Shown: one piece after another, positions 1 through 64,000 of the stretch | How positions within the stretch are numbered: position 1 is the stretch's first letter | How the letters are laid out: the number at the start of each line of letters is the position of its first letter | Assembly: GCF_056712565.1 (NCBI RefSeq) | Contig: NZ_CM160072.1 | Strand: one strand, 5' to 3' | DNA: 64,000 nucleotides | Made by a program: the position numbers and the translations under genes | The notes under the pieces: model-generated | Told to the model about the DNA's origin: nothing | Database searches by the model: none | What the model saw: only the letters and a program-made list of their open reading frames with translations

Positions 1-1439
1 TCCCGGTGCAGGACAACGGCATTATTCAGGGCACTTTGCAGGCACCGCAATCCAGCTCCTTTGCCAATATGGCCCAGCGGCAACGCCAGGTCGCGGACGT
101 GATTTTGCAGGATCCGGCAGTGCAAAGTTTGACCTCATTTGTTGGCGTTGATGGCACTAACCCGTCGCTGAACAGTGCGCGTTTACAGATCAATCTCAAA
201 CCACTGGATGAACGAGATGACCGGGTGCAAAAAGTCATCGCCCGTCTGCAAACGGCGGTGGATAAAGTGCCGGGCGTCGATCTCTTCCTGCAACCAACGC
301 AGGACCTGACTATTGATACTCAGGTCAGCCGCACCCAGTACCAGTTTACCTTGCAGGCCACGTCACTGGATGCGCTCAGTACCTGGGTGCCACAGTTGAT
401 GGAAAAACTCCAGCAGCTGCCACAGCTTTCTGATGTCTCCAGCGACTGGCAGGACAAAGGGCTGGTGGCGTATGTCAATGTCGACAGGGACAGCGCCAGC
501 CGTCTGGGGATCAGCATGGCGGATGTCGATAACGCCCTGTACAACGCGTTTGGTCAGCGACTGATTTCCACTATTTATACTCAGGCTAACCAGTATCGCG
601 TGGTACTGGAACACAACACCGAAAATACCCCAGGCCTCGCGGCGCTGGATACCATTCGCCTGACCAGCAGCGACGGTGGCGTGGTGCCGTTAAGCTCAAT
701 TGCCAAAATTGAGCAGCGTTTTGCGCCGCTTTCCATCAACCATCTGGATCAGTTCCCGGTAACGACTATCTCCTTTAACGTGCCGGATAACTATTCGCTG
801 GGCGATGCGGTGCAAGCGATTATGGACACAGAGAAGACGCTGAATCTGCCGGTGGATATCACCACGCAGTTCCAGGGCAGCACCCTCGCCTTCCAGTCAG
901 CGCTGGGCAGCACTGTCTGGCTGATTGTCGCGGCGGTGGTGGCGATGTATATCGTGCTCGGCATTCTGTACGAGAGCTTTATTCACCCGATCACCATTCT
1001 CTCGACGCTACCCACCGCAGGGGTCGGCGCGCTGCTGGCGTTAATGATTGCCGGTAGCGAACTGGATGTGATTGCCATTATCGGCATTATTTTGCTGATC
1101 GGTATCGTGAAGAAGAACGCCATCATGATGATCGACTTCGCGCTGGCTGCTGAGCGCGAGCAAGGCATGTCGCCGCGCGAAGCTATTTACCAGGCTTGTC
1201 TGTTGCGTTTTCGTCCGATCCTGATGACCACTCTGGCGGCTCTGCTTGGTGCGCTGCCGCTGATGTTGAGTACCGGGGTCGGCGCGGAACTGCGTCGTCC
1301 GTTAGGTATCGGCATGGTCGGCGGTCTGATTGTCAGCCAGGTGCTGACGCTGTTTACCACGCCGGTGATTTATCTGCTGTTCGACCGTCTGGCATTGTGG
1401 ACCAAAAGCCGCTTTGCCCGTCATGAAGAGGAGGCGTAA
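1..1439 (+). CDS. mdtB: RND multidrug efflux permease MdtB, C-terminal part (5' end outside window)
   Basis: ORF 6..1439 in frame to window edge; RND transporter C-terminal TM-rich sequence; stop overlaps start of next RND gene (mdtBC arrangement). Confidence 0.9.
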
Positions 1440-4400
1440 GTGAAGTTTTTTGCCCTCTTCATTTACCGCCCGGTGGCGACGATTTTACTGTCGGTCGCCA
1501 TTACCCTGTGCGGCATACTGGGTTTCCGTATGCTGCCAGTCGCCCCGCTGCCGCAGGTCGATTTTCCGGTGATCATGGTCAGCGCCTCGCTGCCCGGTGC
1601 GTCACCAGAAACAATGGCGTCTTCCGTTGCCACGCCGCTGGAGCGCTCACTTGGGCGCATTGCCGGAGTCAGCGAAATGACCTCCAGCAGTTCGCTCGGC
1701 AGCACGCGCATTATTTTGCAGTTTGATTTTGACCGGGATATCAACGGCGCAGCGCGCGATGTGCAGGCGGCGATCAACGCCGCGCAAAGTCTGCTACCCA
1801 GCGGGATGCCCAGCCGTCCGACCTATCGCAAAGCGAACCCGTCGGATGCGCCAATTATGATCCTCACGCTGACATCCGATACTTATTCGCAGGGTGAACT
1901 GTACGATTTCGCCTCGACACAGCTGGCTCCGACGATTTCGCAAATCGACGGTGTCGGTGATGTCGATGTTGGCGGCAGCTCGCTGCCCGCCGTACGCGTC
2001 GGGCTGAATCCGCAGGCGCTGTTTAATCAGGGCGTCTCGCTGGACGACGTACGCACCGCCATCAGCAATGCCAACGTGCGTAAACCGCAGGGGGCGCTGG
2101 AAGATGGTACTCACCGCTGGCAGATCCAGACTAACGATGAACTGAAAACCGCCGCTGAATATCAGCCACTGATTATTCATTACAACAACGGCGGCGCGGT
2201 TCGTCTGGGCGATGTGGCGACGGTGACCGACTCAGTACAGGATGTGCGCAACGCCGGGATGACCAACGCCAAACCGGCTATTTTGCTGATGATCCGCAAG
2301 CTGCCGGAAGCCAACATTATCCAGACGGTAGACAGCATCCGCGCCCGTCTGCCGGAATTACAATCCACCATCCCGGCAGCAATTGATCTGCAAATTGCCC
2401 AGGATCGCTCCCCTACTATCCGCGCGTCGCTGGAAGAGGTTGAGCAGACGCTGATTATCTCGGTGGCGCTGGTGATTCTGGTGGTGTTTTTGTTCCTGCG
2501 TTCGGGTCGCGCCACCATTATTCCCGCCGTTGCGGTGCCGGTTTCGCTGATTGGTACGTTTGCGGCGATGTACCTGTGTGGTTTCAGTCTCAATAATCTT
2601 TCGTTAATGGCGCTCACCATCGCCACTGGCTTTGTGGTGGATGACGCCATCGTGGTGCTGGAAAACATTGCCCGTCATCTGGAGGCGGGGATGAAACCGC
2701 TACAGGCCGCGCTGCAAGGTACTCGCGAAGTCGGCTTTACGGTGCTGTCGATGAGTCTGTCACTGGTGGCGGTGTTCCTGCCGCTGCTGTTGATGGGCGG
2801 ATTGCCGGGTCGCCTGTTACGCGAGTTTGCCGTGACGCTTTCTGTCGCCATTGGTATTTCGCTGCTGGTTTCCCTGACGTTAACGCCGATGATGTGCGGC
2901 TGGATGCTAAAAGCCAGCAAGCCGCGCGAGCAAAAGCGACTGCGTGGCTTTGGTCGCATGTTGGTAGCCCTGCAACAAGGCTATGGCAAGTCGCTGAAAT
3001 GGGTGCTCAATCATACCCGTCTGGTGGGCGTGGTGCTGCTTGGCACCATTGCGCTGAATATCTGGCTGTATATCTCGATCCCGAAAACCTTCTTCCCGGA
3101 GCAGGACACCGGCGTACTGATGGGCGGGATACAGGCTGACCAGAGTATTTCGTTTCAGGCGATGCGCGGTAAGTTGCAGGACTTCATGAAAATTATCCGT
3201 GACGATCCGGCGGTGGATAATGTCACCGGCTTTACCGGCGGTTCACGGGTGAACAGTGGAATGATGTTTATCACCCTTAAACCACGCGGCGAGCGGAGCG
3301 AAACGGCCCAACAGATTATCGATCGCTTGCGTAAAAAACTGGCGAAAGAACCGGGAGCGAATCTGTTCCTGATGGCGGTACAGGATATTCGCGTTGGCGG
3401 ACGTCAGGCTAACGCCAGTTACCAGTACACGTTGTTATCCGACGACCTGGCGGCACTGCGCGAATGGGAGCCGAAAATCCGCAAAAAACTGGCGACATTG
3501 CCAGAGCTGGCTGATGTTAACTCCGATCAGGAAGATAATGGCGCGGAGATGAACCTTATTTACGATCGCGACACCATGGCGCGATTGGGAATTGACGTGC
3601 AAGCCGCCAACAGCCTGTTAAATAACGCCTTCGGTCAGCGGCAAATCTCGACCATTTACCAGCCGATGAACCAGTACAAAGTGGTGATGGAAGTTGATCC
3701 GCGCTATACCCAGGACATCAGTGCACTGGAAAAAATGTTCGTTATCAATAACGAAGGAAAAGCGATCCCGCTGTCGTATTTCGCTAAATGGCAACCGGCG
3801 AACGCTCCACTGTCGGTGAATCATCAGGGATTATCGGCGGCCTCGACCATTTCGTTCAACCTGCCGACCGGGAAATCGCTCTCGGACGCCAGTGCGGCGA
3901 TCGATCGCGCAATGACCCAGCTTGGTGTGCCTTCGACGGTGCGCGGCAGTTTTGCCGGAACAGCGCAAGTGTTCCAGGAGACGATGAACTCACAGGTGAT
4001 CCTGATTATCGCCGCCATCGCCACGGTATATATCGTACTGGGTATCCTTTACGAGAGTTATGTGCATCCACTGACGATTCTCTCCACCCTACCCTCGGCG
4101 GGCGTCGGAGCGCTGTTGGCGCTGCAGCTGTTCAATGCCCCGTTCAGCCTAATTGCGCTGATAGGGATCATGTTATTAATCGGCATCGTGAAGAAAAACG
4201 CCATTATGATGGTCTATTTTGCGCTTGAAGCCCAACGGCACGGTAACCTGACGCCGCAGGAAGCTATTTTCCAGGCCTGTCTGCTGCGTTTTCGCCCGAT
4301 TATGATGACTACCCTGGCGGCGCTGTTTGGTGCGCTGCCGCTGGTATTGTCGGGCGGTGACGGCTCGGAGTTGCGGCAACCATTGGGGATCACCATTGTC

Positions 4401-4517
4401 GGCGGTCTGGTCATGAGCCAGCTTCTGACGCTGTATACCACGCCGGTGGTGTATCTCTTTTTCGACCGTCTGCGGCTGCGTTTTTCGCGTAAACCTAAAC
4501 AAGCGGTAACCGAGTAA
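1440..4517 (+). CDS. mdtC: RND multidrug efflux permease MdtC
   Basis: 1025-aa ORF, RND family, C-terminus paralogous to upstream ORF; synteny mdtB-mdtC-mdtD-baeSR. Confidence 0.93.
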
Positions 4518-5933
4518 ATGACAGATCTTCCCGACAGCACCCGCTGGCAATTGTGGATTGTGGCTTTCGGCTTCTTTATGCAGTCGCTGGACACCACCAT
4601 CGTTAACACCGCGCTTCCCTCAATGGCGCAAAGCCTCGGGGAAAGTCCGTTGCATATGCACATGGTCATTGTCTCTTATGTACTGACCGTGGCGGTGATG
4701 CTGCCCGCCAGCGGCTGGCTGGCGGACAAAGTCGGCGTGCGCAATATTTTCTTTACCGCCATCGTGCTGTTTACTCTCGGTTCACTGTTTTGCGCGCTTT
4801 CCGGCACGCTGAACGAACTGTTGCTGGCACGCGCGCTACAGGGCGTTGGCGGCGCGATGATGGTGCCGGTCGGCAGGTTGACGGTGATGAAAATCGTACC
4901 ACGCGAGCAATATATGGCGGCGATGACCTTTGTCACGCTGCCCGGTCAGGTCGGGCCGCTGCTTGGCCCGGCGCTCGGAGGTCTGCTGGTGGAGTACGCA
5001 TCGTGGCACTGGATCTTTTTGATCAACATTCCGGTGGGGATTATTGGCGCGATCGCCACACTGATGTTAATGCCGAACTACACCATGCAGACGCGGCGCT
5101 TTGATCTCTCCGGCTTTCTGTTGCTGGCGGTTGGCATGGCAGTCTTAACCCTGGCGCTGGACGGCAGTAAAGGTACAGGTTTCTCGCCGCTGGCGATTGC
5201 TGGCCTGGTCGCAGTTGGCGTGGTAGCACTGGTGCTTTATCTGCTGCACGCCCAAAATAACAACCGCGCCCTGTTCAGTCTGAAACTGTTCCGCACTCGT
5301 ACCTTTTCGCTGGGCCTGGCGGGGAGCTTTGCCGGACGTATTGGCAGTGGCATGTTGCCCTTTATGACACCGGTTTTCCTGCAAATTGGTCTCGGTTTCT
5401 CGCCGTTTCATGCCGGACTGATGATGATCCCGATGGTACTCGGCAGCATGGGAATGAAGCGAATTGTGGTACAGGTAGTGAATCGCTTTGGTTATCGTCG
5501 GGTACTGGTGGCGACCACGCTGGGCCTGTCGCTGGTCACCCTGTTGTTTATGACTACCGCTCTGCTGGGCTGGTACTACGTTTTGCCGTTCGTCCTGTTT
5601 TTACAAGGAATGGTCAACTCGACGCGTTTCTCCTCCATGAACACCCTGACGCTGAAAGATCTCCCGGACAACCTGGCGAGCAGCGGCAACAGTCTGCTGT
5701 CGATGATTATGCAATTGTCGATGAGTATTGGCGTCACCATCGCCGGGCTGTTGCTGGGACTTTTTGGTTCGCAGCATGTCAGCGTCGACAGCGGCACCAC
5801 ACAAACCGTCTTTATGTACACCTGGCTTAGCATGGCGTTTATCATCGCCCTTCCGGCGTTTGTCTTTGCCAGAGTGCCGAGCGATACGCATCAAAATGTG
5901 GCTATTTCACGGCGAAAAAGGAGCGCGCAATGA
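4518..5933 (+). CDS. mdtD: MFS transporter MdtD
   Basis: 471-aa polytopic membrane ORF immediately after mdtC (TAA-ATG junction). Confidence 0.9.
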
Positions 5934-7333
5934 AGTTCTGGCGACCCGGTATTACCGGCAAACTGTTTCTGGCGATTTTCGCCACCTGCATTGTCTTATT
6001 GATCACGATGCACTGGGCGGTACGTATCAGTTTTGAGCGCGGCTTTATCGATTACATCAAGCATGGTAATGAACAACGGCTGCAAATGCTCGGCGATGCG
6101 CTTGGTGAGCAGTACGCCCAGCACGGGAACTGGCGCTTCCTGCGTAATAACGATCGCTTTGTATTTCAGATCCTACGTTCACTGGAGCATGATAACAACG
6201 AAGATAAGCCCGGCCCCGGTATGCCACCACACGGCTGGCGCACGCAATTTTGGGTGGTTGATCAAAATAATAAAGTGCTGGTTGGCCCGCGAGCACCGGT
6301 TCCACCCGACGGCACACGGCGGCCCATTATGGTCAATGGTGCGGAAGTTGGCGCGGTGATCGCCTCCCCTGTTGAACGACTGACCCGTAATACTGATATC
6401 AATTTTGACAGACAACAGCGGCAAACCAGTTGGCTGATTGTGGCTTTATCTACCTTATTAGCGGCGCTGGCGACATTCCCACTGGCGCGCGGTTTGCTGG
6501 CTCCGGTAAAACGACTGGTGGATGGCACGCACAAACTGGCAGCGGGTGATTTCACTACTCGCGTAGCCCCCACCAGCGAAGATGAGTTGGGCAGACTGGC
6601 AGAGGATTTCAATCAACTCGCCAGCACACTGGAGAAAAACCAGCAGATGCGCCGCGATTTTATGGCCGATATTTCTCATGAACTGCGCACGCCTTTAGCA
6701 GTACTGCGCGGCGAACTGGAAGCCATTCAGGATGGTGTGCGTAAATTCACGCCGGAGACGCTGGCTTCTTTACAGGCAGAAGTCGGAACACTGACAAAAC
6801 TGGTTGACGATCTCCATCAATTGTCTATGTCTGATGAAGGCGCTCTCGCCTATCAAAAAGCACCGGTAGATTTGATCCCACTGCTGGAAGTGGCGGGAGG
6901 CGCATTTCGCGAACGATTCGCCAGCCGTGGCCTGAAATTGCAATTTTCCCTGCCAGACAGTATTACCGTATTTGGCGATCGCGATCGTTTAATGCAGTTG
7001 TTCAATAACTTACTGGAAAACAGCCTGCGCTACACTGACAGCGGCGGCAGCCTGAAAATCTCTGCCGAACAGCACGACAAAACGGTGCGCCTGACCTTTG
7101 CCGACAGTGCGCCGGGTGTCAGTGACGATCAGCTACAAAAATTGTTTGAACGTTTTTATCGCACCGAAGGTTCCCGCAACCGCGCCAGCGGTGGTTCCGG
7201 GCTGGGGCTGGCGATTTGCCTGAACATTGTTGAAGCACATAACGGCCGCATTATTGCCGCCCATTCGCCTTTTGGCGGGCTTAGCATTACAGTAGAGTTA
7301 CCGCTGGAACGGGATTTACAGAGAGAAGTATGA
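5930..7333 (+). CDS. baeS: Envelope-stress sensor histidine kinase BaeS
   Basis: 467 aa; HAMP plus H-box (ISHELRTPL) and ATPase motifs; 4-bp overlap with mdtD. Confidence 0.92.
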
Positions 7334-8052
7334 CCGAGTTACCAATCGACGAAAACACACCGCGTATTTTGATCGTGGAAGATGAACCGAAGCTGGGGCA
7401 GTTGCTCATTGATTATCTGCGTGCTGCGAGCTATGCGCCAACGTTGATTAGCCACGGCGATCAGGTACTGCCATATGTGCGCCAGACACCACCGGATCTG
7501 ATCCTGTTGGATCTGATGCTCCCTGGCACCGATGGCCTGACGCTGTGCCGGGAAATTCGTCGTTTTTCTGACATTCCGATCGTGATGGTGACGGCAAAAA
7601 TCGAAGAGATCGACCGCCTGCTGGGGTTGGAGATTGGCGCAGATGACTATATCTGCAAGCCGTACAGCCCACGGGAAGTGGTAGCGCGCGTCAAAACCAT
7701 TTTGCGCCGTTGCAAACCGCAGCGTGAGTTGCAGCAACAGGATGCTGAAAGCCCGTTGATTATCGACGAAGGTCGTTTTCAGGCTTCCTGGCGCGGTAAA
7801 ATGCTTGACCTGACGCCTGCAGAATTTCGTCTGCTGAAAACGCTCTCTCATGAACCAGGAAAAGTGTTCTCCCGCGAGCAGTTGCTGAACCATCTTTATG
7901 ACGACTACCGCGTGGTAACCGACCGTACCATCGACAGCCACATTAAAAACCTGCGCCGCAAGCTGGAATCTCTCGACGCCGAACAGTCATTTATCCGCGC
8001 CGTTTACGGCGTCGGTTACCGCTGGGAAGCCGACGCCTGCCGCATCGTTTAA
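7330..8052 (+). CDS. baeR: OmpR-family response regulator BaeR
   Basis: 240 aa; receiver domain plus winged-helix; overlaps baeS stop. Confidence 0.93.
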
Positions 8053-8231
8053 CATTTTTACCTGCCGGAGATGGCCTTCAGACCAGATCCGGCAACATTA
8101 TCCCACGCATGGTCAGCAAACTGACATTATCTCTCCGCCCTGGCAGGCACCAGAAAATCGCTCATACTTTAATTGGCAAACAGTACCTTTAGATGCTGTT
8201 TTCGATACGCAATTTCAATCAAGGAGTCATT

Positions 8232-8564
8232 ATGGCTGGTTGGTTTGAACTCAGTAAGAGCAGTGATAATCAGTTCCGGTTTGTGCTAAAAGCGGGCAAT
8301 GGTGAGACTATCCTCACCAGCGAGCTGTATACCTCAAAAGCCTCTGCGGAAAAGGGCATCGCGTCGGTGCGTAGCAACAGCCCGCAAGAAGAACGCTATG
8401 AGAAAAAAACGGCAAGCAATGGCAAATTCTATTTCAATCTGAAAGCCGCCAATCATCAAATTATCGGCTCCAGCCAGATGTATGCCACCGCGCAATCTCG
8501 TGAAACCGGAATTGCCTCCGTTAAAGTAAATGGCACAAGCCAGACGGTGAAAGACAATACGTAA
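8232..8564 (+). CDS. yegP: DUF1508/YegP-family small protein
   Basis: 110-aa product starting MAGWFELSK with AAGGAG RBS upstream; ORF-track start 8193 is probably too early. Confidence 0.8.
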   Translation: MAGWFELSKSSDNQFRFVLKAGNGETILTSELYTSKASAEKGIASVRSNSPQEERYEKKTASNGKFYFNLKAANHQIIGSSQMYATAQSRETGIASVKVNGTSQTVKDNT

Positions 8565-8571
8565 TTACGAT

Positions 8572-8606
8572 GCCGGGCGTAGGTTGTTGGCGTCCGGCTT
8601 TATATC
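8572..8606 (+). terminator. Rho-independent terminator after yegP
   Basis: GC hairpin gccgggcg...cgtccggc followed by tttatatc. Confidence 0.5.
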
Positions 8607-8688
8607 AAAATAACGCTTATTTATTGATAATTAAGATTAACCTCCGTCATTAAAATAATGAGTAAATAAGTTTCAGTATCAGAATTTA

Positions 8689-9303
8689 TCACGCCCCACA
8701 ATCACCAATCTGATCCACCACCGTCAGATACCAGTCACTGTCATAACTGTAAAGTTGACTTAAATAAAATACCAGTCCATCGTTACTCTCTTCTGGCGCA
8801 GCGACCACACGCACGGCCCCGTATTCCATTCGACGCGCTGCGGCAATCTGCGCATCAGAAATAGTATTTTGCGGTGAACCAAACATCTGCGTGAAGACCA
8901 AACTACGGCTGACTTTATGGTGAACATCGCTATTGCTAATAAAATACCCCTGCTTATTCCAGCCACGTTCGCAGTTAAATTTCGGGATAGCTTTCTTATT
9001 AAATTCGTCATCTCGCGGAACATGTTCCCCTGCCGAGGGCCATGGGAAATACTCGGGAACAGGTTGCCTGAAATTAATTTGCTTAAGATTTTCAACATCC
9101 ATCGAAGCACCACGGTGGAAAAGAACATACAAACCCGTTTTTTTATCAATTAACGAGTTGATTAATTGGGCATCTTCTTGCTGAAAGCCCATAATCACCT
9201 TTCTGGCTGTTTCCTCCAGCGTACACCCGGCATTGGCGGGTAAAGAAAAGAATATCAGCCCCACCAGCATCATTCCTTTTTTTAACATCAGCATTGTTTG
9301 CAT
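8689..9303 (-). CDS. Hypothetical lipoprotein (island gene 4)
   Basis: 204-aa ORF; N-terminal hydrophobic signal ending ANAGC (lipobox-like); AT-rich; last gene of a minus-strand cluster. Confidence 0.65.
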   Translation of the reverse strand: MQTMLMLKKGMMLVGLIFFSLPANAGCTLEETARKVIMGFQQEDAQLINSLIDKKTGLYVLFHRGASMDVENLKQINFRQPVPEYFPWPSAGEHVPRDDEFNKKAIPKFNCERGWNKQGYFISNSDVHHKVSRSLVFTQMFGSPQNTISDAQIAAARRMEYGAVRVVAAPEESNDGLVFYLSQLYSYDSDWYLTVVDQIGDCGA

Positions 9304-9354
9304 CTTCTCATCATGGGGCTCATATTACACATTTAACAATTTTCAGGATAAACC

Positions 9355-11463
9355 TTACACCATACTGTTAACCTGGCCGGGTAATTCGCTAGCTGGAATA
9401 CGAAAGGTATACCAGGCATAACGACAGCGTTTCCACAGGCTGGAGAAATGGAGATGATAAAGGCAATCTGCAATAATTTCGTTATCTGGATATAAAGACT
9501 CGGCAAAATGTGTCCAGCGCGCACTGAGTTTCATGTTAAACAGTTTTTCATCTTCTTTGTTACCATACAGGCGCGACAAAGTAATCATTGCTTCGAGCGT
9601 ACCTTTATTCGCTTCTTCTTGTACCTGTTGGAGGTGCAAATGAGCAAGTGAGAGTTCTTTCACCTCAAAGATATTAAGTAAAAAAAGCCCCCATGCTTTT
9701 TCATGTCCAGCTTCATGAGCCAGAAATAAATTGTCAAGGAGATTTTTTTCATAAATAGCCCGTGTTTCTTTAGAAATTTCTTGTTTATTTAGTGCCTGGT
9801 AGCAGATAGCAATGCTAAAATAAATATTTTGTAGATCTTGTTGATGTTCGCTATAACCATAATTTTTTACCAGTGGATAAGATACCGAGCTATGGAAATT
9901 TAGGTCATCTTGAAGTATTTTAAGTGCCCGTCGAAAATACTCCAAAGCTGTAGATGGTTCATAAGGTAATTTTGTATTGTCTTCCTTATCCAAATATTCA
10001 AGAGCAACTAAATTTAATGCGGCAGGAATATTTCTTTGCTTACCAATTGTCGCAAGCGGAATGAAATAATCAGAAAGGTCAAACCAACTCAAATCTTTTA
10101 TTGCCGACCGCCAATTATGATTGTATTTAATGTCACTAGCTTTTTCCAGCCAAGCATCGCCCTGCCCTTCATCTTTTTCAAAACCCAAAATACCCTCTCG
10201 CTGGAAAAACCCCCTATAAATAACAGGTGTAGCATAAGTTGTATTCTGTGAATTTTGGCAGATAAAATTATATATCCAGAATGAATCTGGATAATAACTT
10301 AATGCAAATTTTATCGCGTACGCAGTGTAATAATTATTGAGCTTCATGTCTTCCATCACCGCTCGCTGTATACAGCACCACAACTTATCGTGATCGTTCT
10401 GCTTGTTATAGCAGGCAAGTAACCACTCTAGGGCATTATGGCGACATTCCTGAAATTGTGCGTACTGAGCAATATTCTCTGCTAAGTCGATTGCATATTG
10501 TTGCTCCTCGGGCGCAATGTCCTCAATGCTGACATCTCGGTAATCATCCCACCAAAGTAAGAGATCCATATAGTCATGTTCTTCGGTAGATAAGTGCTTA
10601 CAGGTTACTGAATCCAGCAATTCGGAAATTTCTTTATGCGACCCTCCCCAGCGTGGCATTCGAAATGGTATATATTCAACAAAAGGATAAAAAGTGTGAG
10701 GAAAAATAGTCAGGCAAACAGAAAGCCAATATTTTTGCCCACCATCATCATCATACTCAGGAAGTATATTGGGGCGAGGCAAAACGGGGCATATTGCATG
10801 CTCAAACGAAAGTCCGGAATACGCCATCAACGCTTCCACTTCTTGCGGGGAGCGGCGGTGATAATTTTTCAGTGCGATCATTAATGGTATTCCTGCGACA
10901 CTATCACCGTTAAGGTGTGCCGCCAGCCAGGCTGGCTGACCAAATACTTTTGAGTTGGTGCTGGTAAGTAATGCAGCCATCCATTGTCGTGGGTCACAAT
11001 CAATTGCTTTAAGTGTAGCGATGACCATTTGTTCATTACATGCACCAGCACAAAGCCACATTGCATGTGTGGTATCATTTGCCCAGCCATAACTGCGATA
11101 TAACCATGCACGGTGATTCCAGTATTGTGCTTCGGCAAGCCAGGCATGTGTAGAATGAGGTCTTGCTTGCTGCCAGGTTTTAATGAGTCTTAAACCTTCT
11201 GTTCCGGCATCAACTAGCGTGTTCATATCATAAAAATAGTTGCACATTTGGGTCCAGGATAAAAAATAGCGCTTTTCAGCCTGACGAGAAGTGAAACTCT
11301 CCTGTAATACCTGGTTATAAATTTCATCTAGTTCCTGATAACGTTTTTCTTGTAACATATAAGGAATATTTGCGATTTGCCATTTTCTCTCAAGAGTATT
11401 AAGTGGCATTTTTTGGTCACACATCTTTTGCATTGCACTGAGTAAACGAGCATCCTGTTCCAT
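9355..11463 (-). CDS. Large hypothetical protein with Sel1/TPR-like C-terminal region and an HExxH motif (island gene 3)
   Basis: ORF 9355..11502; likely start is ATG at 11463 (MEQDARLL) preceded by AAGGA RBS and lying just after the upstream stop; HEAGH encoded at 9703..9717. Confidence 0.65.
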   Translation of the reverse strand: MEQDARLLSAMQKMCDQKMPLNTLERKWQIANIPYMLQEKRYQELDEIYNQVLQESFTSRQAEKRYFLSWTQMCNYFYDMNTLVDAGTEGLRLIKTWQQARPHSTHAWLAEAQYWNHRAWLYRSYGWANDTTHAMWLCAGACNEQMVIATLKAIDCDPRQWMAALLTSTNSKVFGQPAWLAAHLNGDSVAGIPLMIALKNYHRRSPQEVEALMAYSGLSFEHAICPVLPRPNILPEYDDDGGQKYWLSVCLTIFPHTFYPFVEYIPFRMPRWGGSHKEISELLDSVTCKHLSTEEHDYMDLLLWWDDYRDVSIEDIAPEEQQYAIDLAENIAQYAQFQECRHNALEWLLACYNKQNDHDKLWCCIQRAVMEDMKLNNYYTAYAIKFALSYYPDSFWIYNFICQNSQNTTYATPVIYRGFFQREGILGFEKDEGQGDAWLEKASDIKYNHNWRSAIKDLSWFDLSDYFIPLATIGKQRNIPAALNLVALEYLDKEDNTKLPYEPSTALEYFRRALKILQDDLNFHSSVSYPLVKNYGYSEHQQDLQNIYFSIAICYQALNKQEISKETRAIYEKNLLDNLFLAHEAGHEKAWGLFLLNIFEVKELSLAHLHLQQVQEEANKGTLEAMITLSRLYGNKEDEKLFNMKLSARWTHFAESLYPDNEIIADCLYHLHFSSLWKRCRYAWYTFRIPASELPGQVNSMV

Positions 11464-11473
11464 AGATATCCTT

Positions 11474-12190
11474 TTAATTAGGTTCAAAAATTTTAAATTC
11501 ATTCCACGGCAATTTTTTCCAGTTACTGGATGGATCTTTCAACCATGCAGTGACTTCCTTTAAATCACGGTTCGCAGTGGCGACGGGGGTATCGTATATC
11601 ATTAACCATTTTTGTCGGGCGCGAACATAAGCACTGGCATAATCTTCCCATGAAGCGAAACAATCTTGTGCTCTTTGAGCATTCAGTAATAACACTATCC
11701 AGGCCTGGTTTTCATCGCACCAGCCTAAACCGGCGATGCAACGAGTTAAAAAAGCAGTGCGCATACAGTCAAACGCCAGCCCATCCAGAACCTGGCCTTG
11801 TGCTGCCAGTTGTTCGTAAAAATCATGTGGAGAATTACCAAGCCCTGTAGCCCAGCGCTGTAATATAACGCCAATTTGTTGACGGAAATCTTCGTTGCTT
11901 TGGTAAGTTTCTGTTCCTAGCTCTTGTTTAACCTGTAGTGCAAGTTGTTGACGCTTATCATCAGTCAACTTTAAATCTAACGTGAAGCCATTTACTGACA
12001 GTCCATTACGACGAGCAACTATATCACCAATTGCTAATGCCCACTTACGTCTCTTTGTTGCTCGTCTTTTGTCCTTGATTAGATCCTTTTCTTTTTCTTT
12101 AGCAATAAAAGCATCGATTTGTGGTTTGTTTTTTTTGTATCTATAGATAAAAATAAATATTGCGACCAGGAGAACAATGATAAGACTCAT
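11474..12190 (-). CDS. Single-pass membrane-anchored hypothetical protein, possibly DUF1266-like (island gene 2)
   Basis: 238 aa; N-terminal TM helix LIIVLLVAIFIFIY then basic stretch; start ATG overlaps the upstream stop by 1 nt (TAATG). Confidence 0.65.
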   Translation of the reverse strand: MSLIIVLLVAIFIFIYRYKKNKPQIDAFIAKEKEKDLIKDKRRATKRRKWALAIGDIVARRNGLSVNGFTLDLKLTDDKRQQLALQVKQELGTETYQSNEDFRQQIGVILQRWATGLGNSPHDFYEQLAAQGQVLDGLAFDCMRTAFLTRCIAGLGWCDENQAWIVLLLNAQRAQDCFASWEDYASAYVRARQKWLMIYDTPVATANRDLKEVTAWLKDPSSNWKKLPWNEFKIFEPN

Positions 12191-13404
12191 TATTTTTCAA
12201 CCTCTGACAGGGGTAAGTAATGAGATGTCTGTAATGTCAAACTCTCTATCTCAAAGGAAATGTTGCTGATATTTTGACCTGCAAATTGCGGATGCCACTC
12301 AGCGCCAGGGAATAACATTTCCGCAGAAGTAGCAACTATAGGGTCAATAGCATTAAGATAATGTAACTTATCAGGTGCGCTGTGTAACAGTAACCACTGC
12401 AACTCCACTGAAGGATTTGTAAAATGTTCTAATAAATGAAAGTTATTATGTAGTACGCTTAGTAAAAAACTGGTTTCGTATACTTCCGTTACATATTTCC
12501 ACCCCTGATATTCAGGTGTATTTTCATAAACAATACCCATACCTTCACAATCACTATGTCGAACTGCTTGTGGTGATAATAGTTGCAAAAGAGACAAAAC
12601 ATCGTCCGCATATTTTTTAACTGGATGACGATTTTGCTTACCTTTTATTTGATCAATTTCAAGTGAATCACCAACAACATTGAGAGCAATAGTAACATGA
12701 GGAATATTATTATTATCACGCAAACTGAATAACCGTAATTTATGTTGCTCAATTTGATTTGCATAATACTCACCATAACCACCGGTAAGATTTTTTCGAT
12801 CATCAAACTGGCCTACGCAATGTTGCATATGCCATGATTCATAAGCCATTTCACGACGAAGGTTCGAATGACTGGCATCAAACTCAACAATTTTTCCGTC
12901 TGGCACATCAAGTATTGACTTTACAGTATTTTGTTCACTCGGCTGCCACCCTTTCTCGCGTCGTTGAAGCATCTTTTCATGCTCTTCTTCACGCATTCTG
13001 AACGCAACGTAGCAGGTTATGCGCTGTAGTTTTGATTCCAGACGGGTACCACATTTCCTGGAAAGAAATTCCACCAACTCCCGTTCTTTGGTTAATATTT
13101 GTTGATGATCGGTTTCGATATAATAAAGTGTCGCAGTTGATACTGAGGCAGTATTAAACTTCGATACCAGCCATTCCGGGATTACATCATCATTTTTATT
13201 AAACAGTGAATATTCTGCAAGCGAGTTAATTTGTTGCACCATTGGAAAGTCACTAATTAGCCATCGATAAAAATGGTTGAGTAACCATTTTTGGATGGTC
13301 TCATTATCCTGGCGAAACAGACTTCTTTGCAAAATTGCTGTTTTTACTTCCGGGGCATTAATTACATCCCTTGCATTATAATTCTGGTGAATATTTCCAG
13401 TCAT
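12190..13404 (-). CDS. Hypothetical protein (island gene 1)
   Basis: 404-aa ORF, first gene of the minus-strand cluster, AT-rich upstream region; no motif I can name with confidence. Confidence 0.65.
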   Translation of the reverse strand: MTGNIHQNYNARDVINAPEVKTAILQRSLFRQDNETIQKWLLNHFYRWLISDFPMVQQINSLAEYSLFNKNDDVIPEWLVSKFNTASVSTATLYYIETDHQQILTKERELVEFLSRKCGTRLESKLQRITCYVAFRMREEEHEKMLQRREKGWQPSEQNTVKSILDVPDGKIVEFDASHSNLRREMAYESWHMQHCVGQFDDRKNLTGGYGEYYANQIEQHKLRLFSLRDNNNIPHVTIALNVVGDSLEIDQIKGKQNRHPVKKYADDVLSLLQLLSPQAVRHSDCEGMGIVYENTPEYQGWKYVTEVYETSFLLSVLHNNFHLLEHFTNPSVELQWLLLHSAPDKLHYLNAIDPIVATSAEMLFPGAEWHPQFAGQNISNISFEIESLTLQTSHYLPLSEVEK

Positions 13405-13891
13405 AACATCCGCCCGTGTTTATTATATCACTCAAAGCAATAATTGTTGACTATAGATTTTTTATCTAAATCAGCATGGTTGCAGGTACATACTCAAGTA
13501 AGCCACTCAAGAAAATAACGTAAACTCAATAGTGGCAGCGTCACAAACTTTGGAAATTATGTCTTATATTTGCAGTTTATTTTAGTGAATAATTGAGATA
13601 AATGACATTATTTTACATCCTCAATAATTCAGGCTGTAAGAGGACGGCAAATACATTCATAATTATCAGGGGATGAACATTCAGGAAAGTAGTCAGTATC
13701 GTCAACTTTTTCTTTTATCACTACATGAAGATTTCGTGTAGATACTCCCATCTCTGCCACTTCTCCCCTCACATTTACACTGGAGCTAAACCCGCCGATT
13801 GCGCTACAATGCCCGCCCTTAAAGTGGGGGCACTCCCCTAACCGCTTCATCAGGTGAAGCGGCTCTGACCTGTCATCAGAACGAGAGAATT

Positions 13892-15253
13892 ATGTTTAAA
13901 CCGGAACTCCTTTCCCCGGCGGGAACGCTGAAAAATATGCGTTACGCTTTCGCTTATGGCGCAGATGCTGTTTATGCGGGCCAGCCGCGTTACTCCCTGC
14001 GTGTACGCAACAACGAATTCAACCACGAAAATCTTCAGCTCGGCATCAATGAAGCCCACGCGCTGGGGAAAAAGTTTTATGTCGTGGTCAACATTGCACC
14101 GCACAACGCCAAGCTGAAAACCTTTATCCGTGACCTGAAACCGGTGGTGGAAATGGGGCCGGATGCGCTGATTATGTCCGATCCAGGGCTGATTATGCTG
14201 GTGCGTGAACACTTCCCGGAAATGCCAATCCACCTCTCGGTACAGGCTAACGCCGTAAACTGGGCGACGGTGAAATTCTGGCAGCAAATGGGTCTGACCC
14301 GCGTGATCCTCTCTCGCGAACTGTCACTGGAAGAGATTGAAGAGATCCGCAATCAGGTGCCGGATATGGAGATCGAAATCTTCGTTCACGGCGCGCTGTG
14401 CATGGCCTACTCCGGTCGCTGCCTGCTCTCTGGCTATATCAACAAGCGCGACCCGAACCAGGGCACCTGCACCAACGCCTGCCGCTGGGAGTACAATGTC
14501 CAGGAAGGGAAAGAAGATGACGTCGGCAACATCGTACACAAGTACGAGCCGATTCCGGTGCAAAATGTTGAGCCGACGCTGGGTATCGGCGCGCCAACCG
14601 ACAAAGTGTTTATGATCGAAGAAGCCCAGCGTCCGGGCGAGTATATGACCGCGTTTGAAGATGAGCACGGCACTTACATCATGAACTCGAAAGATCTGCG
14701 CGCCATCGCCCATGTTGAACGCCTGACCAAAATGGGCGTGCATTCGCTGAAAATCGAAGGCCGTACCAAATCTTTCTACTATTGCGCACGCACCGCGCAG
14801 GTTTACCGTAAAGCTATCGATGACGCCGCTGCGGGCAAACCGTTCGATACCAGCCTGCTGGAAACGCTGGAAGGTCTGGCGCATCGTGGCTATACCGAAG
14901 GTTTCCTGCGTCGTCATACCCACGACGATTATCAGAACTACGAATACGGTTATTCGGTTTCTGACCGCCAGCAGTTTGTTGGTGAGTTTACCGGTGAGCG
15001 CAAGGGGGAGCTCGCGGCGGTAGCGGTGAAAAATAAATTCTCCGTTGGCGACAGCCTTGAGCTGATGACGCCGCAAGGCAACATTAACTTTACCCTTGAG
15101 CATATGGAAAACGCCAAAGGTGAAGCGATGCCGGTCGCACCAGGCGATGGTTATACTGTGTGGCTCCCGGTGCCGCAGGATCTTGAGCTAAATTACGCGC
15201 TGCTGATGCGTAATTTCTCCGGGGAAACCACGCGTAACCCCCACGGTAAGTGA
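13892..15253 (+). CDS. yegQ: Peptidase U32-family protein YegQ
   Basis: 453 aa starting MFKPELLSPAGTLKNMRYAFAYGADAVYAG; conserved position next to cyaR. Confidence 0.9.
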   Translation: MFKPELLSPAGTLKNMRYAFAYGADAVYAGQPRYSLRVRNNEFNHENLQLGINEAHALGKKFYVVVNIAPHNAKLKTFIRDLKPVVEMGPDALIMSDPGLIMLVREHFPEMPIHLSVQANAVNWATVKFWQQMGLTRVILSRELSLEEIEEIRNQVPDMEIEIFVHGALCMAYSGRCLLSGYINKRDPNQGTCTNACRWEYNVQEGKEDDVGNIVHKYEPIPVQNVEPTLGIGAPTDKVFMIEEAQRPGEYMTAFEDEHGTYIMNSKDLRAIAHVERLTKMGVHSLKIEGRTKSFYYCARTAQVYRKAIDDAAAGKPFDTSLLETLEGLAHRGYTEGFLRRHTHDDYQNYEYGYSVSDRQQFVGEFTGERKGELAAVAVKNKFSVGDSLELMTPQGNINFTLEHMENAKGEAMPVAPGDGYTVWLPVPQDLELNYALLMRNFSGETTRNPHGK

Positions 15254-15337
15254 TTAATTTCGATTATTTTTCCCGGATGGAAAATTCTTAGAAACCGATC
15301 ACATACAGCTGCATTTATTAAGGTTATCATCCGTTTC

Positions 15338-15424
15338 GCTGAAAAACATAACCCATAAAATGCTAGCTGTACCAGGAACCACCTCCTTAGCCTGTGTAAT
15401 CTCCCTTACGCAGGCTTATTTTTT
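15338..15424 (+). ncRNA. cyaR: Hfq-dependent small RNA CyaR (RyeE); 3' terminator overlaps the prophage att core
   Basis: Sequence GCTGAAAAACATAACCCATAAAATGCTAGCTGTACCAGGAACCACCTCCTTAGCC followed by terminator hairpin and T-run, matching the CyaR sequence as I recall it. Confidence 0.8.
15398..15424. repeat. Prophage left attachment core (27 bp, AATCTCCCTTACGCAGGCTTATTTTTT)
   Basis: Near-identical copy (2 mismatches) of the 27-bp core at 49972..49998; embedded in the cyaR terminator. Confidence 0.8.
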
Positions 15425-15525
15425 ACGCGTAACACAATGAAATAAAAGGATTTATTTCTGGTCACGTCCACACATTGACCACATCGACAAAAAAGCCCCT
15501 CGACTGAGGGGCTTCCTGTTTGTAA

Positions 15526-15744
15526 TTACATCCACATAATTTGCTGCCCTGACGGCAACGGGTGCGGTCTTACGGCGTGGACTTCTCCCGGCTTCACGAT
15601 GTATCGCTGTACCGACTCATAAGTGATGAATGTGGCGCTGCAATTCACGTTCTGACACTGGTGATAACGCTCTTTTGTCGTGTCAGTGATATAGCGGCTT
15701 GTACGCGCATGTGCGGCATGCTGGCATAAAGGACAATGAAACAT
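15526..15744 (-). CDS. ogr: Late-gene transcription activator Ogr (zinc finger)
   Basis: 72-aa product MFHCPLCQHAAHARTSRYITDTT... with C-x2-C...C-x4-C; ORF-track start 15807 is upstream of the real ATG. Confidence 0.9.
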   Translation of the reverse strand: MFHCPLCQHAAHARTSRYITDTTKERYHQCQNVNCSATFITYESVQRYIVKPGEVHAVRPHPLPSGQQIMWM

Positions 15745-15825
15745 CGCGAGCACCTCTTCCGGTTTTGTTGATGGTGCTATTTTAGTTAATTTATCCTTAT
15801 AAAACAAATAGATAAAATAAAAACA

Positions 15826-16989
15826 TCACTCATCATCTTCTGTTTCGTACTCCACATCAGAAAGCCTGACCTCAAGCTCCAAGGACGTCGTGAAGCCGCT
15901 ATTATTCAGAAAATGTGTCACCTTAGTGATTGTCCAGTCCTGCTCGTCTATGACGCGCTTAAAGCCTGACACTTTAACCGGTGTTTCCGTGTAAATATCT
16001 GCCCGACCGGTAGCCAGGCTGATGGAGAACTCCGCAACGCCCCGTTGCAGCTTATCCCACTTCGCCTGAGCGGCGCGCATGGCCTGCGCTTTCGTGGCAT
16101 ATACCGCGGTCAGGGCAAAAACATTGTCAGCCTCACCTGCCATGTATTCACCTTCGCGCGCTTCCGGTACTTTTGGCGCTTTCTTCTGCGTGACTGGTTT
16201 CGCTTTCGGGTGCTCCAGTGCGCGCAGGTGTTTCTCTTTCTTTTTGCGTTTCAGTTTTACCTTCTGCTTTTGTGGCTTCGGGTCTTTGGTGTGTAACCAC
16301 TTTGCCGTTACGCCGGTATAGGCTCCACGGTCAGCAATCGCAAAATGATGGCGGTCGCCGTCGCTGCGGGTGATGGTAATCTGCGGGATTTTTTTACCGC
16401 TGGCCGTCACCCCCTGCCCCGCCTTGAGAAACAACAGTTTTCCCATTTTTACCGACACCTCACCGCCGTTGCGTTCAGCAAGGCGGGTCAGGAATTTTGC
16501 ATCAGACTCCTGCGACTGGTCGATGTGCGGGATTTTAATTCCGGCCAGTGACGGAGCGACACTGGCTTCCAGCCTGTTACGGGAGGCTATCGCTTCAACA
16601 ATCGCACCGAGCGTGGTGTCATGCCAGGAGCCTTCACGGCGGGAATTGAGCGTCCCGCGAAAATCTGCACTCCGGGCGCGGATGGTGACCACATCCGGTG
16701 CGCCCCGGTGTTCAACCTCATCAACGGTAAATTTCCCTTTGCATACCAGGGCAAAACCTTTCCAGCCGATATACACCGTCAGGACAGCGCCACGAACCGG
16801 CAGCCCGACCTGCCCGTCGGCATCGTTCAGTTCAATATCAAGCTGGTCAGCCTCAAAGCCCCGGTTATCCGTCAGGGTCATGCTCATCAGACGGTCGCTG
16901 ATATTGCCGGTAATATCCCTGTTGTCGAGCATCAGCATGTAATCCGGCGTCAGCGTACTGCCTGCATCAAATGTCAGTGCATCCAGCAT
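15826..16989 (-). CDS. D: Tail protein D
   Basis: 387 aa, P2 gpD size and position. Confidence 0.85.
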   Translation of the reverse strand: MLDALTFDAGSTLTPDYMLMLDNRDITGNISDRLMSMTLTDNRGFEADQLDIELNDADGQVGLPVRGAVLTVYIGWKGFALVCKGKFTVDEVEHRGAPDVVTIRARSADFRGTLNSRREGSWHDTTLGAIVEAIASRNRLEASVAPSLAGIKIPHIDQSQESDAKFLTRLAERNGGEVSVKMGKLLFLKAGQGVTASGKKIPQITITRSDGDRHHFAIADRGAYTGVTAKWLHTKDPKPQKQKVKLKRKKKEKHLRALEHPKAKPVTQKKAPKVPEAREGEYMAGEADNVFALTAVYATKAQAMRAAQAKWDKLQRGVAEFSISLATGRADIYTETPVKVSGFKRVIDEQDWTITKVTHFLNNSGFTTSLELEVRLSDVEYETEDDE

Positions 16990-17468
16990 TATCCCGCCCC
17001 CGTCATATCCGTGAATTTAGTCGCCATACTGCCAGCCTTACCGATGAGCGATTCTGCCTGTTTACCGATATCGCCATAAAGCGCGGCCAGTGATTCATCA
17101 ACGCGGGTGAGCGACAGCGTAAAATCAATTTTCCGGGGTGTGCCGTCTGCAAAGAAAATACTCCCTGTTTCACTCACCCTGCTGATGACATACATGCCGT
17201 AAATCATGCCGGTGCCATCCAGCAACGGCCACGCCCGGCCTTCCTCAGCCATCAGCCTGAGCGTGGTCATCGTCAGCTTGCCGCCGGTCAGTTCGGGATA
17301 AAGCACACCGGCAAGCGTGATATTTTCCTCGCCAACACCGAGAAACTGAAAGGCATCCCGTTTGCCGATACGGGAATTTGACGCCCAGCGATAATCTGAT
17401 TCACGCTGCATGGTCTGGTGTGGCAGCGTCTGGCGCATAAAAACAAACATACCTAACGCGAGCATCAT
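16989..17468 (-). CDS. U: Tail protein U
   Basis: 159 aa, P2 gpU size and position. Confidence 0.85.
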   Translation of the reverse strand: MMLALGMFVFMRQTLPHQTMQRESDYRWASNSRIGKRDAFQFLGVGEENITLAGVLYPELTGGKLTMTTLRLMAEEGRAWPLLDGTGMIYGMYVISRVSETGSIFFADGTPRKIDFTLSLTRVDESLAALYGDIGKQAESLIGKAGSMATKFTDMTGAG

Positions 17469-17482
17469 TTTTCGTCACCTCC

Positions 17483-19930
17483 TTAACCGTCATGCATCAT
17501 GCTGGCACGGGCGCGCGCACGTTTATCCCGCTCGTATTTTTCGAGCGCATCCTGTAACTGGCGGTCAAGCTGTGTCCCCGGCGCAGTACCACCCGTCAGG
17601 CTGATGTGATATTCGTTTTTACTCTGGTCCACATAAGAGCGGCCAGCCGGTGCCGTGACCGGCTGATAAGCCTGATAGCCTGCATAAGAGCTGGTCGCCG
17701 GAATATAACCACCGGTGCCATACGTGGCGGCATGAGTTCTGGCGGCGGTCTGGTCAAGTGTGTCTGACTCTTTGTTGATAACACCGAGTTTTTCCAGTAC
17801 CCAGTCAATACCGCTGCGCAGTTTGTTGAACGCATTAAGCGGCAGCATCAGCGCGTCAGCCAGTGCCTGCCCGAACATGACGCCCGTGTCACGGCAACGG
17901 TTCAGGGTGTCCCGGGTGGCTTTAACCGGAGCAATCAGGTTTGTAAACCACTGCCACGCGGCCTGTAACTTTTCGCCCAGCCAGTCAAACACCGGCTTAA
18001 GTGGCGTGAACAGCTCCCCCACCGGCGCAAATGCCGCTTTCAGCCCTTCAACCACACCGCCAAAGAATGCGCTGACAGGCTCCCAGTATTTACGGATAAG
18101 CAACGCCCCGGCGACAATGGCAGCCACCACGGCCACAACCGGCCAGCTAATCGCCCCGATGGCCGTCATAACAGCACTGCCAACCGTCGTGAAGATTGCC
18201 CCCATTGCGCCTGCTGCCGCGATAATAGCATTGATGCCGGTGATAACCGGCCAGGCTACGAGGCCAATGGCACCAATGATGCCAGTCAGCGCCAGTGCAC
18301 CACCGGCAATTAGGCCAATGGTTAACGCCAGTGATTTGTTTTTCTGGATCCAGCCGTCGAGTTTTAACACATACTTTGTGGCCGTCTGCGTGAGCTTACG
18401 CAGTGCGCCTTCCTGCTGGTCAAACAGGTCAGTCCCCACCGCCTCATAAGCGGACTGAAACTCCTTAAAGTCACCGCCGAGGTTGTCCTGCATGATATTT
18501 ACCAGTTCTGCGGTCTTTCCGTCTGAGGCTTTAAACGCAGCGGTCAGTTTGTCCAGCTTTCCGGTTGAGGCGGCAGTCATCAGCACGGCGGCGGCTGAAC
18601 TGGCCTCCTCCCCGAAAATGGTTTTCATGTATTCAGCCTGCTGGGCAGTACCGAGCCGGTTTTTCTCAAAACTGGCCTGCATTTCTTTCAGAATGGTAAA
18701 TACTGGTCGGGTGTTTCCCTTACTGTCTGAGGTTTTCACACCAAGCTCTTTGAGTGCATCCCATGCTTTTCCCGTCGGTGCCTGCAGGCGGCTTAACACG
18801 GCACGGCTTCCCGTTCCCGCCATTGAACCGGTAATTTTTGCATCATGCAGCGCCCCGACCATTGCGGCTGTTTCTTCAATGCTGACACCGGCATTTTTTG
18901 CCACAGGTGCGGCATAGGTCAGCGCATCGCTCATACCGTCAAAATCGGCGGCGGTTTTGTTCATCGTCATGGAGAGAACATCCCCGATATGAGCGACCTT
19001 ATCGTTTGAAAGCTGAAAGGCGGATTTCATCCCCATCAGCAGGGCGGCGTTTTCTTCCATCGTGCGGCGGTTCGCCAGCGCCATATTCAGCGTGACCGGC
19101 GTTGCCGCCTGAATGGCATCAACATCCCCACCGGCTTTCGCAATGATAATCTGCGCACCGGCAGCATCATCCGCCGAGGCGGCTGTGTTGTCGCCGAGCT
19201 GGCGCGCCTGTTTGCGTAGCGCGGCCATTTCGGCAGAATCTTTTGCCACACCGAGCACGGCCTGTAATTCTGAGTTTTTCTGCGCAAACTCATAACCGGG
19301 CATCAGCAGCTTAACACCGGCCATCGTTCCCGCCGCCGCAATCCCCACACCGGCAGCGCCCACTGAGGCCATATTTCCGGCCAGTTCCTTTCCGGCCTGA
19401 TAACGCTGTTTGACTGCGTTAAGTTTTGCCTGTTGCGCACTGACACGCGCCAGCGCGTCACGCTGCCGGTTAAGCTGGGCGGTGGTTTCACTGATACGGT
19501 TTTTCAGTCCCTGCTCATCATGTGCAAGATTGCGGGTATTAATTCCCACAGCGGCCAGTTCCCGCTGCTGGCGTTTAACGGAATCTGTCAGGCGGTTATA
19601 TTTCGCCTGTAAGTCCTCCGCCGCACGCTTTGCGGATTCCAGCACTTTCGCCTGAGCACGGGTCGGGCGTTCGGTGTTTTTAAACTGTGTGGCAAGGGCT
19701 TCGGCCTGCTGCCGTGCCTTTTCAAGTGCATGACCAGTCACGGCGAGCTGTGCACTGGTCTTGCGGAATCCCTCAATACGGGATGCGTGACCGTTCAGCT
19801 CGCGCAGTGATTTTTGTGTTTCCCGGATATCCCCCGACAGCAACTTACTCGCTGTGCGGATGGATTTAAACGGGCGGGACGCCTGGTCAACAGCCCTGAG
19901 CAATACCTGTAATTTTACATTGTTACTCAT
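17483..19930 (-). CDS. T: Tail tape-measure protein T
   Basis: 815 aa, Ala/Gly-rich with coiled-coil N-terminus; P2 gpT size. Confidence 0.88.
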   Translation of the reverse strand: MSNNVKLQVLLRAVDQASRPFKSIRTASKLLSGDIRETQKSLRELNGHASRIEGFRKTSAQLAVTGHALEKARQQAEALATQFKNTERPTRAQAKVLESAKRAAEDLQAKYNRLTDSVKRQQRELAAVGINTRNLAHDEQGLKNRISETTAQLNRQRDALARVSAQQAKLNAVKQRYQAGKELAGNMASVGAAGVGIAAAGTMAGVKLLMPGYEFAQKNSELQAVLGVAKDSAEMAALRKQARQLGDNTAASADDAAGAQIIIAKAGGDVDAIQAATPVTLNMALANRRTMEENAALLMGMKSAFQLSNDKVAHIGDVLSMTMNKTAADFDGMSDALTYAAPVAKNAGVSIEETAAMVGALHDAKITGSMAGTGSRAVLSRLQAPTGKAWDALKELGVKTSDSKGNTRPVFTILKEMQASFEKNRLGTAQQAEYMKTIFGEEASSAAAVLMTAASTGKLDKLTAAFKASDGKTAELVNIMQDNLGGDFKEFQSAYEAVGTDLFDQQEGALRKLTQTATKYVLKLDGWIQKNKSLALTIGLIAGGALALTGIIGAIGLVAWPVITGINAIIAAAGAMGAIFTTVGSAVMTAIGAISWPVVAVVAAIVAGALLIRKYWEPVSAFFGGVVEGLKAAFAPVGELFTPLKPVFDWLGEKLQAAWQWFTNLIAPVKATRDTLNRCRDTGVMFGQALADALMLPLNAFNKLRSGIDWVLEKLGVINKESDTLDQTAARTHAATYGTGGYIPATSSYAGYQAYQPVTAPAGRSYVDQSKNEYHISLTGGTAPGTQLDRQLQDALEKYERDKRARARASMMHDG

Positions 19931-20350
19931 TCGTGTTTCCGCTTCGCCTGAGCGCCTTTTCGCGCCATGTGATGAGTTCGGTCAGGCTCATGGGATACAG
20001 TTCTGATGGCGGCCAGTGAAATATCACTGCCACATCCGCCATCAGGTCATCGACCGACAGATTTTTCGGAAGCGTCACTGCACCGAGTTCGGCGACAAAA
20101 AACCGACCACCTTACCGGCCAGCGCCACAAGGTCAGGCAGTTCCAGCGCGGCGACTTCCTGCTCGGTCAGCATCGGTGCCGTCATGCGCGGCAGCACCTT
20201 AATCAGTGCATCGACTTCGGAGTTCGCGACCGCAGCCAGACTGACACCGCGCAGCGTCCCGGCATTAGGTTTCATCAGCGTGACCTGTTCGATAACCTGC
20301 TCACCACGCTTGACCGGATTGTCCAGGGTAATCACATTTTCTTTGTTCAT
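19924..20350 (-). CDS. E': Tail assembly chaperone E+E' (-1 programmed frameshift product)
   Basis: -1 frame after TTTTTTG (20096..20102) stays open to a TAA at 19924..19926 that overlaps the T start codon (ATGAGTAA). Confidence 0.75.
20075..20350 (-). CDS. E: Tail assembly chaperone E
   Basis: 91 aa between T and FII; ends just after the slippery heptamer. Confidence 0.85.
   Translation of the reverse strand: MNKENVITLDNPVKRGEQVIEQVTLMKPNAGTLRGVSLAAVANSEVDALIKVLPRMTAPMLTEQEVAALELPDLVALAGKVVGFLSPNSVQ
20096..20102 (-). other. Slippery heptamer T_TTT_TTG for the E/E' -1 frameshift
   Basis: Complement of caaaaaa at 20096..20102, in frame as G-F-L within the gpE C-terminus. Confidence 0.75.
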
Positions 20351-20406
20351 GGTTTTCTCACTTCTGAATCGGGGTTAACCGGTCAGCCAGGCTGACCGGA
20401 TGAAAA

Positions 20407-20925
20407 TCACAGGCCGATATTGCGGCGGTGTTGCTCCAGCCGGTCGACGCCGTTCACCTTCTCAATCATGTTGATGGTGTCGATTTCGACCAGCTCCTTA
20501 CCGTCCATCGTCAGCCGGAAATAGGTGCAGACCACGGAGATTTTCGACTCGGTGTCTTCTCCCTGTTTGCCCTCGCCGGTGTCGATTTCTTTCTGACGTC
20601 CACGCATGACCACCTCGACGGCCACCGTTTCGCCGGTATCGTCGCGCTGGTAAGAGCCTGCAAAACGAATCGGTACGGAATCCACACCGGTTGCGGCGTA
20701 AAGCTCCCAGATAACCGAATCCGGGAAGCCACCGAGCGACCACTCCATTGACAGCGCATCGTCATCAAGGCCGAGGTCTACCGGTGCGCTGCCGTTCATC
20801 CCCGCACCGCGATAGTTTTCGAGCTTACGGGTCAGTTTTGGTAGCGTGACGGACTTCGCGACGCCCTGATAGCTGTAGCCGTTCAGAAAGACGTTCATTA
20901 ACTTGAGTTTGCGCGGCATTGCCAT
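20407..20925 (-). CDS. FII: Tail tube protein FII
   Basis: 172 aa, P2 gpFII. Confidence 0.88.
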   Translation of the reverse strand: MAMPRKLKLMNVFLNGYSYQGVAKSVTLPKLTRKLENYRGAGMNGSAPVDLGLDDDALSMEWSLGGFPDSVIWELYAATGVDSVPIRFAGSYQRDDTGETVAVEVVMRGRQKEIDTGEGKQGEDTESKISVVCTYFRLTMDGKELVEIDTINMIEKVNGVDRLEQHRRNIGL

Positions 20926-22130
20926 CGGTCAGGCTCCTTATAATTGCTGTTAACCGAGGTGACCAGATTTGCCAGGTATTTATCGGTAATACGCTGGCGC
21001 AGGGTCAGGTTTTCAAGAGGAGGCACCGGTGTATAGTCGTAGTCGATATACAGTTTTCCGGCCTTGAGGGTTTCCGCATCGTTGGATTCTTCGCTGAACC
21101 AGCAGGTCGCATCCACGATATAGCCGTTTGTTTTCAGCTCACGGAATTTGGCATTGATGCCGTCAACGATGTCGCGAATCAGCGTTGCGGTGATGGGCTT
21201 GTCCACCGCCCACATGTGCGCCTCAGCCATCGTGTCAGCCAGTACCTGCGCGGTGCGGGTGTAGTTTTCAAAGAGGAACAGCGGGTCATCAGAGCAGGTA
21301 CGGTTACCCCAGAATCGGAAACCGTCGCGGCGAATCAGCGTAGTGACGCCTGACTCGTTAAGCAGGTCAGCATCGGTGCCGGACTCCTGCAAATCCCAGA
21401 ATACAGATGCGCTGATGCCGGTAACACCGTTTACCCCGACGTTGGACAGCGTTTTATGCCAGCCCTGCTCCTGGTCGATTTTAGCGCGCAGACCCAGCGC
21501 ACGGGCGGTGGCATACGCGGTAGCGGTGGTACTGGTGACCGTATCCCATGCGAGGAAATCCGGCCAGATGACCATCAGCTCACGCTGGCTGAAATTCTGG
21601 CGGTAGGCTTTCACCTCGGAAATGGTCTTACAGCCCCATGCGCTGATATATCCGAAAGCGCGCAGCTTCTGACAGACGGATGCCAGTGCAACAGCCACCT
21701 CTTTGGTATCCAGTCCCGGCACACCGAGAATACGCGGTTTAACACCGGTTACCGACTCCGCCGCCAGCAGGGCTTTTAGTCCGGTGTACTGACCGTTTTC
21801 GTCGGTGGTGCCGATGATATTGGAAACGGTCTGCGCGAGTTTCGTTTCCTCGTCATCACCGGTGCAGTCTTCCACGCGCACGACAACGGTGACCGGTTTT
21901 GACTGGTCAGCGATGGCCTGCAACGATGCCGCCAGCGTGCCTTTTTTACCGGCCTTTGCAATTGCGCTTTGCACATTGGTAATCAGCACCGGTTTATTGA
22001 GGGGGAAGGTTTCCGCATCCGCATCGCTGGCCGTGCAGACCATGCCGACAATGGCAGTGGATACGGTGGAAATGACGCGGGTGCCGTCGTTAATCTCCAG
22101 CACCTGCACGCCATGATGATAGTCACTCAT
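20898..22130 (-). CDS. FI: Contractile tail sheath protein FI
   Basis: 410 aa starting MSDYHHGVQVLEINDGTRV. Confidence 0.88.
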   Translation of the reverse strand: MSDYHHGVQVLEINDGTRVISTVSTAIVGMVCTASDADAETFPLNKPVLITNVQSAIAKAGKKGTLAASLQAIADQSKPVTVVVRVEDCTGDDEETKLAQTVSNIIGTTDENGQYTGLKALLAAESVTGVKPRILGVPGLDTKEVAVALASVCQKLRAFGYISAWGCKTISEVKAYRQNFSQRELMVIWPDFLAWDTVTSTTATAYATARALGLRAKIDQEQGWHKTLSNVGVNGVTGISASVFWDLQESGTDADLLNESGVTTLIRRDGFRFWGNRTCSDDPLFLFENYTRTAQVLADTMAEAHMWAVDKPITATLIRDIVDGINAKFRELKTNGYIVDATCWFSEESNDAETLKAGKLYIDYDYTPVPPLENLTLRQRITDKYLANLVTSVNSNYKEPDRWQCRANSS

Positions 22131-22222
22131 CCGTTTAACTCCGTGGTTAATGGGTACAACTATTTTCTGTTGTGCAGAGCATAAGACGCTATTTGACCTG
22201 GCTGGTCAGTGGATGAAACAAC

Positions 22223-22253
22223 AGATAAAGAAAAGGCGGGCAATTCGCCCGCC
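22223..22253 (-). terminator. Rho-independent terminator between cargo region and the FI operon
   Basis: 7-bp GC stem ggcgggc/gcccgcc with a T-run on the minus strand (complement of agataaagaaaa). Confidence 0.5.
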
Positions 22254-22460
22254 TGTCCTGATTTGTACTCACTCATTTTCCGCCTGACAATTTACATAGC
22301 CCAAATGCTATCAAACCTGACAGTCTGCTTTGAGCGAAAAGTGGACATTAGAGTTACAAAAGCAAGTTTAAATCATCCAAAATATTACAATGTCCTTATC
22401 TATCTGATATCGTTATGATAAAAAGCTCCTGAATATAATCGATAGTAGGTGGTTATTTCC

Positions 22461-22838
22461 ATGAAATCAATTTTAGAGGTCTTTACTCAAGGAAATACTA
22501 AAGAAAAACTGGCTGTTATCGCCGATCTCACAACCATTGCGGGAATATCGATTGCAACTATTATTGCTGGTTTGTTAACCCTAGTTGCAAAAACAGATAA
22601 ACTAGATGTTGGAAATCTGTTTGGAGTTGTCATAATATCTCTGCTCGGATTGGCTGGTGTTTGCTGTTTTGTGGCCTTATTTATTTGGGTTATAACCCAA
22701 ATGTCTAAACCATGGGGAACACCTCGGGGGGTTCAGCCCTTAGTTAAGTGTGCTATTTCCCTTATCTTTATCTGTATGTTTTTGCTGGCTGTCTTTACAT
22801 TTTATGAGTTTATTTCTTCGATGAGCATACGCTATTGA
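22461..22838 (+). CDS. Small hydrophobic membrane protein (3 predicted TM helices), prophage cargo
   Basis: ORF 22449..22838; likely start ATG 22461 (MKSILEVF) with AGGTGG RBS; AT-rich. Confidence 0.6.
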   Translation: MKSILEVFTQGNTKEKLAVIADLTTIAGISIATIIAGLLTLVAKTDKLDVGNLFGVVIISLLGLAGVCCFVALFIWVITQMSKPWGTPRGVQPLVKCAISLIFICMFLLAVFTFYEFISSMSIRY

Positions 22839-22860
22839 ATATAAAATCAGCCCCCATAAC

Positions 22861-23445
22861 TTAAAAGAGACCTTCTATATCGACTTCAATGCCCAAATAA
22901 CGGACTGTGCTTTCCAGTTTCTTATGGCCCAACAGAAGTTGGATCACCCGGAGACTCTTGGTTTTCTTGTAGATTAAGTAAGGTTTTGTTCTTCTCATGG
23001 AATGTGTGCTGTACAGCGAATCTTCGAGACCAAGCTTTTCTACCCACCCATGAAAAATTCGGTTGTATTGCCGGGTTGATATATGGTGGTTAGTTCCGAC
23101 CCGAGAGCGGAACAGGAAGCCTTTACTATGCCAGTTGCCGAGCTTTATCAATGCAGTAACCGCTTCCCTTGTCCCTTTGGTTATCTCAAATTGGACAGGG
23201 CTGCCGGTTTTCTGTTGCAACACCGTTGCTCTGCTTGAGACAGAACTGCCATATGCAGCATCTGATACTTTGAGTTTGACCAAATCACAGCCCCGTAGCT
23301 TAGTGTCCAAAGCCATGTTGAACAGAGCTAGATCGCGTGTTTTACCTTCCAACTCAAGTCTAATCCGGATCCCCCAGATATGAAATATCTGAAGTGGCCT
23401 TTTTTGACCGATGGTACGGTCTTTATTCCACGGTGACGTTTTCAT
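22861..23445 (-). CDS. Small tyrosine recombinase (phage-integrase family, FimB/FimE-sized)
   Basis: C-terminal catalytic signature HSMRRT...LLGHKKLESTVRYL (R, H-x-x-R, Y); likely start ATG 23445 with AGGAGA RBS giving 194 aa. Confidence 0.7.
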   Translation of the reverse strand: MKTSPWNKDRTIGQKRPLQIFHIWGIRIRLELEGKTRDLALFNMALDTKLRGCDLVKLKVSDAAYGSSVSSRATVLQQKTGSPVQFEITKGTREAVTALIKLGNWHSKGFLFRSRVGTNHHISTRQYNRIFHGWVEKLGLEDSLYSTHSMRRTKPYLIYKKTKSLRVIQLLLGHKKLESTVRYLGIEVDIEGLF

Positions 23446-24275
23446 ATTCAAATCTCCTGCAATGTGGGAGATTTGAGTATGGTTGTCTCTCAAGAGCGAA
23501 AATAAGTCAACTATCACTAGTTGTTGCGCATGTACGTATTCTGTCAATTAATTATTGACAATCATCAATTCTGGAATGATCAAAATCATCATATCGAATT
23601 ATAGTCTGGTTGACTGTATCTATTGTTGGTGTCATTTCTGTTATAATATCCTGATAACCTAAAGAGTTAAATACATTTACTAAGGCCTCACACCGAAGGG
23701 CCGTAGCAATTACAAAATTATAAATTGCCAGCCGTTTATTTTCTTGTTTAACTGCAAGAATGAATTCGATAGCAGTATTTTCATCACTTTGGATTGCATT
23801 ATATAGAGATACTATATTTACCATATCATCAGAGAATGTATGTATTGAATCACAAAGGGGAACGTAATGGGCATGATAGTGTGTTTCCCAGCCAATTAAT
23901 TCAAAAAGTCTTCTGGTTCCTGGATATTCAGGTGTATTTGGCCACAATCTATTAAATAGATCAGTTAGTTCTTTTCCCATGCGAATCCTTTCATTTGCTG
24001 CTGGATTAGTCATTCCTTTGGATTTTAAACACTCCAGCCACCGTTTTCCATTACTATGAACTAATTTCTTACTAGCCTTGAGTAATGCTTGTGCATTTTC
24101 GCCATCATCTATTGCTATATAAAATTGATTGGCAGCCTGTTCTATTATAACCCTAGCTAATACTTCCGATGCTGAAAAGGCTCCTATATTCAAAGAAGAG
24201 ATAGCCTGATTACTAAGTTCATTCAGTACATTAAAGTACTGTAAGACCATCAATTTTTGTTCCACACCCTTTAGG

Positions 24276-24280
24276 TTGTC
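24276..24280. repeat. IS2 target-site duplication, TTGTC (copy 1)
   Basis: 5 bp immediately flanking the IS2 terminus, identical to 25612..25616. Confidence 0.85.
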
Positions 24281-24291
24281 TGGATTTGCCC

Positions 24292-25197
24292 CTATATTTC
24301 CAGACACCTGTTATCACTTAACCCATTACTGGCTTGCTGCCGTAGATATTCCCGTGGCGAGCGATAACCCAGTGCACTATGCGGATGCCATTCGTTATAA
24401 TGCTCGAACGCCTCTGCAAGGTTCTTTGCTGCCGTTAACCCGTCTGGTTTGGGCATGACACTGATGTAGTCACGCTTTATCGTTTTCACGAAGCTCTCTG
24501 CTATGCCGTTACTCTCCGGACTCCGCACCGCCGTGCTCTTCGGTTCAAGCCCCAACATCCGGGCAAACTGCCGTGTTTCATTAGCCCGGTAGCATGAACC
24601 ATTATCCGTCAGCCACTCTACTGGAGACGCCGGAAGCTCGTTGCCGAAGCGGCGTTCCACCGCTCCCAGCATGACGTCCTGTACTGTTTCACTGTTGAAG
24701 CCGCCCGTAGTGACCGCCCAGTGCAGTGCCTCACGGTCACAGCAGTCCAGCGCGAACGTGACTCGCAGTTTTTCTCCGTTATCACAGCGGAACTCGAACC
24801 CGTCAGAGCACCATCGCTGATTACTTTCTTTCACAGCCACTCTGCCTGTATGTGCCCGTTTCGATGGCGGTACAGCAGGTTTTCGCTCAAGCAACAGCGC
24901 ATTCTGGCGCATGATCCGGTAAACACGTTTGGCATTGATCGCAGGCATACCATCAAGTTCTGCCTGTCTGCGAAGCAGCGCCCATACCCGACGATAACCA
25001 TACGTGGGCAGCTCTCCGATAACATGGTGTATACGGAGAAGCACATCCGTATCATCAGTGTGACGACTGCGGCGGCCATCCATCCAGTCATCGGTTCGTC
25101 TGAGAATGACGTGCAACTGCGCACGCGACACCCGGAGACAACGGCTGACTAAGCTTACTCCCCATCCCCGGGCAATAAGGGCGCGTGCGCTATCCAC
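24292..25197 (-). CDS. insD: IS2 transposase InsD (orfB, DDE domain)
   Basis: 301-aa ORF inside IS2. Confidence 0.9.
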
Positions 25198-25520
25198 TTT
25201 TTTGCCCGTCCATATTCAACGGCTTCTTTGAGGAGTTCATTTTCCATCGTTTTCTTGCCGAGCAGGCGCTGGAGTTCTTTAATCTGCTTCATGGCGGCAG
25301 CAAGTTCAGAGGCAGGAACAACCTGTTCTCCGGCGGCGACAGCAGTAAGACTTCCTTCCTGGTATTGCTTACGCCAGAGAAATAACTGGCTGGCTGCTAC
25401 ACCATGTTGCCGGGCAACGAGGGAGACCGTCATCCCTGGTTCAAAGCTCTGCTGAACAATTGCGATCTTTTCCTGTGTGGTACGCCGTCTGCGTTTCTCC
25501 GGTCCTAAGACATCAATCAT
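25155..25520 (-). CDS. insC: IS2 InsC (orfA, HTH)
   Basis: 121-aa product [41 protein letters not shown]...; overlaps insD in -1 frame. Confidence 0.9.
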
Positions 25521-25611
25521 CTGCTCTCCAATGACTAGTCTAAAAACTAGTATTAAGACTATCACTTAAATAAGTGATATTGGTTGTCTGGAGATTCAGG
25601 GGGCCAGTCTA

Positions 25612-25616
25612 TTGTC
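25612..25616. repeat. IS2 target-site duplication, TTGTC (copy 2)
   Basis: 5 bp immediately flanking the other IS2 terminus. Confidence 0.85.
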
Positions 25617-25768
25617 TATTTTATTTTTATGCTCCTCAAATTTTGCATGGATATATTTATTTATCGCGGCTATTTTTTTTACATCTTCGTCAAGATCAAA
25701 CGGGCAACGTCCAAACAATTCTTTTTTCATATATTTCTCCTGTTGTACAAGCTTCCATAAGTTGGCAG

Positions 25769-25794
25769 ATTATACACTGAAGATTACCTATAAA
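25769..25794 (-). promoter_or_regulatory. Candidate sigma70 promoter for the IS2-disrupted cargo gene
   Basis: Minus-strand TATAAT (25769..25774) with TTTATA upstream (25789..25794); spacing about 14 bp, so tentative. Confidence 0.35.
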
Positions 25795-26151
25795 TAGCTG
25801 TGCGGGATAGCAGATCAGTGCAAGAAGTACAACCAAGTGAACTGTGCGTATTCAGATACCTGGCCTAACGTTCGCGATAGCCGTCCCCTGCACGAAGCCA
25901 TATATTAGATGTATTAGCTCAGACCTTATCTGACAGGTTGAGTAGGTAGAATCTAATCAAAGCTGACAGTCTGGTTTGGACTGTGAGTTCAACCGATGGA
26001 TGCAACACACAGCGATCTACGGACATTACTAGCATAGCTGTGTATTAATCATCGGGAAGCAGGTCAGTCCGCTCCTAGCACAGAGCAGACTGTCAGATTA
26101 GGCTTTACTCTGTGCTATAGATACGTTAGCTCACTCCAGAGATCATACAAC

Positions 26152-26679
26152 TTATTGCGGCATTTCCGGCCATTCAGGATTTGCAGGATCCACACGGCTG
26201 ACCAGAACACTGTAGCGTTCCCATGCTTCCAGTCGGCTACGCTCCTCATCTGTTGCCATATTCAGTCTGACAGAGCGTTCCAGTGGCTGAATGATAGTTT
26301 CAGCTTCGGAAAGCAAAGCTGACTTCTGTAATTCCGCCAGTTGCAGCTGTTCGTCTGCCGTATAAATCCGCTTAATCACGGCACCATCCTTAAACATCCA
26401 TTTACCTGAGTCATCAGCACGTCGGTTGGCGGTAATATCAGGAACCTCGACAACGCTAAAACCTTCAGGGTTGAGCGTTGAAGCATCTCTGGTGATGCCG
26501 ACAATTATATTATTCTCATCGTAAACAATCTTTATCGTGTCTTCCTGAAAATTACTTACTTCCTCATACCAGTTTTTTCCCTCTTCGGACCATAACCAGA
26601 TAACATCAAAATTTTTTGTCAGTTGATATTGGGCAACAGTTTTTGGATTACCCGCAGTAATATTTTTTAAATGCTGCAT
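26152..26679 (-). CDS. G: Tail fiber assembly protein G
   Basis: 175 aa immediately downstream of tail fiber gene H. Confidence 0.85.
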
Positions 26680-26682
26680 AAA

Positions 26683-29412
26683 TTACACCTGTGCGACGTT
26701 ATACCATGTGCCATTGATGTATTTTTGTATTGGTCTGAATACTGCGGGGTCATCACCATCGACTTCACCGACAATACCAAGCCCGGTAATTACGTGCCCT
26801 GCTTTCTCATACATCACCCCTTTCTGCATGGTCTGGACAACACGTGTGCCAAGTCTGACATCTCTCACATAGCGGGAATCAAAGTTACCGTAATCCGAGG
26901 GATTAACACGCCCCGTAATATTTATGGTTTTATTACTTTGAACGCTTCCGGAGACAAAGCGCATAACATGGACGCTATTAGCATAAACATCCAGATTACC
27001 ATCACCATTTTGTTTAAAGCCCGTGTCATTATCACCCAAAACAATCGAATTACCGCCAAGAGCACTGGATGTTCCTATACCCAGAGCACCATTCAATTGA
27101 CCACCAGATAACGGCAGTGCACCGACATCTCCCGCTGTAGGTTTTCGCGTTGTGGTATAAAACTCAGACCAGTCAGCCTCGAATCCGTAACCGTCACGAG
27201 CAGAACGATAAAAAATACCACCGTTCTTATAATTAACGCGAAACTGGGCGGCGGGACAACTTCCTTCCCCGATATTAAAATGAAGAATTAACGTTGATGC
27301 CCCACCAATAGTTGCGTTATAGGCTCCGCTACTCCAGTTCCATCCAACGGCTTTATCATTCGCAACGGTGTCTCCTGTTTTTCCTGAAGCAAATGCACCA
27401 ATATTTTTCGGCGTCAGGTTAATATCTGATGTTCCATCAAACGAAACGTTATTAATTTTACGGGCTGTTTTCAGCTTTGTTGCTGTCGCCGCATTGCCGG
27501 ACAGTTCACCAGAAAGGCCAGCACTGAATGTCTGTTTCGCGCCCCATGTCTGGGCTTCGTCGATAATTGGCACACGTCTTGTCGTGATCGTGCGGCTTCC
27601 CGGATTTCCTGAAATACGCACCATAAAAAAGCGGTAGTTGGCTTTACTTACAGTGCTGCGCCATACATGCATTGAGCGTCCCGAACCAGAATCATCACTC
27701 GGACCGACTGAGATGTTTATCAGGTTGCCATCAATGACGCCCCAGTCCATACCGTCGGGAATATTGGTCATGTTATCCAGCCGAACGGTTATCAGACTGC
27801 CCGGCACAAAATCGTATGTCTGCCAGTCCAGGCTGGTGAGTTTTGCCACTGCGCCACCGATACCCAACTCTAACGGCAAAGAGTTTGAGTTATAAATCTG
27901 TCGCCACTCCCCCCACGCGTTAAATGAGCCACCAAGAAACACTCGCTCATATAAACGGTCTTTTGTAGCTGCGCTGGTTCCTGTGGTCGTGTAACGTTGC
28001 AAAACATAGACACCATCCTTGCGCCTGATGACTTCCAGAAAACCAGACTGCCCCTGGATTGGGGTGTGGGTCGCTTTGCCTGTCACACTGTAAATACCTG
28101 GAGACATCAAATCATCCAGGTCATCCTCATAGAAGGTACTACTGGTCTGATAACCAATTTGGATCCAGTCTTCCCACTGTGGATTTTCTGCATCCCATTT
28201 GGCTGTCAGGCCGCGAATATACATAGTCCCGTTACGGGTTGTATAACGCTGTGTGCGTCCATATAGCCCACCTTCGAAAATTTCCAGAATGCCCTGCGCG
28301 TCTCCTCCCTGCTCGGGGTAATGTCGTTCAAAAGAAGCTATTGCTGAACTGCTGTTTCTCCATAGACCTAAATGTTCTGCGCCACCGAGAGAGTTAAGGT
28401 CAATGGTCGTACTTAGAGCTCGCGTTACAGCCTGAACATGGCGCCATGCTCCCCATGGTCCATCATTACCATTCCATGTTCCAATGAGTTTGCGGATATA
28501 CAAATTTCCGTCACGTGTGGTATAGCGTTGCGTGCCTGCAAAATTGCCGCCAGTAAAAACCTCAAGCACACCGACAGCATTATCTTCAGGGAAGTTTTTC
28601 TCCAGTGTTGCGTTGGTGGACGTTGCTTTAGACCAGATACCTGAATAAGCCTTAACAGAACCAAACGTATTCAGATCAGCATCAACCGGCATTTCGCCAT
28701 TGTTTTTCATAAACGTCAGGCTGGTAACGCCAACATTGTCCAGAAAAGCTGATTTATCCTGGATATCTGCACCATTCTGATTTTTCGCCAGACGTGAATT
28801 TGCGTTGTCATTTGCTGCCTTGACCGCTTTTGGCGTTGCTGCCAATGACTCACTGGTGCTGTTTGTTGCACTGCTTAACTGAGTAAAACCTTTTTCTGTC
28901 AGCGTGGCGTCAGGATGGCGGCGGGACTGCTCATGCTCTGCGATTTTGTCATCGACGTAATCCTGCGTCGCCATCACTGTGCTGGCATCAATACTCAGCT
29001 CAACGGACGCCACGTTACTGACAATAATAACCATGCGGCAGGTCTGCGCACGCCCGGAGCCTTCAGCCAGTTCTGGCTTATAGCTTTCAGCCATGTTGGA
29101 TACCGCAATCAGTGTTCCGGCATCGTCATACAGACCAAGCTCACGCATCCAGAAGCCGCCCACTTCGGGCGGTACAACCAGTTCAGCCACGATATAGTTT
29201 TTATTCTTGTTATCCACGCTGACTTTATTCAGAGCGTGACGCCAGACCTCATGCACCAGTTTCGTCTGACCGGCATCCGGCACCGGCAATTTGCCATTAC
29301 CGTCACCCACGGCCATTGCAGACAGGGTTACTTTTTTCCCGCCGGGGACAGTGGCGGCTGCCAGCTTTGCGGCTCCGGCAGTAGTGATAACGGTTTTAAA
29401 TTTCGTGCTCAT
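26683..29412 (-). CDS. H: Tail fiber protein H (909 aa, enlarged distal region)
   Basis: Conserved N-terminus MSTKFKTVITTAGAAKLAAATVPGG; internal repeated modules in distal half. Confidence 0.88.
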   Translation of the reverse strand: MSTKFKTVITTAGAAKLAAATVPGGKKVTLSAMAVGDGNGKLPVPDAGQTKLVHEVWRHALNKVSVDNKNKNYIVAELVVPPEVGGFWMRELGLYDDAGTLIAVSNMAESYKPELAEGSGRAQTCRMVIIVSNVASVELSIDASTVMATQDYVDDKIAEHEQSRRHPDATLTEKGFTQLSSATNSTSESLAATPKAVKAANDNANSRLAKNQNGADIQDKSAFLDNVGVTSLTFMKNNGEMPVDADLNTFGSVKAYSGIWSKATSTNATLEKNFPEDNAVGVLEVFTGGNFAGTQRYTTRDGNLYIRKLIGTWNGNDGPWGAWRHVQAVTRALSTTIDLNSLGGAEHLGLWRNSSSAIASFERHYPEQGGDAQGILEIFEGGLYGRTQRYTTRNGTMYIRGLTAKWDAENPQWEDWIQIGYQTSSTFYEDDLDDLMSPGIYSVTGKATHTPIQGQSGFLEVIRRKDGVYVLQRYTTTGTSAATKDRLYERVFLGGSFNAWGEWRQIYNSNSLPLELGIGGAVAKLTSLDWQTYDFVPGSLITVRLDNMTNIPDGMDWGVIDGNLINISVGPSDDSGSGRSMHVWRSTVSKANYRFFMVRISGNPGSRTITTRRVPIIDEAQTWGAKQTFSAGLSGELSGNAATATKLKTARKINNVSFDGTSDINLTPKNIGAFASGKTGDTVANDKAVGWNWSSGAYNATIGGASTLILHFNIGEGSCPAAQFRVNYKNGGIFYRSARDGYGFEADWSEFYTTTRKPTAGDVGALPLSGGQLNGALGIGTSSALGGNSIVLGDNDTGFKQNGDGNLDVYANSVHVMRFVSGSVQSNKTINITGRVNPSDYGNFDSRYVRDVRLGTRVVQTMQKGVMYEKAGHVITGLGIVGEVDGDDPAVFRPIQKYINGTWYNVAQV

Positions 29413-29422
29413 TGTTTCTCAC

Positions 29423-29953
29423 TTATCCGGGATAAACAGTAATAACATCACCATCACAGACCACACCGCCTGTATACAGACAGCCGGGAATGTCCTGGAT
29501 AATGTTCAGACCGATAAGGTGGCGACTTGCGGGTTTGGCATCGGCAATAAGCCGTTCCATTTCCAGATACATCTCCTCCGTGATGCCGCTTTCCAGCACA
29601 CCGATATCAAGGCGAAAGGTTCCGGGCGGGTCGTTTGTCTCCCACCATTCCTTTACGTTAATGAGATAGCCGAGCGGCTCCACCACACGCCGGATTGCGC
29701 CTATAGTGCCCTTATGGCAGTGAATGAAATACGCATCGCGGATAACGGCGCGTTTTGTTGCTTCCGGCCACTTTTCATCCCACCTGTCAACAGAAAACGC
29801 CCACGCCAGCCACGGCAGCAGATTTGCCGGACAGGTGTCCGGGTTCCACAGCTCACGAATACTGACCGGCGTTTTTTCAATTTCCGCACAGGCTTTTGCG
29901 GCGGCAACTTCAAGCGGTGATGAGCCGGTCGGCAGCAGGCGCGAATCACTCAT
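29423..29953 (-). CDS. I: Baseplate protein I
   Basis: 176 aa, position between J and H. Confidence 0.85.
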   Translation of the reverse strand: MSDSRLLPTGSSPLEVAAAKACAEIEKTPVSIRELWNPDTCPANLLPWLAWAFSVDRWDEKWPEATKRAVIRDAYFIHCHKGTIGAIRRVVEPLGYLINVKEWWETNDPPGTFRLDIGVLESGITEEMYLEMERLIADAKPASRHLIGLNIIQDIPGCLYTGGVVCDGDVITVYPG

Positions 29954-30854
29954 CAGAGCCTCCGGTCACGACGCGGTATTCGGTACAGAAAGACGCCTGC
30001 GTACTGTTGAGCACGATGTCGGCCAGCGGTGCAGTCAGTTCGACACGCTGCACGCCTTCCACATGCAAAGCGGCATAAATGGCAGACAGACGGATGTCGC
30101 GCCCCAGCCGGTGCTGTGCCGTGATATACGCTTCCAGTTTTTTTACTGCGGCCGCGCGGATGGGTTCGCTTTCGGGACCAGGGTAAAGGTAAAGCGTGGC
30201 GTTTATCTGGTATTCAACGATGGCGGCAGACTGCACGGTCACGCGGTCAGCCACCGGCCTGACATCCTCGCCATTAAGGGCGTTACGTACCACCGCCAGC
30301 AGGTCTTCGGATGCCACACCGTTATTCTCACGTGACAGCACAGAGATGGTGACGCAGGCCGGAGACGGACTGGTGACAGAGATATCCGCGACACGCCCGT
30401 CGGCACTGCGGCCATGATACTGATAGGCACCCACCGACCCGGCGACGCTTAAGCCTTCAAACGCCTGCTGAATACGCAGCCGGTAATCGGTGTCAGACTC
30501 CATCACTGCCGGTGTCGGCGGGATAGTCGAATCATCTGCCGGGGTGATAATCAGGCGCGTGGTGTTGTAATTGGCACCAATCACATCAAGGTCATTACCG
30601 GCAGCACAGGCCAGCATCACCGCCCGTGCGGCCTCATTCACACGCTGACGCCAGATAAGTTCACGATAAGCATTTTCCTCCAGCAGTTTGACGAGAGGCT
30701 CGGATTCCAGCGTCAGGGTACGGGCGACCGCCTCCTGCTGGTCTTCCGGGTAAAGGGAAATCAGTGTCGCCTTGCGTTCGGCAAGAATGGTTTCAAAGTC
30801 CAGCTCCTCGACCACATCCGGTGCGGGTAGCTGGTTCAGGTCGATAATCGGCAT
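29946..30854 (-). CDS. J: Baseplate wedge protein J
   Basis: 302 aa. Confidence 0.85.
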   Translation of the reverse strand: MPIIDLNQLPAPDVVEELDFETILAERKATLISLYPEDQQEAVARTLTLESEPLVKLLEENAYRELIWRQRVNEAARAVMLACAAGNDLDVIGANYNTTRLIITPADDSTIPPTPAVMESDTDYRLRIQQAFEGLSVAGSVGAYQYHGRSADGRVADISVTSPSPACVTISVLSRENNGVASEDLLAVVRNALNGEDVRPVADRVTVQSAAIVEYQINATLYLYPGPESEPIRAAAVKKLEAYITAQHRLGRDIRLSAIYAALHVEGVQRVELTAPLADIVLNSTQASFCTEYRVVTGGSDE

Positions 30855-30858
30855 GGTT

Positions 30859-31206
30859 TCAACTCACAGGGATGGTTAACGAAAGTGGCTGGCCGGTGTC
30901 GTTGTGCTGACCGGTTAACGTGACCGTCATTCGCCCGTCAAAACTGCGCTCAGTGGTGACGGATGACAGGGTGACGCGGGGTTCCCATTTCAGCACCGCC
31001 ATGTAACAGGCGACCTTAATCTGCAACTCAAGCGCCGGAGTCTGCGGCTGGTCAATCATTGACGCCAGCAACGAGCCGTAATCACGACGCATCACCCGCG
31101 AGCCGACCGGTGTGCGCAGGATATCGCCGATACTCTGGCTGATATGCTCAAGGTCAGTGACAGTCAGGCCATCACTGCGATTCATTCCGAGATAACGCGC
31201 AGTCAT
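30859..31206 (-). CDS. W: Baseplate protein W
   Basis: 115 aa. Confidence 0.85.
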   Translation of the reverse strand: MTARYLGMNRSDGLTVTDLEHISQSIGDILRTPVGSRVMRRDYGSLLASMIDQPQTPALELQIKVACYMAVLKWEPRVTLSSVTTERSFDGRMTVTLTGQHNDTGQPLSLTIPVS

Positions 31207-31838
31207 AGAGGTCCTCCGGTTGTGCCGCCGCTGTCGCCGGGGTGTTTATGGGTATGCAGTACCTTACCGTTTGATGAGAGTTCACCGCCGGTGTGTTCAA
31301 TGTTGCCGCGCATCGTCCCGCCCTTCTGCACTTCCAGCGTGCCGGTAATCAGCCTGTTGGTGCAGACCACCTCCGGTGTGTCCAGGGTGACGCGGGTTGA
31401 TGCTTTCACCATGACCACCGGCACCGTGGCAGTAACAGAATCAGAAGCCGTCACGCTGGCCGTTTTAATTCCGCTTGCCGTGAGCGCACTGGTTTCGGGT
31501 TCATACTCAATCACCGCCCCGTCAGGGAAACGGATGTACAGGGCATCCGCCGACGCAGACGGCGCGGGGTTATCACCGGAATAAATCCCCGGCAGAACGA
31601 ACGCCGTGTCGAGTTCACCGCCCACGGCCAGAATCAGCACCTGTTCCCCCTCGGAAGGTGCCCACCACGTGCGCGAACGTCCGGCGCGATGGGTCAGCCA
31701 CTGAAGCCAGTCGGTGCACATGCCGCCGGTCTGCACACGGCAGCGACCGGCGTTAAGGTCGGTTTCGACGATAATGCCGGTGCGGATCATGTTGCGCAGT
31801 GCGCGCGCGAGTTCCTGAATATTTGCGAGAGTGTTCAT
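31203..31838 (-). CDS. V: Baseplate spike/assembly protein V
   Basis: 211 aa. Confidence 0.85.
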   Translation of the reverse strand: MNTLANIQELARALRNMIRTGIIVETDLNAGRCRVQTGGMCTDWLQWLTHRAGRSRTWWAPSEGEQVLILAVGGELDTAFVLPGIYSGDNPAPSASADALYIRFPDGAVIEYEPETSALTASGIKTASVTASDSVTATVPVVMVKASTRVTLDTPEVVCTNRLITGTLEVQKGGTMRGNIEHTGGELSSNGKVLHTHKHPGDSGGTTGGPL

Positions 31839-31904
31839 AACGGGAAGGATGCCGTCGGGTCATACCGGCGGCAATGTGACGATGAGGTGTCGGGAATGGC
31901 ACAA

Positions 31905-32357
31905 CTAACGGTCGAGGTGAGCCAGGATAATCTCTTCAATCATCTGCACATCCTCACCGGTAAAGCCGAGCAGAGGACGCGCCGGATAATCAATTTTCTT
32001 ACCGTCTTTCCGGTTTTCTTCCGACAGACCGAACTGATGCACGCTGGCAATTTTCGGTGACTTCCCGCCGTAAAACTCCATTGATGCCTGTTCCGGGCTG
32101 GCGCGGATATGCAAAAAACGACTGGTGATAAGTTTCGCAAACATTTTTCGCTTAACGCGACCGGTCTTTTTTCTGGCGCTCTGCTGCTGGCGTGGTGCGT
32201 AGGGTGTGCCGTCCGGGGCTTTCTGTGCCATCACCCGGCGCTGCTGACTCTGCCGCAGACGTTTCGCCAGTTCGGAGCTCAGTCGCCGACGCCCTGACGG
32301 TGACAGCGATTCAGTCAGTCCGGTCAGCCGGTCTTCAAAACGCTTAAACTCATTCAT
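31905..32357 (-). CDS. S: Tail completion protein S
   Basis: 150 aa. Confidence 0.8.
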   Translation of the reverse strand: MNEFKRFEDRLTGLTESLSPSGRRRLSSELAKRLRQSQQRRVMAQKAPDGTPYAPRQQQSARKKTGRVKRKMFAKLITSRFLHIRASPEQASMEFYGGKSPKIASVHQFGLSEENRKDGKKIDYPARPLLGFTGEDVQMIEEIILAHLDR

Positions 32358-32817
32358 CCCACTTACTCACCAGTTCGCCATTGATATAAAGCTCCATCGG
32401 GCGGGTGACCGGCTCCGGCGGCGGAGGTTCCGGGATATTCTTCACATGCAGCGCACCGTCAACCTCACTGACCAGCGTGCGCTCGGTCAGCATCAGGCTG
32501 ATGCTGATATCAAAGCTGCTGTCATTGTTGATGTCCGCATAAAACGTGAAGCCCTTTTTCTGGCCTTCGTCGGTGGTCATGATGTCGGGCTGATTTTCCC
32601 GCAGCCACGCCAGCACCGGCACGATGAGCAGGTCAAAATCACCGGTAAAGTCGGTCACAATGACATTGAGCGTGTAACGCTTTTCGAATGACAGCGACGT
32701 CGCCAGTGTGGAGGCAATACTCCCGTTATCCACGAATATCCGCAGCATATCGGGGTTAGTTTTCAGCACCGTGACGGCATCAGTCAGCGCCCTGCGCAGG
32801 CTGTCGGGTTTGAGCAT
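32350..32817 (-). CDS. R: Tail completion protein R
   Basis: 155 aa. Confidence 0.8.
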   Translation of the reverse strand: MLKPDSLRRALTDAVTVLKTNPDMLRIFVDNGSIASTLATSLSFEKRYTLNVIVTDFTGDFDLLIVPVLAWLRENQPDIMTTDEGQKKGFTFYADINNDSSFDISISLMLTERTLVSEVDGALHVKNIPEPPPPEPVTRPMELYINGELVSKWDE

Positions 32818-33070
32818 CGTTTTCGTCCTGACAGTGTTTAATCATTTTTACCTGGCTGGCACAGCGTGCCAGCGCGTTCTCAAGCTGCCGGATATCGGCA
32901 CTTAAATCGCCGTTCGTCTGCGGGTCACTGCCCGGCATCGGGCAAAGGCTCACTTTCGGGCAGGCGTTGGCGACAATCACTGGCGTCAGTGCAGGCCGGA
33001 CGCTGGTGCAACCGGCGCACAGCATCAGGCAGGTCAGCGCCATACCAGCGGCGAAAATCCTCGTTTTCAT
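32780..33070 (-). CDS. lysC: LysC, Rz1-like outer-membrane spanin lipoprotein (embedded in lysB, different frame)
   Basis: 96-aa product MKTRIFAAGMALTCLMLCAGC (lipobox); nested in lysB region. Confidence 0.75.
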   Translation of the reverse strand: MKTRIFAAGMALTCLMLCAGCTSVRPALTPVIVANACPKVSLCPMPGSDPQTNGDLSADIRQLENALARCASQVKMIKHCQDENDAQTRQPAQGAD

Positions 33071-33350
33071 TAAGTAACCTCGTGATGGTTTTCTCGCGCT
33101 GTGCTTCACGTTTCGCGGCGTTCTCCAGTTCCTGACGCAGTGCCACCTGCGCCAGCTCGTTTTTGTCTGCCCTGGTAAGGGCAACATGAAGCTGGTTTTT
33201 CAGCATGGTGATGGTCGTCTGCTGTTCACTGGCGACGTTGTTCGCCCTGTCCAGCGAGGCGCGCAGGCTGGCATTTTTATGTTTCACCAGAAACAGACCG
33301 GCCACCGCCAGCGATAACAACACGACCAGCACAATCATCAGCTTTGACAT
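32925..33350 (-). CDS. lysB: LysB, Rz-like inner-membrane spanin
   Basis: 141 aa, N-terminal TM then coiled coil. Confidence 0.8.
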   Translation of the reverse strand: MSKLMIVLVVLLSLAVAGLFLVKHKNASLRASLDRANNVASEQQTTITMLKNQLHVALTRADKNELAQVALRQELENAAKREAQREKTITRLLNENEDFRRWYGADLPDAVRRLHQRPACTDASDCRQRLPESEPLPDAGQ

Positions 33351-33763
33351 AGTTCCCGCCCCTCAAGACGCTGACGACAGGCTTTACGTATCAGCCGGAA
33401 AAACAGCGACGCCACAAGATAAATCAGCGCGGTAAAAATCCACCCGGCAGCGACCAGCGAGATAAACGTCGCCACCATCACCACCAGAGCCGCCGCCCGT
33501 CTGCGCCACGGCACCGGCTGCAAAAACAGCGACGTGACAATCTTCACGGCCAGCGATTCCGGCGGCAGCTCCCGCCCGTAGCGTTCCAGCACATACTCCG
33601 TGGCATACACGCCGACACCACCGGCAACCACACAGATAACCGTCGCCAGAATCGCCCAGGTGGCGACAAAACTGACGGCCACGCTCTGCGGGTAAATCAG
33701 GGACAGTGCCAGCATCAGCGCCAGCGACACGTTCAGCATCAGTGAAAGGGATAATTTCTTCAT
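33338..33763 (-). CDS. lysA: LysA lysis-timing membrane protein
   Basis: 141 aa, multiple TM helices, after endolysin. Confidence 0.8.
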   Translation of the reverse strand: MKKLSLSLMLNVSLALMLALSLIYPQSVAVSFVATWAILATVICVVAGGVGVYATEYVLERYGRELPPESLAVKIVTSLFLQPVPWRRRAAALVVMVATFISLVAAGWIFTALIYLVASLFFRLIRKACRQRLEGRELCQS

Positions 33764-33777
33764 GGTGTTTACTCCGT

Positions 33778-34275
33778 TTAAGCCGGTACGCCGCCAGCGG
33801 TACGCCAGACGGTGACCAGTTTTTCCAGTGAATGCTCACGCTGACCGTAACCGGCACCCGGCAGGGACGCCCAGATATTGCGACAGCGTGAAATGGCGCG
33901 CTCAATACGTCCCGCCCGGACGTCATCCAGTGCACCGCGTTCGCGGATCAACTGAATGGCAAGTCTGTCCTGTGACAACGGACTGAAATCCGGCAGGGCA
34001 AGCTGTTTGCGGTAATGCGGCCAGAACAGGTAAAGCTGCTGATAGCGACCGGAGGCCGTGGATTTTTCACCGCGACGGTTAAACACCTTCGCCGGTCGGC
34101 CATGCGCGAACGGGTGGTCACTGTAGTCGGTGAAAATTTCCGGCTTTCCGTCCAGTCCGGTGACTATCACGTCATAGCCCCGGTTTTTCGTCAGCGGATG
34201 GTTCGCCGTCCCTTCGGACACTGCCAGCATGTCGAGAAAGGCGGCGATATTCTGATGCGTGTTAATTACCGGCAT
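33778..34275 (-). CDS. K: Endolysin K (lysozyme)
   Basis: 165 aa with EGT-type lysozyme motif (LAVSEGT). Confidence 0.85.
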   Translation of the reverse strand: MPVINTHQNIAAFLDMLAVSEGTANHPLTKNRGYDVIVTGLDGKPEIFTDYSDHPFAHGRPAKVFNRRGEKSTASGRYQQLYLFWPHYRKQLALPDFSPLSQDRLAIQLIRERGALDDVRAGRIERAISRCRNIWASLPGAGYGQREHSLEKLVTVWRTAGGVPA

Positions 34276-34556
34276 TACGGTTTCCCCCTGCCCTTAAAGC
34301 GGCGCTGAATGGCAATCTCAATCACCTGATAACCGGCGATACCCAGCATGGAGCCGATGCCGCACACCGCAGGCAGTGACAGGTCAGGAAACTGCACCAG
34401 AACAACACCGGCAACCATCGAGACAAAACCACCGAGCAACATGCGCCCGATAAACAGACGCGGGGTGATGGGTTCACCACCGGCAAGCACCTTGCCGACA
34501 ACAATCAGCACCCCAATCATGAAAAGCGACAGGACGCTTTTTTCTTCTGCTGTCAT
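34275..34556 (-). CDS. Y: Holin Y
   Basis: 93 aa, hydrophobic, immediately upstream of endolysin. Confidence 0.85.
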   Translation of the reverse strand: MTAEEKSVLSLFMIGVLIVVGKVLAGGEPITPRLFIGRMLLGGFVSMVAGVVLVQFPDLSLPAVCGIGSMLGIAGYQVIEIAIQRRFKGRGKP

Positions 34557-34559
34557 GCG

Positions 34560-34763
34560 TTACTCCCACAGATTGACAGTTTCAGCCACGGGCGCGGTCT
34601 GAACGTCGGGCAGTTCGACGGCGGAGCCATGTGGCAGCACCGCACCCAGTTCAGCCAGTCCCGGATTTGCGGCGAGCACGGTCTCAACCACGCCCTCAGT
34701 GCGCCCGTAATACCGGACACAAATGGCGTCGAGCGTGTCGCCCTGTAGCGCAAAGGTCTTCAT
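34560..34763 (-). CDS. X: Tail protein X
   Basis: 67-aa product MKTFALQGDTLDAICVRYYGRTEG...; ORF-track start is further upstream. Confidence 0.8.
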   Translation of the reverse strand: MKTFALQGDTLDAICVRYYGRTEGVVETVLAANPGLAELGAVLPHGSAVELPDVQTAPVAETVNLWE

Positions 34764-35272
34764 CAGATTTGACTCACGATGCAGCGCGGCTTGTCCTGGA
34801 TGCGCGCCGCTGCCCAGCGCATATCCCGCCACAGCTCATCAATGGTGCTGTCAATGCTGTCGGCCTTCTTGTCTCCTTTCGCACTGGCATCCACGCCGCG
34901 GTAACGCTCATAAAGCGACGCGGTCGCCATCGCACACACGGCGCGCTCGTAGTAAAAAACTTTGATACTTTCACCGTCGATATCGTCCGCCGGAACGTCC
35001 GCCAGACGCGTAAAACCGGCGGCAATTTTCTGTTCGCGGTACTCGTACAGCTCCGCATTTGTTTCCGCCATGCCTGACTTGATGGCCTCACGCAGACGGG
35101 CGGGGGCGACGGTCTGCTCAAGGCGCATACGTTCCCGGACGCGCTTCGGGTCGATATCGGGAAAAAAGAACGTGTTTTTAATCACCGGCTCGTCGCCTGC
35201 CGGTTGCGGGATGACCACCGTACCCTCACCGGACACGGGAGCCTCCTTTCGCGGAATAATCAGCGTCATCAT
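34763..35272 (-). CDS. L: Capsid completion protein L
   Basis: 169 aa starting MTLIIPRKEAP. Confidence 0.8.
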   Translation of the reverse strand: MMTLIIPRKEAPVSGEGTVVIPQPAGDEPVIKNTFFFPDIDPKRVRERMRLEQTVAPARLREAIKSGMAETNAELYEYREQKIAAGFTRLADVPADDIDGESIKVFYYERAVCAMATASLYERYRGVDASAKGDKKADSIDSTIDELWRDMRWAAARIQDKPRCIVSQI

Positions 35273-35371
35273 GACTACCTCTGAAAAGTCGGGCGGTGGA
35301 CGCCGGTGCAGTGTCAGGTGATTCACCCTCACTGACCGGCGTGCCGCCCTGGCGCGGGGCGCATTCGGTTG

Positions 35372-36115
35372 TTAACTGGCTTTCTTTTTCGGGCGTCCAC
35401 GTTTTGCCGGTGTCACGCTCCGGGTCTTACGCGTGGCACGGGTGGCCGCTTTGGGTTGCGGCTCCGGCTTAGGTTTCAGCTCCCGCTCCAGTCGCTCAAT
35501 CTCTTTTTTGACGCCTGCCTGACAGTCGAGCTGTGTCGCACGTTGCAGGTGAGCCAGCGCACCGGCGGCATCACCACCGTCACGCAGAAACAGACCGGTG
35601 ATTTTGTGCAGCTTTGCGCGCACTTCATCAGGCATGTCAGCAGCGGCAGTCAGTTCAAGGGTCTCCGTCAGCAGGCGGGTATCCACAGACTCACCGGCCG
35701 CGTGGGCGCGCATGGCCGCGAGCGCGACCTCCTCGGTGAACATATACGGCGGGGTGCGGCGGTGTTTACCCGGCATGGTCAGACCGTATTTCAGGGCATA
35801 ACGGGCAATCTCCAGCGCACCGGCAATATCGCCGGTATCCAGACGCCACAGCATGACCGTCATCAGAATGTCATCCTGTGCGCCTTTGCCCTGCTCCAGC
35901 ACGCCGTTCACCCACGGCAACCAGAACGGCAGCAGTTCGCGCTTTTTCGCGGCCTTCAGCTCTTTTGAATAAATCGCTTTCAGTGTGCGCTGGTCTGCGG
36001 CCAGCTTGACCAGCATCTGCTCATAGACAGTTGCATGTCGCAGCGGGGCGGCTTCCCGCTGCGCGGTCATCGCTGCCGAGACCCGCATCATGTGGCGCTG
36101 TGCGGGACTCGTCAT
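35372..36115 (-). CDS. M: Terminase small (endonuclease) subunit M
   Basis: 247 aa. Confidence 0.85.
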   Translation of the reverse strand: MTSPAQRHMMRVSAAMTAQREAAPLRHATVYEQMLVKLAADQRTLKAIYSKELKAAKKRELLPFWLPWVNGVLEQGKGAQDDILMTVMLWRLDTGDIAGALEIARYALKYGLTMPGKHRRTPPYMFTEEVALAAMRAHAAGESVDTRLLTETLELTAAADMPDEVRAKLHKITGLFLRDGGDAAGALAHLQRATQLDCQAGVKKEIERLERELKPKPEPQPKAATRATRKTRSVTPAKRGRPKKKAS

Positions 36116-36118
36116 CGG

Positions 36119-37192
36119 TTACGCTCCCGGCTCTGCGGTCGCCTTAGCCGGTGTGGAGAAATCACCGACCTTAATTTTTTCCACCAGACAACCGGCGGCG
36201 TAGTCTTCCACCACGTAATCAATGTTCATTGACTCGTAGTTCTCCACGCGGTCGAGTTTCGGGTTTTCCACAATCACGCGGCGATGGCTGTCATCCATGT
36301 AGTAGATGGACAGGTTTTCCAGCTTCGTGATGAGCATCGCATCCGCCGGGAAGTACGGGACGCGTACCGCCGGCAGGTTACCGATGCGTTTCTGGCTGAT
36401 GATGACGTCAGCGGCCAGCATTTCGCTGTTGTCCTGCTCCTTGTTAACGATGGGGAAATACTTGTCCGCCAGTAGCTGACGCCCCACAATCACCACAAGG
36501 TCAGGGTCTTCCTGATACCACGGTTCAATCAGGTTGTTGGTCGCATCCATCACCAGTGCATCAAGGCTGGCATAATCACCGCCCTTACCCACGCGGATGA
36601 CCTCAGAGGTCGTGTGACCTTCCTCGTCAGTGACCTTGCTCATCACACGCGCCGGGGCTTCATTGCGGTATTTCTGCAGCCAGCCGACCGCCACATCCTG
36701 CAACATCGGATTACTGTTGCGGTCAGAGGTTTCTGCACGCTTCACGCCGTTAAAACCGGCCATGATGAAATCAAGGGACTGGCGTTTGATAATGGCGTTA
36801 CGGATACGGAGCTGGAAATCCTGATAACGCGCCCACAGGTCCAGCGTTTTGTAGCGGATATAAAAATCGAAGTTAATCTGGTCGCATTCGTACTTGTTAG
36901 ACGCCAGCTTCGAGAAGTCCTTCGGCTGACGCTCGGTGCCACCGGCGGTGTCGGTGGTGCTGGCGATGGAGCCGGTGACACCGATACCAATTTTTTCCCC
37001 TTTCATTTCGCTGACCGGCACAATGTTGATGCGGGTCAGAAAGTCAGAGGACTCCTGCATGGTGTTCATCAGGGTCTGGGTGACCGACGGTTCAACGGTG
37101 AATTTTTTCGACACATCACCGGCGTCGATGCCGTTCAGCTCGGCAACACGGGACAGGTAGGCATTAAATTTAAAGCGGGTTTCCTGGCGCAT
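36119..37192 (-). CDS. N: Major capsid protein N
   Basis: 357 aa. Confidence 0.88.
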   Translation of the reverse strand: MRQETRFKFNAYLSRVAELNGIDAGDVSKKFTVEPSVTQTLMNTMQESSDFLTRINIVPVSEMKGEKIGIGVTGSIASTTDTAGGTERQPKDFSKLASNKYECDQINFDFYIRYKTLDLWARYQDFQLRIRNAIIKRQSLDFIMAGFNGVKRAETSDRNSNPMLQDVAVGWLQKYRNEAPARVMSKVTDEEGHTTSEVIRVGKGGDYASLDALVMDATNNLIEPWYQEDPDLVVIVGRQLLADKYFPIVNKEQDNSEMLAADVIISQKRIGNLPAVRVPYFPADAMLITKLENLSIYYMDDSHRRVIVENPKLDRVENYESMNIDYVVEDYAAGCLVEKIKVGDFSTPAKATAEPGA

Positions 37193-37250
37193 AGTTTTTC
37201 CTGAAATTAAGGGTTAATCGTGAAGGTTTTCCCGGACTGACTGACGCCGG

Positions 37251-38105
37251 TCAGCAGTTCGTCATCAGGGCGTCACCGCCACCACCGGTGGCCTTGCTGC
37301 GGCGCTGCTGGGTCAGACTTTCGGTGTGGTCGAGACTGTTTTTCAGGCGGGTGAATGCCTGGCTGGTTTCATCCGCCCTGTCAGTCACCTCCTGCTTAAG
37401 TGCGGAAAAGGCGGTTTCCATCTCAGCGAGGCGCTGCTCAGTGGCGCTCAGTTTTTCCTGCACATGTTCAGCAACAGCGGTCACCGCTTCATGCACGTCA
37501 TTCAGACGGGCATCATCGCTGGCCTGTTTGCGGCCAAAAATGGACTTCACCTTTTCGGTCAGGACGGTGAACACTGTTTCAGGCAGGTCTTCAAATTCCA
37601 GCTCAACAGGCGTTGCCACTGAAATCAGGTTTTCAGGGCTTAATTTGAAGCGGTTCAGGGGGTTGTGTTTTGCCGTGCGGCAGAATTCCAGGTATTCCGT
37701 GCCGAGGCTTGCCGGGTCATCGGTGACGGCCAGACCCACCAGATAACATTTGCCGGTGTTGGCAAAGTTCGGCTGAATTTCCATTGAGGTGTAGACCTTC
37801 TGCGCGGCCTTGTTCATCGCGATAAGGTCATCGGTCGGGGTGATTTTCGCAAACAGCGCCCATTTGCCTTTCAGCGCCGAATCATCGTCAATCTTTTCGG
37901 CCTTAAGTTCGGCCACATCGCCATAACGTTTAAAAATACCGTCAGGCAGGATGCCGCGCAGATGTTCCAGGTTAATGCGGCAACCGTAGACACGCGGGTC
38001 AAAGGTTTCAGCCATTTCCTGAATATCCTGCGCACTGATGACACGCCCGTCACAGGTGTCACCCTCAACGCCGATACGAAAGAATTTTGAGACTTTTTTT
38101 GCCAT
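37251..38105 (-). CDS. O: Capsid scaffold protein O
   Basis: 284-aa product starting MAKKVSKFFRIGVEGDTCDGR. Confidence 0.85.
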   Translation of the reverse strand: MAKKVSKFFRIGVEGDTCDGRVISAQDIQEMAETFDPRVYGCRINLEHLRGILPDGIFKRYGDVAELKAEKIDDDSALKGKWALFAKITPTDDLIAMNKAAQKVYTSMEIQPNFANTGKCYLVGLAVTDDPASLGTEYLEFCRTAKHNPLNRFKLSPENLISVATPVELEFEDLPETVFTVLTEKVKSIFGRKQASDDARLNDVHEAVTAVAEHVQEKLSATEQRLAEMETAFSALKQEVTDRADETSQAFTRLKNSLDHTESLTQQRRSKATGGGGDALMTNC

Positions 38106-38278
38106 TGTCAGGAGTCCTGAATAGTGATTAGAGGAGTCACATGTCGGCATCAGTTTCCCGACGATGCGCATCCTCCGCCATCAGTCCCGGATGGCTTATC
38201 ACTGACACAACAGCACCTTAGCGAATCGCAGGGCGCGACTCAGTAGCCTTGCCGTGTATTCATCACGGCGAGGTATTC

Positions 38279-40051
38279 ATGACCATCACCACAGACACCA
38301 CTCTTTTACACGACCCGCGTCGTCAGGCGGCGCTGCTGTACTGGCAGGGATTTTCCGTGCCGCAGATTGCCGCCATGTTGCAGATGAAACGCCCGACAGT
38401 GCAGAGCTGGAAACAGCGCGACGGCTGGGACAACGTTGCCCCCATCAGCCGTGTCGAAATGAGCCTGGAAGCGCGGCTGACCCAGCTCATCATCAAACCG
38501 CAGAAAACCGGCGGTGACTTCAAGGAAATTGACCTGCTGGGACGCCAGATTGAACGACTGGCACGGGTAAATCGTTACAGCCAGACCGGCAACGAGGCAG
38601 ACCTTAATCCGAACGTCGCTAACCGCAACAAAGGCGGGCGGCGCAAACCGAAAAAAAATTTTTTCAGTGACGAGGCCATCGAAAAGCTGGAGCAGATTTT
38701 CTTTGAGCAGTCTTTCGACTATCAGTTGCACTGGTATCGCGCCGGGCTTGAGCACCGCATCCGCGATATCCTGAAATCCCGCCAGATTGGCGCGACGTTT
38801 TATTTTTCCCGCGAGGCGCTGCTGCGCGCCCTGAAAACCGGCCATAACCAGATTTTTCTGTCGGCCAGTAAAACGCAGGCGTATGTGTTCCGCGAATACA
38901 TCATCGCCTTTGCCCGGCTGGTTGACGTTGACCTGACCGGTGACCCGATTGTCCTGGGCAATAACGGCGCAAAACTGATTTTTCTCGGCACCAACTCCAA
39001 CACCGCACAGAGCCATAACGGCGACCTGTACGTCGACGAGATTTTCTGGATCCCGAATTTTCAGGTACTGCGTAAGGTGGCATCAGGTATGGCCTCACAG
39101 AGTCACCTGCGCTCGACCTATTTCTCCACCCCGTCCACGCTGGCGCACGACGCCTACCCGTTCTGGTCAGGTGAACTGTTCAACCGGGGACGCGCCAGCG
39201 CCGCCGAACGCGTGGAAATCGACGTCAGTCATAACGCCCTTGCCGGTGGGCTTCTCTGTGCGGACGGCCAGTGGCGGCAGATTGTCACCATTGAGGACGC
39301 CCTGAAAGGTGGCTGCACGCTGTTCGACATTGAACAGCTCAAACGCGAAAACAGCGCCGACGATTTTAAAAACCTGTTCATGTGTGAATTTGTTGACGAC
39401 AAGGCGTCGGTGTTCCCGTTCGAGGAGCTGCAACGCTGCATGGTCGACACGCTGGAAGAATGGGAAGACTATGCGCCGTTTGCCGCCAATCCGTTCGGCT
39501 CCCGCCCGGTCTGGATTGGTTACGACCCGTCACACCGTGGCGACAGCGCCGGATGCGTGGTACTGGCACCGCCGGTGGTGGCCGGTGGCAAATTCAGAAT
39601 ACTTGAGCGTCACCAGTGGAAAGGCATGGACTTTGCCACTCAGGCGGAATCCATCCGCAAACTCACCGAAAAATACAACGTCGAATACATCGGTATTGAT
39701 GCCACCGGCCTCGGTGTCGGCGTGTTCCAGCTCGTGCGCTCGTTCTATCCCGCCGCGCGCGATATCCGCTACACGCCGGAAATGAAAACCGCAATGGTGC
39801 TCAAGGCAAAAGACGTCATCCGCCGTGGCTGTCTGGAATATGACGTCAGCGCCACCGACATCACCAGCTCGTTTATGGCTATCCGCAAGACCATGACCAG
39901 CAGCGGACGCAGCGCCACTTATGAGGCCAGCCGCAGCGAGGAAGCCAGCCACGCCGACCTCGCCTGGGCGACCATGCACGCCCTGTTAAATGAGCCACTC
40001 ACCGCCGGTATCAGCACCCCGCTGACATCCACCATTCTGGAGTTTTACTGA
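38279..40051 (+). CDS. P: Terminase large (ATPase) subunit P
   Basis: 590-aa product starting MTITTDTTLLHDPRRQ; divergent from O. Confidence 0.88.
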   Translation: MTITTDTTLLHDPRRQAALLYWQGFSVPQIAAMLQMKRPTVQSWKQRDGWDNVAPISRVEMSLEARLTQLIIKPQKTGGDFKEIDLLGRQIERLARVNRYSQTGNEADLNPNVANRNKGGRRKPKKNFFSDEAIEKLEQIFFEQSFDYQLHWYRAGLEHRIRDILKSRQIGATFYFSREALLRALKTGHNQIFLSASKTQAYVFREYIIAFARLVDVDLTGDPIVLGNNGAKLIFLGTNSNTAQSHNGDLYVDEIFWIPNFQVLRKVASGMASQSHLRSTYFSTPSTLAHDAYPFWSGELFNRGRASAAERVEIDVSHNALAGGLLCADGQWRQIVTIEDALKGGCTLFDIEQLKRENSADDFKNLFMCEFVDDKASVFPFEELQRCMVDTLEEWEDYAPFAANPFGSRPVWIGYDPSHRGDSAGCVVLAPPVVAGGKFRILERHQWKGMDFATQAESIRKLTEKYNVEYIGIDATGLGVGVFQLVRSFYPAARDIRYTPEMKTAMVLKAKDVIRRGCLEYDVSATDITSSFMAIRKTMTSSGRSATYEASRSEEASHADLAWATMHALLNEPLTAGISTPLTSTILEFY

Positions 40052-41085
40052 TGAGCAAGAAAAAAGGGAAAACACCGCAACCTGCGGCAAAAAAAATGAC
40101 CGCCAGCGCCCCGAAAATGGAGGCATTCACCTTTGGTGAGCCGGTGCCGGTACTCGACCGCCGTGACATTCTGGATTACGTCGAGTGCATCAGTAACGGC
40201 AGATGGTATGAGCCGCCGGTCAGCTTTACCGGTCTGGCGAAAAGCCTGCGTGCTGCCGTGCATCACAGCTCACCGATTTACGTTAAACGCAATATTCTGG
40301 CCTCGACATTTATCCCGCATCCGTGGCTTTCGCAACAGGATTTCAGCCGCTTTGTGCTGGATTTTCTGGTGTTCGGTAATGCGTTTCTGGAAAAGCGTTA
40401 CAGCACCACCGGTAAGATCATCAGACTGGAAACCTCACCGGCAAAATATACCCGCCGTGGCGTGGAGGAGGATGTTTACTGGTGGGTGCCGTCCTTCAAC
40501 GAGCCGACACCTTTCGCGCCCGGTTCCGTGTTTCACCTGCTGGAGCCGGATATTAATCAGGAGCTGTACGGCCTGCCGGAATATCTCAGCGCCCTTAACT
40601 CTGCCTGGCTGAATGAGTCGGCCACGCTGTTCCGCCGCAAGTATTACGAAAACGGCGCGCATGCCGGATACATCATGTACGTCACCGATGCCGTGCAGGA
40701 CCGCAACGATATCGAAATGCTTCGCGAAAACATGGTGAAGTCGAAAGGCCGCAATAACTTTAAAAACCTGTTTCTCTATGCCCCACAGGGGAAAGCCGAC
40801 GGCATTAAAATTATCCCGCTCAGTGAAGTGGCGACGAAGGACGATTTTTTTAATATCAAAAAAGCCAGCGCCGTTGACCTGCTGGATGCGCACCGCATCC
40901 CCTTTCAGTTGATGGGCGGCAAGCCGGAAAACGTCGGGTCTCTGGGTGATATTGAGAAAGTGGCAAAGGTCTTTGTCCGCAATGAACTTATCCCGCTACA
41001 GGACAGGATTCGGGAAATAAACGGCTGGCTCGGTCAGGAGGTCATCCGCTTTAAAAACTACTCACTGGACACTGACAACGGCTGA
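40051..41085 (+). CDS. Q: Portal protein Q
   Basis: 344 aa, downstream of P, adjacent to cos. Confidence 0.88.
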   Translation: MSKKKGKTPQPAAKKMTASAPKMEAFTFGEPVPVLDRRDILDYVECISNGRWYEPPVSFTGLAKSLRAAVHHSSPIYVKRNILASTFIPHPWLSQQDFSRFVLDFLVFGNAFLEKRYSTTGKIIRLETSPAKYTRRGVEEDVYWWVPSFNEPTPFAPGSVFHLLEPDINQELYGLPEYLSALNSAWLNESATLFRRKYYENGAHAGYIMYVTDAVQDRNDIEMLRENMVKSKGRNNFKNLFLYAPQGKADGIKIIPLSEVATKDDFFNIKKASAVDLLDAHRIPFQLMGGKPENVGSLGDIEKVAKVFVRNELIPLQDRIREINGWLGQEVIRFKNYSLDTDNG

Positions 41086-41254
41086 ACATCGCCGCCTGCG
41101 GGCGGCTTTTTTACACCCCGTCATCACGCCCTCACACGCTCACCACCGCACAAAACACCCCGCAGACACACCAGCGCCTCAACGGGCAGACTAAGCGCCG
41201 TCACGACGCGCTGAGACGCTGAAAAAATAAAATCAGCACCACCGCCAGCGCGCA

Positions 41255-41273
41255 GTGCTTTCCCCGCCTCGCC
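41255..41273. other. cos site (19-nt cohesive-end sequence, complement of GGCGAGGCGGGGAAAGCAC)
   Basis: Exact match to the P2 cohesive-end sequence as I recall it, between Q and the right-hand cargo gene. Confidence 0.8.
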
Positions 41274-41588
41274 CGCCCGCTTCATGGGGCGGTTTTAATG
41301 CAGTTGCATGATGAAACTGAAATCACATCAGCACTGACCGAAACTGACAAAAAGAATAGTATCTGACACATGCAAAAACACGCACTTAATATACGCCTAT
41401 CTATAGCTCCTACAGGATTGTCAAAAAACGACCAACTCGTCATAGCGTAAACACATTTGGCTCAACGAACACTTACGTTATATGCCTCTTGAACATATCA
41501 AAGTCTTAAGGTAGATCTTTACCACTAAGTGGCTATATTAAGCTGCTTTTTTACATACAATAAAAGCTTTATCGTATGAGGCATAAAA

Positions 41589-43805
41589 ATGGAACTTAGA
41601 TTAAAAAATGTTACCAGTTATAAGAAAGACGCCTTCACAATACTGAATCTTGAAAAAAGAGTAAACATACTATACGGCCAAAATGGTTGTGGCAAATCTA
41701 CCATTTCAAATTATTTCTACGACTCTACACACACAGATTATAACGAGTGTGAATGTACCCTTCTTGACAATTACAAACCTCTTGTTTACAACACTAAATT
41801 TATTGAAGATAACTTCTATAATGCACAGGAACAAAAAGGTGTTTTTACATTAAGTAAAGAAAATGCAGATATTGAAAAACAATTAATTGAAAAAGAAGCA
41901 ATTAAACAGCAACTCACAGAGCAATATAGACAAAAAAAAGGAGTGTTATTGAAATTAGAAGCAGAAATGGAAAAAAAAGAAAATGAATACATCGAATCGA
42001 TCTGGAAAAAAACAGAACCAATCAGAAACTCTGTACTAAAAACCTTAATGAAAGGTAAAGTTGGCTATAAAAGACCTTTTTTTGAGATGATAAAATCATC
42101 CTCACCAATCACCTTTATTAATTTAAATGATATAGCAAAAGAATACTCTATACTATTAGAAAATAGAAACAATGAAACCGCATTAATAACTCCTTTACAT
42201 CCATATACCCCATCAATTGATGATGTAAATACATTAGCAACACCTATAATAGATACAAGCAATAGCTATTTATCAGAAACCATTAATAAACTTCATAATC
42301 TTGACTGGGTAAAAAAAGGTAAAGAACATTATTTAGACGGTTCTACATGTCCGTTTTGTCAGGAAAAAACTATTAGTCACGAATTTTTAAATGCCCTTAA
42401 ATCAATATTTGACGAAAGTTATTCAAAGAAAGTAAAACAGCTCTCAGATATAAAGTCAGTTTATGAGAAAAATACCATATATCATTTTAACGAAATACAA
42501 AACAATATATCATCATGTGCACTAATCAATGAGAAAGATAAAGAGAACATTATTTCCAATATTAAAATATTGCAAAACATTGCAGAAAAAAATTTAATAA
42601 ACATTATTGATAAGATCAACAATCCATCAACATGCGTTACATTAGAAATTGATAAAGAACTAGAAAATCATGTTCAGGAAAGCATAGGCGCTGTTAACAA
42701 GAAAATAAGAGACATAAATGATAAGGTTAAAAAACTCAAAGAGTATGAGAATAAAATCGGAAAACAAGTTTGGGGGGCTCTCCATGCTTTTTGCAGCGAT
42801 GATTTAGAGAATTTATCCAAACACAAAGAAAAATTCTTTGATATCAAAAAGAAAGTTCATGATGAATTAAATAATATTGAGCAACAAGGAAAAGAAAATA
42901 ATCTCACAATAAAAGCATTGCGAGATAAAATATCTAACATTGATTCTACGATAGACTCAATAAACACCCATTTAAAAAATCTAGGGATCTCTGGTTTTTG
43001 TATTGAAAAACATGCAGAAAGAAAAGATATGTACATTATATCTCGACCAGGGCATACAAAAAACCAAAATGTTTATAGATCTCTTAGCGAAGGTGAAAAA
43101 ACACTAATAACGTTTCTTTATTTTTTAGAGTGCTGTAAAGGTAAAACCGATAAAAATGATACCGATAGCAGGGATATTTTTATTGTTATTGACGATCCAA
43201 TATCTAGTCTATCGCAAAACTATGTCTACGACATCGCATCAATTATTCATCACCACATTATAAAAAATGAATTAACAAAGAAGGTATTAATCCTTACTCA
43301 CAATCTTTATTTCTTTCATGAACTTATTAAGCTATCTCCTAAAAGCAGAGAAGACAAACTATTTAAGAAAAACTATTATCTAGGTAGAGTAACGAAAAAT
43401 GATTTTAGTATAATTACTGAAATACAAAAAAACAGCATACAGAATGAATATCAATCTTTGTGGCAAATATTAAAAGATGCAAAAGATGGCAAAGCAAACA
43501 AAATCATAATACCGAATATTATGAGAAACATACTAGAATATTATTTTGCATTTGTTCATAGAACAGATGCTCTACAAGATGAATTAACAAAGTTGGCACG
43601 CGACGATAGCAACAGTGATTTCAAAGCATTCTACAGATACATTAACAGAGGTTCTCACTCTGATGCGGTAAATATTACTGATATGGGCGACATAGACCCA
43701 GATAAATACCTAAAACAATTGAGAACAATATTTTCAGCTACTGGTGACGAAATGCATTATTTAAAAATGATGGACGAACTAGAAGAGGAAAACGTTACCG
43801 CTTAG
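41589..43805 (+). CDS. SMC/ABC-type P-loop ATPase with CxxC and C-terminal R-x3-E...H tail; RloC/PrrC-like anticodon-nuclease candidate (prophage cargo, tin/old position)
   Basis: Walker A GQNGCGKST near N-terminus; CPFC about aa 253; Walker B IFIVIDDP and LILTHN H-loop about aa 525-560; C-terminal RNILE...H; strongly AT-rich. Confidence 0.7.
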   Translation: MELRLKNVTSYKKDAFTILNLEKRVNILYGQNGCGKSTISNYFYDSTHTDYNECECTLLDNYKPLVYNTKFIEDNFYNAQEQKGVFTLSKENADIEKQLIEKEAIKQQLTEQYRQKKGVLLKLEAEMEKKENEYIESIWKKTEPIRNSVLKTLMKGKVGYKRPFFEMIKSSSPITFINLNDIAKEYSILLENRNNETALITPLHPYTPSIDDVNTLATPIIDTSNSYLSETINKLHNLDWVKKGKEHYLDGSTCPFCQEKTISHEFLNALKSIFDESYSKKVKQLSDIKSVYEKNTIYHFNEIQNNISSCALINEKDKENIISNIKILQNIAEKNLINIIDKINNPSTCVTLEIDKELENHVQESIGAVNKKIRDINDKVKKLKEYENKIGKQVWGALHAFCSDDLENLSKHKEKFFDIKKKVHDELNNIEQQGKENNLTIKALRDKISNIDSTIDSINTHLKNLGISGFCIEKHAERKDMYIISRPGHTKNQNVYRSLSEGEKTLITFLYFLECCKGKTDKNDTDSRDIFIVIDDPISSLSQNYVYDIASIIHHHIIKNELTKKVLILTHNLYFFHELIKLSPKSREDKLFKKNYYLGRVTKNDFSIITEIQKNSIQNEYQSLWQILKDAKDGKANKIIIPNIMRNILEYYFAFVHRTDALQDELTKLARDDSNSDFKAFYRYINRGSHSDAVNITDMGDIDPDKYLKQLRTIFSATGDEMHYLKMMDELEEENVTA

Positions 43806-43833
43806 GCCGCATATTATCGTTTTGGGTAAGAAC

Positions 43834-43853
43834 GACGGTGCTTACGCACCGTC
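43834..43853. terminator. Possible hairpin between convergent ATPase gene and gene A
   Basis: 8-bp stem gacggtgc/gcaccgtc with 4-nt loop; no clear T-run. Confidence 0.3.
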
Positions 43854-44028
43854 TCCCAACGCCCAAAGCGGTAGCGGTTGTACTGGCGTACATTCACTAG
43901 CTTTAACATGAGGCAATCTCCATGCCAGCACTATTGTTGCCAATAGCAGCCTTTATACCCTTTGTACAAAGCTAATACCAAGAGTAATGCAAAGTAGATG
44001 TCCCAAGCGGTAACGGGGCTATTCTATG

Positions 44029-46320
44029 TCAAACACAGAAAAAATCAAAGCGCCCTATGAATCCCCCCCAACCATCAGCGACCGGATACGTGAATTTTTT
44101 CCCGTCATAATTTACGGTCGCTCCACGCGCCAGCGCCTCAAGCTCCCATCGCTGCGGCATGATACCGTTCTGAGCAAGGTCAACGCGGATACGGGTGATT
44201 TGCAATCGTTCAGACCTGGTCAGTCTGGCAGATGGTGCAATTTCATGCGGTTTTAACGGGCTTCCGTTTCTTTGCTGACGGTTTGGCGTTCTCAGGTCGT
44301 ATTTTAATGCGCCCCTGAGCGCCCTCACGACCTCCGGTTCATTCCATTCAATAACACCGTCATCAACCAGATTAAGCACTGCTGCGGCGTGCTCAGAAGG
44401 TGTGGGAGCCGGTAACGAAGTATCACCACCGGTGAGCTTTCCACAGTTATTGACAGGACTCCGAGGCGCGGCGATGCCGCTTTTTAAAGTCAAAGGCTCA
44501 ACGACCGGAACTTTCGGCACAATGCGCCAGTCCGTCGTTCTGGTGATATGAATATGACGCGCGCCGAGATGCGGCGCGTAAATGCCGACCACTCTCTCGA
44601 CTTCTTCCTCGTACTCGTTAACGTCATCCGACGGGCTACGGGCAACCCTGACAGTCTGACAATCGCGCGGGACATTTGCCCCACCCTGCGCGCTGATATA
44701 CAACGCAAAATCACCACTGTCTGCGGCAGCGCGAGCAGCCTCGACGCGTTCGTCAAACTCATCAGCAATACTGACGCCGCGAGGCAATTTGCGTAGTTCA
44801 CGGTAAGCCCCCATTGTCGGCAGGCCAACCGTTTTAAATTGCGGAATTCGCCACGTTGACGCCCATGCGGTAACAGCCGCAGCAGTATCTTTCAGCGGCC
44901 TGCCGGTATCATTATCGAGCTGACCATCCAGTGCATAGCCATCGATGTTTTTTGAGATGTATTTTGCGATATACCCCGCAGCACCGCCCCGGTTAAGATG
45001 TTTTGCCTGAAAACGGTTTCGCGCGGCTCCTCTTTCGTCGCCATCCTCTTTGAGCGCATAGCGACGCATGATTTCGATAATCTGGTTACGCTGGCGTGGA
45101 TTACAAAAAAGCATCATATGCCAGTGCGGCGTTCCGTCGTGGTGTGGCTCGACGACACGCAAACCGTAGACCTGTAAATCATTATCCTTGAATGCCGTGC
45201 GCATCAGGCTCCAGATATGGCAGAGATAACGCTGCGCATCCTTTGGATTAAATGCCTCATCGTTCCAGCCGTGATTTAGCTGGACGGTTTTACTTTCGCC
45301 TTTTCCGACCTGACGTGTCGGGTGATACTTTGACGGCGCGGTAAGCGTGATAAACATCCCCACATCACCCTCTGCGGCGGCGTAACGCTCAATACCGGCA
45401 ATGGTGTTCATCAGCTCCATCCGGCGAATTTCAGGATTAGAAATACTGCCCATCACCTTACTGATAAGGTCGATGCGTTCGCCGGTTTCCCTGTTTTCAA
45501 GGTCACACGATTTAAGAAATTCCAGATTTGCCTGGCGGCGTGCACGCACATCACGAATGGCATGTTTACTGGCATAAGGTGAACGGTCTTTATTGACCTC
45601 CCCGACAGCAATCAGTAACGCCTCATGCCAGCGCATACGCTGGCCTTTAAGCTGACTAATCCACCACTCATCGTTAAACAGGCGGGCAATGGCAGAATAT
45701 GCCTGCCTCGTGGTCATCTGTCCTTTACGGTATTTTTTCCAGTAGAGCGGGGAAATATTGAAAGCACGTGCAGCGCCAGCAACATGACCATAGAGGTGAG
45801 CCTGCGCCTCATCCGTAAACAGCGATTCTTTTTCGCCATGCGCATCCACCCAGGCATCGCAGAGTTCCTCATACATCATGAAAAGCTGCGATGAGATACG
45901 GGCGGCAAACTTTTTCAGCTCCTTATCATTCATCCCCGGCAGACGCGCATAATGGTCACGCTCTGCCAGAAACAGCAACGACGCGTCGGTGTTCATTTCA
46001 TGGCGCTGATTCACACGCTCAATGCGCGGCCATAAACGACGCTGAAAAGTGGATGTGAGGAAATAAAACCCGTGCACCGGGCTTTTATTGCGCCGGATGT
46101 AGTCATAGCGTGAAGTAAACAGCGAGCGCAAAAAGTAAGGCAGGCGGTTAATCGTGGATAAAACACCTTGCACCTGACGCATCTCGTCACGTGTAAGGGG
46201 TCTTTCGCGCCCGACGGCCTCGCGTGGCGCGTTCCATGCATAAGCACCGGTAAACGTCTTACCGGTGCCTGCGGTAAATGCTGACGGAGGGACAAAACGC
46301 CCGGAGGCTTTAACGGCCAT
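44029..46320 (-). CDS. A: Replication initiation protein A (rolling-circle nickase)
   Basis: ORF 44029..46362; probable start MAVKASGRF at 46320. Confidence 0.88.
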   Translation of the reverse strand: MAVKASGRFVPPSAFTAGTGKTFTGAYAWNAPREAVGRERPLTRDEMRQVQGVLSTINRLPYFLRSLFTSRYDYIRRNKSPVHGFYFLTSTFQRRLWPRIERVNQRHEMNTDASLLFLAERDHYARLPGMNDKELKKFAARISSQLFMMYEELCDAWVDAHGEKESLFTDEAQAHLYGHVAGAARAFNISPLYWKKYRKGQMTTRQAYSAIARLFNDEWWISQLKGQRMRWHEALLIAVGEVNKDRSPYASKHAIRDVRARRQANLEFLKSCDLENRETGERIDLISKVMGSISNPEIRRMELMNTIAGIERYAAAEGDVGMFITLTAPSKYHPTRQVGKGESKTVQLNHGWNDEAFNPKDAQRYLCHIWSLMRTAFKDNDLQVYGLRVVEPHHDGTPHWHMMLFCNPRQRNQIIEIMRRYALKEDGDERGAARNRFQAKHLNRGGAAGYIAKYISKNIDGYALDGQLDNDTGRPLKDTAAAVTAWASTWRIPQFKTVGLPTMGAYRELRKLPRGVSIADEFDERVEAARAAADSGDFALYISAQGGANVPRDCQTVRVARSPSDDVNEYEEEVERVVGIYAPHLGARHIHITRTTDWRIVPKVPVVEPLTLKSGIAAPRSPVNNCGKLTGGDTSLPAPTPSEHAAAVLNLVDDGVIEWNEPEVVRALRGALKYDLRTPNRQQRNGSPLKPHEIAPSARLTRSERLQITRIRVDLAQNGIMPQRWELEALARGATVNYDGKKFTYPVADGWGGFIGRFDFFCV

Positions 46321-46585
46321 ATGAGCCAAAAGCCTCTGAACAACGCTTGCTGAGTTGCTCAACCTGCGCGTTTAAATCAGCAAAAGACTTTGCGCTTCCG
46401 GTCAGAATATCGTGATGCATCAGGCCGGAAACGAGCTGGCTTAATTTCGGGTAATAACCAACCACCGCCAGCCATTCCTGACCGGCGTTTTTACCGCTTT
46501 CCGCTCTCTTTTTCTCGTGGAGAATAAACTGAAAGCTGTCACTGGTAACGACATAACGTTCGCCAATTTCAATACGAATACTCAT
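46310..46585 (-). CDS. Small early-region phage protein (P2 orf83 position)
   Basis: 91-aa ORF between B and A. Confidence 0.6.
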   Translation of the reverse strand: MSIRIEIGERYVVTSDSFQFILHEKKRAESGKNAGQEWLAVVGYYPKLSQLVSGLMHHDILTGSAKSFADLNAQVEQLSKRCSEAFGSYGR

Positions 46586-46806
46586 GCCGTTCTCCGGTAA
46601 TGTTTGTTTTTTGCTTCAAAGACTGACTGACAGGAAACACAACGCGTGGCTGACGGATAAGCCGCACGACGGGCAGCAGGTATTGGCGCGTCACACTCTT
46701 CGCAAACCAGCGCAGAAGCACCGCAATGTTTTACCCTTGCCGCGTTAATCTGGCGCTCCAGTAATTCAGCCTGTTGTTCCTGAATAAAATCTACGTTGTC
46801 CGGCAT
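46582..46806 (-). CDS. TraR/DksA-type C4 zinc-finger protein (P2 orf82 position)
   Basis: 74 aa with CEEC...C-x2-C. Confidence 0.65.
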   Translation of the reverse strand: MPDNVDFIQEQQAELLERQINAARVKHCGASALVCEECDAPIPAARRAAYPSATRCVSCQSVFEAKNKHYRRTA

Positions 46807-46808
46807 TA

Positions 46809-47111
46809 TCAGCTCCTTTTATCGTTAAGTTTCCTGGATACATCAGCGCAATAACTGGCAAGTTCTGTCGTTAATTTTGTCAGTTCATCCACTGAGGAAA
46901 TTTGCTTGTGGAATACAGCGCGTTTAACAAGTAAATTGACCACATCAGACAGGAGGTTTAATTCATTCTGATAAATCGCGATAACAGATTCAGTGATGTC
47001 GCGTTTTTCTTTATCAAGACAAAGTTGAATAAGAGACAAATCGCCATTTTTCATAACGGCGATTTTTAAGGCGTTATTCAGTAATACAACTGAATGAGAA
47101 CAGGACATCAA
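46809..47111 (-). CDS. Small early-region phage protein (P2 orf81 position)
   Basis: 100-aa ORF. Confidence 0.55.
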
Positions 47112-47332
47112 AGTACCTCCCCGCGAGACAATCCGATATTGTGAAATTTTTCCGACTCCTGACTGAGCAGCTCGACTATCTCCACGCGGGATAACTCCGC
47201 CTTTGTGATATGGCGAATCATGGCGTCAAGATGAGAAGAAAAGCGCGTCGCAGCGTCGGCCTGTGCTTCGGTTCTGGCCTGTTGCAGCAGTAATGCGTAT
47301 TTACCGCACTGATTTTCAGAAACTGTATGCAT
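47108..47332 (-). CDS. Small early-region phage protein (P2 orf80 position)
   Basis: 74-aa ORF. Confidence 0.55.
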
Positions 47333-47395
47333 GACTTTCTCCGGGCAAAAAGAAGCCCCGCACGATTAAGCGCGTTAAAAACTCTGGTTAATTAC

Positions 47396-47902
47396 TTAAT
47401 GCAGATATTGCTCTGGTTTTACCGACGTCAGAATTGTCGGTGCATACTCAAACAGACTGAATAATTCACGTAATGCACGGAATAAAGCATCACGCCAGTA
47501 ACATGATTCCTCATTAATTCGCCAGTATGGCTGGTTAAATTCTTTTTCTGTCAGTCGTGCGTGCATAAATAAAGTGCGACGCTGACTGACTGTTAAAAAA
47601 CTAATATATGCATACTCACTTGCGCCAACCTGACGGCGTTTTGAGAATGCCCCACGCAACTCATCAATTGCACATACCAGTCGTTCACGTTCGACGTCGT
47701 TCATTTCTTCAAAACGCATCGTTGCGTGACGCTGTTTTAACTGCGCATGAAAGCAAACCGTTAGCCGTTCGCGCTCCATCATCTGATTATAATAATCACA
47801 TGTATCCTGCCAGCGAGGAACGGCAAGATGCTTACCAATTATCCGGCGCATAGCTGCTGGCTGTTTTTCAACGAGATTGAGCGTCATCACTGTCATTTCC
47901 AT
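47396..47902 (-). CDS. B: Replication protein B (helicase loader)
   Basis: 168 aa. Confidence 0.85.
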   Translation of the reverse strand: MEMTVMTLNLVEKQPAAMRRIIGKHLAVPRWQDTCDYYNQMMERERLTVCFHAQLKQRHATMRFEEMNDVERERLVCAIDELRGAFSKRRQVGASEYAYISFLTVSQRRTLFMHARLTEKEFNQPYWRINEESCYWRDALFRALRELFSLFEYAPTILTSVKPEQYLH

Positions 47903-48087
47903 ACCCTCCGGCTTTTCAGAAAGGTCAGAGCCTTTTTTAACGGACTCTGTTTTTTGGTGCGGATAATGATTCCCTTACGCCCCTTACCGTGGGTGATGGT
48001 GAAGTCAATCGCCCTGGGGCTTTCGTTACGCAATAACTGAGCAATACAACGAGGCTCGTTCATACGGTTCTCCTTAACGTGGTTCAC
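47893..48087 (-). CDS. Small protein (P2 orf78 position)
   Basis: 64-aa ORF between cox and B. Confidence 0.55.
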   Translation of the reverse strand: MNHVKENRMNEPRCIAQLLRNESPRAIDFTITHGKGRKGIIIRTKKQSPLKKALTFLKSRRVWK

Positions 48088-48349
48088 CGAGACCTAACCA
48101 CATCAACCAGCCGTCACGAATCTCTTTAGGGCGGCTTTCATAAGCCAGTTTTAGTCCGTTATTCCATGCCGGAAGGTATACCCAATATTCACCTGCACGA
48201 CCTGAAGCTGATTGTGGATCGGTCATATCAATTACAGGCAGCTTTCCTTTATCGATCATCCGACGAACCGCTCCTGTCGATTTTCCTATTAGTTTTGCGA
48301 ACTCCTGATAAGGAATCGCATCAGTCATGAGTGTTACTTGCTTGCTCAT
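48074..48349 (-). CDS. cox: Cox (excision directionality factor and Pc repressor)
   Basis: 91 aa starting MSKQVTLMTDAIPYQEFAKLIGKSTGAVRRMIDKGKLP. Confidence 0.88.
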   Translation of the reverse strand: MSKQVTLMTDAIPYQEFAKLIGKSTGAVRRMIDKGKLPVIDMTDPQSASGRAGEYWVYLPAWNNGLKLAYESRPKEIRDGWLMWLGLGEPR

Positions 48350-48463
48350 GTCGTCCCCCAGCCCTCATGAATTGCGTTTAATGCCTTATAATGCCTTTTA
48401 GTGCCCACATCCAAGCACTAAACAATCTACATCTAAACTAAATACCATTGAGATCTAAACACC
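48350..48463. promoter_or_regulatory. Immunity switch region (divergent early and repressor promoters with operator direct repeats)
   Basis: Intergenic between divergent cox and C; direct repeats catctaaac / gatctaaac about 22 bp apart. Confidence 0.5.
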
Positions 48464-48763
48464 ATGTCAAACACGATAAGCGAGAAGATAGTCTTAATGC
48501 GAAAATCAGAGTATTTGAGCAGACAACAACTTGCTGATTTAACAGGGGTTCCGTATGGCACGCTGAGTTACTATGAAAGTGGTCGTTCAACACCTCCAAC
48601 AGATGTCATGATGAACATCCTGCAGACCCCACAATTCACCAAATACACTTTATGGTTCATGACCAATCAGGTCGCTCCTGAGTCCGGGCAAATTGCGCCC
48701 GCTCTCGCACACTTTGGGCAAAACGAAACAACGTCGCCCCACTCCGGTCAAAAGACTGGTTAA
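48464..48763 (+). CDS. C: Immunity repressor C
   Basis: 99 aa starting MSNTISEKIVLMRKSEYLSRQQLADLTGVPYGTLSYYESG. Confidence 0.88.
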   Translation: MSNTISEKIVLMRKSEYLSRQQLADLTGVPYGTLSYYESGRSTPPTDVMMNILQTPQFTKYTLWFMTNQVAPESGQIAPALAHFGQNETTSPHSGQKTG

Positions 48764-48878
48764 CAATTTATCGTGAATATATTCATCACAAGTGCCTACT
48801 ATTGGTGGCTAAATTTCAGCCACCACGAAAAAAGCGATTAGTAGTAGCAAAAAAAAGTACCACTCGGAGGGTTTTCTG

Positions 48879-49892
48879 ATGGCAATCAAAAAACTCGATG
48901 ATGGTCGATATGAAGTGGACATCCGCCCTACTGGACGTAACGGAAAACGCATCCGTAGGAAGTTTGATAAGAAAAGCGAAGCTGTCGCTTTCGAAAAATA
49001 CACGTTGTACAACCACCACAATAAAGAATGGCTATCAAAACCAACAGACAAACGACGTCTGTCGGAACTGACACAGATCTGGTGGGATTTAAAGGGTAAA
49101 CACGAAGAGCATGGGAAATCTAATCTTGGAAAAATTGAAATCTTCACAAAAATAACGAATGACCCATGCGCATTTCAAATCACGAAATCCCTTATCAGCC
49201 AGTACTGCGCCACCCGAAGAAGCCAGGGTATTAAACCTTCGAGTATCAATCGTGATTTAACATGTATTAGCGGCATGTTTACAGCCCTGATTGAAGCGGA
49301 GTTATTCTTTGGTGAGCACCCTATCAGAGGGACAAAGAGGCTTAAGGAGGAAAAACCAGAAACAGGCTATCTCACACAGGAAGAAATTGCCTTACTGCTT
49401 GCAGCACTTGACGGCGACAATAAAAAGATTGCGATTCTTTGCCTGAGTACAGGAGCACGTTGGGGAGAAGCAGCTCGTTTGAAAGCAGAAAATATCATCC
49501 ATAACCGCGTCACGTTTGTTAAAACGAAAACAAACAAACCACGCACCGTCCCGATTTCAGAGGCTGTTGCCAAAATGATCGCGGATAACAAACGAGGTTT
49601 TTTATTCCCTGATGCTGATTACCCTCGCTTCAGACGAACAATGAAAGCAATAAAACCGGATTTGCCAATGGGGCAAGCCACACATGCACTAAGGCACAGC
49701 TTTGCCACTCATTTCATGATTAATGGAGGAAGTATTATCACGCTACAACGGATACTAGGTCACACGCGGATTGAGCAAACTATGGTTTACGCTCATTTTG
49801 CGCCAGAGTACCTTCAGGACGCCATTTCTCTTAATCCGCTAAGAGGTGGTACTGAGGCCGAGAGTGTCCACACAGTGTCCACAGTAGAGTAA
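48879..49892 (+). CDS. int: Integrase (tyrosine recombinase)
   Basis: 337 aa; catalytic R...HALRHSFATHF...GH...YAH; adjacent to att core. Confidence 0.9.
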   Translation: MAIKKLDDGRYEVDIRPTGRNGKRIRRKFDKKSEAVAFEKYTLYNHHNKEWLSKPTDKRRLSELTQIWWDLKGKHEEHGKSNLGKIEIFTKITNDPCAFQITKSLISQYCATRRSQGIKPSSINRDLTCISGMFTALIEAELFFGEHPIRGTKRLKEEKPETGYLTQEEIALLLAALDGDNKKIAILCLSTGARWGEAARLKAENIIHNRVTFVKTKTNKPRTVPISEAVAKMIADNKRGFLFPDADYPRFRRTMKAIKPDLPMGQATHALRHSFATHFMINGGSIITLQRILGHTRIEQTMVYAHFAPEYLQDAISLNPLRGGTEAESVHTVSTVE

Positions 49893-49971
49893 CGTTTAAG
49901 GGCTTTCAGTGGTAATTTATGCCGCTCAAACCCGCATTGTACCGTTGAAAGCCCCTACTGGTGACACCCTA

Positions 49972-49998
49972 AATCTCCCTTACACGGGCTTATTTTTT
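49972..49998. repeat. Prophage right attachment core (27 bp, AATCTCCCTTACACGGGCTTATTTTTT)
   Basis: Matches P2 att core; paired with 15398..15424. Confidence 0.8.
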
Positions 49999-50326
49999 AT
50001 GCATAAGCCCTATCCCTGGTCACCGTCTTCCATTGACCACATCGATAGAATCCTCCTTCATAGCACGATGCTTTTCACTTATCGACATCGTGCTCGCACA
50101 GGTTCCGGTTACGCACAGCCAGAACGCGCATGTTTGACGCTTACCAAAAAATGAACCTAAAGCATTGGAACATTTTTGACATCATTTTCTGATGGCTGCA
50201 TAAAATAAAAATTCTGCTTTAGTTTCATCTATCTGTTTGTCATTATTACTCACATTCAATAATGGTGTTGAAGAATATCCCATCACAGATAAAATAAATA
50301 TGTGCATGGTAGTCTTGAATCTATTC

Positions 50327-50644
50327 TCACTCTCCACATTTGAATGTCAGACGAGCGACGCCATGTAATCCTGCACCTTCTGTCTTCAGGTCAACTATCT
50401 GCATTTTTTTGCCCTGAGTAACACAGAAATGAACTGCATCATTTTTTACTATATTTTCTGCACCAGATATTCTACCCCTGGCTAAAGAAGCTTCGGCTTC
50501 GGTGTAGTATTGGTTATCGAGTTTACGCTGAATATTACTTTTATATGCAAGACCAAATTTACCGATACTTGTCTCATCATTATGTACAGCACACCCAGAC
50601 ATAAGAAAAACACTAATTAATGATATAGCAGCTATCTTTTTCAT
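50327..50644 (-). CDS. yegR: Small lipoprotein YegR
   Basis: 105-aa product MKKIAAISLISVFLMSGC (lipobox); ORF-track start is further upstream. Confidence 0.75.
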   Translation of the reverse strand: MKKIAAISLISVFLMSGCAVHNDETSIGKFGLAYKSNIQRKLDNQYYTEAEASLARGRISGAENIVKNDAVHFCVTQGKKMQIVDLKTEGAGLHGVARLTFKCGE

Positions 50645-51059
50645 CTCACCTTCCCCCATTAAATACCAACGACACTCTCTAGTGTTTAAATATAATAATG
50701 GCATGATTATTATAATTGAATAGGATTATAATAAATGTTCTGTACAACATTTCCTACATAAGTAGGAATTACAGACATGGTGGCCCTTCCGGGTAACCCT
50801 ATGGGGGGCTTAAATATATTTTGAATAGTATATTTAAGATGCCACTATTTAGTTGAATATTAGATATTTGCTCTTTTTTCAAATTTACTGGTGGCTACCG
50901 TTAATATTCGCTGTTCCCATTGCAAGCTCCTGGTGGTAACCACTGAATCCTCCATACTTGAACTGACTTTTTATCCTCCGACTTTCATCCTGTTCTGACT
51001 CCACCTTTTCTTTTCTGCTCTACACTATCTACAGACCAATCATAAAGGCACATACGATC

Positions 51060-51959
51060 ATGGCAGAATTTCCCGCCAGCTTACTGATTCTTAATGGCAA
51101 AAGTACTGACAATCTACCCTTGCGCGAAGCAATTATGCTGTTGCGTGAGGAAGGAATGACGATCCATGTGCGGGTCACCTGGGAGAAAGGCGATGCCGCA
51201 CGATATGTAGAGGAGGCACGGAAGTTGGGCGTCGCAACGGTGATTGCCGGTGGTGGCGATGGCACCATTAATGAAGTTTCTACGGCGTTGATTCAGTGTG
51301 AGGGGGATGACATACCCGCGCTGGGAATTTTACCATTAGGAACCGCCAATGATTTTGCCACCAGTGTAGGGATTCCTGAGGCACTGGATAAGGCGCTGAA
51401 ACTGGCAATTGCCGGTAACGCCATTGCGATAGATATGGCGCAGGTCAATAAACAAACCTGTTTTATTAATATGGCGACAGGCGGATTTGGGACGCGTATT
51501 ACCACAGAAACGCCGGAAAAATTAAAAGCCGCGCTGGGTGGCGTCTCTTACATCATTCATGGCTTAATGCGCATGGATACTCTGCAACCGGACCGTTGTG
51601 AGATCCGCGGTGAAAACTTTCACTGGCAAGGTGACGCCCTGGTCATTGGTATTGGTAACGGGCGTCAGGCCGGTGGCGGTCAACAATTGTGCCCGAACGC
51701 ATTAATTAACGATGGCTTGCTGCAACTGCGCATTTTTACCGGCGATGAAATTATTCCGACTCTCGTATCAACCTTAAAATCTGACGAAGATAACCCGAAT
51801 ATTATCGAAGGTGCTTCGTCGTGGTTTGATATACAAGCCCCACACGAAATCACTTTTAATCTTGATGGCGAACCGTTGAGTGGGCAAAACTTCCATATTG
51901 AAATACTTCCGGCGGCGTTGCGTTGTCGATTACCACCAGATTGTCCATTGTTGCGTTAA
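51060..51959 (+). CDS. yegS: Lipid kinase YegS (DAGK-like catalytic domain)
   Basis: 299 aa with GGDGT motif. Confidence 0.88.
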
Positions 51960-52040
51960 TAAAACTATTCTCTGTTGAACCAGAGAGAATCCGTAATGCC
52001 GGATGCGGTGTAAACACCTCATCCGGCATACAGAACAATA

Positions 52041-52820
52041 CTACACCGTAATTAATTTTACCCGTGTCTTCTGCAATGCCAGTTTATCCACCTCAGACAC
52101 AGCATCATCGGTAATAATAATGTCAATTTTTTCGATTGGCAGTACCTGATTAAAACCGCGACGGTTAAATTTCGATGAATCGAGAACGGCAATCACTTTA
52201 TTCGCCGCTGTCACCATCGCACCGCTAACGGAATAACCTTCATTAAAGGTCGTAATACCATTAACCGCATCAATACCATCAGCACCGACAAACATTAAAT
52301 CGGCATTAATATCCTGCAGGGAACGTTCAGCAATAGATCCATGCATAGATCGCGTTTTATGGCGGACCGTGCCACCGCAGACGACCAGAGTAATGTCTTT
52401 ATTTTCGGAAAGGGCAAACGCCGCCGGGAGACTGTTGGTAATCACCGTGATATTTTTGGCGGTCATTAAACCTTCGGCGATAAGCATTGTGGTACTTCCG
52501 CTGTCGAGAATAACGGTCATCCCTTCGTGGATCATTTTGACTGCCGCCTGCGCTATTCTGTTTTTTGGCGCACTGGCGAGCTGAAATCGCTCTTTAAACC
52601 CAACTTCCTGGGTCTCGGTTTCACTATTACCGGACATTATTTTCGCCGCACCGCCATGAAAGCGCGTAACCACGCCTTTTTGTTCGAGAAAGCGCAAATC
52701 GGCACGGATTGTCGCTTCCGAGGCAGCAAATACTCCCGCCAGATCCTGAACAAGCACGGTTCCCTGTTCATTCACTAATTGGATGATCTTATTCCTTCGC
52801 TCGAATGAATTCATCGTCAT
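52041..52820 (-). CDS. gatR: DeoR-family repressor of the galactitol operon GatR (full length)
   Basis: 259 aa, HTH N-terminus plus sugar-binding domain; upstream of gatD. Confidence 0.85.
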   Translation of the reverse strand: MTMNSFERRNKIIQLVNEQGTVLVQDLAGVFAASEATIRADLRFLEQKGVVTRFHGGAAKIMSGNSETETQEVGFKERFQLASAPKNRIAQAAVKMIHEGMTVILDSGSTTMLIAEGLMTAKNITVITNSLPAAFALSENKDITLVVCGGTVRHKTRSMHGSIAERSLQDINADLMFVGADGIDAVNGITTFNEGYSVSGAMVTAANKVIAVLDSSKFNRRGFNQVLPIEKIDIIITDDAVSEVDKLALQKTRVKLITV

Positions 52821-52919
52821 TTACCCATATTCAATTGTGGCTAGTGTAAACGAAGGGGGACCATTGGTGAATGATCTGTTTTGCACAATACCGGGCCAGC
52901 ATCACGCTGGCCCGCGGTT

Positions 52920-53960
52920 TCAGGGAATGAGCAACACTTTGCCCGGCATAGCATTACGAGCGATGTCACGCACCGCCTGGGCGAAGCTTTCAAAGCTTCC
53001 ACGGTGAGCGATTAATGGCTCCAGGCTTAACTTACGTTCTGTCAGCAACCGGCTCGCCGTTTCCCACTCCTGCCCCGGCCAAGGGCTGGAGTAGTTCATC
53101 CAACTGCCGATAACCGTCAGCTCTTTACGTAATATTTTGCCAAACGTTGTCGATGTTAAATGCAGATCCTGATGCAACGTGCCCACCAGCGCCAGCTGGG
53201 CATGAGGCCCGGCAATCTCTACCGCCAGTTCGACAGTTTGCGGGACGCCAGCCGTCTCGAGGATAAGCTGATTAAAGCGCAGCTCGCGTAAAACGCCCTG
53301 CATTTGCGGCGCGCTCATTTCAAGGCTGTTAAATGTTTGCATCGCACCGAAAGATTTTGCCAGTGCCAGTTTTTCTGAGCTAATGTCGATAGCCGTCACA
53401 CTCTTTGCTCCCAGCGCGACAGCGCACTGAATAGCCAGCAGGCCAATGGTTCCGGCACCAATAATAATAACGTTTTTATTCTCACAACCTTGCGCTAAAT
53501 GAAAAGCATGCAGGCCAACGGTAATCGGCTCAATAAAAGCCCCATCCTCAATAGGCATATCCGTGGGTAGAGCAAAGACATTTTTTCGCTTAACGACAAT
53601 ATATTCAGCAAGTCCACCATCACGCCGCGAGCCAATAAAATCATATTTTGCGCACTGGGAATAAAACCCTTTCAAACACTCTGGACAAGTAAAACAGGGT
53701 AATAACGGCACACAGGCAACCACATCGCCAGGGTGTAAATCATCAACACCGGATCCCACCGCATCAATATAGCCGCTAAATTCATGACCTAACGTTATTG
53801 GATAATAATGTGCACCATTTTTAAATATCCTGGGTAAATCGGAACCACATAAGCCCGAGCTGGCAATTTTTACCCGCACCTCATCCTGATGTTTAATTTC
53901 AGGAATGACGCTTTCTGCAACGCGCACGATACCATCAGTATCATTCACCACTGATTTCAT
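52920..53960 (-). CDS. gatD: Galactitol-1-phosphate 5-dehydrogenase GatD
   Basis: 346 aa, zinc-ADH/MDR family. Confidence 0.9.
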   Translation of the reverse strand: MKSVVNDTDGIVRVAESVIPEIKHQDEVRVKIASSGLCGSDLPRIFKNGAHYYPITLGHEFSGYIDAVGSGVDDLHPGDVVACVPLLPCFTCPECLKGFYSQCAKYDFIGSRRDGGLAEYIVVKRKNVFALPTDMPIEDGAFIEPITVGLHAFHLAQGCENKNVIIIGAGTIGLLAIQCAVALGAKSVTAIDISSEKLALAKSFGAMQTFNSLEMSAPQMQGVLRELRFNQLILETAGVPQTVELAVEIAGPHAQLALVGTLHQDLHLTSTTFGKILRKELTVIGSWMNYSSPWPGQEWETASRLLTERKLSLEPLIAHRGSFESFAQAVRDIARNAMPGKVLLIP

Positions 53961-54007
53961 AAAAACTCCTGATTATTAAGGGGGATAACCTCCCCCTCAG
54001 GTAAAAA

Positions 54008-55363
54008 TTATTCTGCGAGAACGGCTTTCTCTTGTTTAATAAAGCCACGCGCTCTACGCCAGGTCATGAAAATACCGGTAAGATAAATGGCACCGATAAT
54101 AATGAAACCGGGAATATTTTGCGGGGAGAAAACCTGAATCAGTAACCAGGTAATGGGAGAACCGCCCTGATCCATTGAAGCCACCATGCCCCCGGCTTTT
54201 AACGCCCCAGCATTAGCCGCCAGTTGGGTGTGCAAACCAATAGTTTGCGTCGCGATCCACAGGGTGATGCTCATAATGATGACACCCGAGATTAAGGTGC
54301 GGAACAGATTTCCACGATGCACGGCAACTGCCATCGCCACAAAGAAGCCGATAGTTGCAAGATCGCCAAACGGCAGCACCTGATTACCCGGAACACAAAC
54401 AGCAATTAAAATGGTGAGAGGGATAAAAATCAGGCTTGCCGATACCACCGCCGTATGCCCCAGCAGCAACGCCGGATCAAGGCCAATCAGGAACTCCTGA
54501 CCGCCGAACTTCGCCTGTAAACGACTACGGGCCTGCTTAGCGATGGGCGTTAAACCATCCATGATGGGTTTAATCACCCGTGGCATCAGCAGCATAACTG
54601 CCGCCGTTTTTACCGCCAGCTGCAATACACCTTTGACATCGTAACCCGCGAGGATGCCGGTAATCAGCCCCATCACAAAGCCCACGGTGACAGGTTCGCC
54701 AAATGGGCCAAATTTGCGCTGAATATCGTCGGCGCTAAATTTAATACGGTTAACGCCTGGGATTTTCTCGATGATAGCATCCACCAGCACCGCAATTGGC
54801 CCCAGATACGCCGACGTACCGTGCGGAATAGCAATGCCTTCCAGCTCAAAGAAATTTCGAGTATCGCGGGCAAACCAGTCGCCGAGCTTATAAACAAACG
54901 CCGCGTGAATTACCACACCCGCCATCCCTATCATCCATGAACCGGTTGCCAGATGCAGCAATGCGCCGGTGAAGGTCATATGCCAGATATTCCAGATATC
55001 AACATTTACCACCCGCGTCATACGGGTCAGTAGCATCGCCACGTTAACCAGAATCGCAATCGGAATCGCCACCAGCGCAATTTGCGACGCCCAGGTCATT
55101 GGTGAAGAGCCCGGCCAACCGACATCGACCACATGCAGATTCAGGTCAAAATTTTCCGCCATCGCTTTCGCCGCCGGGCCAATGGAATCCAGCATTAAGC
55201 CAATCACAAGGCCAATACCAACAAAGCCAATCCCGATATGCAGACCTGCTTTAAAGCAATCGCCTGCCTTCATGCCTAATATTTTAGAAAAAATAATGAT
55301 GACAATCGGCAGCATCACCGTAGGGCCGAGGTCGAGAATATAACGCATGACTTCTGAAAACAT
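54008..55363 (-). CDS. gatC: PTS galactitol EIIC GatC
   Basis: 451 aa, polytopic. Confidence 0.9.
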   Translation of the reverse strand: MFSEVMRYILDLGPTVMLPIVIIIFSKILGMKAGDCFKAGLHIGIGFVGIGLVIGLMLDSIGPAAKAMAENFDLNLHVVDVGWPGSSPMTWASQIALVAIPIAILVNVAMLLTRMTRVVNVDIWNIWHMTFTGALLHLATGSWMIGMAGVVIHAAFVYKLGDWFARDTRNFFELEGIAIPHGTSAYLGPIAVLVDAIIEKIPGVNRIKFSADDIQRKFGPFGEPVTVGFVMGLITGILAGYDVKGVLQLAVKTAAVMLLMPRVIKPIMDGLTPIAKQARSRLQAKFGGQEFLIGLDPALLLGHTAVVSASLIFIPLTILIAVCVPGNQVLPFGDLATIGFFVAMAVAVHRGNLFRTLISGVIIMSITLWIATQTIGLHTQLAANAGALKAGGMVASMDQGGSPITWLLIQVFSPQNIPGFIIIGAIYLTGIFMTWRRARGFIKQEKAVLAE

Positions 55364-55366
55364 AGG

Positions 55367-55651
55367 TCACCCCTGTAAGATAGTCAGAATTTTATTTTGT
55401 AATGCTTCGATACCGACACCAGAAACAAAAGGCATGCCGTGAACTAACGGAATATTGCCAAAACTACGATCCACCCTGGCAGTGGTGCATATCAAATGCA
55501 CGCCATCCATATAGGTTTCTATTTCATTAACCCGACACTGGATTAATTCAACAGGAATATTATGACTCTGACACAACTCTTTAATTTCTTCCGCCGCCAT
55601 CGTAGAGGTCGCAACCGCGCCTCCGCAAGCGACAATAATTTTGCGTTTCAT
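55367..55651 (-). CDS. gatB: PTS galactitol EIIB GatB
   Basis: 94 aa. Confidence 0.9.
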
Positions 55652-55681
55652 AAATAGTCCTTTTTATTGTTACAGAGGGAT

Positions 55682-56134
55682 TTATTCGTCTGAATCTAAA
55701 ACATACTTTGTGAAGTATTCCTTTAACTGGGTTTCAGGAAGAGTGATTAGTGTCTCGACGATATCGGGCTGTTGTAACTTGCCAAATAAACAGCGTAAAA
55801 GTTTCAATTGCTGCTGCGGATTTTCCACAATCAACGCAATAACCAACGATACCGCCACGTCGTTATCATCATCCGCTTGCTGAAAATGAACTTTATTTGT
55901 TGGCCTTAACAGATAAATGGCTGACGACTTAGCATGAATCGCCTCACAATGCGGTATTGCAATGGCGTGCTGCTGAAGCATTATCCCGGTAGGGAATTCT
56001 GCTTCTCTGGTAATTAATGCCTGTGGCCAGGTATCATGAACCACACCTTTCGCGAGCATCTCATTACCGATATGGGTTAAAACTTCGCTACGATCGACAA
56101 AAGAAATTCCGCTACGAACAAACAGGTTAGTCAT
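55682..56134 (-). CDS. gatA: PTS galactitol EIIA GatA
   Basis: 150 aa. Confidence 0.9.
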   Translation of the reverse strand: MTNLFVRSGISFVDRSEVLTHIGNEMLAKGVVHDTWPQALITREAEFPTGIMLQQHAIAIPHCEAIHAKSSAIYLLRPTNKVHFQQADDDNDVAVSLVIALIVENPQQQLKLLRCLFGKLQQPDIVETLITLPETQLKEYFTKYVLDSDE

Positions 56135-56143
56135 ATACCGTCC

Positions 56144-58301
<2,158 letters not shown>

Positions 58302-58405
58302 TCATTTATTTTCGATTTCAAAACATAATGAAATTATTTGTTTTTAAATGTCGCGATAACGATCACAAAAACGACAATATGAAAATCAATCCAGGAATGA
58401 AAGGC

Positions 58406-58434
58406 AAAAAAAACGGCCTCCCGGGGGAAGCCGT
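58406..58434 (-). terminator. Rho-independent terminator downstream of fbaB
   Basis: Minus strand: 9-bp stem ACGGCTTCC/GGAGGCCGT, 4-nt loop, then TTTTTTTT. Confidence 0.6.
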
Positions 58435-58517
58435 AACAAAGTACGCGTGGTTTTATGCCGGATGTGGCGTTAACGCCTTTTCCGGCCTACGGGGTAGTGC
58501 TGTTCGTATGAAGCGCA

Positions 58518-59570
58518 TCAGGCGATAGTAATTTTGCTATCGAGATAAACGTCCTGCACGGCGTTAATCAGTTTCACGCCGTCAGCCATCGATTTCTTGA
58601 ACGCCTTACGTCCAAGAATCAGCCCCATTCCGCCTGCGCGTTTGTTGATAACCGCAGTACGCACTGCATCGCTGAGGTCAGTTTCACCGCCTGCAGCACC
58701 GCCGGAGTTTATCAACCCGGCCCGGCCCATATAGCAGTTAGCTAACTGATAACGCACCAGGTCAATCGGGTTTTCGCTGGTCAACTTGCTGTACACTCGA
58801 TCGTCGGTATAACCGTAATTAATCGCTTTATAGCCGCCGTTATTTTCCGCCATTTTTTGTTTGACGATATCTGCACCTATGGTTGCCGCCAGATGGTTCG
58901 CCTGACCGGTCAGGTCGGCGGAAACATGGTAATCAACGCCATCTTTTTTAAAGGCGGAGTTACGCAAATAGGCCCACAGCACTGTCACCATGCCCAGCTC
59001 GTGCGCACGTTCAAAAGCCGCAGAAATTTCTTCAATCTGGCGACGTGACTCTTCCGAGCCAAAATAGATAGTCGCACCAACGGCCACCGCGCCCATATTG
59101 AACGCCTGCTCCACGCTGGCATACAGCGTTTGATCGTAGGTATTCGGGTAACTTAGCGTCTCGTTGTGATTAAGTTTGACGAGAAATGGGATGCGATGCG
59201 CGTAGCGCCGCGATACCGATGCCAGCACGCCGTAAGTTGACGCCACACAGTTACAGCCCGCTTCGATCGCCAGTTCAACAATGTTTTTCGGGTCAAAGTA
59301 GAGCGGGTTAGCGGCAAATGAAGCTCCGGCAGAGTGCTCAACGCCCTGGTCAACCGGCAGAATAGAAAGATATCCTGTGCCAGCCAGACGCCCGGTGTTG
59401 TACAACGTCTGCATATTACGTAACACCGCTGGCGGGCGATTATTGTCAATCATCACGCGGTCTACGTAGTCATGTCCGGGGAGATAAAGCTGGTCAGAAG
59501 GAATAGTCATACAACGGTGCTGTAAAAGGTTGTCGGCGTCTTTGCCAAGCAACTGCGCAATATCTGTCAT
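58518..59570 (-). CDS. fbaB: Class I fructose-bisphosphate aldolase FbaB
   Basis: 350-aa product starting [18 protein letters not shown]; ORF-track start is upstream. Confidence 0.88.
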
Positions 59571-59827
59571 TACTATGCTCCCGTAAATTCCGATTGGATA
59601 TCGGCTATGGATTGTCCTGGCCCGCCTTTTGCGGGCAATCATAATCCTGGTCGTTACGGGCGAGTTTTTCCATCTTTTGGATGTTTTTTCAGCGTTTTCT
59701 GTTGGCTCGATTCATCAGAAAAAATGTTACCGCGGTCAAGTTTTCACCGCAAAAGGTATTTAAAAGGTATTACTAAGTGGTATTGTCATCGCGTACCTTA
59801 CATTACCTGTCATGAAGGAATTAAAAG

Positions 59828-61105
59828 ATGAAAACAACAGCAAAGCTGTCGTTCATGATGTTTGTTGAATGGTTTATCTGGGGCGCGTGGTTTGTGCCAT
59901 TGTGGTTGTGGTTAAGTAAAAGCGGTTTTAGTGCCGGAGAAATTGGCTGGTCGTATGCCTGTACCGCCATTGCGGCGATCCTGTCGCCGATTCTGGTTGG
60001 CTCCATCACTGACCGCTTTTTCTCGGCGCAGAAAGTGCTGGCGGTATTGATGTTCGCTGGTGCGGTGCTGATGTATTTCGCCGCGCAACAGACCACTTTT
60101 GCCGGGTTCTTCCCGTTACTGCTGGCCTACTCGCTAACCTATATGCCGACCATTGCGCTGACTAACAGTATCGCTTTTGCCAACGTGCCGGATGTGGAGC
60201 GTGATTTCCCGCGCATTCGTGTGATGGGCACTATCGGCTGGATTGCCTCTGGTCTGGCATGTGGTTTCTTGCCGCAAATGCTGGGGTATGCCGATATCTC
60301 ACCGACGAACATCCCGCTGCTGATTACTGCCGGAAGTTCTGCTCTGCTTGGTGTGTTTGCATTTTTCCTGCCCGACACACCGCCAAAAAGCACCGGCAAA
60401 ATGGATATTAAAGTCATGCTCGGCCTGGATGCGCTGATCCTGCTGCGCGATAAGAACTTCCTCGTCTTTTTCTTCTGTTCATTCCTGTTTGCGATGCCAC
60501 TGGCGTTCTATTACATCTTTGCCAACGGTTATCTGACCGAAGTTGGCATGAAAAACGCCACTGGCTGGATGACGCTCGGCCAGTTCTCTGAAATCTTCTT
60601 TATGCTGGCATTGCCGTTTTTCACCAAACGCTTTGGTATCAAAAAGGTATTATTGCTTGGTCTGGTCACCGCCGCGATCCGTTATGGCTTCTTTATTTAC
60701 GGCAGTGCGGATGAATATTTCACTTACGCTCTCTTGTTCCTCGGCATTTTGCTGCACGGCGTAAGTTACGATTTTTACTACGTTACCGCTTACATCTATG
60801 TCGATAAAAAAGCCCCCGTGCATATGCGTACTGCCGCGCAGGGGCTGATCACGCTCTGCTGCCAGGGCTTCGGCAGTTTGCTCGGCTATCGTCTTGGCGG
60901 TGTGATGATGGAAAAGATGTTCGCTTATCAGGAACCGGTAAACGGACTGACTTTCAACTGGGCCGGGATGTGGACTTTCGGCGCGGTGATGATTGCCATT
61001 ATCGCCGTGCTGTTCATGATTTTTTTCCGCGAATCCGACAACGAAATTACGGCTATCAAGGTCGATGATCGCGATATTGCGTTGACACAAGGGGAAGTTA
61101 AATGA
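59828..61105 (+). CDS. yegT: MFS nucleoside transporter YegT
   Basis: 425 aa, 12-TM. Confidence 0.88.
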   Translation: MKTTAKLSFMMFVEWFIWGAWFVPLWLWLSKSGFSAGEIGWSYACTAIAAILSPILVGSITDRFFSAQKVLAVLMFAGAVLMYFAAQQTTFAGFFPLLLAYSLTYMPTIALTNSIAFANVPDVERDFPRIRVMGTIGWIASGLACGFLPQMLGYADISPTNIPLLITAGSSALLGVFAFFLPDTPPKSTGKMDIKVMLGLDALILLRDKNFLVFFFCSFLFAMPLAFYYIFANGYLTEVGMKNATGWMTLGQFSEIFFMLALPFFTKRFGIKKVLLLGLVTAAIRYGFFIYGSADEYFTYALLFLGILLHGVSYDFYYVTAYIYVDKKAPVHMRTAAQGLITLCCQGFGSLLGYRLGGVMMEKMFAYQEPVNGLTFNWAGMWTFGAVMIAIIAVLFMIFFRESDNEITAIKVDDRDIALTQGEVK

Positions 61106-62106
61106 AAACAGAACGTATTCTCGGTGCTCTTTATGGGCAGGCGTTAGGGGATGCGATGGGGATGCCCTCCGAGCTTTGGCCGCGCAGTCGCGTCAAAGCA
61201 CACTTTGGCTGGATTGACCGTTTTCTGCCTGGGCCAAAGGAGAATAACGCAGCCTGTTATTTTAACCGCGCCGAATTCACCGACGATACCTCGATGGCGC
61301 TGTGTCTGGCGGATGCGTTACTGGAACGTGAAGGCAAGATCGATCCGGATCTGATTGGGCGTAATATTCTCGACTGGGCGCTGCGTTTCGACGCCTTTAA
61401 CAAAAACGTACTAGGTCCGACCTCGAAGATTGCGCTTAACGCCATTCGCGACGGTAAACCCGTTGCTGAACTGGAAAATAACGGCGTGACCAACGGCGCA
61501 GCGATGCGCATCTCGCCATTAGGTTGTTTGCTTCCGGCGCGTGATGTTGATTCCTTTATTGATGATGTGGCGCTGGCCTCCAGCCCGACACATAAATCCG
61601 ATCTGGCGGTTGCGGGGGCGGTAGTCATCGCATGGGCGATTTCTCGTGCCATTGACGGAGAAAGCTGGTCAGCAATTGTTAATTCACTGCCTTCAATTGC
61701 GCGACATGCTCAACAAAAACGCATCACTACCTTCAGCGCCTCACTGGCTGCTCGTCTGGAGATTGCGCTGAAAATTGTGCGCAATGCTGACGGCACCGAA
61801 TCCGCCAGCGAACAGCTTTACCAGGTCGTTGGCGCAGGTACCAGCACTATTGAGTCCGTTCCGTGCGCCATTGCGCTGGTTGAACTGGCACAAACCGACC
61901 CGAACCGTTGCGCCGTCCTGTGCGCTAACCTTGGCGGCGACACAGACACCATCGGTGCTATGGCGACGGCAATTTGCGGCGCGTTGCATGGCGTTAACGC
62001 TATCGATCCTGCGTTAAAGGCGGAACTGGATGCAGTAAATCAGCTTGATTTCAACCGCTATGCCACGGCGCTGGCGAAGTATCGCCAACAACGGGAGGCG
62101 ATATGA
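61102..62106 (+). CDS. yegU: ADP-ribosylglycohydrolase-family protein YegU
   Basis: 334 aa; overlaps yegT stop. Confidence 0.88.
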   Translation: MKTERILGALYGQALGDAMGMPSELWPRSRVKAHFGWIDRFLPGPKENNAACYFNRAEFTDDTSMALCLADALLEREGKIDPDLIGRNILDWALRFDAFNKNVLGPTSKIALNAIRDGKPVAELENNGVTNGAAMRISPLGCLLPARDVDSFIDDVALASSPTHKSDLAVAGAVVIAWAISRAIDGESWSAIVNSLPSIARHAQQKRITTFSASLAARLEIALKIVRNADGTESASEQLYQVVGAGTSTIESVPCAIALVELAQTDPNRCAVLCANLGGDTDTIGAMATAICGALHGVNAIDPALKAELDAVNQLDFNRYATALAKYRQQREAI

Positions 62107-63068
62107 GCGGCGCTCGATTACACACGCTGCTGCCTGAATTAGCCACGCATCAGCCGGTGATGGTCGTCGGCGCGGCGGTCATTGATGTGATCGCCGACGC
62201 TTATGCCCTCCCCTGGCGTGGGTGCGATATCGAACTGAAACAGCAGAGCGTTAACGTTGGCGGCTGCGCCCTGAATATTGCCGTGGCATTAAAGCGCCTC
62301 GGCATCGAAGCGGGTAATGCCTTGCCGCTCGGTCAGGGGGTGTGGGCGGAGATTATTCGCAACCGCATGGCAAAAGAGGACTTAATCAGCCTGATCGATA
62401 ACGCCGAAGGTGATAACGGCTGGTGTCTGGCGCTGGTTGAGCCGGATGGCGAACGCACTTTTATGTCATTCAGCGGTGTGGAAAATCAATGGAATCGCCA
62501 GTGGCTGGCGCGATTAACCGTTGCGCCTGGCAGCCTGCTCTATTTTTCCGGTTATCAACTGGCCTCGCCCTGCGGCGAATTGTTAGTGGAATGGCTGGAA
62601 AAGCTACAAGACGTGACGCCGTTTATCGATTTTGGCCCACGTATTGGCGATATCCCGGATGCATTACTGGCGCGGATCATGGCCTGTCGACCTTTAGTGT
62701 CACTCAATCGTCAAGAGGCTGAGATTGCCGCCGAACGTTTTGCTTTATCCGCAGAGATAACAACACTTGGCAAGCAATGGCAGGAGAAATTTGCCGCGCC
62801 GTTGATCGTTCGCCTCGATAAAGAAGGCGCATGGTATTTCAGCAACGACGCTTCTGGCTGCATTCCGGCATTTCCAACGCAAGTTGTAGACACCATTGGG
62901 GCGGGCGACAGTCATGCCGGTGGCGTACTTGCCGGGCTGGCCTCTGGTCTGCCACTGGCGGATGCCGTATTACTGGGCAATGCAGTGGCGTCGTGGGTTG
63001 TCGGGCATCGGGGCGGTGATTGTGCGCCAACGCGCGAGGAACTACTCCTCGCACACAAAAACGTATAG
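62103..63068 (+). CDS. yegV: PfkB-family sugar kinase YegV
   Basis: 321 aa; GAGD motif. Confidence 0.88.
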   Translation: MSGARLHTLLPELATHQPVMVVGAAVIDVIADAYALPWRGCDIELKQQSVNVGGCALNIAVALKRLGIEAGNALPLGQGVWAEIIRNRMAKEDLISLIDNAEGDNGWCLALVEPDGERTFMSFSGVENQWNRQWLARLTVAPGSLLYFSGYQLASPCGELLVEWLEKLQDVTPFIDFGPRIGDIPDALLARIMACRPLVSLNRQEAEIAAERFALSAEITTLGKQWQEKFAAPLIVRLDKEGAWYFSNDASGCIPAFPTQVVDTIGAGDSHAGGVLAGLASGLPLADAVLLGNAVASWVVGHRGGDCAPTREELLLAHKNV

Positions 63069-63788
63069 ATCGCTGCGACAGTGGCTGATGCTGTACTCAA
63101 TAGGCCGTTGCTGTTGGTCAAGCGCCACTTGCTTGATCACCAGCACCGGTATTTTGCTATCTAACTGAATATGTGACTGAAACTCGGCATCCGGCATCCG
63201 GGCGCTAACGCGGGAACGCGTACGTTGTGGGTAAATGTGCTGGCTGCGGAAGTAGTCATAAAGAGAAATCCCGATGGCATCAACATCATGAATTAAATGT
63301 GCCGGAACCCACGATTCCTCAATCGATACCGCCTCTTCATCGACATAGCGAATACGCTTAAGCAAAAAGACATCACTTCCCGCTTCGACCGCCAGCTGCT
63401 GCGCGACTTCTTCGGGACATTTCACGACACGCTTGTTAACCCATAACGTATCGGGCTTTTTCCCGCGCAATACCACCTGCTGAGAAAACCCCCGCGCTTC
63501 TTTCAGCGAGTATTCGAAGATGTTGTTGATCTGCGTGCCGTAACCACGCGAACGCGTCACCACGCCCTCTTCTTCCAGCGACTGCATCGCCTTGCGCACC
63601 GTAATGCGCGAAACGCCGGTTAACTGACTTAAATCACGCTCACCGGGCAAAATATTGCCATGCTCCAGCACCCCGCTGCGCACGGCATTTTTTACCGTTT
63701 CGGCAAACTTAATATAAAGCGGCGTGTTATCCGCCGCTAAAATACGCTCGTTCAGTTGGGCAATCAGCTGGGTATGCGCTTGTTCCAT
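63042..63788 (-). CDS. yegW: GntR-family transcriptional regulator YegW
   Basis: 248 aa; HTH N-terminus plus UTRA-like C-terminus. Confidence 0.88.
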   Translation of the reverse strand: MEQAHTQLIAQLNERILAADNTPLYIKFAETVKNAVRSGVLEHGNILPGERDLSQLTGVSRITVRKAMQSLEEEGVVTRSRGYGTQINNIFEYSLKEARGFSQQVVLRGKKPDTLWVNKRVVKCPEEVAQQLAVEAGSDVFLLKRIRYVDEEAVSIEESWVPAHLIHDVDAIGISLYDYFRSQHIYPQRTRSRVSARMPDAEFQSHIQLDSKIPVLVIKQVALDQQQRPIEYSISHCRSDLYVFVCEE

Positions 63789-63839
63789 TTGTCTTTTTCC
63801 TGCCGGGGAATCTGGTGGGAGTATATCACTGCTTCTTAT

Positions 63840-64000
63840 TTAAGGCGTTTCTTTAATCCCATCAACGAATGCCTGCAACTCCTCCACCGTGCCATTAAAC
63901 ACATTAAAATCCACCGGACCATTAATGCCATCGACCTGTCCACGGTCGGAATGCTGCCAGAAGCGCCAGGCCATGCCGTCATTGTCCGGGCGACGTTGAT
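63840..64000 (-). CDS. yegX: 3' end of yegX-like gene (glycoside hydrolase family 25-like), 5' end outside window
   Basis: Minus-strand frame open to window edge, ending ...DGINGPVDFNVFNGTVEELQAFVDGIKETP-stop. Confidence 0.55.
   Translation of the reverse strand, partial: QRRPDNDGMAWRFWQHSDRGQVDGINGPVDFNVFNGTVEELQAFVDGIKETP

Follow-up and report, generated by a model that had tools for sequence, protein, structure and literature searches.

Within the window, the 64,000-nucleotide stretch of DNA analyzed here, yegP and yegQ are held apart by a 5.2-kb segment (positions 8599 to 13800) on which ORF calls revealed four genes, all located on the minus strand. Three of them, gA, gB and gC, constitute a core module that is conserved far beyond E. 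coli. Their products may well form one complex on the inner membrane, on its cytoplasmic side, separable from the fourth protein, gD; we give this reading a probability of roughly 0.55. The module joins PcfJ-like, DUF1266 and DUF4034 proteins, three Pfam families whose functions are not known, into one testable unit.

The four ORFs (gA, 12190-13404; gB, 11474-12190; gC, 9355-11463; gD, 8689-9294, or to 9303 from an alternative ATG) agree with the co-directional genes described in an earlier note on this DNA. Stop codon of gA and start codon of gB share one base (TAATG), and gC begins 10 nt behind the gB stop, with AAGGA in front of its start; the note had reported the overlap and the spacing. 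Its proposal of a translationally coupled operon of four genes held for the first three, which are coupled and co-conserved, but not for gD, which is separable. While the note could not name a family for any of the products, Pfam searches gave matches for gA, gB and gC.

The 404-aa gA protein, cytoplasmic and putatively the catalytic subunit, matches the PcfJ-like family (PF14284) with an E value of 1.2e-5 over residues 141-268, comprising a central alpha/beta domain. Among 30 gA homologues, the PcfJ profile reached E<=1e-3 in 13 and E<=0.1 in 29 cases. gA represents a divergent PcfJ-like subfamily. What it has in common with the PcfJ-like proteins of pCF10 and IncI2-type conjugative plasmids is the profile match in the central domain; what separates it from them are the weakness of this match, further conserved helical regions at the N- and C-terminus, the chromosomal location and the constant pairing with a DUF1266 protein. 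In the searched literature, PcfJ occurred just as a plasmid gene name or as a DGR target domain, with no function given. The alignment of gA proteins revealed dense invariant polar residues, including a His-Cys and a QxKGKQN constellation. Such a density is as expected of an enzyme, and the residues provide a defined list for mutagenesis. The alpha/beta core may weakly resemble the GNAT fold; none of the 30 family members gave a GNAT match in Pfam, and the canonical Q/RxxGxG/A motif is absent from gA, where the loop reads Q-I-K-G-K-Q. Sequence searches of the PDB with gA and its family profile yielded no match, and a Foldseek search against AFDB50 retrieved solely family members and unannotated PcfJ-like proteins.

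The 238-aa gB protein matches DUF1266 (PF06889; E 1.1e-18, residues 94-229). It has a TM helix, as the earlier note had indicated, and is the only one of the three core proteins to do so; neither gA nor gC possesses a hydrophobic segment above threshold. In every unfused gB, an N-terminal hydrophobic helix is followed by basic residues, while forms fused to gA lack the helix. From this topology, gB is predicted to be anchored in the inner membrane and to face the cytoplasm. gB also aligns with YbeR and YbeU (E 1e-4). Membership in PRK11380 was rejected (17 bits against a cut-off of 386 bits), PDB sequence searches with gB and its family profile gave no match, and the sole mention of DUF1266 found in the searched literature concerned an H-NS-repressed gene of strain 042.

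gC comprises 702 aa if the RefSeq start is used, the longest ORF (715 aa) reaching position 11502. Its N-terminal half is a DUF4034 domain (PF13226; E 1.7e-101, residues 43-319, full profile length), the C-terminal half contains Sel1-like repeats, and the protein is predicted to be cytoplasmic. The repeats, which the earlier note had suspected in this protein, were detected by the gC family profile around positions 390-550, where three to five stretches matched the Sel1-repeat structures 6ok3 (E 2e-25), 4bwr (7e-22) and human SEL1L (about 1e-13); the E. coli sequence by itself produced no Sel1 match. The invariant residues of gC are chiefly W, G, P and R. DUF4034 was not found in the searched literature.

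Relatives of gA were located by two peptide patterns in 132 of 100,044 species genomes, all of them proteobacterial. The counts that follow hold for loci in which gA was recovered in this way, so divergent arrangements may be missed; on this basis, a DUF1266 gene lies next to gA and in the same direction in 90 of 91 loci, and in 12 loci the two are fused into a single protein. The third partner is always a large repeat protein, a downstream DUF4034 protein in 37 loci and an upstream TPR-containing protein of about 780 aa (Type II) in 52; Pseudomonas fluorescens FW300-N2E3 (L091) has the Type II genes. Between the two partners hhalign detected no homology (probability <1%), though both bear TPR-class repeats, and Serratia sp. 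DD3 and Burkholderia paludis possess both types. Start and stop codons of the module overlap or are closely spaced across the loci, and the three-gene architecture is kept in beta- and gammaproteobacteria and in Rhizobium. The co-occurrence analysis that the earlier note had called for thus yields a unit of gA, gB and one of two large partners, with gD outside. Clustering of neighbouring genes gave lineage-specific synteny only and no conserved fourth gene or regulator; an apparent link to a two-component system held up for the enterics (BaeSR) and for Lysobacter (an unrelated OmpR-type pair) but for no other lineage. Between E. coli and E. fergusonii, dN/dS of the core genes is 0.15-0.29, and the genes are therefore functional.

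In the complex that we favour, gB would serve as membrane anchor and bind gA. gA, with its weakly GNAT-like core and invariant His-Cys and QxKGKQN residues, would be the catalytic or effector subunit, and gC a repeat scaffold that either regulates gA or determines which partner or substrate is chosen. The third role would fall to the unrelated upstream TPR-containing protein in other lineages. Physical association of the three proteins, catalysis by gA and scaffolding by gC are what we infer from the gene arrangement and the domains. The model accords with the nearly invariable neighbourhood of gA and gB and with a large repeat protein as the third member. The natural gA-gB fusions point to a physical complex, and the loss of the anchor helix in these fusions, as against its presence in all unfused gB proteins, fits the model as well. 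The suggestion of an envelope-associated system draws weak support from the anchor of gB; on the other hand, gB faces the cytoplasm according to its predicted topology, where gA and gC are located as well, and the sole exported protein, gD, lies outside the module.

A similar arrangement exists at the hscC locus of K-12, which contains ybeQ (Sel1), ybeR (DUF1266) and djlB as well as ybeT (Sel1), ybeU (DUF1266), djlC and hscC. In these triads, too, translational coupling links a DUF1266 protein with a larger partner, a Sel1-like repeat protein is encoded alongside, one member is membrane-anchored, and the DUF1266 proteins YbeU and YbeR are those to which gB is similar. The larger partner, however, is a J-domain co-chaperone for the Hsp70 protein HscC rather than a PcfJ-like protein, and gA shows no similarity to DjlB and DjlC. 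Moreover, the anchor is situated at the C-terminus of the J-protein and not at the N-terminus of the DUF1266 protein. Because of this parallel, which is one of gene context, DUF1266 and a Sel1/TPR-class repeat protein look like a reusable pair. By analogy, one may tentatively consider them an unrecognized membrane-proximal adaptor with interchangeable effectors, though we regard this generalization as doubtful. Were it true, the hscC locus would use a J-domain/Hsp70 arm as its effector and the module described here a PcfJ-like enzyme, and this module would then be the first of a new class of three-component sensing/effector systems for immunity or stress surveillance, present in Proteobacteria including ExPEC and Nissle 1917. 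Solving one of the two loci may inform the other. A literature search combining hscC with 'anti-phage' found nothing.

The segment itself is real, with a GC content of 0.397 (39.7%) compared to 0.54 in the flanks. The earlier note had placed it at 8607-13891 (about 5.3 kb), while comparison with two empty-site strains (L012 and L014) set the junctions at 8598/8599 and 13800/13801, i.e. from the yegP terminator to the yegQ promoter region. The site is intergenic; in the empty allele, yegP and yegQ are 146 bp apart, and about 21 bp of this allele (GCTTTACCAGTTACCCCCACA) are replaced by the segment. A terminator-like stem of yegP (8586-8598, plus strand) abuts the left junction, its T-tract being the first bases of the segment. 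The genes of the core and their 5' leader form an indel unit of their own (9300-13768, minus strand); E. whittamii (L015) and E. coli 19KM1831 (L098), whose alleles are gD-only, lack exactly this stretch. The AT-rich leader (13405-13768, minus strand) harbors a candidate promoter at 13450-13422 (TCAACA-17-TATAAT with TG before the second hexamer), which scored 10/12 in a consensus scan. Neither transposase or integrase ORFs within the segment nor repeats flanking it were found, as the earlier note had stated, and an Rfam scan of the segment gave no match. A classical genomic island or mobile element would be marked by an integrase or transposase, a tRNA target and direct repeats on its flanks, and the segment has none of these.

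Comparison of 5,426 complete E. coli genomes, as the note had advised, demonstrated that the site is polymorphic. Five alleles of the site are distinguished (empty, ParDE, HEAT, gD+HEAT and core+gD). Most genomes have an empty site, 1,847 (34%) carry a ParDE cassette there, and the island (at least 80% coverage) is present in 297 (about 5.5%). Carriers are CFT073, UTI89, Nissle 1917 and avian pathogenic strains, while K-12 lacks it. The ParDE cassette lies at precisely this site, and it has the first 62 bp (8599-8660) and the last 30 bp (13771-13800) of the insert in common with the segment. In a blastn comparison of the ParDE allele (L013) with the window, a 95%-identical alignment running from the shared flank into the segment ends at position 8660, and the right 30 bp are the 3' end of parE in that allele (..HLHWS and stop). 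These 30 bp are also retained in the gD-only alleles. The gene content, by contrast, is unrelated, tblastn with ParD and ParE finding nothing significant inside the segment. The notion that the segment was inserted is doubtful. In E. fergusonii, genes, site and orientation are all the same, with 95% amino acid identity of the core and a dS similar to that of the flanks, and in other enterics the core adjoins baeR, lying directly downstream of it in Klebsiella, Salmonella and Citrobacter. For these reasons, insertion is no more likely than nested loss starting from a fuller arrangement in the ancestor. A literature search for yegP together with yegQ found nothing relevant.

As to the role of the module, we are inclined to see an accessory function in stress or conflict, one that is often lost, and not a housekeeping one. 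A defence against phages or plasmids, in which the repeat protein senses the invader and membrane-held gA modifies a host or invader target, possibly leading to abortive infection, would match the patchy spread among species and E. coli strains, the low GC content in E. coli, the ParDE toxin-antitoxin pair at the same site in a third of the strains and the fast divergence of the core, since the enteric proteins are 57-65% identical compared to 80-97% for the neighbouring BaeS and BaeR. The exchange of the large repeat partner between two unrelated types, both of which may occur in one genome, the many truncated gA fragments from Salmonella in AFDB, suggesting frequent decay, and the PcfJ-like domains known from conjugative plasmids and DGR target proteins point in the same direction. 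However, neither gA, gB, gC nor the Type II proteins gave a significant match in PADLOC-DB v2, the only hit being one of gC to PDC-S32 (E 1.3e-3 over 80 residues), and NCBIfam and PHROGs scans of all four proteins revealed nothing meaningful. The module is absent from 50,697 phage records, and among 72,556 plasmids it was found on just 8 large non-mobilizable replicons. Its neighbours are housekeeping genes in a synteny that is stable within genera, with no defence islands or mobile elements, and a recognizable nuclease, NTPase, TIR, SIR2 or pore-forming effector is missing. We therefore consider a defence system rather unlikely. No component matched a characterized family or a known defence system.

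The chromosomal position shared with ParDE, the tight coupling of gA and gB and the weakly GNAT-like fold of gA, a feature reminiscent of TacT, AtaT and similar acetyltransferase toxins, may suggest an addiction-type module with gA as toxin and gB, with or without gC, as antitoxin or immunity protein. This is improbable. A single gA-gB polypeptide, as in the 12 fused loci, is unusual for toxin-antitoxin pairs, the proteins (404, 238 and 702 aa) are far above the usual size for a type II pair, and the module has an obligatory third protein of 700-800 aa. Furthermore, PADLOC and NCBIfam contain no matching toxin or antitoxin, and the few plasmid occurrences are limited to the large non-mobilizable replicons.

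gD (201 aa, or 204 aa from the ATG at 9303) has been described as a lipoprotein, which was not borne out. Homologues have R, L, H or P in place of the cysteine at position 27 behind the signal peptide, and the residue at -3 is N, while an AxA signal-peptidase I site is conserved; hence gD is not a conserved lipoprotein. C111 and C202 are conserved. Close homologues occur solely in E. coli, E. fergusonii and E. whittamii; the distant family comprises proteins of about 200 aa in 147 clusters, whose unrelated contexts were uninformative. No match to gD was obtained in Pfam, PADLOC, NCBIfam and the PDB. That all four genes are one envelope-associated operon with gD as its periplasmic or lipoprotein component might be concluded from their common direction, the short gap of about 55 nt that separates gC from gD, the membrane anchor of gB along with the export of gD, and the fact that gD DNA (304 E. 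coli genomes) and the full island (297) are nearly always found together. Yet gD occurs without the core; E. whittamii has it alone at this site, and about seven E. coli genomes have it together with a HEAT-repeat gene. Conversely, the core occurs without gD at every locus outside Escherichia, including Klebsiella, Salmonella, Citrobacter and Burkholderia; thus, the four genes are not one unit. The fourth gene behind the Salmonella core was rejected as a relative of gD since it shows no similarity. In addition, gD evolves differently (87% amino acid identity between E. coli and E. fergusonii and dN/dS 0.34, compared to 95% for the core), and together with the variable lipobox cysteine and the unrelated contexts of its distant homologues this makes a single operon very unlikely. 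gD, which is located beside the module but is not part of it, is probably a periplasmic protein specific to Escherichia that has evolved independently.

That the segment is a decaying remnant without current function is scarcely tenable, since, despite its absence from about 94% of E. coli genomes, the AT-richness that makes it a likely H-NS target and the truncated Salmonella gA fragments, about 300 genomes carry the four ORFs in intact and nearly identical form, dN/dS is 0.15-0.34 and the architecture is conserved over beta- and gammaproteobacteria and Rhizobium.

Because the gA-gB-gC module is present in ExPEC and probiotic E. coli and absent from K-12, it is one of the few sets of lineage-specific genes that might explain the behaviour of these lineages. 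With K-12 as a natural null and a clean empty allele, gain- and loss-of-function work is straightforward. In a transposon screen of CFT073, c2608 was a candidate fitness gene in mouse bacteraemia, being 9.56-fold under-represented (PMC3855560); tag arithmetic would place this gene within the segment. For STM2133, a putative member of the Salmonella module, mild hypermotility has been reported (PMC4219756).

The AT-rich segment between yegP and yegQ (GC 0.397, flanks 0.54) harbors four genes on the minus strand. Following the plus-strand genes mdtBCD-baeSR-yegP, which extend up to position 8564, these are gD (8689-9294, 201 aa, or 204 aa from an ATG at 9303), gC (9355-11463, 702 aa with the RefSeq start, 715 aa if read from the first ATG in the open frame), gB (11474-12190, 238 aa) and gA (12190-13404, 404 aa); yegQ (trhP) begins at 13892. 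The gA stop and the gB start have one base in common (TAATG), gC starts 10 nt behind the gB stop and is preceded by AAGGA, and 51-60 nt separate the gC stop from gD, depending on the start codon chosen. Neither flanking repeats nor mobility genes were found for the segment, and an Rfam scan of it gave no match. The earlier note had described these features (four minus-strand ORFs, TAATG overlap, gC ribosome binding site, low GC, no repeats or mobility genes) accurately, but its four-gene envelope operon has to be replaced by a module of three genes, gA, gB and gC (the core), plus an independent neighbor, since gD stands alone at this site in E. whittamii and the core occurs without gD elsewhere.

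The 224 detectable homologs of gA occur in Klebsiella, Salmonella, Serratia, Burkholderia, Variovorax, Pseudomonas, Lysobacter and Rhizobium, some of them being fusions of 600-690 aa with DUF1266. When one genome per species was scanned, gA relatives turned up in 132 of 100,044 species, and 80 loci were retrieved. The locus survey, performed with profiles constructed from the E. coli proteins and a small number of others, comprised 91 loci containing gA. In 90 of them a DUF1266 gene follows immediately downstream in the same direction, fused to gA in 12 cases. Type I loci (37/91; enterics, Burkholderia, Variovorax, Lysobacter, Chitinilyticum, Rhizobium) possess a DUF4034 gene as third member downstream, Type II loci (52/91; Pseudomonas, Ralstonia, Trinickia, Delftia, Acidovorax and others) an upstream gene for an unrelated protein of ~780 aa; hhalign detected no homology between the two partners. 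Both types coexist in Serratia sp. DD3 and Burkholderia paludis. No further gene conserved across lineages was found beside the module, whose neighbors are stable housekeeping genes within each genus. In Salmonella enterica (comparison locus L010), a 239-aa ORF without Pfam match and unrelated to gD is located 4 nt after the DUF4034 gene (L010:10728-11447) and may belong to the module as a fourth gene specific to this lineage. A Type II module (780-aa protein, gA and gB) was detected at 4632-8858 of locus L091 from Pseudomonas fluorescens FW300-N2E3, a strain with publicly available RB-TnSeq fitness data.

Close homologs of gD are restricted to Escherichia, and an exhaustive search for distant relatives gave a thin family, 147 clusters of proteins of about 200 aa whose genes lie in unrelated contexts. 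The gene evolves more rapidly than those of the core (87% identity, dN/dS 0.34), and no link to the core was found beyond adjacency in Escherichia. Its product carries a signal peptide whose AxA cleavage site is conserved; the former assignment as a lipoprotein was abandoned because the suggestive cysteine is replaced in homologs. Conservation is seen for two further cysteines, a pair that would be compatible with a periplasmic disulfide.

Comparison with other E. coli genomes, which the earlier note had proposed, revealed that the presence of the segment is strain-variable. Positions 8300-14200 are 100% identical to E. coli ATCC 11775 and were recovered at a coverage of at least 80% in 297 of 5,426 complete E. 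coli genomes; gD DNA was found in 304 genomes including CFT073, UTI89, Nissle 1917, clone D i2 and avian pathogenic strains. Alignment with strains having an empty site, i.e. yegP-yegQ without cargo, placed the junctions at 8598/8599 and 13800/13801. About 21 bp of the empty allele are replaced by the segment, and a terminator-like stem of yegP directly adjoins the left junction. Most E. coli genomes carry the empty allele, 1,847 a ParDE toxin-antitoxin cassette, 97 a HEAT-repeat gene (466 aa) and about 7 gD together with the HEAT gene, besides the allele with core and gD seen in the window. The fullest version exists in E. fergusonii (yegQ-gA-gB-gC-gD-HEAT-yegP), where the HEAT gene stands in place of window positions 8604-8684. 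By collinearity, the core (9300-13768) and gD (8685-9299) are discrete units. The ParDE allele (L013) and the segment have their first 62 bp (8599-8660) and last 30 bp (13771-13800) in common, the latter being the 3' end (last codons) of parE. From these alignments, all cargo alleles appear to share one frame; repeats or a recombinase that could account for their exchange are not present. The HEAT-repeat gene of E. coli and E. fergusonii (L098:4786-6186 and L016:8637-10037) encodes a protein with a weak match to PADLOC HEAT-ARM_XIII (E 1e-6), and in Salmonella (L010) a HEAT-repeat gene lies a few kb downstream of the module.

The segment had been regarded as inserted between yegP and yegQ, but it probably represents an old locus that was often lost, and not a fresh insertion. 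The core proteins of E. coli and E. fergusonii share 95-96% identity, with dS values of 0.06-0.16, similar to those of the flanking genes (0.06-0.43). In Klebsiella, Salmonella, Citrobacter and Buttiauxella, the three core genes also adjoin baeR, albeit in an orientation opposite to E. coli and with yegP and gD missing; compared to E. coli, the core proteins of these genera show 57-65% identity, BaeS 80-90% and BaeR 93-97%. The simplest reading of these sequence relationships would be that Enterobacteriaceae acquired the module at this locus long ago and that it then evolved fast and was lost repeatedly in a nested manner. In view of the baeR-adjacent core in other enterics and the dS values, it is less likely that the segment was inserted recently in the B2 lineage. 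In the four genera (L002, L010, L018-L022) the module is encoded on the strand of baeR and follows this gene after 150-780 bp, which makes read-through or BaeR-dependent expression a possibility there; in Escherichia it is inverted, with yegP between module and baeR.

The match of gA to Pfam PcfJ is weak (E 1e-5; 29 of 30 members reach E<=0.1), and the protein contains many invariant polar residues (Y9, R12, N16, R27, S28, R31, D33, E185, E189, H195, C196, GGYG208-211, R224, R229, Q252, K254-G-K-Q-N258, Y265, D285). Its AlphaFold2 model (pLDDT 83) comprises a central alpha/beta domain between helical N- and C-terminal regions and a conserved QxKGKQ loop that connects a strand to a helix. The strand/helix order of residues 161-304 and this loop are compatible with a GNAT-like core, a lead and not a classification; no sequence-profile support for it was found. 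gB is a DUF1266 protein (E 1e-18) with an all-helical model (pLDDT 91), for which no structural neighbor was found. All unfused gB homologs possess an N-terminal hydrophobic helix with basic residues behind it, which would place the domain in the cytoplasm, and the fusion proteins contain an Ala/Pro-rich linker instead of this helix. In gC, DUF4034 covers residues 43-319 (E 1e-101), and with the family profile, strong hits to structures with Sel1-like repeats were obtained for the C-terminal half (E 2e-25). No Pfam domain was found in the Type II partner; a search with the profile of its family revealed a canonical TPR close to the C-terminus. Membrane segments are absent from gA and gC.

The obligatory co-occurrence of the genes, their start/stop overlaps, the natural gA-gB fusions and the ever-present large TPR-class protein suggest that gA, gB and gC most likely form a single complex on the cytoplasmic face of the inner membrane. 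In this complex gB would be the tether, gA the catalytic subunit and the large repeat protein a specificity or regulatory scaffold. A parallel exists beside hscC of E. coli K-12, where ybeQ(Sel1)-ybeR(DUF1266)-djlB and ybeT(Sel1)-ybeU(DUF1266)-djlC are arranged such that the DUF1266 genes overlap J-protein genes, the membrane anchor residing on the J-proteins. By analogy, this suggests that DUF1266 and Sel1/TPR proteins may be an adaptor pair serving different effectors.

As to its role, the patchy distribution of the module, the rapid divergence of the core, the low GC in E. coli, the swapping of third members, the large number of truncated gA fragments from Salmonella listed in AFDB and the use of the site by a toxin-antitoxin cassette point towards conflict or stress. 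Other observations point away from a typical mobile defence system: no PADLOC model matched significantly, chromosomal synteny is stable, and the module is absent from phage records and mobilizable plasmids, its plasmid occurrences being limited to eight large non-mobilizable replicons. We rate no component as belonging to a characterised family or system and the module as outside known kinds, which denotes a gap in knowledge, not a demonstrated new mechanism. In the literature searched, DUF4034 was not mentioned, PcfJ appeared only as a plasmid gene label or DGR target domain, and the single mention of DUF1266 concerned a gene of strain 042 repressed by H-NS, whose locus tag makes a position in the ybeR/ybeU region probable. 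As yegQ is c2611 in CFT073 (PMC6727828), the four segment genes should be c2607-c2610. In a mouse bacteraemia transposon screen, c2608, a "hypothetical (membrane) protein", was listed as a candidate fitness gene (9.56-fold; PMC3855560); by tag numbering only, it should be one of the four.

Directly downstream of yegQ, a P2-like prophage occupies approximately 15500-50000, extending by the ATCC 11775 annotation from ogrK, gpD and tail genes to a site-specific integrase adjoining yegR; the segment lies outside it, on the far side of yegQ. At this site K-12 possesses only a prophage remnant. A 738-aa ATPase encoded in the prophage (41589-43805, plus strand) gives an end-to-end match to PDC-S06, a candidate defence family of PADLOC (E 1e-254), and has weaker similarity to PrrC and LmuB. 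The corresponding AAA ATPase gene of the ATCC 11775 assembly is split by the IS21-family element ISEc12 but intact in the window, which hence differs from that assembly outside the segment. Between the tail-sheath and tail-fibre regions of the prophage, an IS2 copy (23552-25197, minus strand) with a 301-aa ORF matching IS2 TnpB (E 3e-215) accounts for ~1.3 kb of extra sequence compared to ATCC 11775.

Follow-up and report, generated by a model that had tools for sequence, protein, structure and literature searches.

The pentapeptide HEAGH in the 702-aa protein WP_000434216.1 is, with high confidence, a chance sequence at a helix-helix junction of a Sel1-like alpha/alpha repeat, and its host is a DUF4034/Sel1-like protein that most likely serves as a non-catalytic scaffold acting with two upstream genes. 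The analysis covered a 64,000-nucleotide stretch of DNA, here called the window, and all features given below lie on its minus strand. The gene for the DUF4034 and Sel1-like-repeat protein (9355-11463) was assigned from the ORF list, the RefSeq annotation of UTI89 and the Pfam match to DUF4034.

The HEAGH motif and its conservation

Window positions 9703-9717 read CATGAAGCTGGACAT (CAT GAA GCT GGA CAT) and translate into HEAGH, i.e. H583-E584-A585-G586-H587 in the 702-aa numbering. The C-terminus is 115 residues away and Glu600 is positioned 13 residues past H587; sequence and translation thereby bear out the preliminary description, which had placed HEAGH about 115 residues from the C-terminus of a roughly 702-aa protein, with a Glu about 13 residues downstream. 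The ORF holding the motif spans 9355-11502 and amounts to 715 aa when counted from its first ATG (11502). The RefSeq start of WP_000434216.1 is the ATG at 11463, preceded by an AAAGGA ribosome-binding site, which gives 702 aa. No competing plus-strand ORF of at least 60 aa was found over the motif bases in the ORF list.

Of 20,000 composition-preserving shuffles of the 702-aa protein, 5.3% had one HExxH or more (P=0.053 per protein), and 4.5% had an HExxH followed by a Glu 6-30 residues downstream. Across the window, HExxH occurs exactly once in the roughly 19,500 aa encoded by the 59 ORFs that reach 150 aa or more; from usual His and Glu frequencies, we estimate that about 0.6 would be expected. 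The motif does not exceed the chance level. Such a pattern turns up by chance about once in 64 kb of coding sequence, and HEAGH serves as an illustration.

Column counts were obtained from 20 homologues. HExxH is kept in two of these, the majority have HQxGH, and the remaining variants include SLYGD, TQFGS, DRFGS, VDWGH and ADLGS. Only A582 and G586 are invariant in the motif neighborhood (the latter in 20/20). H583 is found in 13 homologues and gives way to S, T, D, V, A or I in the other seven, while H587 is found in 12 and is replaced by D, S or R in eight. E584 occurs in two, its column otherwise holding Q (11/20), D (three), L (two) and R (two). L579, A582, G586, A590 and L595 are invariant or near-invariant, and it is the HExxH side chains that vary. 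At the motif, family members that are farther removed (20-28% identity) have HQLGD, IELGE, HDMGH or LDLG... The C-terminal domain family is small, its 32 representatives in 1.84 billion proteins at E<=0.001 being too few for a deeper alignment. HExxH has arisen independently in at least three lineages, one Q/D to E substitution being enough to convert the local consensus A-[H]-[Q/D/E]-x-G-[H/D/S] to H-E-x-G-H.

If HEAGH were a genuine zincin site, i.e. the metallopeptidase active site that the preliminary description had proposed, H583 and H587 would bind zinc, E584 would act as general base, and the third ligand would be E600 or E604. The minimal HExxH pattern is matched, with a Glu 13 residues downstream, and the same pattern is found at the aligned position in two further lineages. 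This reading is nevertheless exceedingly improbable, as the pattern is missing in 18 of the 20 homologues, close relatives of each carrier included. The homologue P0005 (HEFGH) is 84% identical to P0004 (HQYGH), and the Burkholderia orthologue in locus L010 (HEMGH) is 59% identical to P0040 (HDMGH), two pairs that speak for independent gains. The would-be catalytic Glu is replaced by Gln in most homologues, and the putative third metal ligand is not conserved, the Glu600 column having G, T, D, R or Q in several homologues and the Glu604 column D, T, N or S in most. Nor does the sequence fit the metzincin pattern HExxHxxGxxH, since on inspection HEAGHEKAWGL has A and L where the pattern demands G and H, and the match to the shorter pattern is at chance level. 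The other option raised at the outset, a chance pentapeptide, is supported.

A different possibility is a lineage-specific, non-catalytic metal or ligand patch on the repeat surface, acquired in the E. coli B2 copy, which would tune partner binding, for instance by binding zinc or nickel through its histidines or by sensing pH. H583 and H587 are each present in over half of the homologues, and the motif is fixed in E. coli, where the gene is near-clonal (identity is 99% or higher in 294 of the 297 genomes). Such fixation is, however, uninformative on selection when a gene is near-clonal, no further conserved ligand is present nearby, and in relatives these positions can hold S, T, D, V, A, I, R or Q. 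We regard such a patch as very unlikely.

Fold and domains of the host protein

The AlphaFold2 model of the 702-aa protein (overall pLDDT 83, pTM 0.76) consists of 36 helices and zero beta-strands. Around the motif, at residues 581-590, the pLDDT is about 91. According to DSSP, the motif is part of a helix-turn-helix unit (9670-9771) made up of a helix at residues 565-584, a turn at 585-589 and a helix at 590-598. H583 and E584 are consequently the last two residues of the first helix, and A585-K589 form the turn. The spacing A582-x3-G586-x3-A590 in this unit is typical of Sel1-like repeats. In the reading that we prefer, i.e. a chance pentapeptide in such a repeat, A582 would pack between the helices and G586 would cap the first helix and permit a tight turn; L579, A590 and L595 would be structurally constrained as well, leaving H583, E584, A585 and H587 free to vary.

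Two parts make up the protein. The first is a DUF4034 domain at residues 30-306 (10546-11376), for which the match to PF13226 covers the full model (E=1.7e-101, 339.7 bits against a cut-off of 21.3). The second, at residues 321-702 (9355-10503), is an all-helical, Sel1/TPR-like solenoid, modeled with a pLDDT of mostly 85-97 and recognized by AlphaFold2, Foldseek, profile comparison and Pfam analysis of relatives. All of the top 50 Foldseek matches in the PDB were helical-repeat proteins, the Sel1/TPR type being the clearest, and they included the Sel1-repeat proteins 6ok3 (E=4e-4), 8sxq, 6onw, 6ork and 4bwr. The family profile matched the Sel1 protein 6ur7 across residues 406-516 (E=2.3e-4). 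A Pfam scan of 15 family members identified DUF4034 in 13 and Sel1 in nine (Sel1 at E<=0.01), e.g. in P0023, where Sel1 (PF08238) scored 42 bits against a cut-off of 30.7 at the equivalent of residues ~410-446. The E. coli protein had no Pfam Sel1 match, even when residues 553-702 or 321-702 were scanned with E values of up to 10 allowed, and because the motif segment itself lacks such a match, the Sel1 label rests on fold, profile and homologues. With this basis, the Sel1/TPR-type helical repeats that had been noticed around the motif are supported by Foldseek, the 6ur7 profile match and Pfam on relatives. At the very end of the protein (9358-9405), the two alignments (A1 and A2) have a conserved tail, R-I-x-x-[S/H]-E-[L/I/V]-P-G-x-x-N-[S/A]-M-V, in which E693 and P695 are invariant and which is also found in the orthologues of L010 (Burkholderia), L002 and L004. 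It is extended and of low pLDDT in the AlphaFold2 model.

The best structural matches of the protein are Sel1-like repeat (SLR) proteins, such as those of Oxalobacter formigenes (6ok3, 6onw and 6ork), LceB of Legionella (8sxq) and c5321 of uropathogenic E. coli (4bwr), along with human SEL1L. With these it shares an all-alpha solenoid of paired antiparallel helices, and the motif is situated on an A-x3-G-x3-A helix-turn element that resembles the SLR signature. It differs in that its repeats are degenerate and its N-terminal 300 residues belong to a separate family, DUF4034. Many characterized bacterial SLR proteins are secreted, whereas inspection of the N-terminus revealed no signal peptide in the 702-aa protein.

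The model also bears on the proposed zincin site. The motif is split between helix end and turn around the invariant Gly, and a single active-site helix is not seen in the model, where the helix stops at E584 and A585, G586 and H587 are in the turn. With no strands, the model has no zincin fold with a mixed beta-sheet subdomain, and no structural likeness to a peptidase. No peptidase was present among the top 50 Foldseek matches in the PDB, no peptidase family was found for the 702-aa protein in Pfam, NCBIfam, PADLOC or PHROGs, and the Pfam scan of the 15 family members gave no peptidase HMM match. The likeness to zincins (gluzincins such as thermolysin, and metzincins) is confined to H-E-x-x-H and a downstream Glu; a conserved pattern, a one-helix motif, the beta-sheet subdomain, the third ligand and peptidase similarity are all missing. 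A zincin active site is accordingly rejected on conservation, secondary structure, fold and family searches, and both grounds that the preliminary description had named for giving up the metallopeptidase claim apply, as the motif is not conserved in homologues and straddles the end of a repeat helix and the turn that follows. As a putative metalloprotease site HEAGH is without importance. Sel1-type repeats are apt to yield HExxH through their A-x-x-x-G-H/D turn.

The gene triad and its genomic setting

The DUF4034/Sel1-like gene is the third of a conserved triad. The first triad gene (12190-13404) encodes a PcfJ-like protein of 404 aa with a GNAT-like predicted core, and the second, directly upstream of the DUF4034 gene (11474-12190), a DUF1266 protein of 238 aa (Pfam DUF1266 E=9.5e-19) with a hydrophobic N-terminal segment, a probable membrane anchor. 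A consensus scan upstream of the PcfJ-like gene gave, as its best match, a candidate operon promoter at 13422-13450 (sigma-70-like TCAACA-17-TATAAT with TG, 10/12); the total of sigma-70-like sites is no higher than in shuffles, and the site is a pattern match only. A fourth island gene (8689-9303), identified from its ORF and translation and annotated by RefSeq as a hypothetical protein, encodes a putatively exported product of 201/204 aa with the signal peptide ...FFSLPANA|GC... No family match was found for it in the Pfam, NCBIfam, PADLOC and PHROGs libraries, and it is missing from the other triad loci examined (L002, L005, L008 and L010, covering Klebsiella, Burkholderia and metagenomic loci).

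The triad order is conserved in L002, in Klebsiella (L008) and in Burkholderia (L010), and the DUF1266 gene adjoins the DUF4034 gene in all three. Between L002 and E. coli, the identities are 51% for the PcfJ-like, 38% for the DUF1266 and 28% for the DUF4034 protein. The triad members are moreover tied together by gene fusions, i.e. PcfJ-like::DUF1266 in L005/L006 and DUF1266::DUF4034 in P0015. Homology between DUF1266 and DUF4034 was not found with hhalign. For the PcfJ-like core, GNATs constituted nearly all top fold matches with two programs, and the invariant Q252-x-x-G255-x-Q257-N258 stretch lies between a strand and a helix, at the place of GNAT motif A. The likeness to GNAT acetyltransferases, which is one of predicted core fold and motif A placement, gives weak but consistent support for a GNAT-like fold in this partner. 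We infer that the 702-aa protein most likely binds other proteins as a cytoplasmic scaffold without catalytic function and works together, probably through physical interaction of the three proteins, with the membrane-anchored DUF1266 protein and a PcfJ-like protein that may have acyl-transferase activity.

In E. coli, the triad occupies an islet of low GC that is flanked by yegP and yegQ. It is confined to 297 out of 5426 complete E. coli genomes (about 5%), and the listed carriers include UTI89, S88, IHE3034, NU14 and LF82. Flanking direct or inverted repeats at the island were not found beyond chance-level short matches, and the yegP-yegQ interval has no mobility gene in the RefSeq annotation. 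In other strains, this variable site holds a ParDE toxin-antitoxin pair.

The 702-aa ORF could conceivably be a gene remnant undergoing decay in an islet gained by horizontal transfer, with none of its features functional. The GC content of the islet is low (0.33-0.45, compared to 0.53 in the flanks), truncated or split copies occur in Salmonella and some assemblies (P0018-P0021; L009), and the Leminorella gene lacks its partners. We consider this very unlikely, as 297 E. coli genomes carry the ORF intact and at full length, Klebsiella, Citrobacter, Kluyvera, Serratia and Leminorella have full-length orthologues that are 56-66% identical, about 90 positions are invariant, and gene order is kept as far as Burkholderia. 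The intact ORFs, invariant positions and conserved order therefore indicate purifying selection.

A known anti-phage defense system was also considered and rejected. The sole PADLOC match of the four island proteins was marginal (PDC-S32, E=0.0014, to an 80-residue stretch of the 702-aa protein), and PHROGs gave nothing meaningful. No phage copy was found, and plasmid matches were limited to megaplasmids or chromids.

Relation to K-12 loci and wider meaning

The K-12 loci ybeQ-ybeR-djlB and ybeT-ybeU-djlC-hscC comprise a Sel1-repeat protein, a DUF1266 protein and a J-domain co-chaperone. By annotation, they resemble the island in having adjacent Sel1-type and DUF1266 genes with a third partner, and the DUF1266 family of the island is similar to YbeR in profile comparison (E=4e-6, 87% probability). 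The third partner in the island is, however, PcfJ-like and unrelated to DjlB, and there is no adjacent Hsp70 gene. The island repeat protein is also far larger than YbeQ, to which its similarity is marginal (E=0.005, 8% probability), and in addition has DUF4034.

The literature search yielded no paper naming DUF4034, and nothing relevant for the protein accession and Pfam numbers. A DUF1266 gene is included in the H-NS regulon table of one paper. The PcfJ-like, DUF1266 and DUF4034/Sel1-like triad is conserved but entirely uncharacterized, and is the sole mildly interesting lead from the follow-up of HEAGH. Tentatively, it could constitute an undescribed three-protein system of gamma- and betaproteobacteria, in which a DUF4034/Sel1-like scaffold would join a PcfJ-like enzyme of GNAT-like core and a DUF1266 protein anchored in the membrane, possibly a new membrane-tethered acyl-transferase system with a role in conflict, defense or the envelope. 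If so, the triad system may account for the hitherto unexplained pairing of Sel1 and DUF1266 at K-12 ybeQR and ybeTU, and should a defined biochemical activity of the triad come to light, a function would be assigned to three domains of unknown function together.

The HEAGH pentapeptide and its reading frame

On the minus strand at window 9703-9717, the bases CAT GAA GCT GGA CAT translate to H-E-A-G-H, inside an ORF (9355-11502, minus strand) that counts 715 aa from its first ATG. The RefSeq start is the ATG at 11463, giving the 702-aa protein WP_000434216.1, which RefSeq labels 'DUF4034 domain-containing protein'. In this numbering the motif occupies residues 583-587 and lies 115 residues from the C-terminus, while Glu600, proposed as a third metal ligand, is found 13 residues past H587, so that the arrangement given in the preliminary description was read correctly. 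Compared with the in-frame ATG at 11502, the annotated start has the better ribosome-binding site (a preceding AAAGGA) and yields a length agreeing with the homologues. With the upstream ATG the gene would extend over window 11463-11502 (minus strand) and share 29 nt with the end of the DUF1266 gene. No ORF of at least 60 aa was found on the plus strand over the HEAGH bases.

The frequency of the motif is no greater than expected by chance. At least one HExxH appeared in 5.3% of 20,000 composition-preserving shuffles of the 702-aa protein, and HExxH followed by a Glu 6-30 residues downstream in 4.5% of them. The window's 59 ORFs of 150 aa or more (approximately 19,500 residues) together contain exactly one HExxH; about 0.6 would be expected per window of such size, on an estimate that takes His and Glu at the frequencies usual for E. 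coli.

Conservation and predicted structure of the motif region

Searching 5.8 billion proteins yielded 24 homologues, including full-length ones at 56-66% identity in Klebsiella, Citrobacter, Kluyvera, Serratia and Leminorella, and more remote relatives at 35-37% in Serratia fonticola and Chania. In the 20-sequence alignment the motif is not conserved: HExxH occupies the aligned position in only two sequences, the E. coli protein and the homologue P0005 (HEFGH). The others show HQYGH, HQFGH, HQLGH, HLFGH, HQYGD, HQLGR and SLYGD, as well as SRYGD, TQFGS, DRFGS, VDWGH, ADLGS and IDWGD. The would-be catalytic Glu is a Gln in 11 of the 20, and A582 and G586 are the sole invariant residues around the motif, with little or no variation at L579, A590 and L595. 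The first His is missing in seven sequences and the second in eight; that HEAGH, with its two histidines, represents a lineage-specific, non-catalytic histidine patch is very unlikely.

When the C-terminal 382 residues were run exhaustively with HMMER against 1.84 billion cluster representatives, only 32 relatives came up. Distant full-length relatives (20-28% identity) carry HQLGD, IELGE, HDMGH or LDLG.. at the motif position, and Glu600 is substituted in several of them. A Burkholderia orthologue (locus L010) does carry HEMGH there, but P0040, which is 59% identical to it, reads HDMGH; P0005 is 84% identical to P0004, which has HQYGH. HExxH thus arises repeatedly through single Q/D to E changes on an A-[H]-[Q/D/E]-x-G-[H/D/S] background, and is not maintained.

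From the 20-sequence alignment AlphaFold2 produced a model (mean pLDDT 83, pTM 0.76; pLDDT approximately 91 for residues 581-590) with 36 helices and no beta-strands. The helix at 565-584 ends at H583-E584, A585-G586-H587-E588-K589 forms the turn, and the next helix spans 590-598. Since the motif is split between helix end and turn, the histidines do not share one active-site helix at a spacing of one turn, and G586, the invariant Gly, is predicted to be a helix-capping turn residue. The top 50 Foldseek matches in the PDB were helical-repeat proteins only, without any peptidase; among them were the Sel1-repeat structures 6ok3 (E=4e-4), 8sxq, 6onw, 6ork and 4bwr (c5321 of uropathogenic E. coli) and TPR-type matches such as IFIT1, APC/C subunits and SEL1L. 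Neither Pfam, NCBIfam, PADLOC nor PHROGs assigned the protein to a peptidase family.

A Pfam scan of 15 family members identified DUF4034 in 13 and Sel1 in nine (best E=1.1e-10), with no peptidase model, and the family profile matched the solved Sel1-repeat protein 6ur7 across residues 406-516 (E=2.3e-4). The proposed Sel1/TPR-like surroundings are thus supported by fold and by relatives, but not by Pfam in the E. coli protein itself, where no Sel1 match was obtained even with the C-terminal segment in isolation. As the recognisable Sel1 units of the homologues also lie upstream of the motif, equivalent to approximately 410-515, the unit containing it is Sel1-like by virtue of its fold and A-x3-G-x3-A spacing.

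HEAGH is therefore very probably a chance pentapeptide where helix meets turn in a degenerate Sel1-like repeat, the null alternative of the two readings first offered. That it is a true peptidase site, as the HExxH pattern and downstream Glu might suggest, is extremely improbable: the zincin reading is rejected on both grounds that the preliminary description had named as refuting it, non-conservation in homologues and a predicted placement in a repeat helix without a metal site. The observation itself is real; as a 'metallopeptidase motif', HEAGH is not a real feature.

The 702-aa protein comprises a DUF4034 domain (residues 30-306, E=1.7e-101) and a helical solenoid confidently modeled at residues 321-702. 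Its best-conserved C-terminal feature is, rather than HExxH, the tail R-I-x-x-[S/H]-E-[L/I/V]-P-G-x-x-N-[S/A]-M-V (...RIPASELPGQVNSMV, residues 687-702, window 9358-9405, minus strand). E693 and P695 do not vary in the alignments, and the tail can still be made out in the orthologues of L010, of the metagenomic contig L002 (both among the 26-28%-identical ones) and of locus L004. Extended or disordered and of low confidence in the model, it may be a docking peptide.

The islet between yegP and yegQ

Four minus-strand genes lie between mdtABCD-baeS-baeR-yegP on one side and yegQ on the other. The four-gene islet is low in GC (0.33-0.45 vs 0.53 in the flanks) and its sequence is 100% identical to that of E. 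coli of the UTI89, S88, IHE3034 and LF82 kind. RefSeq annotates no mobility gene between yegP and yegQ, and only short, chance-level repeats were found at the flanks. This gap (window approximately 8565-13890) is variable in E. coli: empty in K-12, filled with a ParD/ParE toxin-antitoxin pair in many strains, with IS1 in one, and, in 297 of the 5426 complete genomes, with the islet. The 702-aa gene has the same count of carriers, and in 294 of these 297 its identity is at least 99%. No phage copy was found, and plasmid copies are confined to megaplasmids or chromids.

The product of the fourth gene (8689-9303, minus strand) is an exported protein of 201/204 aa whose signal peptide (…FFSLPANA|GC…), at the N-terminus, possibly contains a non-canonical lipobox. 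It matched no family in Pfam, NCBIfam, PADLOC or PHROGs, and its gene was not found in the other loci examined (L002, L005, L008, L010), and therefore lies outside the conserved core.

The three-gene module and its relatives

The remaining genes (9355-13404, minus strand) encode PcfJ-like (~400 aa), DUF1266 (~240 aa) and DUF4034/Sel1-like (~670-700 aa) proteins, a conserved module that E. coli shares with Klebsiella and Burkholderia as well as with unassigned metagenomic contigs (L002, L005, L008, L010). L002 encodes a 437-aa PcfJ-like homologue with 51% identity to the islet protein, followed by DUF1266 (38%) and DUF4034 (28%). In Burkholderia the order is unchanged, and the stop and start codons overlap; in Klebsiella (L008) the triad lies between baeR and yegQ in opposite orientation, without yegP. 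L005, L006 and many other matches have a single protein of 600-690 aa that joins PcfJ-like and DUF1266, and P0015 is a DUF1266::DUF4034 fusion. In Pseudomonas the DUF4034 protein is replaced by a TPR-type protein of 776 aa, which lies upstream of the pair. On the Serratia fonticola contig encoding P0023 (L003, 3871-10091; species per NCBI), the DUF4034/Sel1-like homologue has neither of these partners and lies head-to-head with two other proteins, one of 724 aa with MORN plus Sel1 repeats and one of 584 aa without family match.

At its N-terminus the DUF1266 protein has a hydrophobic stretch and then basic residues (MSLIIVLLVAIFIFIYRYKKNK), as does its L002 orthologue, an arrangement that suggests a single membrane anchor and a cytoplasmic body. 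The PcfJ-like protein is barely above the Pfam PcfJ cut-off (26.2 vs 25 bits). More than 220 members of its family were counted, spread over Enterobacteriaceae, Burkholderia, Variovorax, Pseudomonas, Lysobacter and Rhizobium; the invariant residues include E185, E189, H195, C196, Q252, K254, G255, K256, Q257 and N258.

PADLOC gave no more than one marginal defence match for the islet proteins. In the literature searched, nothing was found on the module and DUF4034 is not mentioned; a single paper includes a DUF1266 gene in its list of H-NS-regulated ones. Tentatively, the triad could form a three-protein system, so far undescribed, around a GNAT-like enzyme.

In K-12 (L014, 675570-683393), two tandem Sel1-repeat/DUF1266/J-domain gene sets, ybeQ-ybeR-djlB and ybeT-ybeU-djlC, adjoin the Hsp70 gene hscC. 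YbeR is related to the islet DUF1266 family (hhalign E=4e-6), whereas DjlB is unrelated to the PcfJ-like protein and YbeQ only marginally similar to the repeat protein. A Sel1-type repeat protein and DUF1266 with a variable third partner thus recur, suggesting that Sel1 and DUF1266 proteins are general partners whose third component can be exchanged.

Follow-up and report, generated by a model that had tools for sequence, protein, structure and literature searches.

A P2-type prophage in the terminator of the small RNA gene cyaR and the probable origin of its variant stem

When a prophage has integrated into the terminator of a small RNA gene, which of the two genomes supplies each strand of the terminator stem, and does the RNA still end as it did before? 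This question is raised by a stretch of 64,000 nucleotides (hereafter the window; contig NZ_CM160072.1 of assembly GCF_056712565.1), in which a prophage lies between two copies of a 27-bp attachment core, the left copy forming the end of cyaR and differing from the right copy at two positions. According to our analysis, this is a P2-type prophage in the classic cyaR site, and we posit with good confidence that a 3' stem arm brought by the phage replaced that of the host and that CyaR works normally. The window is an ordinary P2 lysogen at a documented site, the phenomenon is already known, and the finding matters little in itself, the variant being predicted to be neutral.

The prophage and its attachment site

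The sRNA gene cyaR (ryeE) is intact and occupies 87 nt on the + strand of the window (15338..15424). The Rfam family CyaR_RyeE (RF00112) matches positions 15336-15421 of this strand over the full length of the model (positions 1-85), with 100.2 bits against a gathering score of 47 (E = 8e-19). The gene starts downstream of the host gene yegQ (13892..15253, + strand; a 453-aa ORF named yegQ/trhP in matching E. coli records), which forms the left host flank, and this arrangement is common to all E. coli records fetched. CyaR is a CRP-activated, Hfq-dependent sRNA. A promoter scan of the window found no sigma-70 consensus for cyaR, as is expected for an activator-dependent promoter, and the region upstream of the gene is identical to that of ZJ3920, an isogenic non-lysogen.

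The intrinsic terminator hairpin of CyaR was located by a terminator scan at 15389..15416 (+ strand), with 11 pairs and a 6-nt loop. Its 5' arm covers 15389-15399, the loop 15400-15405 and the 3' arm 15406-15416, after which TATTTTTT follows; the 11-bp stem and 6-nt loop thus run into a U-tract (UAUUUUUU). The left core (attL; 15398..15424, AATCTCCCTTACGCAGGCTTATTTTTT) is the last 27 nt of cyaR and spans the final two bases of the 5' arm, the loop, the entire 3' arm and the U-tract. The right core (attR; 49972..49998, AATCTCCCTTACACGGGCTTATTTTTT) mismatches it at core positions 13 and 15, with G at 15410 and A at 15412 on the left versus A at 49984 and G at 49986 on the right, and we refer to the two versions as the GA and the AG allele. 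None of 100 shuffles yielded two such core matches. The attR core is identical to the attP core of P2 and to the commonest cyaR allele of E. coli, with which the attL core agrees in 25 of 27 positions. Integration into the cyaR terminator, the overlap of a 27-bp core with the last 27 nt of cyaR (15398-15424 within 15338-15424) and the two mismatches had been put forward in the original prediction, which was made from the sequence letters; all three are borne out by the cores, the RF00112 match and the P2-type prophage between the cores.

The body of this prophage (15425..49971, 34.5 kb) is of the P2 type (Peduovirus) and has the order ogr-D-U-T-E-FII-FI ... L-M-N-O / P-Q ... A-B-cox-C-int, which is the gene order of record ON470606. 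It is 94-97% identical to Peduovirus genomes over ~79% of the element and 99.99% identical to the prophages of strains HS13-1 and ATCC 11775. The first gene at the left end, adjoining cyaR, is the late-gene activator ogr (15526..15744, - strand; Pfam Ogr_Delta, 76.9 bits; position as in AF063097). Adjoining attR are cox, encoding the excision directionality factor and repressor (48074..48349, - strand; Pfam Phage_Cox, 161 bits), the immunity repressor gene C (48464..48763, + strand; Pfam HTH_3; position as gpC in ON470606) and int, encoding an intact P2-type tyrosine integrase of 337 aa (48879..49892, + strand; Pfam Int_N and Phage_integrase). All prophage core genes appear to be intact. An insertion sequence of 1.33 kb, whose transposase frames orfA and orfB overlap (136 and 301 aa; 24282..25611, - strand), visible as an alignment gap against HS13-1 and DSM 30083, hits a cargo gene only, one of the DUF5677 family. 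It is absent from HS13-1 and ATCC 11775, and we take it to be IS2 (IS3 family). ATCC 11775 instead carries ISEc12 in the AAA-ATPase gene of its prophage. Two regions of the prophage (~22340-28066 and 41312-44059) differ among similar P2-like prophages (4/0, S88, OZ039653); according to the sister-strain annotation mapped onto the window, the former holds a DUF5677 protein and a recombinase fragment and the latter an AAA-family ATPase, and both presumably correspond in position to known P2 cargo hot spots.

The attP site rebuilt from both junctions is 97.9% identical to that of P2 (AF063097) over 625 bp and 99.5% identical to that of P24C9, and the int-attP-ogr region shows the same 97.9-99.5% identity to P2 and P2-like phages. 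Mapping the annotation of P2 AF063097 onto the window placed its Int core, Int arm, IHF and Cox sites. The ogr-side attachment arm (15425..15487) carries an IHF site at ~15423-15456 and Int arm-binding repeats at 15460-15487, and the int-side arm (49858..49955) carries an Int arm site at 49858-49884 and Cox sites at 49882-49955. The terminator hairpin of the P2 ogr/F operon (15493..15514), annotated in AF063097 and seen in our scan as a terminator-like site on the + strand, lies 70-90 nt downstream of cyaR and could stop CyaR read-through in lysogens and in K-12. The host flank to the right of attR (49999..50050, CTGGTCAC..CATTGACCACATCGA) itself resembles the Int arm-binding region of P2, with a local alignment score of 23 versus 8.0 +/- 1.5 (maximum 15) for 2000 shuffles. 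The same arm-like flank is found at the empty sites of ZJ3920, JJ1886 and 510016, and by this resemblance the 'empty' E. coli site seems to carry the relic of an older P2-like arm.

The preferred attachment site of P2 in E. coli is, we assume, locI, which was reportedly described as a P2 attachment site by Barreiro and Haggard-Ljungquist in 1992. The window agrees with P2 at cyaR in the 27-bp core (at attR), in orientation (ogr adjoining cyaR and int adjoining yegR), in the host context (yegQ-cyaR to the left and yegR-yegS to the right of the prophage), and in the Int, Cox and C module with its arm sites. It differs in the attL core, which is GA and not AG, and in having other cargo genes and an extra insertion sequence, and nothing is different in kind. 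An int-side (attR) junction at the cyaR locus is present in 647 of 5,426 complete E. coli genomes (~12%). 'cyaR RNA' has been listed as the insertion site of Wphi2 in E. coli W, of P2*B in E. coli B and of the ogr-D' remnant in K-12 (PMC3032704, Table 2). A full-text search of the literature found no paper analysing the core alleles at the cyaR site. In K-12 C600, cyaR runs straight into a P2 arm, ogrK and a D fragment, so that the CyaR of this laboratory reference is itself an attL-type junction with a partly phage-derived terminator, a reminder that host-phage chimeras can arise where an attachment site coincides with the 3' end of an sRNA. The original prediction was silent on both the classic P2 site and the K-12 junction.

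Integration at the 3' end of an RNA gene is shared with phage 186 (tRNA-Ile), Fels-2 and SopE-phi (ssrA) and P2-like prophages at rybB (PMC3448106; PMC3032704). As in other phages and islands at the ends of tRNA, tmRNA and sRNA genes, the core in the window overlaps the end of the gene and the phage copy restores it. Different from these is the position of the joint inside a terminator hairpin, whose stem strands come from two genomes, so that sequence differences between phage and host appear directly as altered base pairs.

Predicted effect on the terminator stem

The CyaR hairpin of the window is predicted by ViennaRNA at -16.2 kcal/mol, with a single U.G pair. The E. coli 5' arm (GCCUGUGU) forms 11 pairs with each of four 3' arm alleles, with predicted energies of -16.2 kcal/mol for GA, -15.9 kcal/mol for AG, -16.6 kcal/mol for AA and -15.5 kcal/mol for GG; it has U at both variable positions and can therefore pair with either purine. 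The GA and AG stems contain exactly one U.G pair each, two positions apart, so that integration moved the wobble and added none. The claim that integration 'introduces' a G-U wobble thus does not hold, as one U.G pair is already present in the stem of the host AG allele, which was read in ZJ3920 and at attR (-15.9 versus -16.2 kcal/mol). CyaR of K-12 is identical in its 87 nt save the two terminator positions (15410 and 15412 compared with C600) and is likewise followed by a P2 arm; the wobble is at U6.G13 of the stem in the window, not at U4.G15, and seed and body are unchanged.

Could the variant stem nonetheless measurably alter the termination efficiency, the 3' end or the Hfq-dependent stability of CyaR in lysogens? 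A double-terminator assay measured 41% read-through at the intrinsically leaky CyaR terminator (PMC9765468), which may leave room for small changes to matter; where a wobble sits can affect the kinetics of hairpin folding, and the DNA downstream switches from host flank to phage arm. However, stem length, loop, U-tract and the number of wobbles are the same in both versions, the body of the RNA is unchanged in the lysogen, and the predicted energy gap of 0.3 kcal/mol favours the lysogen allele, within a similar range spanned by the natural E. coli alleles (1.1 kcal/mol). K-12, in which CyaR was characterised, has that same phage arm downstream of the gene. We regard such an alteration as unlikely, and on the strength of these folding energies the two-base variant is predicted to be functionally neutral.

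Origin of the GA arm

Three alleles of cyaR occur in E. coli, namely AG (ACACGGG), AA (ACACAGG) and GA (ACGCAGG). AG is by far the commonest, and AA, which gives a fully Watson-Crick stem, is found in roughly 520 genomes of the ST131 type. GA is rare, with 19 genomes showing the exact attL junction of the window, four empty sites (510016, LH13-b, 2018-11-1BCC and OZ547217) and two other lysogens. The window belongs to one clone with HS13-1 and the type strain ATCC 11775 (DSM 30083); all three carry one and the same prophage (99.99% identity) and differ by insertion sequences only. Judging by this comparison, which covered these three of the 19 genomes, all or nearly all of the 19 appear to be one clone, and the configuration of the window would then go back to a single historical event. 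Independent origins of the GA-attL lysogens had been considered and were discarded on the shared prophage of the three strains.

The host allele of this lineage can be read from its relatives. ZJ3920, the isogenic non-lysogen, has flanks 99.96-99.98% identical to those of the window over 29 kb (~6 differences outside the core), and its cyaR carries AG, differing from that of the window at the two core positions only. SCU-101, with near-identical flanks, likewise carries AG, and S88, which belongs to the lineage of the window, has a different P2-like prophage with AG at both junctions. From ZJ3920 and S88 it follows that the host allele of the window lineage was AG, which is now found at attR. 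The window lineage, ZJ3920 and S88 also share a ~5.2-kb block (~8599-13800) between yegP and yegQ with DUF4034, DUF1266 and PcfJ-domain genes, which is absent from ST131-type genomes (4/0, OZ039653).

The direction in which alleles move is best seen in ST131-type hosts. Their empty sites carry AA (JJ1886), and the lysogen 4/0 has the phage allele AG at attL and AA at attR. Across lysogens, the exact AA allele, which is known from hosts only, lies at attR in 20 genomes, against one that has it at attL, although the 20 concordant lysogens may go back to just a few integrations. The sole exception is OZ039653 (NZ_OZ039653.1), an ST131-type host with a prophage other than that of the window, which has AA at attL and AG at attR (positions 4911 and 39605 of the locus, reverse-complemented to bring cyaR onto the + strand). 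The direction of transfer is therefore not absolute. Heteroduplex segregation or a second event may lie behind the reversal, which illustrates a way for a phage to acquire the core allele of a host. The comparison of cores across lysogens, which the original prediction had proposed as a check, mostly points to a phage-derived arm at attL.

Where within the core the host sequence gives way to that of the phage is indicated by EC11, whose prophage is only 73-76% identical to that of the window. At its attL, GA is followed by a phage arm of the Citrobacter type, whereas attR is AG, so that here too a P2-like prophage, a divergent one, brought GA into an E. coli cyaR; the phage-specific bases at core positions 3 and 5 are present at attR only. 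By this comparison, host gives way to phage sequence between core positions 5 and 13, within CCCTTAC; positions of cleavage by P2 Int were not found in the literature searched. Viewed on the RNA, the joint inferred from these sequences would fall at the boundary of loop and 3' arm, with the 5' arm from the host and the 3' arm from the phage. The comparisons of EC11, ZJ3920 and 4/0 thus agree with the proposal that the terminator was rebuilt from host (5' arm and loop) and phage (3' arm and U-tract) sequence.

Outside E. coli, the GA core is no rarity. In IMG/VR it mostly follows a cyaR with the 5' arm GCCTGCGT, versus GCCTGTGT in E. coli, and with this arm GA forms a fully Watson-Crick stem in which G13 pairs with C. 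This combination forms the native end of cyaR in 37 species representatives, among them many Citrobacter, Salmonella enterica arizonae and diarizonae, Enterobacter, Atlantibacter, Lelliottia, Kosakonia, Siccibacter and Franconibacter. Four of the 37 are lysogens at the cyaR site and several others carry degenerate arm relics; such relics were noted after cyaR in S. arizonae, S. diarizonae and Pluralibacter. By sequence, the CyaR of the window is thus a cross-host chimera, with an E. coli body and a 3' arm typical of other Enterobacteriaceae.

We therefore posit that the integrase of a P2-type phage recombined its attP with the cyaR terminator, that is, with the last 27 bp of the gene, in a host lineage that carried ACACGGG (AG), the incoming phage most likely carrying ACGCAGG (GA). 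The switch from host to phage would lie in the loop of the terminator or at the very start of its 3' arm (CCCTTAC). The lysogen would then have host DNA in the body of CyaR, in the 5' arm of the stem and in the loop, and phage DNA in most of the 3' arm, in the U-tract and in all that follows, the displaced 3' arm of the host now lying at attR. With 11 pairs and one wobble kept in the chimeric stem, CyaR would be expected to terminate and to bind Hfq normally.

Searches of 50,697 phage records, of IMG/VR and of metagenomes yielded no free attP with a GA core. These searches are weak, as the positive control, an AG attP, was recovered only ~5-6 times as distinct sites in the phage set, three times in IMG/VR and not at all in metagenomes. 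All phage attP cores read (P2, P24C9, P22H1, P22H4 and three IMG/VR contigs) are AG. A phage origin of GA is most likely, a strong inference from the junctions rather than a direct observation.

The AG attP cores had at first led us to favour GA as the host's own allele, an AG phage having integrated into a GA ancestor whose allele was kept at attL. GA does occur at a few empty E. coli sites, and OZ039653 shows that a host allele can stay at attL. This explanation was dropped on the evidence of ZJ3920, of 4/0 versus JJ1886, of the 20:1 distribution of AA and of EC11, and it is in our view very unlikely: both the isogenic ZJ3920 and SCU-101 carry AG, as does attR of S88 from the same lineage, and 510016, the one GA empty site examined, has a right flank markedly divergent from that of the window and is thus not a close relative. 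That both junctions were AG after integration and cyaR then gained two substitutions in place, for example via AA, is extremely improbable, for although a GA attP was not found, AA is at attL in one genome and all intermediates would keep the stem paired, two further changes within 3 bp are hardly expected beside ~6 differences in 29 kb of flank, the outcome exactly matches the allele native to other enterobacterial cyaR genes and their P2-like phages, and the AA-attL genome, an ST131-type host with a different prophage, is not an intermediate of the window clone.

Chimeric terminators in other lysogens

The reverse of the chimera in the window is shown by two IMG/VR contigs (L091 and L092, positions 2588-2620), in which a non-E. 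coli cyaR with the 5' arm GCCTGCGT is joined to an AG core and a P2-type arm. Here the consequences are likely to be larger. The Citrobacter-type 5' arm (GCCUGCGU) is predicted at -18.1 kcal/mol with GA and at -12.0 kcal/mol with AG, so that the junction of L091 and L092 brings a C.A mismatch into the terminator and a predicted loss of ~6 kcal/mol.

One may extend these observations to the idea that P2-like phages act as shuttles which carry 3' arms of the CyaR terminator between Enterobacteriaceae, each integration testing a phage arm against a host arm because the joint lies inside the hairpin. The 5' arm of E. coli, which pairs with all four purine combinations at -15.5 to -16.6 kcal/mol, could then be an adaptation to frequent P2 lysogeny (~12% of genomes), and the 'empty' E. 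coli site with its P2 arm relic could be an ancient prophage scar. We consider this extension possible but doubtful.

A change of another kind is seen in E. coli O157:H7 TR01 (NZ_CP033605.1), where a P2-type prophage occupies cyaR (position 1606 of the extracted locus) and has a normal attR core at ~33631. Its attL reads GTGTAAT followed by GTCAGTTATTGGTGACATTTTTTGATATC: from core position 4 on, ~39 nt are unrelated to the P2 core, after which the P2 arm resumes. These ~39 nt recur as the attP or attL core in P2-like phages with other integration sites (L018-L021). CyaR of this strain has lost the native 3' arm of its terminator and gained a weak AU-rich hairpin (AAUGUCA-loop-UGACAUU, then UUUU). 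It is in this strain and in C.A chimeras of the L091/L092 type, and not in the window, that CyaR termination or Hfq binding might really change.

Follow-up and report, generated by a model that had tools for sequence, protein, structure and literature searches.

A P2-type prophage at the 3' end of cyaR with both cargo slots occupied and an uncertain ability to spread

A P2-type (Peduovirus) prophage occupies positions 15398-49998 of the window, defined here as the whole 64,000-nucleotide stretch analyzed (assembly GCF_056712565.1, contig NZ_CM160072.1), and lies between yegQ/cyaR and yegR. It is of an ordinary kind and has already been catalogued. Its ends coincide with two 27-nucleotide att cores (15398-15424 and 49972-49998), which makes the coordinates in the earlier note exact; that note was also correct in identifying a P2-like prophage with a complete gene set, cos, att, int, C, and cox. 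Both of the att cores it named are present, but they are not identical and differ at two central positions. The int-side core matches the P2 attP core exactly, while the ogr-side core, AATCTCCCTTACGCAGGCTTATTTTTT, has two central mismatches to it. The same variant core is found at this junction in 24 of 28 IMG/VR contigs, together with many different P2-like phages. When the empty site is rebuilt by joining the left flank, the core, and the right flank, 882 complete E. coli genomes carry it as one contiguous sequence, NU14 being one example.

The cyaR (ryeE) small RNA gene is located at 15336-15421 on the plus strand, where Rfam RF00112 scores 100.2 bits over model positions 1-85 of 85. The terminator of the gene doubles as the left att core, and the prophage therefore sits at the 3' end of cyaR with the gene regenerated intact. 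P2 Int would have placed the prophage at this terminator, which is the classical locI site. The IHF site and the Int P-arm binding site (15423-15487, minus strand) contain a P arm identical to that of P2, and the part nearest the IHF site is a natural variant similar to that of deposited phage P22H1. At the other end, the Int P' arm, the Cox boxes, and the int-side core (49858-49998) are all identical to P2 attP. The adjoining host flank (50011-50050) is similar to the P2 P arm, at 75% across 40 nucleotides, and it looks like the relic of an older P2-like junction in attB because empty sites carry it too.

The gene order is the same as in P2 (NC_001895 / AF063097), and DNA identity is 96.5-98% for the greater part of the backbone, with 84-91% in the tail-fibre region. 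None of the 37 genes of the P2 backbone is shortened, and with the exception of the variable tail fibre H they share 89-100% amino-acid identity with P2. Each has an ATG start and a stop codon and is free of internal stops. The P2 genes orf30, fun(Z), orf91, tin, and old are missing, all of them non-essential. Relative to a nine-phage panel there are 34 private amino-acid changes, mostly conservative. The prophage further differs from P2 in its P22H1-type PF region, 14 added FI residues, a Pe -10 of TGGTAT, other cargo in both slots, and an IS2 element.

The late activator gene ogr (15526-15744, minus strand) encodes 72 amino acids that are 100% identical to P2 Ogr. It is followed by the F operon tail genes D, U, T, E/E+E', and FII (15826-20925, minus strand), which have P2 lengths and a slippery site for the E/E' frameshift identical to that of P2. 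The PF late promoter region (22131-22313, minus strand), with a TGT-N12-CCA activator site at approximately 22203-22220, is divergent from P2 and almost identical to P22H1. The V operon genes G, H, I, J, W, and V span 26152-31838 on the minus strand. The H tail fibre is 909 amino acids in length, compared with 669 in P2, from which its C-terminus differs; it is 97.6% identical to that of phage 899. The S-V intergenic region (31839-31904, minus strand) contains the PV activator site, has one mismatch relative to deposited phages P22H1 and 899, and is empty of orf30, the third accessory slot of P2.

The O operon genes O, N, M, L, X, Y, K, lysA, lysB, lysC, R, and S (31905-38105, minus strand) all have P2 lengths. 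The divergent PO/PP late promoters (38106-38278) share an activator site (38185-38215) identical to that of P2, and are followed by P (terminase ATPase) and Q (portal) at 38279-41085 on the plus strand. The 19-nucleotide cohesive-end sequence of cos, GGCGAGGCGGGGAAAGCAC in P2 orientation (41255-41273), is also identical to P2. The early operon of cox, orf78, B, orf80-83, and A spans 44029-48349 on the minus strand, with Cox and the ori nick region near 44462 the same as in P2. The C repressor and int lie at 48464-49892 on the plus strand; C differs from P2 at one of 99 residues, the immunity type is the same, and int encodes a protein 100% identical to P2 Int.

This content is consistent with a fully functional temperate phage in which the Pe, FI, and IS2 changes described below are neutral or tolerated. 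Such a phage would excise with Int, Cox, and IHF, replicate, package its 34.6 kb from cos to cos, and transmit both cargo loci and IS2. No essential gene or cis site is lacking, the late promoters match those of deposited phages P22H1 and 899, and the att junctions are a normal Int product with a core heterology common to many lysogens. This reading, which is the one the earlier note put forward, is a credible possibility, though not the expected one.

Cargo is present in both slots, as the earlier note had claimed, at 22347-26066 (Z/fun) and 41303-44058 (old/tin). These are exactly the two hotspots described for P2-like phages by Rousset et al. 2022 (PMC9122126), by Moura de Sousa et al. 2026 (bioRxiv 10.64898/2026.02.27.708500), and in the iLund4u hotspot-annotation preprint (bioRxiv 10.1101/2024.10.15.618418). 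As in those accounts, the content is a single gene or small cassette with defence-type domains. Neither cargo is among the validated systems named in the sections consulted.

The Z/fun slot contains a 125-amino-acid predicted membrane protein (phrog_4155; 22461-22838, plus strand), a 194-amino-acid tyrosine recombinase (22861-23445, minus strand; Pfam PF00589, 65 bits), and a DUF5677 gene with IS2 inside it. The recombinase consists of the catalytic domain only, with R, K, HxxR, H, and Y all present. A hairpin (23443-23481) spans the start codon and ribosome-binding site of the recombinase gene, and relatives with at least 90% identity are found in non-P2 elements. The DUF5677 gene (23552-25730, minus strand) would encode 280 amino acids if intact and is broken by IS2 after approximately codon 38. 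The IS2 insertion into cargo reported in the earlier note is real: the element is 1331 bp long (24282-25612, minus strand), has terminal inverted repeats and overlapping transposase frames (136- and 301-amino-acid ORFs), and is bordered by a 5-bp target duplication, TTGTC (24277-24281 and 25613-25617). PADLOC returned no match for the Z/fun cargo. The locus reads as a three-gene cassette in which IS2 has inactivated the DUF5677 gene.

The slot is bounded by two palindromes. Site B, on the FI side (22314-22346), reads GTCCACTT TTCGCTCA AAGCAGAC on the minus strand, and site A, on the G side (26067-26099), reads GTCTGCTC TGTGCTAG GAGCGGAC on the same strand. Sites A and B also border defence cassettes that adjoin homologous small recombinases in other mobile elements.

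The old/tin slot contains a 738-amino-acid RloC-type ABC ATPase and anticodon-nuclease homologue (41589-43805, plus strand). It has a Walker A motif (GQNGCGKS), a CPFC motif, and an R-X3-E-X39-SH triad, and it matches Pfam AAA_13 (374 bits), PADLOC PDC-S06 (845 bits), and the PrrC C-terminus. One source names it a "wobble nucleotide-excising tRNase". It resembles RloC (Davidov & Kaufmann 2008, PMC2610378) in its size, its ABC ATPase motifs, the CXXC (here CPFC) within a long insert, and the C-terminal R-X3-E-X39-(S)H triad. Unlike RloC, it is phage-borne rather than beside a restriction-modification locus, and PADLOC files it only as the candidate system PDC-S06. Abortive infection by tRNA cleavage is its likely mode of action.

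The earlier note held that the only evident lesion was in cargo, and proposed whole-genome comparison with P2 as a check. That comparison finds no internal stops or frameshifts; it does find the FI stop codon lost and the Pe -10 hexamer changed, and the claim is not borne out.

The tail sheath gene FI (20898-22130, minus strand) encodes 410 amino acids, compared with 396 in P2. In the alignment, a 2-nucleotide TA insertion converts AATTAA to AATTATAA and destroys the stop codon. The reading frame of the resulting C-terminal addition of 14 residues, YKEPDRWQCRANSS (20898-20942), runs through the start codon and ribosome-binding site of FII, both of which are kept intact, as is the whole native protein. 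FI has a homologue in the R2 pyocin sheath (3J9Q, E = 1e-63), and their alignment reaches almost to the FI C-terminus. Contractile-tail sheath subunits are joined via N- and C-terminal arms (PMC10329688), and the 14 residues are added directly after the C-terminal arm linking the subunits. The extension may be tolerated: it lies past the native C-terminus, with no native residue lost, which favors a functional phage. Its exact form is found on 706 contigs and is therefore at least not under strong counter-selection in the host. Against a functional phage, the insertion is present in 15 of the 1545 E. coli genomes with this region (approximately 1%) and in none of the 74 deposited phage records carrying it.

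The Pe/Pc switch with operators O1 and O2 (48367-48470) has a Pe -10 of TGGTAT where P2 has TAGTAT, an A-to-G change at the second hexamer position (48446). The switch also departs from P2 at one point within the Pc spacer and at two points within the cox ribosome-binding site. For sigma-70, no promoter base matters more than the second one of the -10 hexamer, which weighs against a functional phage. So does its distribution: TGGTAT is present in 18 of the 404 E. coli genomes with the region (approximately 4%) and in none of the 10 deposited phage records with it. The change also creates a TGn motif ahead of a TATTTA hexamer at a shifted position, and some activity might be kept.

With IS2 the prophage genome is 34,574 bp, 2.9% above P2. 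This is 767 bp above the largest (33,807 bp) of the 60 closest deposited relatives among the matches listed (28.9-33.8 kb), and the greater length than all 60 counts against a functional phage. A length excess of 2.9% is tolerated by cos phages such as lambda. Viable P2-like phages with a complete IS and target duplication also exist, namely fiAA91-ss, a 33,628-bp genome with IS21 in its early region, and KS5 of Burkholderia, with ISBmu23; both were isolated as particles.

The Pe -10, the FI stop, and the length with IS2 are three derived, lineage-restricted changes that touch essential functions or packaging. None is a proven knockout, and the ability of the prophage to spread is uncertain in view of them. 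The somewhat favored reading is a vertically inherited P2-type prophage, most likely in early decay, with the making of infectious particles reduced or lost. Against decay, no gene is truncated or internally frameshifted, and the private amino-acid changes are for the most part conservative.

The annotated HS13-1 prophage (NZ_CP026491, 900197-933227) is identical but for four SNPs over 42 kb, and differs in lacking IS2 and having the DUF5677 gene intact. HS13-1 and approximately 15-60 other RefSeq genomes have the same locus, cargo, 410-residue FI, and Pe variant. Carriers listed are mostly K1/APEC-type strains, and the chromosomal junction is the same in those examined, which counts against a functional phage. 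Vertical inheritance, judged by strain names and by junctions in common, and accompanied by stepwise decay, fits better than active spread. It is favored because the Pe variant is common to the grossly deleted APEC O1 prophage and because the exact IS2 junction is found in 0 of 5,426 complete E. coli genomes, a result that also speaks against a functional phage. Under early decay, cargo would move mainly with the chromosome or by recombination, not by infection. Immunity (C) and both accessory loci should still be expressed in the lysogen.

The decayed APEC O1 prophage (NC_008563, 2259357-2282420) occupies the same locus, with the same Pe variant and identical Int, C, Cox, D, and U proteins. 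It differs in that the O-to-J region is gone, ISEc12 lies between FI and H, and a DprA locus fills its old/tin slot. The lineage's copy therefore decays in place. A locked-in cryptic prophage, with Pe or FI already a full knockout, would be kept only for what the lysogen expresses, namely immunity, an RloC-type defence, and perhaps assistance to P4-type satellites. The loss of the conserved A in Pe, the altered structural end used in the sheath mesh, and the sharing of the Pe variant with a relative that later lost head and lysis genes agree with it, and the APEC O1 pattern fits a lineage no longer selected for lytic growth before the split. This reading is nevertheless improbable, since long-lost lytic function predicts more frameshifts and stops over 30 kb of late genes, where none are seen, and the private substitutions are few and conservative. 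The DprA locus in the APEC O1 old/tin slot likewise argues against it, as the lineage has therefore still recombined with other P2-like phages.

The element is of a known kind and is essentially already annotated: it is a P2-type prophage at the cyaR site. The extent claimed in the earlier note, 15398-49998, is exact and corresponds to the outer ends of the two 27-nt att cores. In a megablast search of deposited phages, Peduovirus genomes match positions 15398-40000 at 95-97% identity over approximately 85% of the query, and the unmatched 15% is the cargo of the Z/fun slot. With P2 (NC_001895), the backbone is for the most part 96.5-98% identical, as against 84-91% for the tail-fibre region. 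The breaks in homology coincide exactly with the two classical accessory slots and with orf30, the third P2 slot, which is empty in this prophage. The chromosome of E. coli HS13-1 is collinear with the window, with 4 SNPs in 42 kb, with the exception of a 1,336-bp insertion in the window. There is already ample documentation of P2-type prophages at this site, of the two cargo hotspots, and of frequent partial decay, and dozens of RefSeq genomes carry an annotation of the same element; the prophage as such is therefore of small importance.

Gene order is collinear with P2. A tblastn search with 42 P2 proteins identified 37 backbone genes at full length, with the essential head, tail, lysis, replication, and lysogeny genes all present; five non-essential P2 genes are absent. 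The 37 proteins show homology from residue 1 and have ATG starts and proper stops, and careful alignment found no frameshift or internal stop in any of them. Lengths are those of P2 with the exception of H (909 residues versus 669), FI (410 versus 396), orf81 (99 versus 100), and A (763 versus 761). H is 97.6% identical to the phage 899 tail fibre over its full length, and the C-terminus of A differs in length from phage to phage. The E+E' fusion is open and its slippery site is identical to P2. Compared with a panel of nine deposited phages, the prophage has 34 private amino-acid changes in approximately 8,000 residues. These are mostly conservative, the less conservative being E308V in N, V63E and H101Y in V, and G89C in FI.

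Several cis-acting sites are identical to P2, namely the 19-nt cos between Q and the old/tin slot (41255-41273), tQ, the PP/PO activator site, the lysC attenuator, and the ori nick region. Late promoter sites of the Ogr-dependent TGT-N12-ACA type precede P, O, V, and F. The PV and PF regions are unlike P2 but are one to three bases from those of the P2-like phages P22H1 and 899, and the motif TGT-N12-(A/C)C(A/C) is kept.

The prophage had been described as apparently intact, with the IS2 in its cargo as the sole evident lesion. The gene content largely supports this description, but the sole-lesion claim is wrong: base-level alignment shows that the FI stop codon and the -10 hexamer of the early promoter Pe are also altered. 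A full gene set is not the same as an intact prophage; these two single-site changes, both in essential functions, surfaced only through base-level alignment and population frequency.

FI encodes the tail sheath. In P2 and all phages examined, the gene ends in AGC AAT TAA GGAGCC, while in the window and in HS13-1 the sequence reads AGC AAT TAT AAG GAG CC. The inserted TA lengthens FI by YKEPDRWQCRANSS, or 14 extra residues, and the read-through passes over the ribosome-binding site and ATG of FII. Among 1,545 E. coli genomes, a 71-nt probe matches the exact variant in 15; among 74 phage records it matches none. The R2 pyocin sheath (3J9Q, E = 1e-63) is a homologue of FI, and the alignment stops at most 4 residues before the pyocin C-terminus. 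In addition, the C-terminal strand of the sheath docks on its initiator (PMC5924787). A large protein collection has the exact 410-aa protein on 706 contigs, in keeping with a common clone.

The early promoter Pe reads TTGACA-17-TAGTAT in P2 and P22H1. In the window and HS13-1 the -10 hexamer is TGGTAT, with the change at position 48446. The operators, the -35, and the -10 of the repressor promoter Pc are unchanged in the C-Cox switch; the Pc spacer differs at one position and the cox ribosome-binding site at two. The exact 71-nt Pe sequence is present in 18 of the 404 E. coli genomes with this immunity region and in none of 10 phage records. In sigma-70 promoters the critical, flipped-out A occupies this second position of the hexamer, so the change is a candidate promoter-down lesion for cox, B, and A. 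Alternatively, a shifted extended -10 (TGgTATTTA) may still serve.

Carriers of the FI and Pe variants overlap, with at least 13 strains carrying both among the matches listed. The listed carriers are mostly of the K1/APEC type and include O1:K1:H7 and O2:K1:H7 APEC isolates, SF-468, and a cerebrospinal-fluid isolate. They are presumably of the ST95 type. The strain APEC O1 contains the Pe variant with identical Int, C, Cox, D, and U at the same locus. Its prophage (NC_008563, 2259357-2282420) is decayed: O through J are gone, ISEc12 lies between FI and H, and a DprA locus occupies the old/tin slot. APEC O1 thus shares the Pe variant with the window but has a different old/tin cargo, and cargo has been exchanged on a common early-region backbone. 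The DprA locus is of the DprA-PRTase type validated by Rousset et al.

The simplest history by sequence would begin with a resident prophage that gained the Pe change, after which the lineages split. One branch, that of APEC O1, would have undergone gross decay. The other would have gained the FI change and then, in the window's strain alone, IS2. The observed states fit vertical inheritance with stepwise erosion. That 30 kb of late genes are free of frameshifts points to recent erosion or to persisting selection.

A small island between yegP and yegQ (window approximately 10665-13404) encodes DUF4034, DUF1266, and PcfJ-domain proteins according to the HS13-1 and APEC O1 annotation. In APEC O1 this island has an extra hypothetical protein and the DUF4034 gene is frameshifted. 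We take the island not to be part of K-12.

The IS2 element, a member of the IS3 family, is 1331 bp in length. It has imperfect terminal inverted repeats with ends TGGATTTGCCCC... and ...GGGGCCAGTCTA, two overlapping transposase ORFs of 136 and 301 aa, and a 5-bp target duplication (TTGTC), and it matches annotated IS2-family transposase. The IS2 junction was found in none of 5,426 complete genomes. With IS2 the phage genome would be 34,574 bp, and without it 33,238 bp; P2 is 33,593 bp. The 60 closest records listed share at least 97.8% identity in a capsid gene, and the complete genomes among them are 28.9 to 33.8 kb long.

P2 sig5 is reportedly a viable P2 phage with an IS2 insertion. IS carriage is not in itself disqualifying: the P2-like phage fiAA91-ss carries IS21 and KS5 carries ISBmu23 (PMC3091744). 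Of these, fiAA91-ss serves as a precedent that P2-like genomes bearing an IS can be packaged. In fiAA91-ss (NC_022750, 24553-26522), an isolate from urban raw wastewater, IS21 istA/istB is present in place of cox, and cdt-V occupies the old/tin slot. Escherichia phage vB_EcoM-720R8 (34,824 bp) was considered as a size precedent for the packaging of 34.6 kb and dropped. This record, a 'partial genome', includes the host genes yegR, yegS, and the gat repressor, and is therefore a predicted prophage with host flank.

The att cores are located at 15398-15424 and 49972-49998. A synthetic empty site, composed of the left flank, the core, and the right flank, is contiguous in 882 complete genomes. 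We take the integration site at cyaR to be P2 locI. A complete cyaR (ryeE) sRNA lies at 15336-15421 in the yegQ-proximal intergenic region (Rfam RF00112, 100.2 bits versus a gathering score of 47). By this Rfam placement the core overlaps the 3' end of cyaR, so that the core is the cyaR terminator and integration rebuilds the gene. The order in K-12 is cyaR-ogrK-yegR (PMC9765468). No difference from P2 attP is seen on the int side in the core, the P' arm, or the Cox boxes, nor on the ogr side in the P arm; the IHF-proximal 17 nt on the ogr side are unlike P2 and near those of phage P22H1.

Positions 13 and 15 distinguish the two cores (ACGCAGG versus ACACGGG). This heterology was considered as a block to excision and rejected. 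At the cyaR-side junction, 24 of 28 IMG/VR contigs have the variant core, which adjoins a wide variety of P-arm sequences. Its two variant positions fall in the stem of the cyaR terminator, opposite a base of the other strand that is itself polymorphic, GCCTG(C/T)GTAA. Because it recurs with many phages and lies in the terminator stem, the variant core is a normal host polymorphism, and is read as a host allele kept on the host side of the crossover; it is neither damage nor a bar to the reverse reaction. No attP with the variant core beside a P' arm was found in IMG/VR, and the empty site of NU14 has the P2-type core. Past the int-side core, the host flank at 50011-50050 resembles the P2 P arm (75% over 40 nt). 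Empty sites have this sequence as well, so that attB appears to be what is left of an older P2-type junction.

The contents of both slots can be better defined, one as a putative RloC-type anticodon nuclease and the other as a recombinase-bearing cassette with its DUF5677 gene disrupted by IS2. The old/tin slot (41303-44058) encodes a single 738-aa protein. Its best match is the PADLOC candidate PDC-S06 (845 bits), with the PrrC model covering residues 490-730, and it also matches Pfam AAA_13 (374 bits). The N-terminal portion contains the ABC ATPase motifs GQNGCGKS (Walker A), LSEGEK (signature), and IVIDDP (Walker B). A CPFC motif is located approximately 220 residues past Walker A and well ahead of the signature, in a long insert; it is a candidate for the CXXC zinc hook that RloC has in a coiled-coil insert splitting the ATPase head. 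The RloC triad is defined as R-X3-E-X36-52-H, often with a Ser before the His (PMC2610378), and the C-terminal RNILE-X39-GSH of the 738-aa protein agrees with this definition. One source names the protein 'wobble nucleotide-excising tRNase'. By these motifs, cargo 2 is a putative RloC-type anticodon nuclease. A signal from infection or DNA damage would be sensed by the Rad50-like head, which would then release anticodon cleavage and likely abort the infection. Structure-based naming was dropped because a sequence search found no PDB relative. The DNA of neither cargo was found in deposited phages, with the exception of a 79% partial match of cargo 2 to Enterobacter phage ENT4.

Cargo 1, in the Z/fun slot (22347-26066), encodes a 125-aa membrane protein, a 194-aa tyrosine recombinase, and a 280-aa DUF5677 protein. 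The DUF5677 gene is split by IS2 near codon 38 and is knocked out. PADLOC returned no matches for the three proteins. One preprint reports that DUF5677 is enriched beside defence-associated recombinases.

The 194-aa recombinase matches Pfam PF00589 (Phage_integrase) at 65 bits, beginning at residue 35. Its catalytic residues, assigned by eye, are LRGCD, QQKTG, HSMRR, GH, and RY, corresponding to R-K-HxxR-H/W-Y. A core- or arm-binding N-terminal domain was not found, and XerC/XerD models match only by their C-terminal halves. Relatives of 200 aa with at least 90% identity are present in a chromosomal island, a lambdoid prophage, a conjugative-plasmid-like contig, and many viral contigs. A 15-nt inverted repeat (23443-23481, 93% complementary, 9-nt loop) spans the ribosome-binding site and start codon of the recombinase gene. 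It is kept with the gene elsewhere, at approximately 85% over this stretch within a 621-bp block at approximately 90%. The placement and conservation of this hairpin suggest translational control.

The Z/fun slot is bounded by inverted 33-nt repeats at 22314-22346 and 26067-26099. Each contains a palindrome of two 8-nt arms and an 8-nt spacer. Site A, on the G side, is GTCCGCTC-TGTGCCAG-GAGCGGAC, and site B, on the FI side, is GTCCGCTC-CTCGCTCA-GAGCGGAC, with the same arms and a different spacer. All 11 of the P2-like genomes compared, which between them carry at least 8 unrelated cargos, retain both sites. The outer arms go with the backbone and the inner arms vary with the cassette, divergence starting right at the inner arms. 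The boundary sites match no Rfam family, CyaR being the sole Rfam match in the prophage. Their fold z-scores in the window are unremarkable (-1.9 and -0.4) and there is no T-run; known RNA families and strong terminators were rejected on these grounds.

The same sites are present in non-P2 elements, where A...B and B-42 nt-A arrays delimit modules around 200-aa tyrosine recombinase homologues consisting of the catalytic domain only. They are located at positions 4436, 7648, and 8704 of locus L035, at 1781, 2955, and 2997 of L049, and at 2917, 8257, and 8299 of L052. Near the recombinase homologues there are 2.0-2.8 sites per 10 kb; the sites are absent from the window's 29 kb of host DNA, and a P2-like genome contains approximately two. 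Breakpoints between otherwise identical modules are at or adjoining the spacers. Modules next to the homologues include Old, PD-T7-1, Septu PtuA, HEC-08/DUF3644, and a HEPN protein, and the window's Z/fun cargo includes a copy of this small recombinase.

A contig scan of 298 Gb for GTCCGCTC-N8-GAGCGGAC (16 specified bases) gave at least 120 matches. Among the matches listed, most are chance palindromes in unrelated taxa, and eight Enterobacterales sites are informative. The site A and site B sequences were not found printed in the papers searched.

If the recombinase acts on these sites, the result would be a natural form of recombinase-mediated cassette exchange. A and B, having unlike spacers, could not recombine with each other, so exchange would be allowed and excision would not. 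We tentatively consider, while thinking it doubtful, that the mobile elements of Enterobacterales have a wider system of cassette exchange, so far undescribed, and that the Z/fun hotspot is one of its docking points. Alternatively, the palindromes are REP-like hairpins rather than exchange sites. Against a dedicated exchange system, most P2 slots are without a recombinase, and in the chromosomes of Cedecea and Enterobacter some ordinary operons end in palindromes that share the arms and have A- or B-type spacers, with no recombinase nearby. Also counting against it, the predicted pre-insertion joint across the 11-nt direct repeat CTGACAGTCTG was found in none of 5,426 genomes. Cassette exchange, if it is the correct reading, would explain the fast swapping of defence cargo among P2-like phages, lambdoid prophages, plasmids, and islands. 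Two recent papers on hotspots put forward no site-specific mechanism, and in the recent literature this turnover is described and not explained. The boundary palindromes and the small recombinase beside known defence genes provide a concrete, testable candidate mechanism of hotspot turnover, and this cassette-boundary observation is the only part that might repay work.

A degenerate site, ACAGTCCAAACCAGACTGTCAGCTTTGAT, is located at 25960-25990, approximately 80 nt inward from site A. It repeats the outer arm and flank of site B in direct orientation, so that imperfect direct repeats of approximately 23 nt lie on either side of the recombinase module.

What the first reader, a model, noticed from the sequence alone, without database searches (positions are those of the whole stretch)
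20096..20102. Conserved -1 programmed frameshift site in the tail chaperone genes E/E'
The slippery heptamer T_TTT_TTG lies near the 3' end of gpE, and the -1 frame continues to a stop that overlaps the tape-measure start (ATGAGTAA). This is the expected tail-assembly chaperone arrangement and indicates the tail module is probably functional.
Basis: partly seen in the sequence, partly recalled or inferred. Interest (0 to 1): 0.25.

Follow-up and report, generated by a model that had tools for sequence, protein, structure and literature searches.

The report
Known P2 tail-chaperone frameshift site
This is the well-known programmed -1 ribosomal frameshift site of phage P2's tail-assembly chaperone genes E/E', sitting in a P2-type prophage of an E. 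coli chromosome; it is real, strongly conserved and entirely ordinary.

Summary
Confirmed, and already known. The genes are on the minus strand: plus-strand 20096-20102 is CAAAAAA, so the coding strand reads T_TTT_TTG, phased GG-T TTT TTG, six codons before the stop of gene E (20350..20075). The -1 frame then runs 57 sense codons to a TAA (19925..19923) inside ATGAGTAA, which holds the tape-measure (T) start (19930).

The 446-nt region is 99% identical to phage P2, whose reference record annotates this position as the E+E' -1 frameshift. The predicted 142-aa fusion carries Phage_TAC_7 plus Phage_P2_GpE domains and differs from curated P2 E+E' at 2 residues.

A phased heptamer alone is not significant (about 0.5% of codon positions here). 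The weight comes from conservation:
- 16/16 divergent phages, 80/80 close loci and 80/80 diverse viral loci keep a phased slippery heptamer followed by a 54-74-codon -1 frame.
- Almost none keeps a start codon for E'.
- No downstream RNA structure was found.

TTTTTTG is a weak motif in published E. coli reporter assays. An SD-like tract lies just upstream, but it is mostly explained by the encoded amino acids.

Caveat on "tail module functional": all F-operon ORFs are intact, but a rare 2-bp insertion removes the sheath (FI) stop codon and adds 14 residues.

The parts
20075..20350 (-). Gene E (tail assembly chaperone, 91 aa), the zero-frame product
   Evidence: ORF. It is 90/91 identical to P2 gpE. 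Pfam Phage_TAC_7 matches residues 7-85, E=2.6e-12. The exact protein occurs on 1000 or more contigs, named 'phage tail assembly protein'.
20096..20102 (-). Slippery heptamer T_TTT_TTG (plus strand CAAAAAA), phased GG-T TTT TTG at codons 83-85 of E
   Evidence: Identical in P2, where the record marks the 'site of -1 translational frameshift'. Conserved in 80/80 close loci, 80/80 diverse loci and 16/16 panel phages, with some variant heptamers.
19923..20096 (-). E' segment read in the -1 frame after the slip: 57 codons plus TAA. The frame is open from 20111.
   Evidence: Pfam Phage_P2_GpE matches fusion residues 104-139, E=1.2e-21. PHROG 1756/6416 'tail protein'.
19923..20350 (-). E+E' fusion coding region (142 aa, made by the -1 shift)
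   Evidence: The fusion built differs at 2 of 142 residues from curated P2 NP_046780.1 / UniProt O64312, whose exact ...GFLVAEL... junction was confirmed. The window's own fusion is not in the 15-billion-protein collection.
19923..19930 (-). ATGAGTAA: tape-measure (T) start codon overlapping the E' stop codon
   Evidence: P2 has the same 8-nt overlap: E+E' ends at 19857 and T starts at 19850.
17483..19930 (-). Gene T, tail tape measure protein (815 aa), the presumed client of E and E+E'
   Evidence: Pfam PhageMin_Tail, E=1.8e-45. 802/815 identical to P2 gpT.
20407..20925 (-). Gene FII, tail tube protein (172 aa), immediately upstream of E
   Evidence: Pfam Phage_tube, E=3.8e-60. 171/172 identical to P2.
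20898..22130 (-). Gene FI, tail sheath (410 aa). The stop codon is lost through a 2-bp insertion at about 20939-20942, adding 14 C-terminal residues that run over the FII start.
20105..20112 (-). AGGTGGTC, complementary to the 16S rRNA 3' tail, ending 2 nt 5' of the heptamer. It is a candidate modulator, not an established one.
   Evidence: Best anti-SD duplex -12.2 kcal/mol, background quantile 0.5%. In 72 diverse junctions the signal is mostly explained by the encoded amino acids.
20076..20078 (-). GTG that PGAP uses as the start of a separate 51-aa 'GpE family phage tail protein'. This is probably an annotation artefact.
   Evidence: A start codon in this region is present in only 6 of 85 related junctions.

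Best explanation
This is the programmed -1 ribosomal frameshift site of the phage P2 tail-assembly chaperone pair E / E+E', in a full-length P2-type (Peduovirus) prophage of an E. coli chromosome. Most ribosomes translating E read GGT TTT TTG TCG ... to the TGA and release the 91-aa gpE. A minority slip back one nucleotide while tRNA-Phe (P site, UUU) and tRNA-Leu (A site, UUG) occupy T_TTT_TTG. These tRNAs re-pair on UUU UUU. The next codon read is then GTC, and translation continues for 57 codons in the -1 frame to a TAA that overlaps the tape-measure start. The product is the 142-aa gpE+E' (...VVGFL-VAELGAVTLPK...). By analogy with lambda G/GT, the shared E part is expected to coat the tape-measure protein, and the rarer E' extension to recruit tail-tube subunits. 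Fixing the ratio of the two proteins at the translational level would then control tail assembly. Shown here: the sequence anatomy, near-identity to the annotated P2 site, domain content of both frames, and deep conservation of the signal. Inferred: that the shift occurs in this prophage, its frequency, and the chaperone roles of the two proteins.
For: (1) Heptamer, phase, open -1 frame and E'/T overlap were read directly from the sequence.
(2) The 446-nt E/E' region is 99% identical to P2 with identical heptamer and spacing. The P2 record annotates E+E' as a joined CDS ('-1 frameshift; essential tail protein') and marks the frameshift site.
(3) The fusion carries Phage_TAC_7 in the E frame and Phage_P2_GpE in the -1 frame and matches tail PHROGs. 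The same construction rule applied to P2 reproduces NP_046780.1/O64312 exactly.
(4) Gene order is sheath, tube, E/E', tape measure, U, D.
(5) Conservation: tblastn finds both halves in two frames in 405 of 418 phage records, down to about 29% identity. All 16 divergent panel phages have E' in the -1 frame with a phased heptamer: mostly TTTTTTG, also TTTTTTT, TTTTTTC, AAATTTT and GGGAAAG. 80/80 close loci keep TTTTTTG. 80/80 diverse loci (72 unique junctions, median GC 64%) keep T_TTT_TTN followed by 54-74 -1-frame codons. The codon supplying the first T is any of 10 codons, all ending in T.
(6) Only 6 of 85 junctions have any ATG/GTG/TTG in the first 14 E' codons, while a Glu three codons after the slip is 87% conserved.
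(7) Literature: in P2 the -1 shift at TTTTTTG gives the 91-aa E and 142-aa E+E' (PMC3091744). [quoted passage not shown] For lambda G/GT, the ratio is about 30:1 and the chaperone roles are described (PMC5009743).
Against: There is no direct evidence of expression from this prophage. U_UUU_UUG is a weak motif in E. coli reporters: 0.118% without a stimulator and 0.77% with the IS3 pseudoknot (Sharma et al. 2014, Table S3). No significant downstream RNA structure exists (z = -0.87 and -1.14). So either a very low E+E':E ratio suffices or an unidentified context element helps. The primary experimental paper (Christie et al. 2002, PMC135442) could not be read, so its content is cited second-hand.
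Confidence: 0.93

Rival explanations
1. E' is a separate small gene translated independently from the GTG at 20078 (51 aa), as PGAP annotates it. No frameshift is needed.
For: RefSeq annotates a 51-aa 'GpE family phage tail protein' starting at this GTG in an identical prophage. That exact 51-aa sequence is on about 1000 contigs.
Against: A start codon in this region is present in only 6 of 85 related junctions. The -1-frame residues upstream of the P2 GTG are conserved (Glu 87%). According to Lee et al. 2014, citing Christie 2002, E' lacks a ribosome-binding site. The curated P2 record and UniProt O64312 give the fusion. The phased heptamer is kept in 176 of 176 loci examined.
Confidence: 0.03
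2. The frame change is made at the RNA level. RNA polymerase slips on the T6 run and inserts an extra U, giving an mRNA in which E and E' are in frame (product ...GFFVAEL...).
For: A homopolymeric T6 run is present, and T7 in 7 of 85 relatives. One E. coli record (QTN08932.1) encodes exactly the ...GFF... in-frame version, showing the run can gain a T at the DNA or sequencing level.
Against: From my own knowledge of Baranov et al. 2005, six residues is shorter than the runs generally needed for efficient bacterial transcriptional slippage. The run's phase is strictly kept as X_XXY_YYZ in all loci, which matters only to ribosomes. Family members with AAATTTT or GGGAAAG have no long homopolymer yet keep the two-frame arrangement.
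Confidence: 0.04
3. The shift is ribosomal but involves the P site only. tRNA-Phe slips from UUU to the overlapping UUU while the A site waits for the less common UUG-reading tRNA-Leu. UUU is then decoded, giving ...GFFVAEL... rather than the tandem-slip product ...GFLVAEL...
For: UUG in the A site re-pairs poorly on UUU. This fits the low efficiency of U_UUU_UUG compared with U_UUU_UUY in reporters. The 3' base varies among G, A and C (71/5/4) while T6 is invariant.
Against: The curated P2 protein is written with Leu at the junction. Whether that residue was determined experimentally could not be checked, because the primary paper is not held. The strong preference for G at position 7 (71 of 80) is unexplained if the A-site codon were irrelevant.
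Confidence: 0.1
4. The heptamer is a chance or relic sequence in a decaying prophage and has no current function.
For: Phased heptamers are common: 95 in the window's ORFs. The same operon carries a stop-loss mutation in FI and there is an IS2 insertion nearby.
Against: E, E', T, FII, U and D are all intact and 97-99% identical to P2. The site is identical to that of viable phages. The conservation is far beyond chance.
Confidence: 0.02

Closest known systems
Phage P2 genes E and E+E' (Christie et al. 2002; NC_001895 P2p25/P2p26; UniProt O64312)
   Same: Same genes, same T_TTT_TTG heptamer and phase, same 37-nt frame overlap, same 142-aa and 91-aa products, and same 8-nt E'/T overlap. Identity is 99% at the nucleotide level and 140/142 for the fusion.
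   Different: There are two amino-acid substitutions. The copy is in a resident prophage of an extraintestinal E. coli lineage, not in the free phage. The neighbouring FI gene carries a stop-loss insertion that P2 lacks.
Phage lambda G / GT tail assembly chaperones (Levin et al. 1993; Xu, Hendrix & Duda 2004, 2013, 2014)
   Same: Two overlapping ORFs between the major tail and tape-measure genes. [quoted passage not shown] A low-abundance fusion whose ratio to the short product matters. Neither protein is in the virion.
   Different: There is no detectable sequence similarity. Lambda uses a different heptamer (G_GGA_AAG, from my own knowledge) and builds a non-contractile tail, whereas P2 builds a contractile tail with a sheath.
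Phage 186 orf51/orf52, Fels-2 STM2699/2697.1, and Burkholderia KS5/KL3/KS14 E and E+E'
   Same: Homologous proteins at 42-73% identity, with TTTTTTG at the equivalent position and the same -1 arrangement.
   Different: The E tail after the heptamer varies in length. The E'/T junction varies from overlaps to short gaps.
E. coli dnaX and IS3-family (including IS2) -1 frameshift signals
   Same: Tandem-slippage heptamer of X_XXY_YYZ type. An IS2 copy with A_AAA_AAG lies in the same window.
   Different: From my own knowledge of Larsen et al. 1994, those sites use the highly efficient A_AAA_AAG plus defined stimulators, an upstream SD about 10 nt away and/or a downstream hairpin or pseudoknot. The E site uses a weak heptamer with no significant downstream structure. 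Its SD-like tract lies only about 2 nt upstream.

Membership tests
P2-type tail assembly chaperone pair gpE / gpE+E' | First ORF encodes a gpE-type chaperone domain (Pfam Phage_TAC_7) | tested here: met
   Residues 7-85, E=2.6e-12, 47 bits against a cut-off of 25. 90/91 identical to P2 gpE.
P2-type tail assembly chaperone pair gpE / gpE+E' | Second ORF, in the -1 frame, encodes the GpE (E') domain (Pfam Phage_P2_GpE) | tested here: met
   Fusion residues 104-139, E=1.2e-21, 76 bits against a cut-off of 23.
P2-type tail assembly chaperone pair gpE / gpE+E' | Phased X_XXY_YYZ slippery heptamer inside the region where both frames are open, near the 3' end of E | tested here: met
   T_TTT_TTG at 20102..20096, inside the 37-nt window 20111..20075 and six codons before the E stop. 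Identical to the annotated P2 site.
P2-type tail assembly chaperone pair gpE / gpE+E' | Located between the tail tube gene and the tape-measure gene | tested here: met
   FII (Phage_tube) is upstream and T (PhageMin_Tail) is downstream.
P2-type tail assembly chaperone pair gpE / gpE+E' | E' has no conserved independent translation start | tested here: met
   Only 6 of 85 related junctions have any ATG/GTG/TTG in the first 14 E' codons. The window does have a GTG at 20078, but it is specific to the P2 clade. The literature states E' has no RBS.
P2-type tail assembly chaperone pair gpE / gpE+E' | The fusion protein is actually produced, and both E and E+E' are required for tail assembly | not testable with these tools
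   Known only from the P2 record's notes ('-1 frameshift; essential tail protein') and from secondary citations of Christie et al. 2002.
Conserved tail-assembly-chaperone frameshift of tailed phages (Xu, Hendrix & Duda 2004; lambda G/GT type) | Two overlapping ORFs directly upstream of the tape-measure gene, joined by a programmed frameshift that yields a short major product and a long minor product with a shared N-terminus | tested here: met
   The anatomy is met. The product ratio was not measured.
Conserved tail-assembly-chaperone frameshift of tailed phages (Xu, Hendrix & Duda 2004; lambda G/GT type) | Frameshift signal conserved among relatives despite protein divergence | tested here: met
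   16/16 divergent phages and 160/160 viral loci keep it.
dnaX / IS3-type stimulated -1 frameshift signals | Downstream stimulatory hairpin or pseudoknot | tested here: not met
   Fold z-scores are -0.87 (80 nt) and -1.14 (171 nt). Rfam has no match. The literature reports none.
dnaX / IS3-type stimulated -1 frameshift signals | Upstream Shine-Dalgarno-like stimulator at a defined spacing (about 10 nt in dnaX) | tested here: inconclusive
   Strong anti-SD complementarity lies 0-12 nt upstream in many lineages. The mean is -9.7 kcal/mol, against -3.8 elsewhere in the E genes and -7.1 in synonymous shuffles. 16 of 72 reach p<=0.05. Spacing is variable and mostly shorter than in dnaX.

The most novel reading that the evidence does not exclude
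The family deliberately keeps a weak heptamer: T_TTT_TTG gives about 0.1-0.8% frameshifting in E. coli reporters. The actual E+E':E ratio would then be set by a second, so far undescribed context element. The candidate is the G-rich tract complementary to the 16S rRNA 3' tail that lies 0-12 nt upstream of the slip site in most lineages (AGGTGGTC, 2 nt upstream, in this window). It could act as a stimulator or as a brake. A conserved GCCGAA just downstream might contribute as well.
Probability: 0.12. Interest if true: 0.35.

Novelty: already known. Interest (0 to 1): 0.08.

Why it matters
The finding has little importance as a discovery, because the P2 E/E' frameshift has been a textbook recoding site since 2002. 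It has practical value in two ways.

First, automated annotation (PGAP) still splits E' off as a fictitious 51-aa GTG-started gene. The true 142-aa product of this prophage is absent from a 15-billion-protein collection, so proteomics searches and pangenome analyses will miss it.

Second, the frameshift site's integrity should not be read as proof of a working tail. The adjacent sheath gene carries a rare stop-loss mutation that could affect particle production in this E. coli lineage.

Tried and rejected
(1) Downstream stimulatory RNA structure. Folding 80 nt and 171 nt gave z = -0.87 and -1.14. A small hairpin (CGCCG-AACU-CGGUG) starts 1 nt after the heptamer, but it is broken by substitutions in close relatives and absent in distant ones. 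Rejected.

(2) Rfam scan of 19000-26000. The only result was a sub-threshold chance hit (IRES_n-myc, 15.6 bits against a cut-off of 40).

(3) Codon-position periodicity of conservation downstream of the heptamer, to decide which frame is under selection. This was uninformative, because GC-rich genomes have biased third positions. Amino-acid conservation and start-codon absence were used instead.

(4) The 'overlap' lengths printed are unreliable. A BLAST HSP ran across a -1-frame stop, and for the window the script gave 58 nt where the true value is 37 nt. The values were recomputed, and the numbers are not used.

(5) The search for related loci with the 14-sequence alignment failed because it was too diverse. 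A 5-sequence subset worked.

(6) The primary paper, Christie et al. 2002 (PMC135442), is not held. Its content is cited through PMC3091744 and PMC3931495.

(7) Upstream SD-like element as a proven stimulator. This is not supported as a clear nucleotide-level signal. Most of the complementarity follows from the encoded Gly / Glu-Val residues.

(8) The P_F promoter region upstream of FI aligns to P2 at 86% identity. I could not evaluate the activator site, so I draw no conclusion from it.

Full report
**1. What is in the sequence**

The tail genes in this part of the window are on the minus strand. Plus-strand 20096-20102 reads CAAAAAA, so the coding strand reads TTTTTTG.

Gene E runs 20350..20075 (91 aa). 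The first T of the heptamer (20102) is a third codon position, which gives GG-T TTT TTG, the canonical X_XXY_YYZ phasing. These are codons 83-85, six codons before the TGA.

In the -1 frame a TAA at 20114..20112 closes the frame just upstream. From 20111 the frame is open through the heptamer and for 57 further sense codons, ending at TAA 19925..19923. The tape-measure ATG is 19930..19928, so ATGAGTAA contains both signals. The region where both frames are open is 37 nt. That is exactly the figure Lee et al. 2014 give for P2 (PMC3931495).

**2. Is it more than chance?**

The heptamer alone is not. In 63 non-overlapping long ORFs of the window there are 95 phased XXXYYYZ heptamers in 19,217 codon positions (0.49%). 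The chance of one falling in a 12-codon window is about 6%. The significance comes from context and conservation.

**3. Identity**

- The 601-nt region matches 74 phage genomes at 95-99% identity, all Peduovirus (P2-type).
- Against the P2 reference, the 446 nt from the E ribosome-binding site to the T start are 99% identical, with the heptamer, spacing and overlap unchanged.
- NC_001895 annotates E (19430..19705) and E+E' as a joined CDS ('shares amino terminus with gpE; -1 frameshift; essential tail protein'). It also carries a misc_feature 'site of -1 translational frameshift', and T starts 8 nt before the E+E' end.
- The fusion I built (zero frame through TTG, then GTC...) is 142 aa. It carries Pfam Phage_TAC_7 (residues 7-85) and Phage_P2_GpE (residues 104-139), both above the curated cut-offs, and matches tail PHROGs.
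- The same rule applied to the P2 sequence reproduces NP_046780.1 / UniProt O64312 ('Tail assembly protein E'') exactly. The window's fusion differs from it at two residues.
- The neighbours are sheath FI, tube FII, tape measure T, U and D, 97-99% identical to P2.
- The window is an E. coli chromosome, 100% identical over 7.3 kb to strain SF-468 and APEC O1:K1:H7 strains. The prophage lies next to yegQ.

**4. Conservation**

- tblastn of the fusion against 50,697 phage records found 418 records. In 405 of them most of the protein was covered as two pieces in two frames, from 98% down to about 29% identity, across phages of Escherichia, Klebsiella, Burkholderia, Ralstonia, Vibrio, Mannheimia, Shewanella and Aeromonas.
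- I fetched 16 divergent representatives. In all 16, E' is in the -1 frame and a phased slippery heptamer lies at the homologous position. TTTTTTG occurs in 11, TTTTTTC in 2, and TTTTTTT, AAATTTT and GGGAAAG in one each.
- Eighty close IMG/VR loci all have TTTTTTG.
- Eighty diverse IMG/VR loci (52-68% identical to a Shewanella-phage E, 72 unique junctions, median GC 64%) all have T_TTT_TTN: G in 71, A in 5, C in 4. Each is followed by 54-74 open -1 codons.
- The codon that supplies the first T is one of ten different codons, always ending in T. The T-run is exactly 6 nt in 78 of 85 unique junctions. This is nucleotide-level constraint on top of protein conservation.

**5. Mechanism and rivals**

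The best-supported mechanism is tandem -1 slippage of tRNA-Phe (P site) and tRNA-Leu (A site) on U_UUU_UUG. It gives ...GFL-VAEL..., as written in the curated P2 protein.

- *Independent initiation.* PGAP annotates a 51-aa ORF starting at GTG 20078. This is contradicted by the family data. Only 6 of 85 junctions have any start codon in the first 14 E' codons, yet a Glu three codons after the slip site, upstream of the P2 GTG, is 87% conserved. P2 E' is also reported to lack an RBS.
- *Transcriptional slippage on T6.* This is unlikely because the phase is strictly kept. Members with AAATTTT or GGGAAAG have no long homopolymer.
- *P-site-only slip.* This would give ...GFF... and cannot be excluded from sequence. 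The junction residue would settle it.

No downstream structure is present (z = -0.87 and -1.14; Rfam negative). Lynch et al. 2010 report the same (PMC3091744).

Function is inferred by analogy with lambda G/GT. There the short product coats the tape measure and the roughly 30-fold rarer fusion recruits the tube protein (PMC5009743).

**6. A point of mild interest**

In the systematic E. coli reporter study of Sharma et al. 2014 (Table S3), U_UUU_UUG is a weak motif:

| Motif | No stimulator | IS911 stimulator | IS3 pseudoknot |
|---|---|---|---|
| U_UUU_UUG | 0.118% | 0.247% | 0.765% |
| U_UUU_UUC | 0.121% | 0.893% | 7.6% |
| U_UUU_UUU | 0.326% | 0.446% | 10.2% |

Yet G is the preferred seventh base in the family (71 of 80). 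Either a very low E+E' level is optimal, or the native context contributes.

I noticed a tract complementary to the 16S rRNA 3' tail just upstream. In the window it is AGGTGGTC, with a duplex energy of -12.2 kcal/mol, ending 2 nt before the heptamer. Across 72 diverse junctions the upstream complementarity averages -9.7 kcal/mol, against -3.8 elsewhere in the same genes. Synonymous-codon shuffles still give -7.1. Only 16 of 72 junctions are individually unusual (p<=0.05), the spacing varies from 0 to 12 nt, and the sequences are related to one another. I regard this as mostly a consequence of the encoded Gly / Glu-Val residues and leave it as an untested possibility.

**7. 'Tail module probably functional'**

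All F-operon ORFs are intact. By my recollection of the P2 gene sizes, the other tail genes (R, S, V, W, J, I, G) have P2-like lengths in the ORF list.

FI is the exception. It has a 2-bp insertion exactly at its stop codon (AAT TAA GGAG becomes AAT TAT AAG GAG). This extends the sheath protein by 14 residues (YKEPDRWQCRANSS) across the FII start. None of 74 phage genomes has the insertion. Only about 15 of 1,554 E. coli records match at >=99% over this junction.

**8. Verdict**

The feature is the already-known P2 E/E+E' programmed frameshift, so novelty is nil and interest is low.

Noticed in passing
window 20898-20945 (-), insertion at about 20939-20942: The tail sheath gene FI has lost its stop codon through a 2-bp insertion (AAT TAA GGAG to AAT TAT AAG GAG). 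The protein is 410 aa instead of 396, with a 14-residue C-terminal extension overlapping the FII start. The variant is absent from all 74 matching phage genomes and present in only about 15 of 1,554 matching E. coli records, so it is a rare variant of one lineage with possible consequences for tail assembly.
   Followed up: partly
window about 24281-25611 (-); heptamer 25203..25197: An IS2 copy is inserted in the cargo region between tail-fibre assembly gene G and FI. It matches NCBIfam 'IS2 repressor TnpA' and 'IS2 transposase TnpB'. It has its own phased A_AAA_AAG heptamer 13 codons before the orfA stop, with a 301-codon -1 frame behind it. This is a second, unrelated and well-known -1 frameshift site in the same window. 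The element boundaries are estimated from memory of the IS2 terminus and length.
   Followed up: partly
window 19923-20078 (-) and L002 3223-3378: RefSeq/PGAP annotates E' as a free-standing 51-aa GTG-started 'GpE family phage tail protein'. That sequence and the 91-aa E each occur on about 1000 or more contigs. The real 142-aa fusion of this prophage is absent from a 15-billion-protein collection. This is a systematic annotation gap for this recoding event.
   Followed up: yes
window 41589-43805 (+): A 738-aa AAA_13 ATPase lies between portal gene Q and replication gene A, which from memory is the P2 'old/tin' cargo position. It matches the PADLOC candidate defence family PDC-S06 (E=1e-254) with weak PrrC-like similarity at its C-terminus. 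It is probably an anti-phage cargo gene.
   Followed up: partly
window 22150-24307: The rest of the cargo between G and FI, which from memory is the P2 Z/fun position, comprises three ORFs. One is a 129-aa predicted membrane ORF (22449..22838, +) with no family match. One is a tyrosine-recombinase fragment (22861..23547, -, Phage_integrase domain only). One is a DUF5677 protein (23552..24307, -) whose 5' end abuts the IS2 copy. None matches PADLOC.
   Followed up: partly
window 20105-20112 (-) and loci L083-L178: A tract complementary to the 16S rRNA 3' tail (AGGTGGTC here; AGGTGAT in 186 and Yersinia phages; GGAGGTGGT in an Aeromonas phage) lies 0-12 nt upstream of the slip site in many lineages. 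It is enriched relative to the rest of the E gene but largely explained by the encoded amino acids. A GCCGAA motif just downstream of the heptamer is also fairly conserved.
   Followed up: partly
protein P0032 (QTN08932.1), found: One E. coli genome encodes a 142-aa in-frame E-E' protein with ...GFFVAEL... at the junction, as expected from a T7 run in place of T6. This is either a natural +1-nt mutant that makes only the fusion or a homopolymer sequencing error.
   Followed up: no
window about 15450-50000: The whole P2-type prophage (int at 48879..49892, ogr at about 15526..15807, about 34.5 kb) lies beside yegQ. From memory, E. coli K-12 keeps only a P2 remnant (ogrK) at this locus. RefSeq names the prophage's ogr copy 'OgrK'.
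   Followed up: no
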